The notes: a model not told the origin generated them from the sequence alone. Positions 1 through 15,108 are shown, numbered from the stretch's first letter. The stretch is DNA of 15,108 bases from Candidatus Nanohaloarchaea archaeon (GCA_046497485.1 JAWOFP010000019.1:1-15108); one strand, 5' to 3'. Made by a program: numbers and translations.

Positions 1-23
1 AAAGGGTTAGGAAATGAGAATAT

Positions 24-302
24 TTAGTTTTCCTGTTCTTCATCGACCTGGCTGGTCTGGAAGTCCTTAATTATGATTATATCGTCAATGGACTGAACCA
101 TTCTGTAAGGAATCACAACATTTTTGCTTCCTCCGACCTTCTGTGCGAGGTATGATCCTTTTTCTGCACCTACTACTACTGCTCTAACGGCGAACTTTCC
201 AAGGTTTAGCTCTATATCTTTGACTGTGCCACAGTAAGAACCTTTGTTTGTGAACACGTCCTTCCCTGTTACGTCTGAAAAGTCGAGGATGTTTTGAGAC
301 AT
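24..302 (-). CDS. PRC-barrel domain protein, CdpB-like (archaeal FtsZ/SepF-associated cell division family)
   Basis: 92 aa with the PRC-barrel pattern 'GKDVFTNKGSYCGTVKDIELNL...VVIPYRMVQSIDDIIII', resembling haloarchaeal stand-alone PRC-barrel (CdpB) proteins from memory. Confidence 0.8.
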   Translation of the reverse strand: MSQNILDFSDVTGKDVFTNKGSYCGTVKDIELNLGKFAVRAVVVGAEKGSYLAQKVGGSKNVVIPYRMVQSIDDIIIIKDFQTSQVDEEQEN

Positions 303-412
303 TATTTTACCACTCTATAAGGTAAAAAGGCCTCTAGAAACTTAAATACCTTATCCGAATTTGGTATCCTGCGACGGGTTTAAACCGATGTATTCATAAA
401 TAATATTCAGAG

Positions 413-775
413 ATGGTAGAAGGAGACGCCACGGCAACACTCGTATCTCTCATAACTTTAGCAGGCGCAACAGTCTTCGGATACTTCAACTCTCTCTTCG
501 AACCATTCACATTAGTGATGCTGACATATGGGATTGTAACTCTTCTAGGAGGCCTGATACACCAGTTGAACGGCGACTGGGGCATAGTAAATATTGTGAT
601 CGCGACATTCGGGGTTTTACTTATGTTTATTTGGATGATGATTGATATGATGGCATCAATGCAGATGCTTTCGACATCTCTTGAGACTTTCCTTAGAAGC
701 TTCTGGTACGGATTTTCAGGGATAATGATTCTAGGCCTGTCATACATAATTATGAAGTTCCAGATCGGGATTTGA
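413..775 (+). CDS. hypothetical integral membrane protein (about 4 TM segments)
   Basis: 120 aa, almost entirely hydrophobic segments. A TATA-like TTTAAA lies at about 379-384, about 30 nt upstream of the ATG. Confidence 0.7.
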   Translation: MVEGDATATLVSLITLAGATVFGYFNSLFEPFTLVMLTYGIVTLLGGLIHQLNGDWGIVNIVIATFGVLLMFIWMMIDMMASMQMLSTSLETFLRSFWYGFSGIMILGLSYIIMKFQIGI

Positions 776-818
776 AAAGATGTATTTTAAACAGTTTACG
801 CACAAATCTTCAATATAA

Positions 819-906
819 GTCGAGGTGGCAGAGTGGCTTAATGCGGTGGCTTGCTAAGCCATTGAGCCTTCAACGGCTCGCCCGGGTTCGAATCCCGGCC
901 TCGGCG
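819..906 (+). tRNA. tRNA-Ser(GCT), no intron, CCA not encoded
   Basis: Acceptor stem GTCGAGG/CCTCGGC, D-arm GCAGAGTGGCTTAATGC, anticodon stem GTGGC/GCCAT with loop TTGCTAA (GCT at 853-855), long variable arm GAGCC-TTCAAC-GGCTC, T-arm CCGGG-TTCGAAT-CCCGG, discriminator G906. TATA-like TTTTAAA at 785-791. Confidence 0.97.
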
Positions 907-944
907 CTTACCAATTTAAACTGCTGTTTCTAAATGTTAGGTAT

Positions 945-1367
945 ATGCCGATAACTGCGAGAGAGCTCATGGATAAGCCTGACTTCATTAATGTTGATGC
1001 CTCTGTAGAAGAGGTTGAGAAAGAGCTTTCAACTATTGAGAATACGTTAATTGTAAGGAAGGATGGTGAGGCTGTCGGCGAGATCCATGAAAGTTCTCTT
1101 TTGAAAGCATTTATTCCGGAAGATGAACTTGATGAAAACTCTGTTGTAGGGTTTCTAGGATTTTCTTTTGATCAAAGCTATGTCCCTGAGATAGCGGAAG
1201 ACTTGATGAACAAACATGATGTTTCTGTGACTCCGGATGAGGAGCTGGGTGATATCGCACTTGTAATGTTTAGGGAAGATGTCAGAGCAGTTCCAGTAAA
1301 GGAAGATGGAGAGGTTATCGGAGTGATACATGAAAATAAGGTTGTTGAAAAGGGAGAGGTGACATAA
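945..1367 (+). CDS. CBS domain pair protein
   Basis: Two CBS repeats: 'TARELM...INVDASVEEV...LIVRKDGEAVGEIHESSLL' and 'AEDLMNK...VTPDEELGDIALVMFREDVRAVPVKEDGEVIGVIHENKV'. Confidence 0.9.
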   Translation: MPITARELMDKPDFINVDASVEEVEKELSTIENTLIVRKDGEAVGEIHESSLLKAFIPEDELDENSVVGFLGFSFDQSYVPEIAEDLMNKHDVSVTPDEELGDIALVMFREDVRAVPVKEDGEVIGVIHENKVVEKGEVT

Positions 1368-1368
1368 T

Positions 1369-2532
1369 TTGGCCGCAGGTTTAGCAGCCCAGACAATGTT
1401 TGAGTTAGGCCTATTGCTGTTTCTATCAGTTGTAGTTGGAGAATTATTTGAGAGGTTTGGAATCGAATCGATGATCGGCTACATTACTACAGGCCTGGTT
1501 TTAGGCCCTTCAGTTCTTGGGATGATAGAGCCTGAATCTGTTAGAGGCTTTGCAACGATTGGAGCATCTCTAGTTCTTTTTCAGGCAGGTTTAAGAGAAG
1601 ACAACGTTGTAAATATTTTCAGACATCGACAGGGCATCCAGATGGGGTTAGGAATACTTGCAGGATCTTTTGCAGTAATTTTATCGGCACTAGTACTTTT
1701 TGGCGATAGTTTCTTGCCTTACACAAGCCTACAGGCCTTTGTTTTCATAGCACTAGGATATGCTTTAGTTGATATAGCTGTTCCATCAAAAATTATGCTT
1801 TCCAAAGGCGTTTTAAGAGATCCTACAGGCAAGTATGCGATTAAGTCCTCTGTAATCAATGTTACAGTAGGGCTTTTACTTGTTACAGCTCTTGTAATCC
1901 TAAGTTCTGCATCTGAAAGTTTATTACTGAATATTGGAGGTATTCTCGGATTTGCTCTTGTCTTCTACTTCCTACATGAGTTCATTCACAAAATTGATGA
2001 CTATGTTATAATGTTTGAAGAATCTGAGGCTCAGTTTGCGTTGACTTTTGCGCTATTACTAGGATTAAGTTATGCTACAGAAATTATAGGCCTTTCAACA
2101 GTGCTAGGTGCTTTCTTTGCAGGGATAATAGTTTCCAGAAGCGATTTCTCAGAGTCAAGGGCTTTCCAAGAAAAGATCAATGCTATAGGCCTCGGATTGT
2201 TTATCCCGATATTCTTTGCGTGGTTCGGACTAGGCCTAAATATATCTGTGATTATAGCCAATATTGAAGCAGCAGCATTCCTTTTTGGGCTGTCAACAGT
2301 TTCAAAGCTTGCAGTAGGTTACGGCATCTCAAAGATGCATGACATGGATCATCCATTAACAATCTCGGCGTCTCTGTTGAGTCTTGATATTGAAACCTTG
2401 GTGGTGCTCTTGATTGCTATAGATCTCGGAGTGCTTAGCTCTGAAATGCTTCAAATTTTCGCTCCATCTGTACTGCTATCAACTGCAACTATTGTAACGC
2501 TTTATGCAATCATAGATAGAAGAGAAGCCTAA
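1369..2532 (+). CDS. cation:proton antiporter (CPA2 / Kef-NapA type membrane domain)
   Basis: 387 aa with about 12 TM segments and family motifs 'IGYITTGLVLGPSVLG', 'LVLFQAGL', 'GLSTVLGAFFAGII', 'FIPIFFAWFGL'. The TTG start is preceded by SD GAGGTGA (1356-1362) and lies 1 nt after the CBS stop. Confidence 0.9.
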   Translation: MAAGLAAQTMFELGLLLFLSVVVGELFERFGIESMIGYITTGLVLGPSVLGMIEPESVRGFATIGASLVLFQAGLREDNVVNIFRHRQGIQMGLGILAGSFAVILSALVLFGDSFLPYTSLQAFVFIALGYALVDIAVPSKIMLSKGVLRDPTGKYAIKSSVINVTVGLLLVTALVILSSASESLLLNIGGILGFALVFYFLHEFIHKIDDYVIMFEESEAQFALTFALLLGLSYATEIIGLSTVLGAFFAGIIVSRSDFSESRAFQEKINAIGLGLFIPIFFAWFGLGLNISVIIANIEAAAFLFGLSTVSKLAVGYGISKMHDMDHPLTISASLLSLDIETLVVLLIAIDLGVLSSEMLQIFAPSVLLSTATIVTLYAIIDRREA

Positions 2533-2562
2533 AATCATAACATCGGCGTTAGGAATTATATT

Positions 2563-3540
2563 ATGGAAGAAAGTAGACTTCAGTCAGAAATAGAAGAAGT
2601 TCTTGGAAAAGAGTTCGACTGGAGAGAGATTGAAAAAGGCCTTAACACTATTTATGAGATATCCTCAGACTTAGAAAGGCTTATCCTGAAAGTTCACACT
2701 AATGAGAAGATGGAGATAGAAAGATTCAATGCTGAGCCTGAAATATATGAACTGATAGATCAGCATACTGAGGTCCCGTCTCCTGAAATTATTTACAGCG
2801 ATTTCAGTGAAGATGAACTTCCAGCTTTCTATATAATGGAGAAAATTGAGGGGGAAAATGCTGCCGAAGTTATAGAAGTTCTTCCTGCTGAAAAGGCCGA
2901 GAAATTATTCTATCAGTATGGAAAATATTTGGGAGAACTACATGAAAGTACTTCGTTTGAAGAACATGGTCTGATTTTCAAAAATGGTAAATTAGGAACT
3001 GAGAAGGGATTTAATTACTGGGAGGATTCCTTTAGAGACTTGATAAAGGAAAATATAGAATTTGTTAAATGTGCGTGGGATAGGCCTCCAGAATTCAGTA
3101 TTGAGATTAAAAATTTGGTAAAATATCTGCCTAATGCTGAGCCTGTTATTCTTCATCATGACAACCGGCTTGAAAATCTGATTTTGCAGGACGATAAAAT
3201 TGAAGGGTTCCTTGACTGGAGTTTTACTCGCGCCGGTCACTCCGAGTATGACTTAGTTCTTGCAGAATACTTGTTGATTGACTGGGATCTATCATTCAGG
3301 AAAATTGGTAATACTGAAGATTTGAGAAAGAAGCTTTTCCAAGGGTACGCTGAAATCACAGGTTTTAATCGGGACGATGATTTTGAAATTAGGAGAAGAA
3401 TTTATCGCTATTCTATCGTTATTTGGCTTATGGCAGGCCTTCCTAACTGGGGCCCGGAGAACCCTGAGAGGTATAGAGAGTTAGAGAAAGATTTAGAGTC
3501 TCGATTGCTTGAAATTGAGGAAAAACTTTCAGACCTTTGA
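2563..3540 (+). CDS. aminoglycoside phosphotransferase / choline kinase-like phosphotransferase
   Basis: Brenner-type motif 'LHHDNRLENLIL', Mg-binding 'GFLDWS', hinge 'YIMEKIEG', and 'LGELH'. Confidence 0.88.
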   Translation: MEESRLQSEIEEVLGKEFDWREIEKGLNTIYEISSDLERLILKVHTNEKMEIERFNAEPEIYELIDQHTEVPSPEIIYSDFSEDELPAFYIMEKIEGENAAEVIEVLPAEKAEKLFYQYGKYLGELHESTSFEEHGLIFKNGKLGTEKGFNYWEDSFRDLIKENIEFVKCAWDRPPEFSIEIKNLVKYLPNAEPVILHHDNRLENLILQDDKIEGFLDWSFTRAGHSEYDLVLAEYLLIDWDLSFRKIGNTEDLRKKLFQGYAEITGFNRDDDFEIRRRIYRYSIVIWLMAGLPNWGPENPERYRELEKDLESRLLEIEEKLSDL

Positions 3541-3575
3541 AAACGCATAAATACAGGCCTTGGTCAATCTAAGTT

Positions 3576-4259
3576 ATGGAAGCCATCTTTCTGAGTTTAG
3601 GCTTTGCTTTTCTGATAGGCCTAGTTCACTTTTTCGGGGAGGAGCTAGATGAATATCTTAATTCTAAACACTTGCTTTTGGCTTCTTTTTCTGCAGGTCT
3701 TACTGTGTCCTATTTCTTCCTAGCGATGCTTCCAGAAATGTCTAAGGCCTCTGTAAATCTTGAGTATGAGTTTTTGTTTGCTTTAGCAGGTTTCTCATTT
3801 TTCTACATTGTTGAGGAGCTGATTTATCAACGAGAATCAAATCTTTCAGAGGTTAAGAAAGAATTCAAGGAGCTTCATTCCGCTTTCATTTTCTCATACC
3901 ATTTTGCTATCGGATTTCTGATTTACTTTCTGATGGAGCAGGGACAGAGTCAGGCCTTACTATTCTATATCCCTGTTCTGGTTCACACAGCTGTTAACTC
4001 ATTGGCGATTAAGGAGATGCATGAAGAGATGCTGGACAAGCTCTGGATTAAGCTTTCTGCGTCTTTTTCAGCAGTCTTAGGCGCCATCACAGCTTATTTG
4101 GTTGATCCTTCGCAGTTTGTTTCATACTCTGTCTTTGGATTTATAGGAGGAATGTTTCTCTACATAGTTGTACACGATGCATTAGATCCTAAGAGAGAAA
4201 GGCCTATAGGTTTCATAATTGGCGCAACGATTTTTTCAATCATTGTGTTCTTGTTATAA
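3576..4259 (+). CDS. membrane protein, probable ZIP-like divalent metal transporter
   Basis: 227 aa with about 8 TM segments. ZIP-like 'SFSAGLTVSYFFLAMLPE', intramembrane His residues (HSAF, YHFAIG, VHTAVNS) and 'GGMFLYIVVHD'. Confidence 0.6.
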   Translation: MEAIFLSLGFAFLIGLVHFFGEELDEYLNSKHLLLASFSAGLTVSYFFLAMLPEMSKASVNLEYEFLFALAGFSFFYIVEELIYQRESNLSEVKKEFKELHSAFIFSYHFAIGFLIYFLMEQGQSQALLFYIPVLVHTAVNSLAIKEMHEEMLDKLWIKLSASFSAVLGAITAYLVDPSQFVSYSVFGFIGGMFLYIVVHDALDPKRERPIGFIIGATIFSIIVFLL

Positions 4260-4291
4260 CCTTATTAACTGAGAAAGTAATACAAAGTATT

Positions 4292-5164
4292 ATGGCATTC
4301 CTCTGTATAGATATAGGCGGTACTAACACATTGATAGGCCTTGGAAATGGAGATTTTGAGGAGAAAAAGAGGATTAAATCCAGAGAGTTTTTGTCTGATA
4401 TAGATGGTTGTATTCAGGGAGTTGTCGATAATGCCGGTTATTCAAAAGAGAATATTAATCAGGTAGCAGTGGCTGCGGCAGGACCTATGAATAGAGAAAA
4501 GGGCGTATTTTATCCTCCAAATTTGTCTGAGGATTCCGAGCTTGATGAAGTACAGTTAAGAAAACCAATGGAGGCGTTTGGAGAATTACATATAATAAAT
4601 GATTGCACGGCTGCAGTTAAAGGAGAATATGAATATGGTGCCTCTGCGGAAAATATGGTTTACATTACTATAAGTTCGGGCATAGGCCTTGGAGCAATAT
4701 TCAATGGAGAGATAATAGAGGGTGCTGATGGAAATTTCGGGGAGATAGGCCATATGAAAGTAAACGGAGACCTAGAATGCGGGTGTGGAAGAAAAGGGCA
4801 CTGGGAGGCGTATTCATCAGGAAATAGGTTGCCTGTAATGGCTAAGAACCTTTTTGACTTGGAGTATGAGGGCGCTATTGATCTTTTCCAGGACTACAAC
4901 TCCGGAAGTTCTGAAGCTGCAAAAGTAATTGAAAAAATGCAGGAGGTAAATGCTGAGGCCTTTGCAAATGTGATTAGCCTCTATAATCCTGAAAAAATTG
5001 TGTTTGGAGGGCCTGTGGCGTTAAATCATACTGAGATAGTGATAGATGAGGTAAGAGAGGAGATAGAGAGGAAAGCAGTGAATGAGATGCCGGATATTGT
5101 TCCGGCAGAGCTCAGTGATCAGTCCGTCTTACATGGCTTGAGGGCTCACTGTAACAAGAATTAG
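4292..5164 (+). CDS. ROK family sugar kinase (glucokinase-like)
   Basis: ATP-binding 'DIGGT', 'INDCTAA', 'TISSGIG', 'GEIGH', and Zn motif 'CGCGRKGHWEAYSSG'. Confidence 0.93.
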   Translation: MAFLCIDIGGTNTLIGLGNGDFEEKKRIKSREFLSDIDGCIQGVVDNAGYSKENINQVAVAAAGPMNREKGVFYPPNLSEDSELDEVQLRKPMEAFGELHIINDCTAAVKGEYEYGASAENMVYITISSGIGLGAIFNGEIIEGADGNFGEIGHMKVNGDLECGCGRKGHWEAYSSGNRLPVMAKNLFDLEYEGAIDLFQDYNSGSSEAAKVIEKMQEVNAEAFANVISLYNPEKIVFGGPVALNHTEIVIDEVREEIERKAVNEMPDIVPAELSDQSVLHGLRAHCNKN

Positions 5165-5613
5165 CTTTCTTTAACGTCTGCTACGTCGCCTAAAGTTGCT
5201 TTTCGGTCGTCTCCGGATTCAACACTGTGATCTGAGACTTCAGGATTAACATAGAGGGTTACTTCAAGTTCCTTTGAAAGCTTCTTGGCAAGCGACTTCT
5301 CAGGCTTCAAGTCCTCTCTCTCAATCTTCTTGATCAATGAGGCCTTCTCGTTTAGTGAGTCTGCTAGCTCGTTGATACTTAATTTTCTATCTTCTCTGGC
5401 TTCCTTCACTCTAGTCCCGTAATCGTTGGCTAGGACTTGAGTGTCTTTAGGCCTGTAGGTCTTCTTTTTCTTAGCCTTCTTAGTCTTCTTTTTCGGTTGC
5501 TCAACTTTCTCGCCCATGTCGCTGCATGAGTCGCAGACTTTTAGGGTGGCGCCTTCTATCTTGGTTTTCTGTAGTTTGTCAGAATCTTTTCCGCATAACT
5601 GGCATGATGGCAT
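5161..5613 (-). CDS. mbf1: archaeal multiprotein bridging factor aMBF1 (Zn ribbon + Cro/C1-type HTH)
   Basis: 'CQLCG...IEGATLKVCDSC' Zn ribbon, HTH 'VKEAREDRKLSINELADSLNEKASLIKKIE', C-terminal 'TLGD' motif. Confidence 0.93.
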   Translation of the reverse strand: MPSCQLCGKDSDKLQKTKIEGATLKVCDSCSDMGEKVEQPKKKTKKAKKKKTYRPKDTQVLANDYGTRVKEAREDRKLSINELADSLNEKASLIKKIEREDLKPEKSLAKKLSKELEVTLYVNPEVSDHSVESGDDRKATLGDVADVKES

Positions 5614-5720
5614 CTAAAGTTTTCACATCAAAATAGAGTTTAGTTTACAGAATTTACTTTTTGTGTTCATCTGGCTCTCTATCCAGTTTATGCTTTCCGA
5701 ATTAATTTAAAACCTGTTTT

Positions 5721-6239
5721 CTATTTTCCTAACTTTCTCAGTATCAGCCCATAGCCTAGAGCTGAAACAGCTATTACCATGAATCCTGCTGAAAGGAAAA
5801 GGAAAGGATCAGTCAAACTTAATTCTAGGCCTGTCTCGGTCGCTGTTTCAGTGCTTTCCATCATCATTGTCCCTGCTCTGGAGGATGCAGAATCGTTACT
5901 GAAGGCTTCTCCCGCTACAGGGTATAGAAGGCCTACTCCTGCAGCCCCTGTGACAAGCGATGATGCTATGGAGAACTTGACTTTTTTCTCCCTGCCGTTT
6001 ACAATAGCTTCGGCTTTTCTAGTCGGGCTGTAAACCACTCTTTTTCGGCCTTCTTCCTCATCTCTTTCAAGTAGGCCTGATTCGACTAGAGTGTCCATGT
6101 GGGAGGATATTGTAGACTTGCTTTTACCGACTCTATCCGCTGTATTTGTAGGTGTAGCCTCGTTTTTCAGGGCGTGAGCTAGAATTTCTATTCTTGTAGG
6201 AGAAGAGAGAGCCTTTACGGTTTTGAAGTCCAAGTTCAT
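5721..6239 (-). CDS. ArsR-like winged-helix transcription regulator with two C-terminal hydrophobic (probable TM) segments
   Basis: 'KALSSPTRIEIL...TPTNTADRVGKSKSTISSHMDTLVESGLL...RKRVVYSPT', followed by hydrophobic 'IASSLVTGAAGVGLLYPVA' and 'FLFLSAGFMVIAVSALGYGLIL'. Confidence 0.85.
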   Translation of the reverse strand: MNLDFKTVKALSSPTRIEILAHALKNEATPTNTADRVGKSKSTISSHMDTLVESGLLERDEEEGRKRVVYSPTRKAEAIVNGREKKVKFSIASSLVTGAAGVGLLYPVAGEAFSNDSASSRAGTMMMESTETATETGLELSLTDPFLFLSAGFMVIAVSALGYGLILRKLGK

Positions 6240-6283
6240 ATACTATAATTAGATTCATGGAGCTTTTTGAACCTGTCTTTTTG

Positions 6284-6299
6284 TTCGATTATATTCGAA
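6284..6299. promoter_or_regulatory. inverted repeat TTCGA-N6-TCGAA, candidate transcription-factor operator
   Basis: TTCGATTATATTCGAA (14/16 self-complementary) in the divergent ArsR/histone intergenic region, about 45 nt upstream of the ArsR start. Confidence 0.45.
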
Positions 6300-6371
6300 T
6301 CAAAACCAATTTTTTCTTCAAAATTGGCTTGTTGAATCCTCACGGATTGTTTTAACGGGTTTAACACCCGT

Positions 6372-6410
6372 ACCTATAAAAAAGAGGCAAGACAACTGTT
6401 AATTGGTGAA
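6372..6410 (+). promoter_or_regulatory. TATA box and SD of histone gene 1
   Basis: ACCTATAAAAA at 6372-6382 and GGTGA at 6405-6409, 7 nt before ATG 6417. The layout matches histone gene 2. Confidence 0.75.
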
Positions 6411-6416
6411 TTATCT

Positions 6417-6584
6417 ATGGTAGACGTACTAAAGAAGTCAGGCGTTCGTGACGCAGTAAGCGAATCAAACGTCGGAGCAGACTTCTACGAAGCTCTTGAT
6501 GAGCAGGTAAAAGAACTCATCTCAAGAGCCGAAGAAAGAGCTCACGACAACGGACGCAAGACTCTGAAGTCAAGAGACGTATAA
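6417..6584 (+). CDS. small histone-fold protein (DUF1931-like / face-to-face alpha3-type archaeal histone), paralog 1, 55 aa; not in ORF track
   Basis: Manual translation MVDVLKKSGVRDAVSESNVGADFYEALDEQVKELISRAEERAHDNGRKTLKSRDV. It has the histone-fold L2 'RKT' plus 'RD' clamp and ends immediately after RD (truncated alpha3). Own TATA and SD. Confidence 0.92.
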   Translation: MVDVLKKSGVRDAVSESNVGADFYEALDEQVKELISRAEERAHDNGRKTLKSRDV

Positions 6585-6607
6585 ATTCAACTTTATTTTG
6601 CAAGGGG

Positions 6608-6660
6608 AGGGACAAGAGGCCTGTGAATGGTCTCTTAAATCCCTTGTCACTCTTTATTCT
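6608..6660 (+). terminator. stem-loop plus T-rich tail downstream of histone gene 1 (terminator or 3'-UTR structure)
   Basis: AAGAGGCC (6614-6621) / loop TGTGAAT / GGTCTCTT (6629-6636) with one G-U pair, extended by AGGGA (6608-6612) / TCCCT (6640-6644), followed by TCTTTATTCT. Confidence 0.45.
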
Positions 6661-6730
6661 ATTTAACTTAATATGTTTCTGATTGAAAAATGCATTCTTT
6701 TAGGCCTGAAACCTGTCTTACAAGGCTCTA

Positions 6731-6770
6731 ACCTATAAAAACCAGTTAACCTCATTACAAGATAAGGTGA
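6731..6770 (+). promoter_or_regulatory. TATA box and SD of histone gene 2
   Basis: ACCTATAAAAA at 6731-6741 and AGGTGA at 6765-6770, 7 nt before ATG 6778. Confidence 0.75.
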
Positions 6771-6777
6771 AAAAATA

Positions 6778-6945
6778 ATGGCAGATGTACTAAAGAAGTC
6801 AGGAGTTCGTGAAGAAGCAGGAGATATGAATGTAGGAGGTAACTTCTACGAGAGACTTGATGAAAGAGTCAAGGACATGATCTCCAGAGCCAAGGATAGA
6901 GCTCAGGACAATGGACGAAAGACAATCAAAGCAAGAGACGCATAA
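6778..6945 (+). CDS. small histone-fold protein (DUF1931-like / face-to-face type), paralog 2, 55 aa; not in ORF track
   Basis: Manual translation MADVLKKSGVREEAGDMNVGGNFYERLDERVKDMISRAKDRAQDNGRKTIKARDA. 36/55 identical to paralog 1 with no gaps, with the RKT..RD histone signature. Confidence 0.92.
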   Translation: MADVLKKSGVREEAGDMNVGGNFYERLDERVKDMISRAKDRAQDNGRKTIKARDA

Positions 6946-6974
6946 AGGCCTTTTCCAGGCCTAAAAATAGTTTT

Positions 6975-7196
6975 TTACAGTTCTTCCTTTCTTCTTTCTT
7001 TTTCGTCAAACTTTTCTTCTAATAAGTTCAGTGATTCTCTAAGCTCTTCTACTGCGTCCATGCTCTCAATCGGCAGTCTTCCTAGATCTCCGCCGTTGAC
7101 TTCAATATAGAATTTTCCTTCCTTCTGAATAACCTCATAATTCATTACTTTGTACGGCCCGTCCTCAAAGCTGTAGATGCTCTCCATAACTATCAA
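6975..7196 (-). CDS. small acidic hypothetical protein with C-terminal coiled-coil-like helix
   Basis: 73-aa ORF with host-like acidic composition, filling the gap between histone 2 and tdk. The true start may be the second ATG (MESIY). Confidence 0.7.
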   Translation of the reverse strand: MIVMESIYSFEDGPYKVMNYEVIQKEGKFYIEVNGGDLGRLPIESMDAVEELRESLNLLEEKFDEKERRKEEL

Positions 7197-7239
7197 TTAT
7201 GTAAGAAGGATTTTAACTCCTTTTATCTAAGAAAACTAT

Positions 7240-7815
7240 GTGAGCCCTAGAAACAGGCCTGAGGAAAACGGCTGGATTGAAGTCATAACAGGATGTATGT
7301 TCTCAGGTAAAACATCGGAGCTTCTTGAAAGAGTTAAGAGAGCCGAACTATCGGGTCATGATGTTAAACTATACAAGCCGGCTGTAGATGACCGTTATGG
7401 AGAAACTGAGATAGGAAGCCATAATGGAGAGACAAGGAAAGCTGAGGTGGTTGAGGATGTCTCGGAAATCAGGCCAGAAGCATATGTAATTGGAATAGAT
7501 GAAGCCAATTTTTTCGATAACGAACTTGCAGGTAAAGCCGAAGAATTAGCTGATGAAGGTCATAGAGTGATTATTTCAGGCCTGGACTCAACTTTTAGAG
7601 CTGAGCCTTTCGAACCTGTACCAGAACTAATGTCGAAGGCAGAATTCATCGATAAACTGAACGCAGTCTGTGTTAAATGCGGCAGCACAGCAAATAGAAC
7701 TCAGAGAATAGTTGATGGCAAACCAGCTCATGTAGACGATCCTACTGTTGTGGTTGGGGCTGACGAAAAATATGAGGCTCGCTGTCGTTCATGTTTTGAA
7801 ATTAGAACTGATTAA
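7240..7815 (+). CDS. tdk: thymidine kinase (type II)
   Basis: P-loop 'GCMFSGKTSEL', 'IDEANFF', 'SGLDSTFRAEPF', Zn sites 'CVKCG' and 'YEARCRSC'. Confidence 0.96.
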   Translation: MSPRNRPEENGWIEVITGCMFSGKTSELLERVKRAELSGHDVKLYKPAVDDRYGETEIGSHNGETRKAEVVEDVSEIRPEAYVIGIDEANFFDNELAGKAEELADEGHRVIISGLDSTFRAEPFEPVPELMSKAEFIDKLNAVCVKCGSTANRTQRIVDGKPAHVDDPTVVVGADEKYEARCRSCFEIRTD

Positions 7816-9070
7816 TTCTATCTAAAGTCTTATCTAAGGCTTTACTCGCTTCTTTCTCACTTTCGGCTTCTGCAATAACTCTTACTTTTGGAGAGCTGCC
7901 GGAAGGCCTTACAAGCACTTCCGCATCTTCTTCCTGGAACTTTACTCCATCAAGATCAGAAATAACTTCTACTTCTTCTTTCAAGTCCTCAATAACTTTC
8001 TCTTTGTCTTTTACTTCAATACTTTCTCTCTCAACATGATAATCTGGAATTCTATCAAGTCTTTCAGCTAGATTCAGTTTTGAAAGAATTAGAGCTGCCA
8101 AGATCCCTGAGTTGTAAGGAATAAAGTCTGTGAAAGAATAATGTCCATTTGGTTCCCCCGCAAGCTCCGCATCTATTTCAAGAGCTCTATCCATGACAAA
8201 AGGGTCTCCTACACGCGTATAATCGATTTCCCCAAACTCTTCCAAGGCCTTACTTGTATCTATTGAAGCAACTATTTTACCCTCTACTAGTTGGGCTAGA
8301 ATGCCGAAGATTTCATCACCTGTCAAAAACTTATCTTGATGATAAACTGTGATCCGGTCAGAGTCGAGATCAAATGCCAGGCCTAAATCAGCATCTTCTT
8401 TCTCTACTTTCTCCTTCAGAGGCTCCAAATTCTCAGGTTTAGGGTGGGGAGGGTCAATGTAAGGCCTTTCTTTGTCTGATATATCGATCACTTCATGGTT
8501 TTGAGATTCCAGCAACTCTGGCAGTATCCGTGCCTCTCCACCCATTGATTCAAATACGATCTTCTTTCCAGAGGCCTCGCCAAATTTTGAAGCAAACTCC
8601 AGTATTTCTTTCTTGTATTCTTCAATTAGATTATTCTGAGTTACTTCGCCAGACTGTGAAGTAAAGTTATTCTTTCTGAATAAATCTTGAACAGTGTAGA
8701 GATCCTCATTGACAAATCCATTGCCTTGTGGATACATGAACTTGAAACCATTGAAGTTCAGAGGCATGTGGGAAGAGGTTACCTGGACTGAAATGCTATT
8801 TTCTTTTTTTCCGCACCAGGCCGCATAGTCTGTCGGCCCAACACCTACATCAACTACATCGGTTCCAACAGAATTCAGGCCTTCAATTAAAGCAGTTTTT
8901 AGAGGCTCAGAAGACTCCTTATTATCTCTACAAACTACAATTTTTCCAGAATAATTTCTGGCGCTGAAAGTTCCTAAGGCCTTTCCAAGTCTTTCCGCAA
9001 ACTCTTCATCGATCTCTTCGGGATACTCTCCCCTGATATCGTATCTTTTGAATACTTTTTCAGGCCTCAA
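7802..9070 (-). CDS. phosphomannomutase/phosphoglucomutase (alpha-D-phosphohexomutase family)
   Basis: N-terminal 'FKRYDIRG', phosphoserine loop 'TSSHMP..NGFK', metal loop 'FDLDSDR', 'GEPNGH', 'VRPSGSSPKVRV'. Confidence 0.93.
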   Translation of the reverse strand: MRPEKVFKRYDIRGEYPEEIDEEFAERLGKALGTFSARNYSGKIVVCRDNKESSEPLKTALIEGLNSVGTDVVDVGVGPTDYAAWCGKKENSISVQVTSSHMPLNFNGFKFMYPQGNGFVNEDLYTVQDLFRKNNFTSQSGEVTQNNLIEEYKKEILEFASKFGEASGKKIVFESMGGEARILPELLESQNHEVIDISDKERPYIDPPHPKPENLEPLKEKVEKEDADLGLAFDLDSDRITVYHQDKFLTGDEIFGILAQLVEGKIVASIDTSKALEEFGEIDYTRVGDPFVMDRALEIDAELAGEPNGHYSFTDFIPYNSGILAALILSKLNLAERLDRIPDYHVERESIEVKDKEKVIEDLKEEVEVISDLDGVKFQEEDAEVLVRPSGSSPKVRVIAEAESEKEASKALDKTLDRINQF

Positions 9071-9554
9071 AATCCTTCACCTTTTCCAATATTTTTTCCA
9101 GGCCTTCTTCAGGCCTCTCAATATGAACTGAAGGAATACTTACTCTTTCAATTTCCTCTTTACTGTCGTCTACAAGCAAATCAATATCTACAGAATCCTT
9201 GGACTCTTCCTGAACCACAAATACTTCCTCAACTTTTTCGGATATCCCTGAGGCCTCCACCTTTGATCTCTGGAACTTTTCATGGCCTCGAGTAACTATA
9301 ACCAGTTCATGGTCTAATTTATCAAGTAAATCCATGTCATTGTAGAGGAACCGGCTTAAATCCTGCTCAAATACTTTCCAGATTCTCTCTTTCGGAATCC
9401 CACATAAATCTGCATGCATCTCTGGGTCGTACACTCCATACTCTATCGGCGCAGGATCCTCAACATGGTGAAGTCCTTCAACATGATTCTTGTAGTAGTC
9501 ATCGAAGCTATCCGTGTCAAAAAGCACTCTATCGAAATCTAGACCTATCCTCAC
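9060..9554 (-). CDS. HAD superfamily hydrolase (phosphatase-like)
   Basis: Motif I 'LDFDRVLFD', motif II 'VTRG', motif IV 'LVDDS'. The GTG start overlaps the upstream TGA (GTGA at 9551-9554). Confidence 0.82.
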   Translation of the reverse strand: MRIGLDFDRVLFDTDSFDDYYKNHVEGLHHVEDPAPIEYGVYDPEMHADLCGIPKERIWKVFEQDLSRFLYNDMDLLDKLDHELVIVTRGHEKFQRSKVEASGISEKVEEVFVVQEESKDSVDIDLLVDDSKEEIERVSIPSVHIERPEEGLEKILEKVKDFEA

Positions 9555-10804
9555 TTCTTTCTCACCTGATTTTGTTCAACATAGACTGTCTCTCCGCTCT
9601 CTATATTGTCTTTAACAACTATTCCGGGCCCAATCTTTGCGTCAGAGCCGATCTGAACTCCAGGCATTATGGAGACATTTACCCCGATATCTACATTGTC
9701 GCCTATTACTGCTCCCAGAAAACTTCTTCCAGAGTTCTTACTGTAATCTTTCCCAATTAATTCTGATTTAATTTCAGGCCTCTGCCCATTTTTTCTGAAT
9801 CCTCTGTTAGCTATAACTGTTTCAGCGCCGATATGAGTGTCTCTGCCGATTATAGAGTCGCCTATAAATCCTGAGTGTATGCTGGACTCTGGCTGCATCA
9901 CAGAATTCTTAATCTCAGTATTTGCACCGGCTGTAGAACCTTTTTCAAGCGATACATGATCTCTAACCAAGGCATTATTTCCTACTACCGTATTTTCCCC
10001 AATATAGGCCGGGCCTTTAATGACGGCGTTTTCAAATATTTTAGCGCCCTCCTCTACTATTACATTTCCTTTAATTTCTGCTGAGTCTGCTATTGAGACC
10101 TTTTCGGAAATAGTCTGCCCTCTTTTTTCCATAAGTTCCTCAACTACTGAGAATAGATCCCAAGGATATTTTATCGAATTGGTCTCTTCTTCTATCTCAA
10201 GTATTGAGGCAGGACTTTCTTCCATTTGCTTAGATAGAGCGTCCTCAAACTGATACTCCCATTCCTCAACTTCATCAAGATAATCAAAGAAAGACTCGTT
10301 CAGTAAATACATGCCTACAACTTTCTTGTTACTTGGAGCCTCGCTAGGATCCGGCTTTTCAATCATATCGACTGCTTTACCATCTTCAATATCAAGTATT
10401 CCATATTTTTCAGGCTCATCTGTCGGTGTAGAGACAAAAACTATCTCAGAGTCTTCCTTATCAGCTTTTTCAATCATAGGCCTGAAAAACTTCGAGGCAT
10501 TAGCTCGGTAAGGGGTAAGAACTAGAAAATCTCCGTCTAATAAATGCTCCGCTTGGCGCAAAGCATTACCCATTCCATCCGGTTTTTCTTGAACTACATA
10601 ATGGTCAGCGGAATCTATTTCGTTCTCAATCTGCCTGTCTGGTCCTTGGACAATAATAATTTCTTCAACGCCTGCTTCTCGCAGTTCTTCTATAGTATAC
10701 TCTATAATGGGCTTTCCTAGAATGTCTGTCAGGCCTTTATGCCGGTTCTCGCTTATTGGCTTGAATCTGCTGGATTCTCCGGCTGCCAGAATTACTGCTT
10801 TCAT
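9551..10804 (-). CDS. bifunctional sugar-1-phosphate nucleotidyltransferase/acetyltransferase (archaeal GlmU-like)
   Basis: 'MKAVILAAGESSRFKP...HKGL...GKPII', 'YGIL...EKP', left-handed beta-helix hexapeptides with 'HSGFIGDSIIG...GAETVIAN' and 'GAVIGDNVDIGVN'. Start moved from GTG 10813 to ATG 10804 because AGGTGG (10810-10815) is a well-placed SD. Confidence 0.88.
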   Translation of the reverse strand: MKAVILAAGESSRFKPISENRHKGLTDILGKPIIEYTIEELREAGVEEIIIVQGPDRQIENEIDSADHYVVQEKPDGMGNALRQAEHLLDGDFLVLTPYRANASKFFRPMIEKADKEDSEIVFVSTPTDEPEKYGILDIEDGKAVDMIEKPDPSEAPSNKKVVGMYLLNESFFDYLDEVEEWEYQFEDALSKQMEESPASILEIEEETNSIKYPWDLFSVVEELMEKRGQTISEKVSIADSAEIKGNVIVEEGAKIFENAVIKGPAYIGENTVVGNNALVRDHVSLEKGSTAGANTEIKNSVMQPESSIHSGFIGDSIIGRDTHIGAETVIANRGFRKNGQRPEIKSELIGKDYSKNSGRSFLGAVIGDNVDIGVNVSIMPGVQIGSDAKIGPGIVVKDNIESGETVYVEQNQVRKK

Positions 10805-10813
10805 TTTTTCCAC

Positions 10814-11899
10814 CTACTTGCTTATCTCGCTTAAATCGGTTCTCGCATCTGGTACAAACTTGACTCCTCTGATAGAGTTATTCATGTCGATGTAGCTTCG
10901 AGGACCGATAAATGACTCTTTGATGACTGAGCCGGACTTAACATCGCATTCTTCTCCAAATACTGCATTTTCAAGGTCTACAAAACTATCGATTATATTT
11001 TCCTCAAATAGAAGCGAGTCCTGGATATGACAGTTCTCTAACTGTGAGTCCGGGCCTACAGTCGAGTTCTCAATGACAGTGTTAGGCCCTACTACTGTAT
11101 CCTGGCATACAACGGTTTCTCCCTTGATTACAGAGCCTTTTTCAATTTTCACATCTTCTTGAATTTTCACATTTTCTCCTACTAAGGCCTTATCAGAGAT
11201 CTCTGCGTCCTCGCTTATATCTGGTTCTAACTCATTTTCTCTAAGTACTTGGTCGGCTTTCCATAGTTTCTTCGGGGATCCAATATCAATCCAGTAGTCT
11301 TCAATTAGTTTGAATCTGCAGTCTAGAGTTTCAATATTCTCATTAATTACGCGGGTCAGGCTTGACTTATCTGAGTCTTCTAGAAGATCGAATATTTCAG
11401 GTTTCAAAATATAGATCCCTGAATTTATCAGGCTATTGTCTGGGTCCTCAGGTTTTTCCTCTATGCTTACGATTTCATCGTTTTGAATGCTTAGGACTCC
11501 AAACTTCTCTGCCTTTTTATCATCGGTAGCAAGCATTGATAGATCTCCTTCATGGCTGTCAATTAGTTTGCCGATATCGTTTTCGGAGATAACTACATCG
11601 CTGTTTACAACTATGAAGTCTTCTTCGATGAAATCAACTGTTTTCAAGGCTTCTGCTGTCCCTGAAAGCTCCTCCTGCAGGACTATATTTACATCGTTTC
11701 TCTCCTCAAATAATTCTCTGAACATTTCCTCTCTATAGTTTACAATTACATATACTTCCGTTACTCCCTGAATCTTGAGTTTATCGATAGTCTGAGAAAT
11801 CAAGGGTTCTCCTTTCACCGGCATTAATGCGGTGGGCTTTGAATCAGAGAAAGGGAACAGAGATTCTTTTTTCTTGGCAGCAGGTATTACAGCCTTCAT
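10814..11899 (-). CDS. NDP-sugar pyrophosphorylase-like protein with LbH domain and degenerate nucleotide-binding loop
   Basis: 'MKAVIPAAKKKESLFP...KPTALMPV', 'GTAEAL', 'VVNSDV', 'FGVL...EEKP', 'INSGIY', 'YWIDIG', and hexapeptide repeats. The GxGxR/K signature is absent. Confidence 0.85.
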   Translation of the reverse strand: MKAVIPAAKKKESLFPFSDSKPTALMPVKGEPLISQTIDKLKIQGVTEVYVIVNYREEMFRELFEERNDVNIVLQEELSGTAEALKTVDFIEEDFIVVNSDVVISENDIGKLIDSHEGDLSMLATDDKKAEKFGVLSIQNDEIVSIEEKPEDPDNSLINSGIYILKPEIFDLLEDSDKSSLTRVINENIETLDCRFKLIEDYWIDIGSPKKLWKADQVLRENELEPDISEDAEISDKALVGENVKIQEDVKIEKGSVIKGETVVCQDTVVGPNTVIENSTVGPDSQLENCHIQDSLLFEENIIDSFVDLENAVFGEECDVKSGSVIKESFIGPRSYIDMNNSIRGVKFVPDARTDLSEISK

Positions 11900-13140
11900 A
11901 CATTACTTTTGGAGGCCTCAGATTCAAATACATTGTCCAGTACAAGCTCATCTACACGAGAGTTAGCCTTTTCGACTTCTTCAAACACGTCTCTGTTCTC
12001 GTTTGTCGCCATAATATCAAAGATTAGATTCATGTACTGATCAATATTTTCTTCCGACATGGAATTGTTTTCAAGGCCTGCAGCACACCTCACGGATGAT
12101 TCAAGCACTCTATAAAGCTGATCGTGAATAAGGTTAGGTGTCTCGATTTCTTCTCCTGTCTCCAGGTCGTAGAGGTTTTTCGAGAGCATATCTCCGAATA
12201 AGTCTCTCTCACCTTTTATCACAAAGAACCTGCATTCTTCGTCTAGGAGGCCTGATTCGTTTGAAATCTTGAAGTCGGAGCCTATCGGGTTGTGGTCTGT
12301 TATCTCTTTCATTTCCTCTGCTACTGCTCGAGCTCTAGGACTTACTCCGAGCCAGCTGCTGTTCAAAGCGATGTCCGCGTCTCCCGAAATTTCAGCTCGA
12401 CAAGTTCCTGTAGCGGTTAACTCATCTATTTTACTGGTCTTTCCGCCTCTAATAGTCATCAAACTTCCGCCATCTTTCTTGTTCGGCATATAAAGGCCTT
12501 TTTCTACATTTTCGATTTCCTCGGGCTCTACAAAATCCATTACAAAGCCTTCATGCGACATTTTGTCCAGGACTGAGCCGCCTTTTACCCCTGCACGGTC
12601 TATAGGGTTCAAAAGTTTTTCTATGCCTATAGTGCTTTCTCTAAATACTTCTATAGAATCAATATTTTTTCCTTCAAGGATCTGTAAGGCCTTCTTAACT
12701 ACTGGCGACTCCCTTTCTATAAAATCAACTGTAAATCTAACGTCGTTGTCCAGCATCAATTTTTTCTCTTTGATATGTTCTTCGCGGGTCATTGAAGGAG
12801 GTTTTTCGGCTAAATGGAAGAAATTATTTCTCAGTGAGCGGTAGATGTGATCTGCATGAGTCTGAGCAGGCCCAGCATCATAAATCAGTATTTTACAGTC
12901 TTCGCTATCCTCATCTATAGCCCTCTGATAGGCGTCTTCTATACTTCTCCATGAATCTATATCTAGGCCTTGAGCTGACGCAAACTTTTCAGCGTCCTCT
13001 AGTTTCTCAAAGTCTTTATCGCATACACCAATTAGCTCTACATTTACTTCTTCAAGATGGTTGTCCATTTCTACAAACTTCTCGAATCCGTACCTTCCGA
13101 AGCTTCCGAGGCCTATGTGAAATACTTTTACTGTTTCCAC
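11896..13140 (-). CDS. Gfo/Idh/MocA-like NAD(P)-dependent oxidoreductase
   Basis: Rossmann 'IGLGSFG', 'LAEKPP' motif and 'GGSVLDKMSH' (GGxxxDxxxH). The stop overlaps the next start (ATGA at 11896-11899). Confidence 0.78.
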   Translation of the reverse strand: METVKVFHIGLGSFGRYGFEKFVEMDNHLEEVNVELIGVCDKDFEKLEDAEKFASAQGLDIDSWRSIEDAYQRAIDEDSEDCKILIYDAGPAQTHADHIYRSLRNNFFHLAEKPPSMTREEHIKEKKLMLDNDVRFTVDFIERESPVVKKALQILEGKNIDSIEVFRESTIGIEKLLNPIDRAGVKGGSVLDKMSHEGFVMDFVEPEEIENVEKGLYMPNKKDGGSLMTIRGGKTSKIDELTATGTCRAEISGDADIALNSSWLGVSPRARAVAEEMKEITDHNPIGSDFKISNESGLLDEECRFFVIKGERDLFGDMLSKNLYDLETGEEIETPNLIHDQLYRVLESSVRCAAGLENNSMSEENIDQYMNLIFDIMATNENRDVFEEVEKANSRVDELVLDNVFESEASKSNV

Positions 13141-13210
13141 ATTCTGTTATTGGAAAGTCCTAATCAAAAAACCCTCAGTCTTAAATTGTTTTTGTTACTA
13201 AATAGTTAAT

Positions 13211-13681
13211 ATGGCTGGCGTAGACAAAGCATGGGTATATGATAGATTGACGAGAGAAGGAATGCTTCCCTCGGGCGTTGAAGAAGCAGAAAGAATGCTG
13301 GATGCCGAGCCAGATAATGATTATGATGGTGTATTACAGAGAGCTCATGAATTATTTAGGATAGATAGAAATGCAGAGAGCTCTGGTGCTGCAGAATTTA
13401 TCGCTGAAACAAGTTATTTATTAAGAGAAGCCGGAAGCCGGGCTGCAGAATCAGATACTTATGAGGCAGAACAGTGGAGAGAAGAAATCAATGAATATAT
13501 TCGCGATTACTTTGATTCGGGAGATATTATGGATGTACAGTATCCTCCGAGAGATGAAGAGTTTATTGATGAGACTGAGAGTCTTATGACTCGTTTGAAA
13601 AACAGCCACTTTATGGATGATGGAACTGAGGAAAGAACTCTCGAGTATCTCAAACAGAACTTCTTGGAGAATGGAATATAA
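13211..13681 (+). CDS. acidic hypothetical protein
   Basis: 156-aa ORF with TATA-like TTAAAT at 13181-13186, 30 nt upstream. No motif recognised. Confidence 0.7.
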   Translation: MAGVDKAWVYDRLTREGMLPSGVEEAERMLDAEPDNDYDGVLQRAHELFRIDRNAESSGAAEFIAETSYLLREAGSRAAESDTYEAEQWREEINEYIRDYFDSGDIMDVQYPPRDEEFIDETESLMTRLKNSHFMDDGTEERTLEYLKQNFLENGI

Positions 13682-13737
13682 CAAACCCTATTTAAAATTT
13701 AGTTGAATCATCATAGTTACGAGGTAATAATTTAGCA

Positions 13738-14256
13738 ATGGGAGATAGGCCAGCAAGCATTTACAGAGAGAAGCCGAATCAGCCTTACACACGGCAGTCT
13801 CAGAAGAAGAGCGATAACTTCATTAAGGGGGCGCCGGCTTCAAGAGTAACACAGTACCGCATGGGAGCAGACGATAAAGAATTCGATACAGCTGTCAAGC
13901 TAGTAGTCGAAACAGGATGCGGAATCAGAAGCGAAGCACTAGAATCTGGCCGAATCGCAGCAAATTCATACTTAAACAAAGAGCTTGATCCTGAAGAAGA
14001 ATACTTCTTAGAGATCAGACCTTACCCGCACCATGTTCTTCGTTACCACCCATTAGCTGGTATTGCACAGGCAGACCGTTACTATGAGGGAATGCGTAAG
14101 CCTTTCGGAAGACCTATAGGAAGAGCGGCGCTCGTCGACGACTATCAGACAATTTACAGGATAGAAGTCGATGAAGGAGATGTTCCAGAAGCCAGAAAAG
14201 CATTGGAACGAGCTACTCACAAGATGCCTGTCTCATGCAGAGTCAAGATGGAGTAA
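13738..14256 (+). CDS. rpl10e: 50S ribosomal protein uL16 (archaeal L10e)
   Basis: 'RPASIYR', 'YTR', 'IRSEALESGRIAAN', 'IRPYPHHVLR', 'ADRYYEGMRKPFGRPIGRAA', 'ALERATHKMP'. SD-like GAGGT at 13721-13725. Confidence 0.97.
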   Translation: MGDRPASIYREKPNQPYTRQSQKKSDNFIKGAPASRVTQYRMGADDKEFDTAVKLVVETGCGIRSEALESGRIAANSYLNKELDPEEEYFLEIRPYPHHVLRYHPLAGIAQADRYYEGMRKPFGRPIGRAALVDDYQTIYRIEVDEGDVPEARKALERATHKMPVSCRVKME

Positions 14257-14272
14257 GACTCGGTTTTTTATT

Positions 14273-14554
14273 CTAATCTCGGTCGTTCCGTCGACGTCTG
14301 ATATCTTTTGCTACTTCTTCATGTTCGTCAGCCCAGTCACTTCTTAGTTGATGTAATTTAAAAGACGCTGTTAGACTTCCTATGCCTAGCAATACCGAGA
14401 ACCCTCGAATTATTGAAGCATACTGAAATTCTTCTAGAAGTGTGCCTGTTAAACCAATATAAATTGCAGTTCCTCCTAAAGCAAAGGTTCCTGCAGTAAT
14501 CTTGTAAAGCGCTGAACCTTCCAAATATGTTGATAAATAATCTATTATTGCCAT
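14273..14554 (-). CDS. small hypothetical membrane protein (2 TM)
   Basis: 93 aa with two hydrophobic segments and a charged C-terminal tail, 14 nt downstream of the bPH-like gene. Confidence 0.6.
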   Translation of the reverse strand: MAIIDYLSTYLEGSALYKITAGTFALGGTAIYIGLTGTLLEEFQYASIIRGFSVLLGIGSLTASFKLHQLRSDWADEHEEVAKDIRRRRNDRD

Positions 14555-14568
14555 AACTGCTAATTAGT

Positions 14569-14964
14569 TTAGGTCCTTTTTGAAACTTCTTTTTCCAAGT
14601 TCTTAGGATTTTTTAGGTAATTTAATCTCATGTCTATGCCGCTGGTTCCCGCAGTTTTTATCTGCAAATACCCTGATTCAAAGTATCGGTCTACCATACT
14701 GACTCCGGTTGAAGTATGTGTTATATTTTCGTACGGGATTATACGATTCCGGATAATGCCAAATTTGAACTCCTTAATTACTCGTCGATCTGTCAAGTAG
14801 TAGCTAGTTCCTCTAACGTGAATTTCAAGTCCTAGAAGAATTAACAAGCCTATAACTGCAGGAGCAGTCAACACTCCTATTACGTAATATGCAAAAAGGC
14901 CTGACCGGCGTGCTGGAGAATACTGCGAAACTATAGATTCTCCATCCTGTAACGTAGTATACAT
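14569..14964 (-). CDS. membrane-anchored bacterial PH-domain (bPH_2/YdbS-like) protein
   Basis: TM segment followed by 'YYLTDRRVIKEFKFGII...IPYENI......SMVDRYFESGYLQIKTAG', the typical bPH_2 pattern. Confidence 0.75.
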   Translation of the reverse strand: MYTTLQDGESIVSQYSPARRSGLFAYYVIGVLTAPAVIGLLILLGLEIHVRGTSYYLTDRRVIKEFKFGIIRNRIIPYENITHTSTGVSMVDRYFESGYLQIKTAGTSGIDMRLNYLKNPKNLEKEVSKRT

Positions 14965-15047
14965 ATTATTGAGTTGATTTAGATCGTACTTAAAACATGC
15001 GGGGTTTTGAAAAATTCTTTTATTCTACAATTTTCAATAATTAACTT

Positions 15048-15108
15048 ATGGTAGTTTGGAAAGGAGAAGTTGAGAGAAAACACGGTGAAAAGGCCTACAA
15101 CTTAGATC
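15048..15108 (+). CDS. 5' fragment of a gene running off the window (MVVWKGEVERKHGEKAYNLD...)
   Basis: Open frame from ATG 15048 to the window end after an AT-rich promoter-like region. 'GEKAYNL' weakly recalls the GxKAxNL start of PEP synthase/PPDK N-terminal domains but is too short to call. Confidence 0.45.
   Translation, partial: MVVWKGEVERKHGEKAYNLD

What the first reader, a model, noticed from the sequence alone, without database searches (positions are those of the whole stretch)
328..15096. AGGCCT is a HIP1-like highly iterated palindrome (about 55 copies, roughly 25-fold over chance) in an archaeal genome
Seen: about 55 exact AGGCCT sites in 15.1 kb (about 1 per 275 bp), where base composition near 40% GC predicts about 2. 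GGCC in other contexts occurs about 21 times by my count, close to chance, so the excess is specific to the full hexamer. Sites fall in all three codon frames (xxA-GGC-CTx at 550 and 733; AGG-CCT at 3082; xAG-GCC-Txx at 1733), in intergenic DNA (328, 3555, 6617, 6702, 6946, 6957) and inside the 11-nt HAD/PMM gene overlap (9062). Amino-acid or codon usage therefore does not explain them. Established: prokaryotes usually avoid 6-bp palindromes because they are restriction targets (AGGCCT is the StuI site). The classic exception is cyanobacterial HIP1 (GCGATCGC), which has been linked to cognate methyltransferases and proposed methyl-directed repair. Inference: this lineage may have a genome-wide system (orphan MTase with biased repair, a chromatin or replication-organising protein site, or a self-marking/uptake signal) that creates or maintains AGGCCT. 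I know of no description of this motif, but I cannot search the literature.
Basis: partly seen in the sequence, partly recalled or inferred. Interest (0 to 1): 0.9.

Follow-up and report, generated by a model that had tools for sequence, protein, structure and literature searches.

The report
Hyper-abundant AGGCCT palindrome in nanohaloarchaea
This tiny salt-loving archaeon writes the six-letter palindrome AGGCCT almost everywhere its genes allow, even changing protein letters to fit it in, yet rarely puts two copies close together; close relatives have or lack the trait, which makes an unexplained kind of genome signature testable.

Summary
Confirmed: 55 sites in the window, 3,249 in the 0.97-Mb genome, 15-20 times chance and about 10 times a synonymous-codon shuffle, in all frames and spacers. 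This scan found the motif before on other DNA (51 earlier notes); I found no paper on it. Only 12 of 70 genomes of the phylum are enriched, all in one family, with on/off states inside genera. Tested here: (1) 65-78% of protein-permitted positions are filled, and Arg-Pro, Gly-Leu and [KEQ]-Ala-x peptides are inflated. (2) A second site within about 12 bp gains almost nothing; the effect fades by about 100 bp, pointing to a protein footprint or short repair tract. (3) A sister lineage is decaying by C-to-T change. (4) No DNA methyltransferase family tracks the trait; two relatives with a HaeIII/NgoPII-type system avoid AGGCCT. (5) A Tpt1/DarT-fold orphan protein occurs in 7 of 12 enriched and 0 of 38 other genomes, but is neither necessary nor sufficient. 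It works like cyanobacterial HIP1 but fails the methyltransferase criterion. Best reading: a dispensable sequence-specific DNA-binding factor; biased short-patch repair is a close rival. The factor is unidentified.

The parts
328..15096 (.). 55 AGGCCT palindromes, 3.6 per kb, in all three frames and in spacers
413..775 (+). 120-aa membrane ORF, no Pfam; sites 550 and 733 (xxA-GGC-CTx)
1369..2532 (+). Na+/H+ exchanger family gene; 6 sites
2563..3540 (+). APH phosphotransferase family gene; 3 sites, including AGG-CCT at 3082
4292..5164 (+). ROK family kinase gene; 3 sites
6946..6962 (.). two sites 11 bp apart in a spacer; a rare close pair (also 9100/9111)
7802..9070 (-). phosphoglucomutase/phosphomannomutase gene; 8 sites in all frames
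9062..9067 (.). site inside the 11-nt overlap (9060-9070) of the PMM gene and the adjacent ORF 9060-9554
9551..11899 (-). two nucleotidyltransferase/hexapeptide genes; 4 sites
11896..13140 (-). GFO/IDH/MocA oxidoreductase gene; 7 sites
13115..14896 (.). longest site-free stretch of the window (about 1.8 kb), containing the ribosomal L10e gene (13738-14256)

Best explanation
A dispensable, sequence-specific, probably two-fold-symmetric DNA-binding factor that is not a methyltransferase of the tested families reads AGGCCT. Each occupied site gives a small, position-independent benefit (chromatin packaging or protection), so sites accumulate until mutation and protein constraint balance it. One site per protein footprint is enough, so a close second copy adds little. 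When the factor is lost, sites decay by C-to-T change. SHOWN: saturation of permitted positions, proteome imprint, short-range saturation, conservation with turnover, graded half-site preference, decay in a sister lineage, no methyltransferase tracking. INFERRED: that a protein binds, that it is dimeric, and that the force is selection rather than repair bias. The shared core (a protein reads the hexamer and acts within about 100 bp) I put near 0.8; this version of it near 0.36.
For: Filled fraction of protein-permitted positions: G000 78/65/65% by frame, G034 52/48/53%, G004 33/18/21%, G024 5.5/3.6/3.2%. With five letters in place the sixth is chosen 83-87% of the time against 15-20% elsewhere. 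For neighbouring permitted positions in G000 the odds of a first site stay 1.1-1.7, but the odds of a second fall to 0.11 at 6-12 bp, 0.39 at 12-20, about 1 at 20-45 and 2.3 beyond 130 bp; G034 shows 0.10 and 0.43 in the first two bins. Pairs under 60 bp: 213 vs 359 +/- 14 (G000) and 96 vs 145 +/- 10 (G034), below all 100 constrained resamplings. GC-rich inverted hexamer pairs show only 0.77-0.95. In G034, AGGCC-N is 3.3-5.3x and AGGCCT 9.7x, roughly multiplicative half-sites. Sites are conserved 67-75% against 23-26% for control hexamers in G000 comparisons.
Against: No such protein was found: 7 of 57 subtraction candidates plus RadC were tested and none matched the trait fully. The trait differs among close relatives (2 of 6 genomes in one genus; G003 vs G004; L417 vs L418), which is odd for a useful chromatin protein. 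No helical or kilobase periodicity was seen. Other palindromes are also low at 6-10 bp (0.42 on 10 pairs), so part of the shortest-range dip may be general. Every pattern here is also compatible with biased repair.
Confidence: 0.36

Rival explanations
1. Molecular drive: a site-specific repair or gene-conversion enzyme resolves mismatches toward AGGCCT over a short tract (about 15-100 bp). The sites have no function, and an existing neighbour blocks creation of a new one.
For: No position preference around starts or stops. 75% filled even in the most conserved genes. Permitted positions nearly double (3,996 in G000 vs 2,077 in G024). Only 361 of 1,379 G000 sites are shared with G034. The trait comes and goes among close relatives. 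The saturation recovers gradually rather than as a step.
Against: No one-off variant is depleted (O/E 0.94-2.14 under the masked order-2 model), so no Vsr-type signature. Four-fold-site divergence is flat with distance from shared sites (0.47-0.52 for L417 vs G000). No Vsr, MutS, MutL or NucS motif hit in a crude regex scan (weak evidence). No enzyme was found.
Confidence: 0.3
2. The reader comes from the haloarchaeal host (an enzyme or binding protein that enters the symbiont, or a host defence that the sites titrate), so the trait follows the host and not symbiont genes.
For: No symbiont gene tracks the trait fully, and the trait is patchy inside genera. Transfer of a methyltransferase between symbiont and host has been proposed, in the opposite direction (PMC11001535, passages). 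GGCC is under selection in Haloquadratum and its plasmids (PMC11431627, passages).
Against: Hosts of these genomes are unknown here. None of 80 rpoA' loci of other archaea, many haloarchaeal, is enriched (max O/E 2.06). Known host GGCC systems cause avoidance.
Confidence: 0.12
3. A DNA uptake or self-recognition signal like DUS/USS, amplified by biased uptake and recombination.
For: The proteome imprint matches that described for uptake sequences (PMC2817400, passages). Some genes look exchanged between enriched lineages (TrpRS 89.6% to G034 against a 62% median).
Against: A 6-bp palindrome, unlike the 9-10-bp non-palindromic USS/DUS. Saturation acts at tens of bases, not at fragment scale. 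Identity outliers toward non-enriched G024 (37) outnumber those toward G034 (20). No ComEC, ComEA or DprA regex hit (weak).
Confidence: 0.1
4. The 146-aa Tpt1/DarT-fold orphan (G000:C17:11966-12406, outside the window) ADP-ribosylates DNA at or near AGGCCT and is the mark-maker.
For: Found in 7 of 50 family genomes, all among the 12 enriched and 0 of 38 others; 5 of 10 vs 0 of 37 after removing the three genomes used to select it (Fisher p 1.6e-4; clade-only p 0.0075; kin not independent). Absent from the assembled syntenic locus of decaying G004 and present in sister G003. Model pLDDT 86; closest folds Tpt1 (Z 10.1, rmsd 2.6, 104 aligned) and DarT (Z 8.6, rmsd 3.2, 128 aligned).
Against: Not found in single-contig G005 and G010 (4.1 per kb) by protein, HMM or codon pattern. 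Intact on contigs with few sites: L418 4 of 24, L423 4 of 33, L419 0 of 6, L420 2 of 15. Picked from 57 candidates. No activity or specificity was shown.
Confidence: 0.06
5. An orphan DNA methyltransferase with methyl-directed repair (Elhai model).
For: G000 has one m5C methyltransferase. The model explains alternate HIPs in cyanobacteria (PMC4390886).
Against: PF00145 in 0 of the 9 other enriched genomes searched, including four single-contig ones. PF01555 strong hit only in G022 among the 10 enriched genomes searched. PF02086 in 0 of 5. PF02384 strong in 2 of 5. G024 and G020 carry a HaeIII-like methylase with an NgoPII-family nuclease and have 97 and 73 sites.
Confidence: 0.05
6. An assembly, library or compositional artefact.
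For: None found.
Against: 12 separately assembled genomes. Intact ORFs across sites. Contigs of two studies cover the window, and none of the 15 joints shown (of 34) falls inside a site. Amino-acid imprint.
Confidence: 0.01

Closest known systems
HIP1 (GCGATCGC) and alternate HIPs of cyanobacteria (Elhai 2015, PMC4390886; Xu et al. 2018, PMC5861425)
   Same: GC-rich palindrome over-represented genome-wide at 15-fold or more, in all frames and non-coding DNA, conserved above control words, patchy across relatives, function unknown.
   Different: Archaeal; 6 bp; 2-4.8 per kb; no methyltransferase tracks it; no kilobase periodicity seen in one complete genome with a simple test; short-range saturation measured here (not seen in the passages I read).
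CAGGCCTG of Synechococcus sp. PCC 6312 (Xu et al. 2018, PMC5861425)
   Same: Contains the same AGGCCT core; reported O/E 14.72 in a HIP1-poor genome.
   Different: Octamer at 0.37 per kb in one cyanobacterium; here the flanks are free and the density is 5-13 times higher.
DNA uptake sequences USS/DUS of Pasteurellaceae and Neisseria (PMC2817400)
   Same: Motif accumulation inflates the peptides it can encode.
   Different: Those are 9-10 bp and non-palindromic with known uptake machinery; here the motif is a 6-bp palindrome and no uptake genes were recognised.
HaeIII/NgoPII-type type II restriction-modification (GGCC specificity of both is recalled, not from a call)
   Same: Overlaps the core of the motif; present in relatives G024 and G020.
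   Different: Associated with avoidance (GGCC O/E 0.41 in G024), the opposite outcome.
Tpt1/KptA and DarT nucleic-acid ADP-ribosyltransferases (for the orphan lead protein only)
   Same: Fold; invariant His7 near the N-terminus.
   Different: No Pfam or PADLOC match; single 146-aa domain; no DarG or NADAR family hit among 10 neighbours scanned.

Membership tests
HIP1 / alternate HIPs | GC-rich palindrome over-represented about 15-fold or more genome-wide | tested here: met
   3,249 vs 150-210 under masked models
HIP1 / alternate HIPs | Enriched in all three frames and in non-coding DNA | tested here: met
HIP1 / alternate HIPs | Sites conserved between genomes above control words | tested here: met
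   67-75% vs 23-26% in three G000 comparisons with enriched relatives; 71% vs 43% on 7 sites for G022/G034
HIP1 / alternate HIPs | One-off variants tolerated mainly at the outer positions | tested here: met
   G034 AGGCC-N 3.3-5.3x; G000 1.2-2.0x
HIP1 / alternate HIPs | Cognate DNA methyltransferase present in enriched genomes | tested here: not met
   G061 and G065 were not searched; the specificity of G000's own m5C enzyme is unknown
HIP1 / alternate HIPs | 10-90 kb periodicity along the chromosome | tested here: inconclusive
   Fourier test on G034 only: top power 6.8, equal to the chance maximum; not Xu's method
HIP1 proper | Sequence GCGATCGC in a cyanobacterium | tested here: not met
   motif is AGGCCT and CGATCG O/E is 0.92; archaeal genes
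DUS/USS uptake sequences | 9-10 bp non-palindromic core | tested here: not met
   6-bp palindrome with unbiased flanks
DUS/USS uptake sequences | Encodable peptides enriched in the proteome | tested here: met
   RP 1.59, GL 1.42, [KEQ]A[FLSYCW] 1.75 vs 0.82, 0.98, 1.01 in G024
DUS/USS uptake sequences | Competence machinery with a sequence-specific receptor | tested here: inconclusive
   recalled regex motifs only, no hit; no profile search
DUS/USS uptake sequences | Biased uptake of motif-bearing DNA | not testable with these tools
   needs culture
Type II restriction target | Site avoided in the genome | tested here: not met
   top enriched hexamer
DarTG (orphan lead protein) | ADP-ribosyltransferase fold | tested here: met
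   Z 8.6-10.1 to Tpt1 and DarT; Foldseek E 7.1e-4 to Tpt1
DarTG (orphan lead protein) | Adjacent DarG or NADAR antitoxin | tested here: not met
   10 neighbours from five loci scanned, none hit such a family; one had no family at all
DarTG (orphan lead protein) | Sequence-specific DNA ADP-ribosylation | not testable with these tools
   needs an assay
DNA phosphorothioation (Dnd) | dndE gene present | tested here: inconclusive
   0 of 5 enriched genomes, but the control rang nowhere

The most novel reading that the evidence does not exclude
Some nanohaloarchaea carry a methylation-independent system, possibly mobile or supplied by the host, in which a still unknown protein (at the boldest, a DNA ADP-ribosyltransferase) marks or coats the chromosome at AGGCCT about every 300 bp and has rewritten hundreds of amino acids to do so. 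It would be a new kind of archaeal chromatin or self-marking code, switchable between sister species.
Probability: 0.25. Interest if true: 0.9.

Novelty: new variant of a known kind. Interest (0 to 1): 0.72.

Why it matters
Why genomes hoard a restriction-type palindrome has been open since HIP1 was described. Here the trait is denser than the roughly one-per-kb HIP density Elhai describes, lacks the methylases invoked for cyanobacteria, and exists as on, decaying, off and avoided states among close relatives with 1-Mb genomes. That is a natural experiment small enough for gene subtraction and pull-downs. The measured 15-100 bp saturation sets a physical scale that any mechanism must explain, and the same test can be run on HIP1.

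Tried and rejected
Candidate genes rejected as trackers of the trait: DnaG-like primase (39 of 61 genomes); 67-aa winged-helix protein (31 of 61); Cdc6 paralogue (strong in 5 of 5, including both non-enriched); L051:12404 ORF (missing in G005); L170:2221 ORF (present in non-enriched G023); class I SAM methyltransferase (17 of 50); RadC (43 of 50). 50 of the 57 candidates were not tested one by one, among them the McrB/McrC-like pair, an HD protein, Ogt and pilin-like genes. 208 G034 genes without a match in G000 or G024 were listed only.

Patterns not found: Vsr-type depletion; lower divergence near sites; helical or kilobase periodicity; preference for starts or stops.

This shows nothing about nanohaloarchaeal viruses. 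A viral scan with the window's PMM found nothing.

Reads: no RNA holder listed; only contigs could be laid.

The orphan protein gave no sequence match to solved structures and mostly unnamed Atlas clusters. No complex prediction was run.

Limits: G004 was examined in part only (21 contigs, 679,989 of about 0.8 Mb), and the syntenic loci of G005 and G010 were not read. Gene calls come from my own simple caller (1,114 genes; some starts truncated, nothing under 50 codons).
Full report
OBSERVATION. The window is contig C8 of genome G000 (967,558 bases, 66 contigs). It holds 55 AGGCCT sites against 3.66 expected from dinucleotide shuffles and 2.28 from base composition. The genome holds 3,249, on every contig; AGGCCT is the top hexamer and its flanks are unbiased. 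With the motif masked, Markov models expect 150-210. Genome-wide synonymous shuffles give about a tenth of the observed count in each frame; per-gene shuffles, which keep motif-inflated codons, give about a seventh; spacers carry 3.8 per kb. The organism is a nanohaloarchaeon by inference: acidic proteome (D+E 19%), genome near 1 Mb, and the best-matching RNA polymerase A' record with a family name is a Ca. Asbonarchaeaceae one at 63%.

DISTRIBUTION. Of 70 genomes in the phylum, 12 carry 2.0-4.8 sites per kb, all in the window's family: 4 of 5 in its genus, 3 of 3 in g7, 3 of 3 in g19 and 2 of 6 in g2. G004 is intermediate (0.95); the other 57 are at or below 0.69 (sizes of other genomes are rounded). 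A one-gene tree (rpoA', 33 rows; five enriched genomes not included) puts the seven enriched genomes tested and G004 in a 12-row group with support 94/90, mixed with four non-enriched ones. One gene cannot tell one gain with losses from several gains. None of 80 rpoA' loci (other archaea, and a few non-enriched relatives) is enriched.

STRENGTH AND PROTEOME IMPRINT. Where the protein allows the motif by synonymous choice, G000 uses it 78, 65 and 65% of the time by frame; G024 uses it 3-6%. Arg-Pro, Gly-Leu and [KEQ]-Ala-[FLSYCW] are 1.59, 1.42 and 1.75 times expectation in G000 and 0.82, 0.98 and 1.01 in G024. In 498 orthologue pairs, 1,054 permitted positions exist only in G000 and 368 only in G024. 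So the motif has driven amino-acid change, as reported for uptake sequences (PMC2817400). Against a neutral fill of about 5% (my estimate), isolated sites are favoured by about e^4. The most conserved genes are still 75% filled; genes without a G024 match are 57% filled. tRNAs hold 2 sites in 2,243 bases.

TURNOVER AND DECAY. Sites are kept above control hexamers between close enriched relatives (67-75% vs 23-26%), but only 361 of 1,379 G000 sites recur at the same place in G034. No single position matters. G004, sister of enriched G003 on short branches, has a uniform 0.94 per kb, keeps the peptide excess (1.28, 1.26, 1.42), and in the A-GGN-CT context shows GGT twice as often as GGA, against half as often in G024. 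That is decay by C-to-T change from a higher state. Caveat: G004 has also lost several core genes at syntenic loci, so relaxed selection could explain its decay. Metagenome contigs close to G000 show both states (L417 24 of 42, L418 4 of 24).

SHORT-RANGE SATURATION. Close pairs are rare: 0.14 of chance under 10 bp, 0.25 at 10-20 and 0.41 at 20-30. This holds when only protein-permitted positions are resampled (213 vs 359 +/- 14 pairs under 60 bp; G034 96 vs 145 +/- 10; G004 17 vs 20, not significant) and in non-coding DNA (6, 11, 24 vs 13.5, 20.7, 35.1). The first site of a close pair is favoured as usual; the second is near neutral at 6-12 bp and recovers by about 100 bp in G000 and about 50 bp in G034. 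General avoidance of inverted repeats is much weaker. Specificity differs by lineage: G034 favours half-sites multiplicatively, while G000 is stricter. These are the marks of a protein with a footprint of tens of bases or of a short repair tract. They argue against processes working at kilobase scale. Two look-ups of earlier scan notes for spacing or ADP-ribosyltransferase returned nothing.

METHYLTRANSFERASES. G000 has one m5C enzyme beside a McrB-like ATPase; none of the nine other enriched genomes searched matches that family. N4/N6 families do not track the trait either. Single-contig G034 has only a weak hit at 553 kb, in a gene I take to be a tRNA methylase (inference: weak hits of this kind recur in most relatives). 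Conversely G024 has a methylase matching M.HaeIII over its whole length (E 1.8e-95) next to an NgoPII-family nuclease. G020 has the same pair (87% and 75% identity). They hold 97 and 73 sites, and G024 avoids GGCC (0.41). In this family a GGCC-type system goes with avoidance.

SEARCH FOR THE FACTOR. Genes in G000 and G034 but not G024 gave 57 candidates. The one striking tracker is a 146-aa orphan: 7 of 50 family genomes, all enriched, deleted at the syntenic locus in G004, a narrow family (28 and 7 hits), with a Tpt1/DarT-like fold. It fails twice: it is not found in G005 and G010, and it is intact on four of eight metagenome contigs with few sites, two of which overlap. It remains a lead or a clade marker. 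The other tested genes were widespread or did not track.

MECHANISM. Best: selection for occupancy by a dispensable sequence-specific DNA-binding protein (0.36). Close rival: short-tract biased repair or conversion (0.30). Then a host-supplied factor (0.12), an uptake signal (0.10), ADP-ribosyl marking (0.06) and an orphan methylase (0.05). Sequence data at equilibrium cannot separate selection from drive.

COMPARISON AND NOVELTY. It works like the cyanobacterial HIPs, meeting four tested features, but fails the methyltransferase feature and is not HIP1. A cyanobacterial octamer with the same core, CAGGCCTG, is on record (PMC5861425). Searches for AGGCCT with palindrome/overrepresented (0 papers), AGGCCT with archaea (27 listed, none on this by title or abstract start), nanohaloarchaea with methylation/motif (12), highly iterated palindrome with archaea (5), nanohaloarchaea with ADP-ribosyl (1) and DPANN/palindrome/overrepresented/hexamer (15 of 156 listed) showed no description. 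The library is open-access only. This scan noted the motif before (51 notes).

PAPERS SEEN. PMC4390886: part 1 of 8 and passages. PMC5861425: abstract, section 25 and passages. PMC11001535, PMC10266531 (it describes a methylome for SVXNc only, motif GDGCHC), PMC11431627 and PMC2817400: passages. All others: search listings. No supplements were read; motif tables in those of PMC5861425 and the two nanohaloarchaeal papers could bear on novelty. StuI as the enzyme for AGGCCT and the GGCC specificity of HaeIII and NgoPII are recalled.

Noticed in passing
L003 (G000:C53) 98-4274: m5C methyltransferase divergent from a McrB-like AAA gene and a nuclease-like partner; the latter two are 71-76% identical to G034, which has no methylase beside them.
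   Followed up: partly
L005:1456-3375 (G024) and L004 (G020): HaeIII-like methylase plus NgoPII-family nuclease, 87% and 75% identical between two genera, suggesting transfer.
   Followed up: yes
G000 and G024 genome-wide: ACGT is the most avoided tetramer (O/E 0.49 and 0.32); no cognate enzyme was identified.
   Followed up: no
G000:C10:15174-16328: Tryptophanyl-tRNA synthetase-like gene (name by inspection) 89.6% identical to G034 against a 62% median, and 34% to G024 and G004: likely recent transfer.
   Followed up: no
G004 syntenic loci: Genes resembling CTP synthase, DnaG, RadC and thymidine kinase are missing at assembled loci; DnaG is also not found in single-contig G024 and G018.
   Followed up: partly
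G034:C1:388200-400600 (L170-L171): About 12 kb with a single site, holding what look like heavy-metal transport and regulator genes; probably recently acquired.
   Followed up: no
L056:16420-17094: A second orphan with an ADP-ribosyltransferase-like YH-x-T start, beside a RamC_N gene; no Pfam or PADLOC hit.
   Followed up: partly
L295, L340, L364: Three related low-GC (36-37%) viral contigs with 8-13 clustered AGGCCT sites in 6-8 kb; proteome not acidic.
   Followed up: no
window 2091 and 3438: Contigs of run X3 carry C-to-T variants inside sites 2088 and 3435.
   Followed up: no
window 6417-7187: Three short ORFs (55, 55 and 70 codons) called by my script and not annotated.
   Followed up: no
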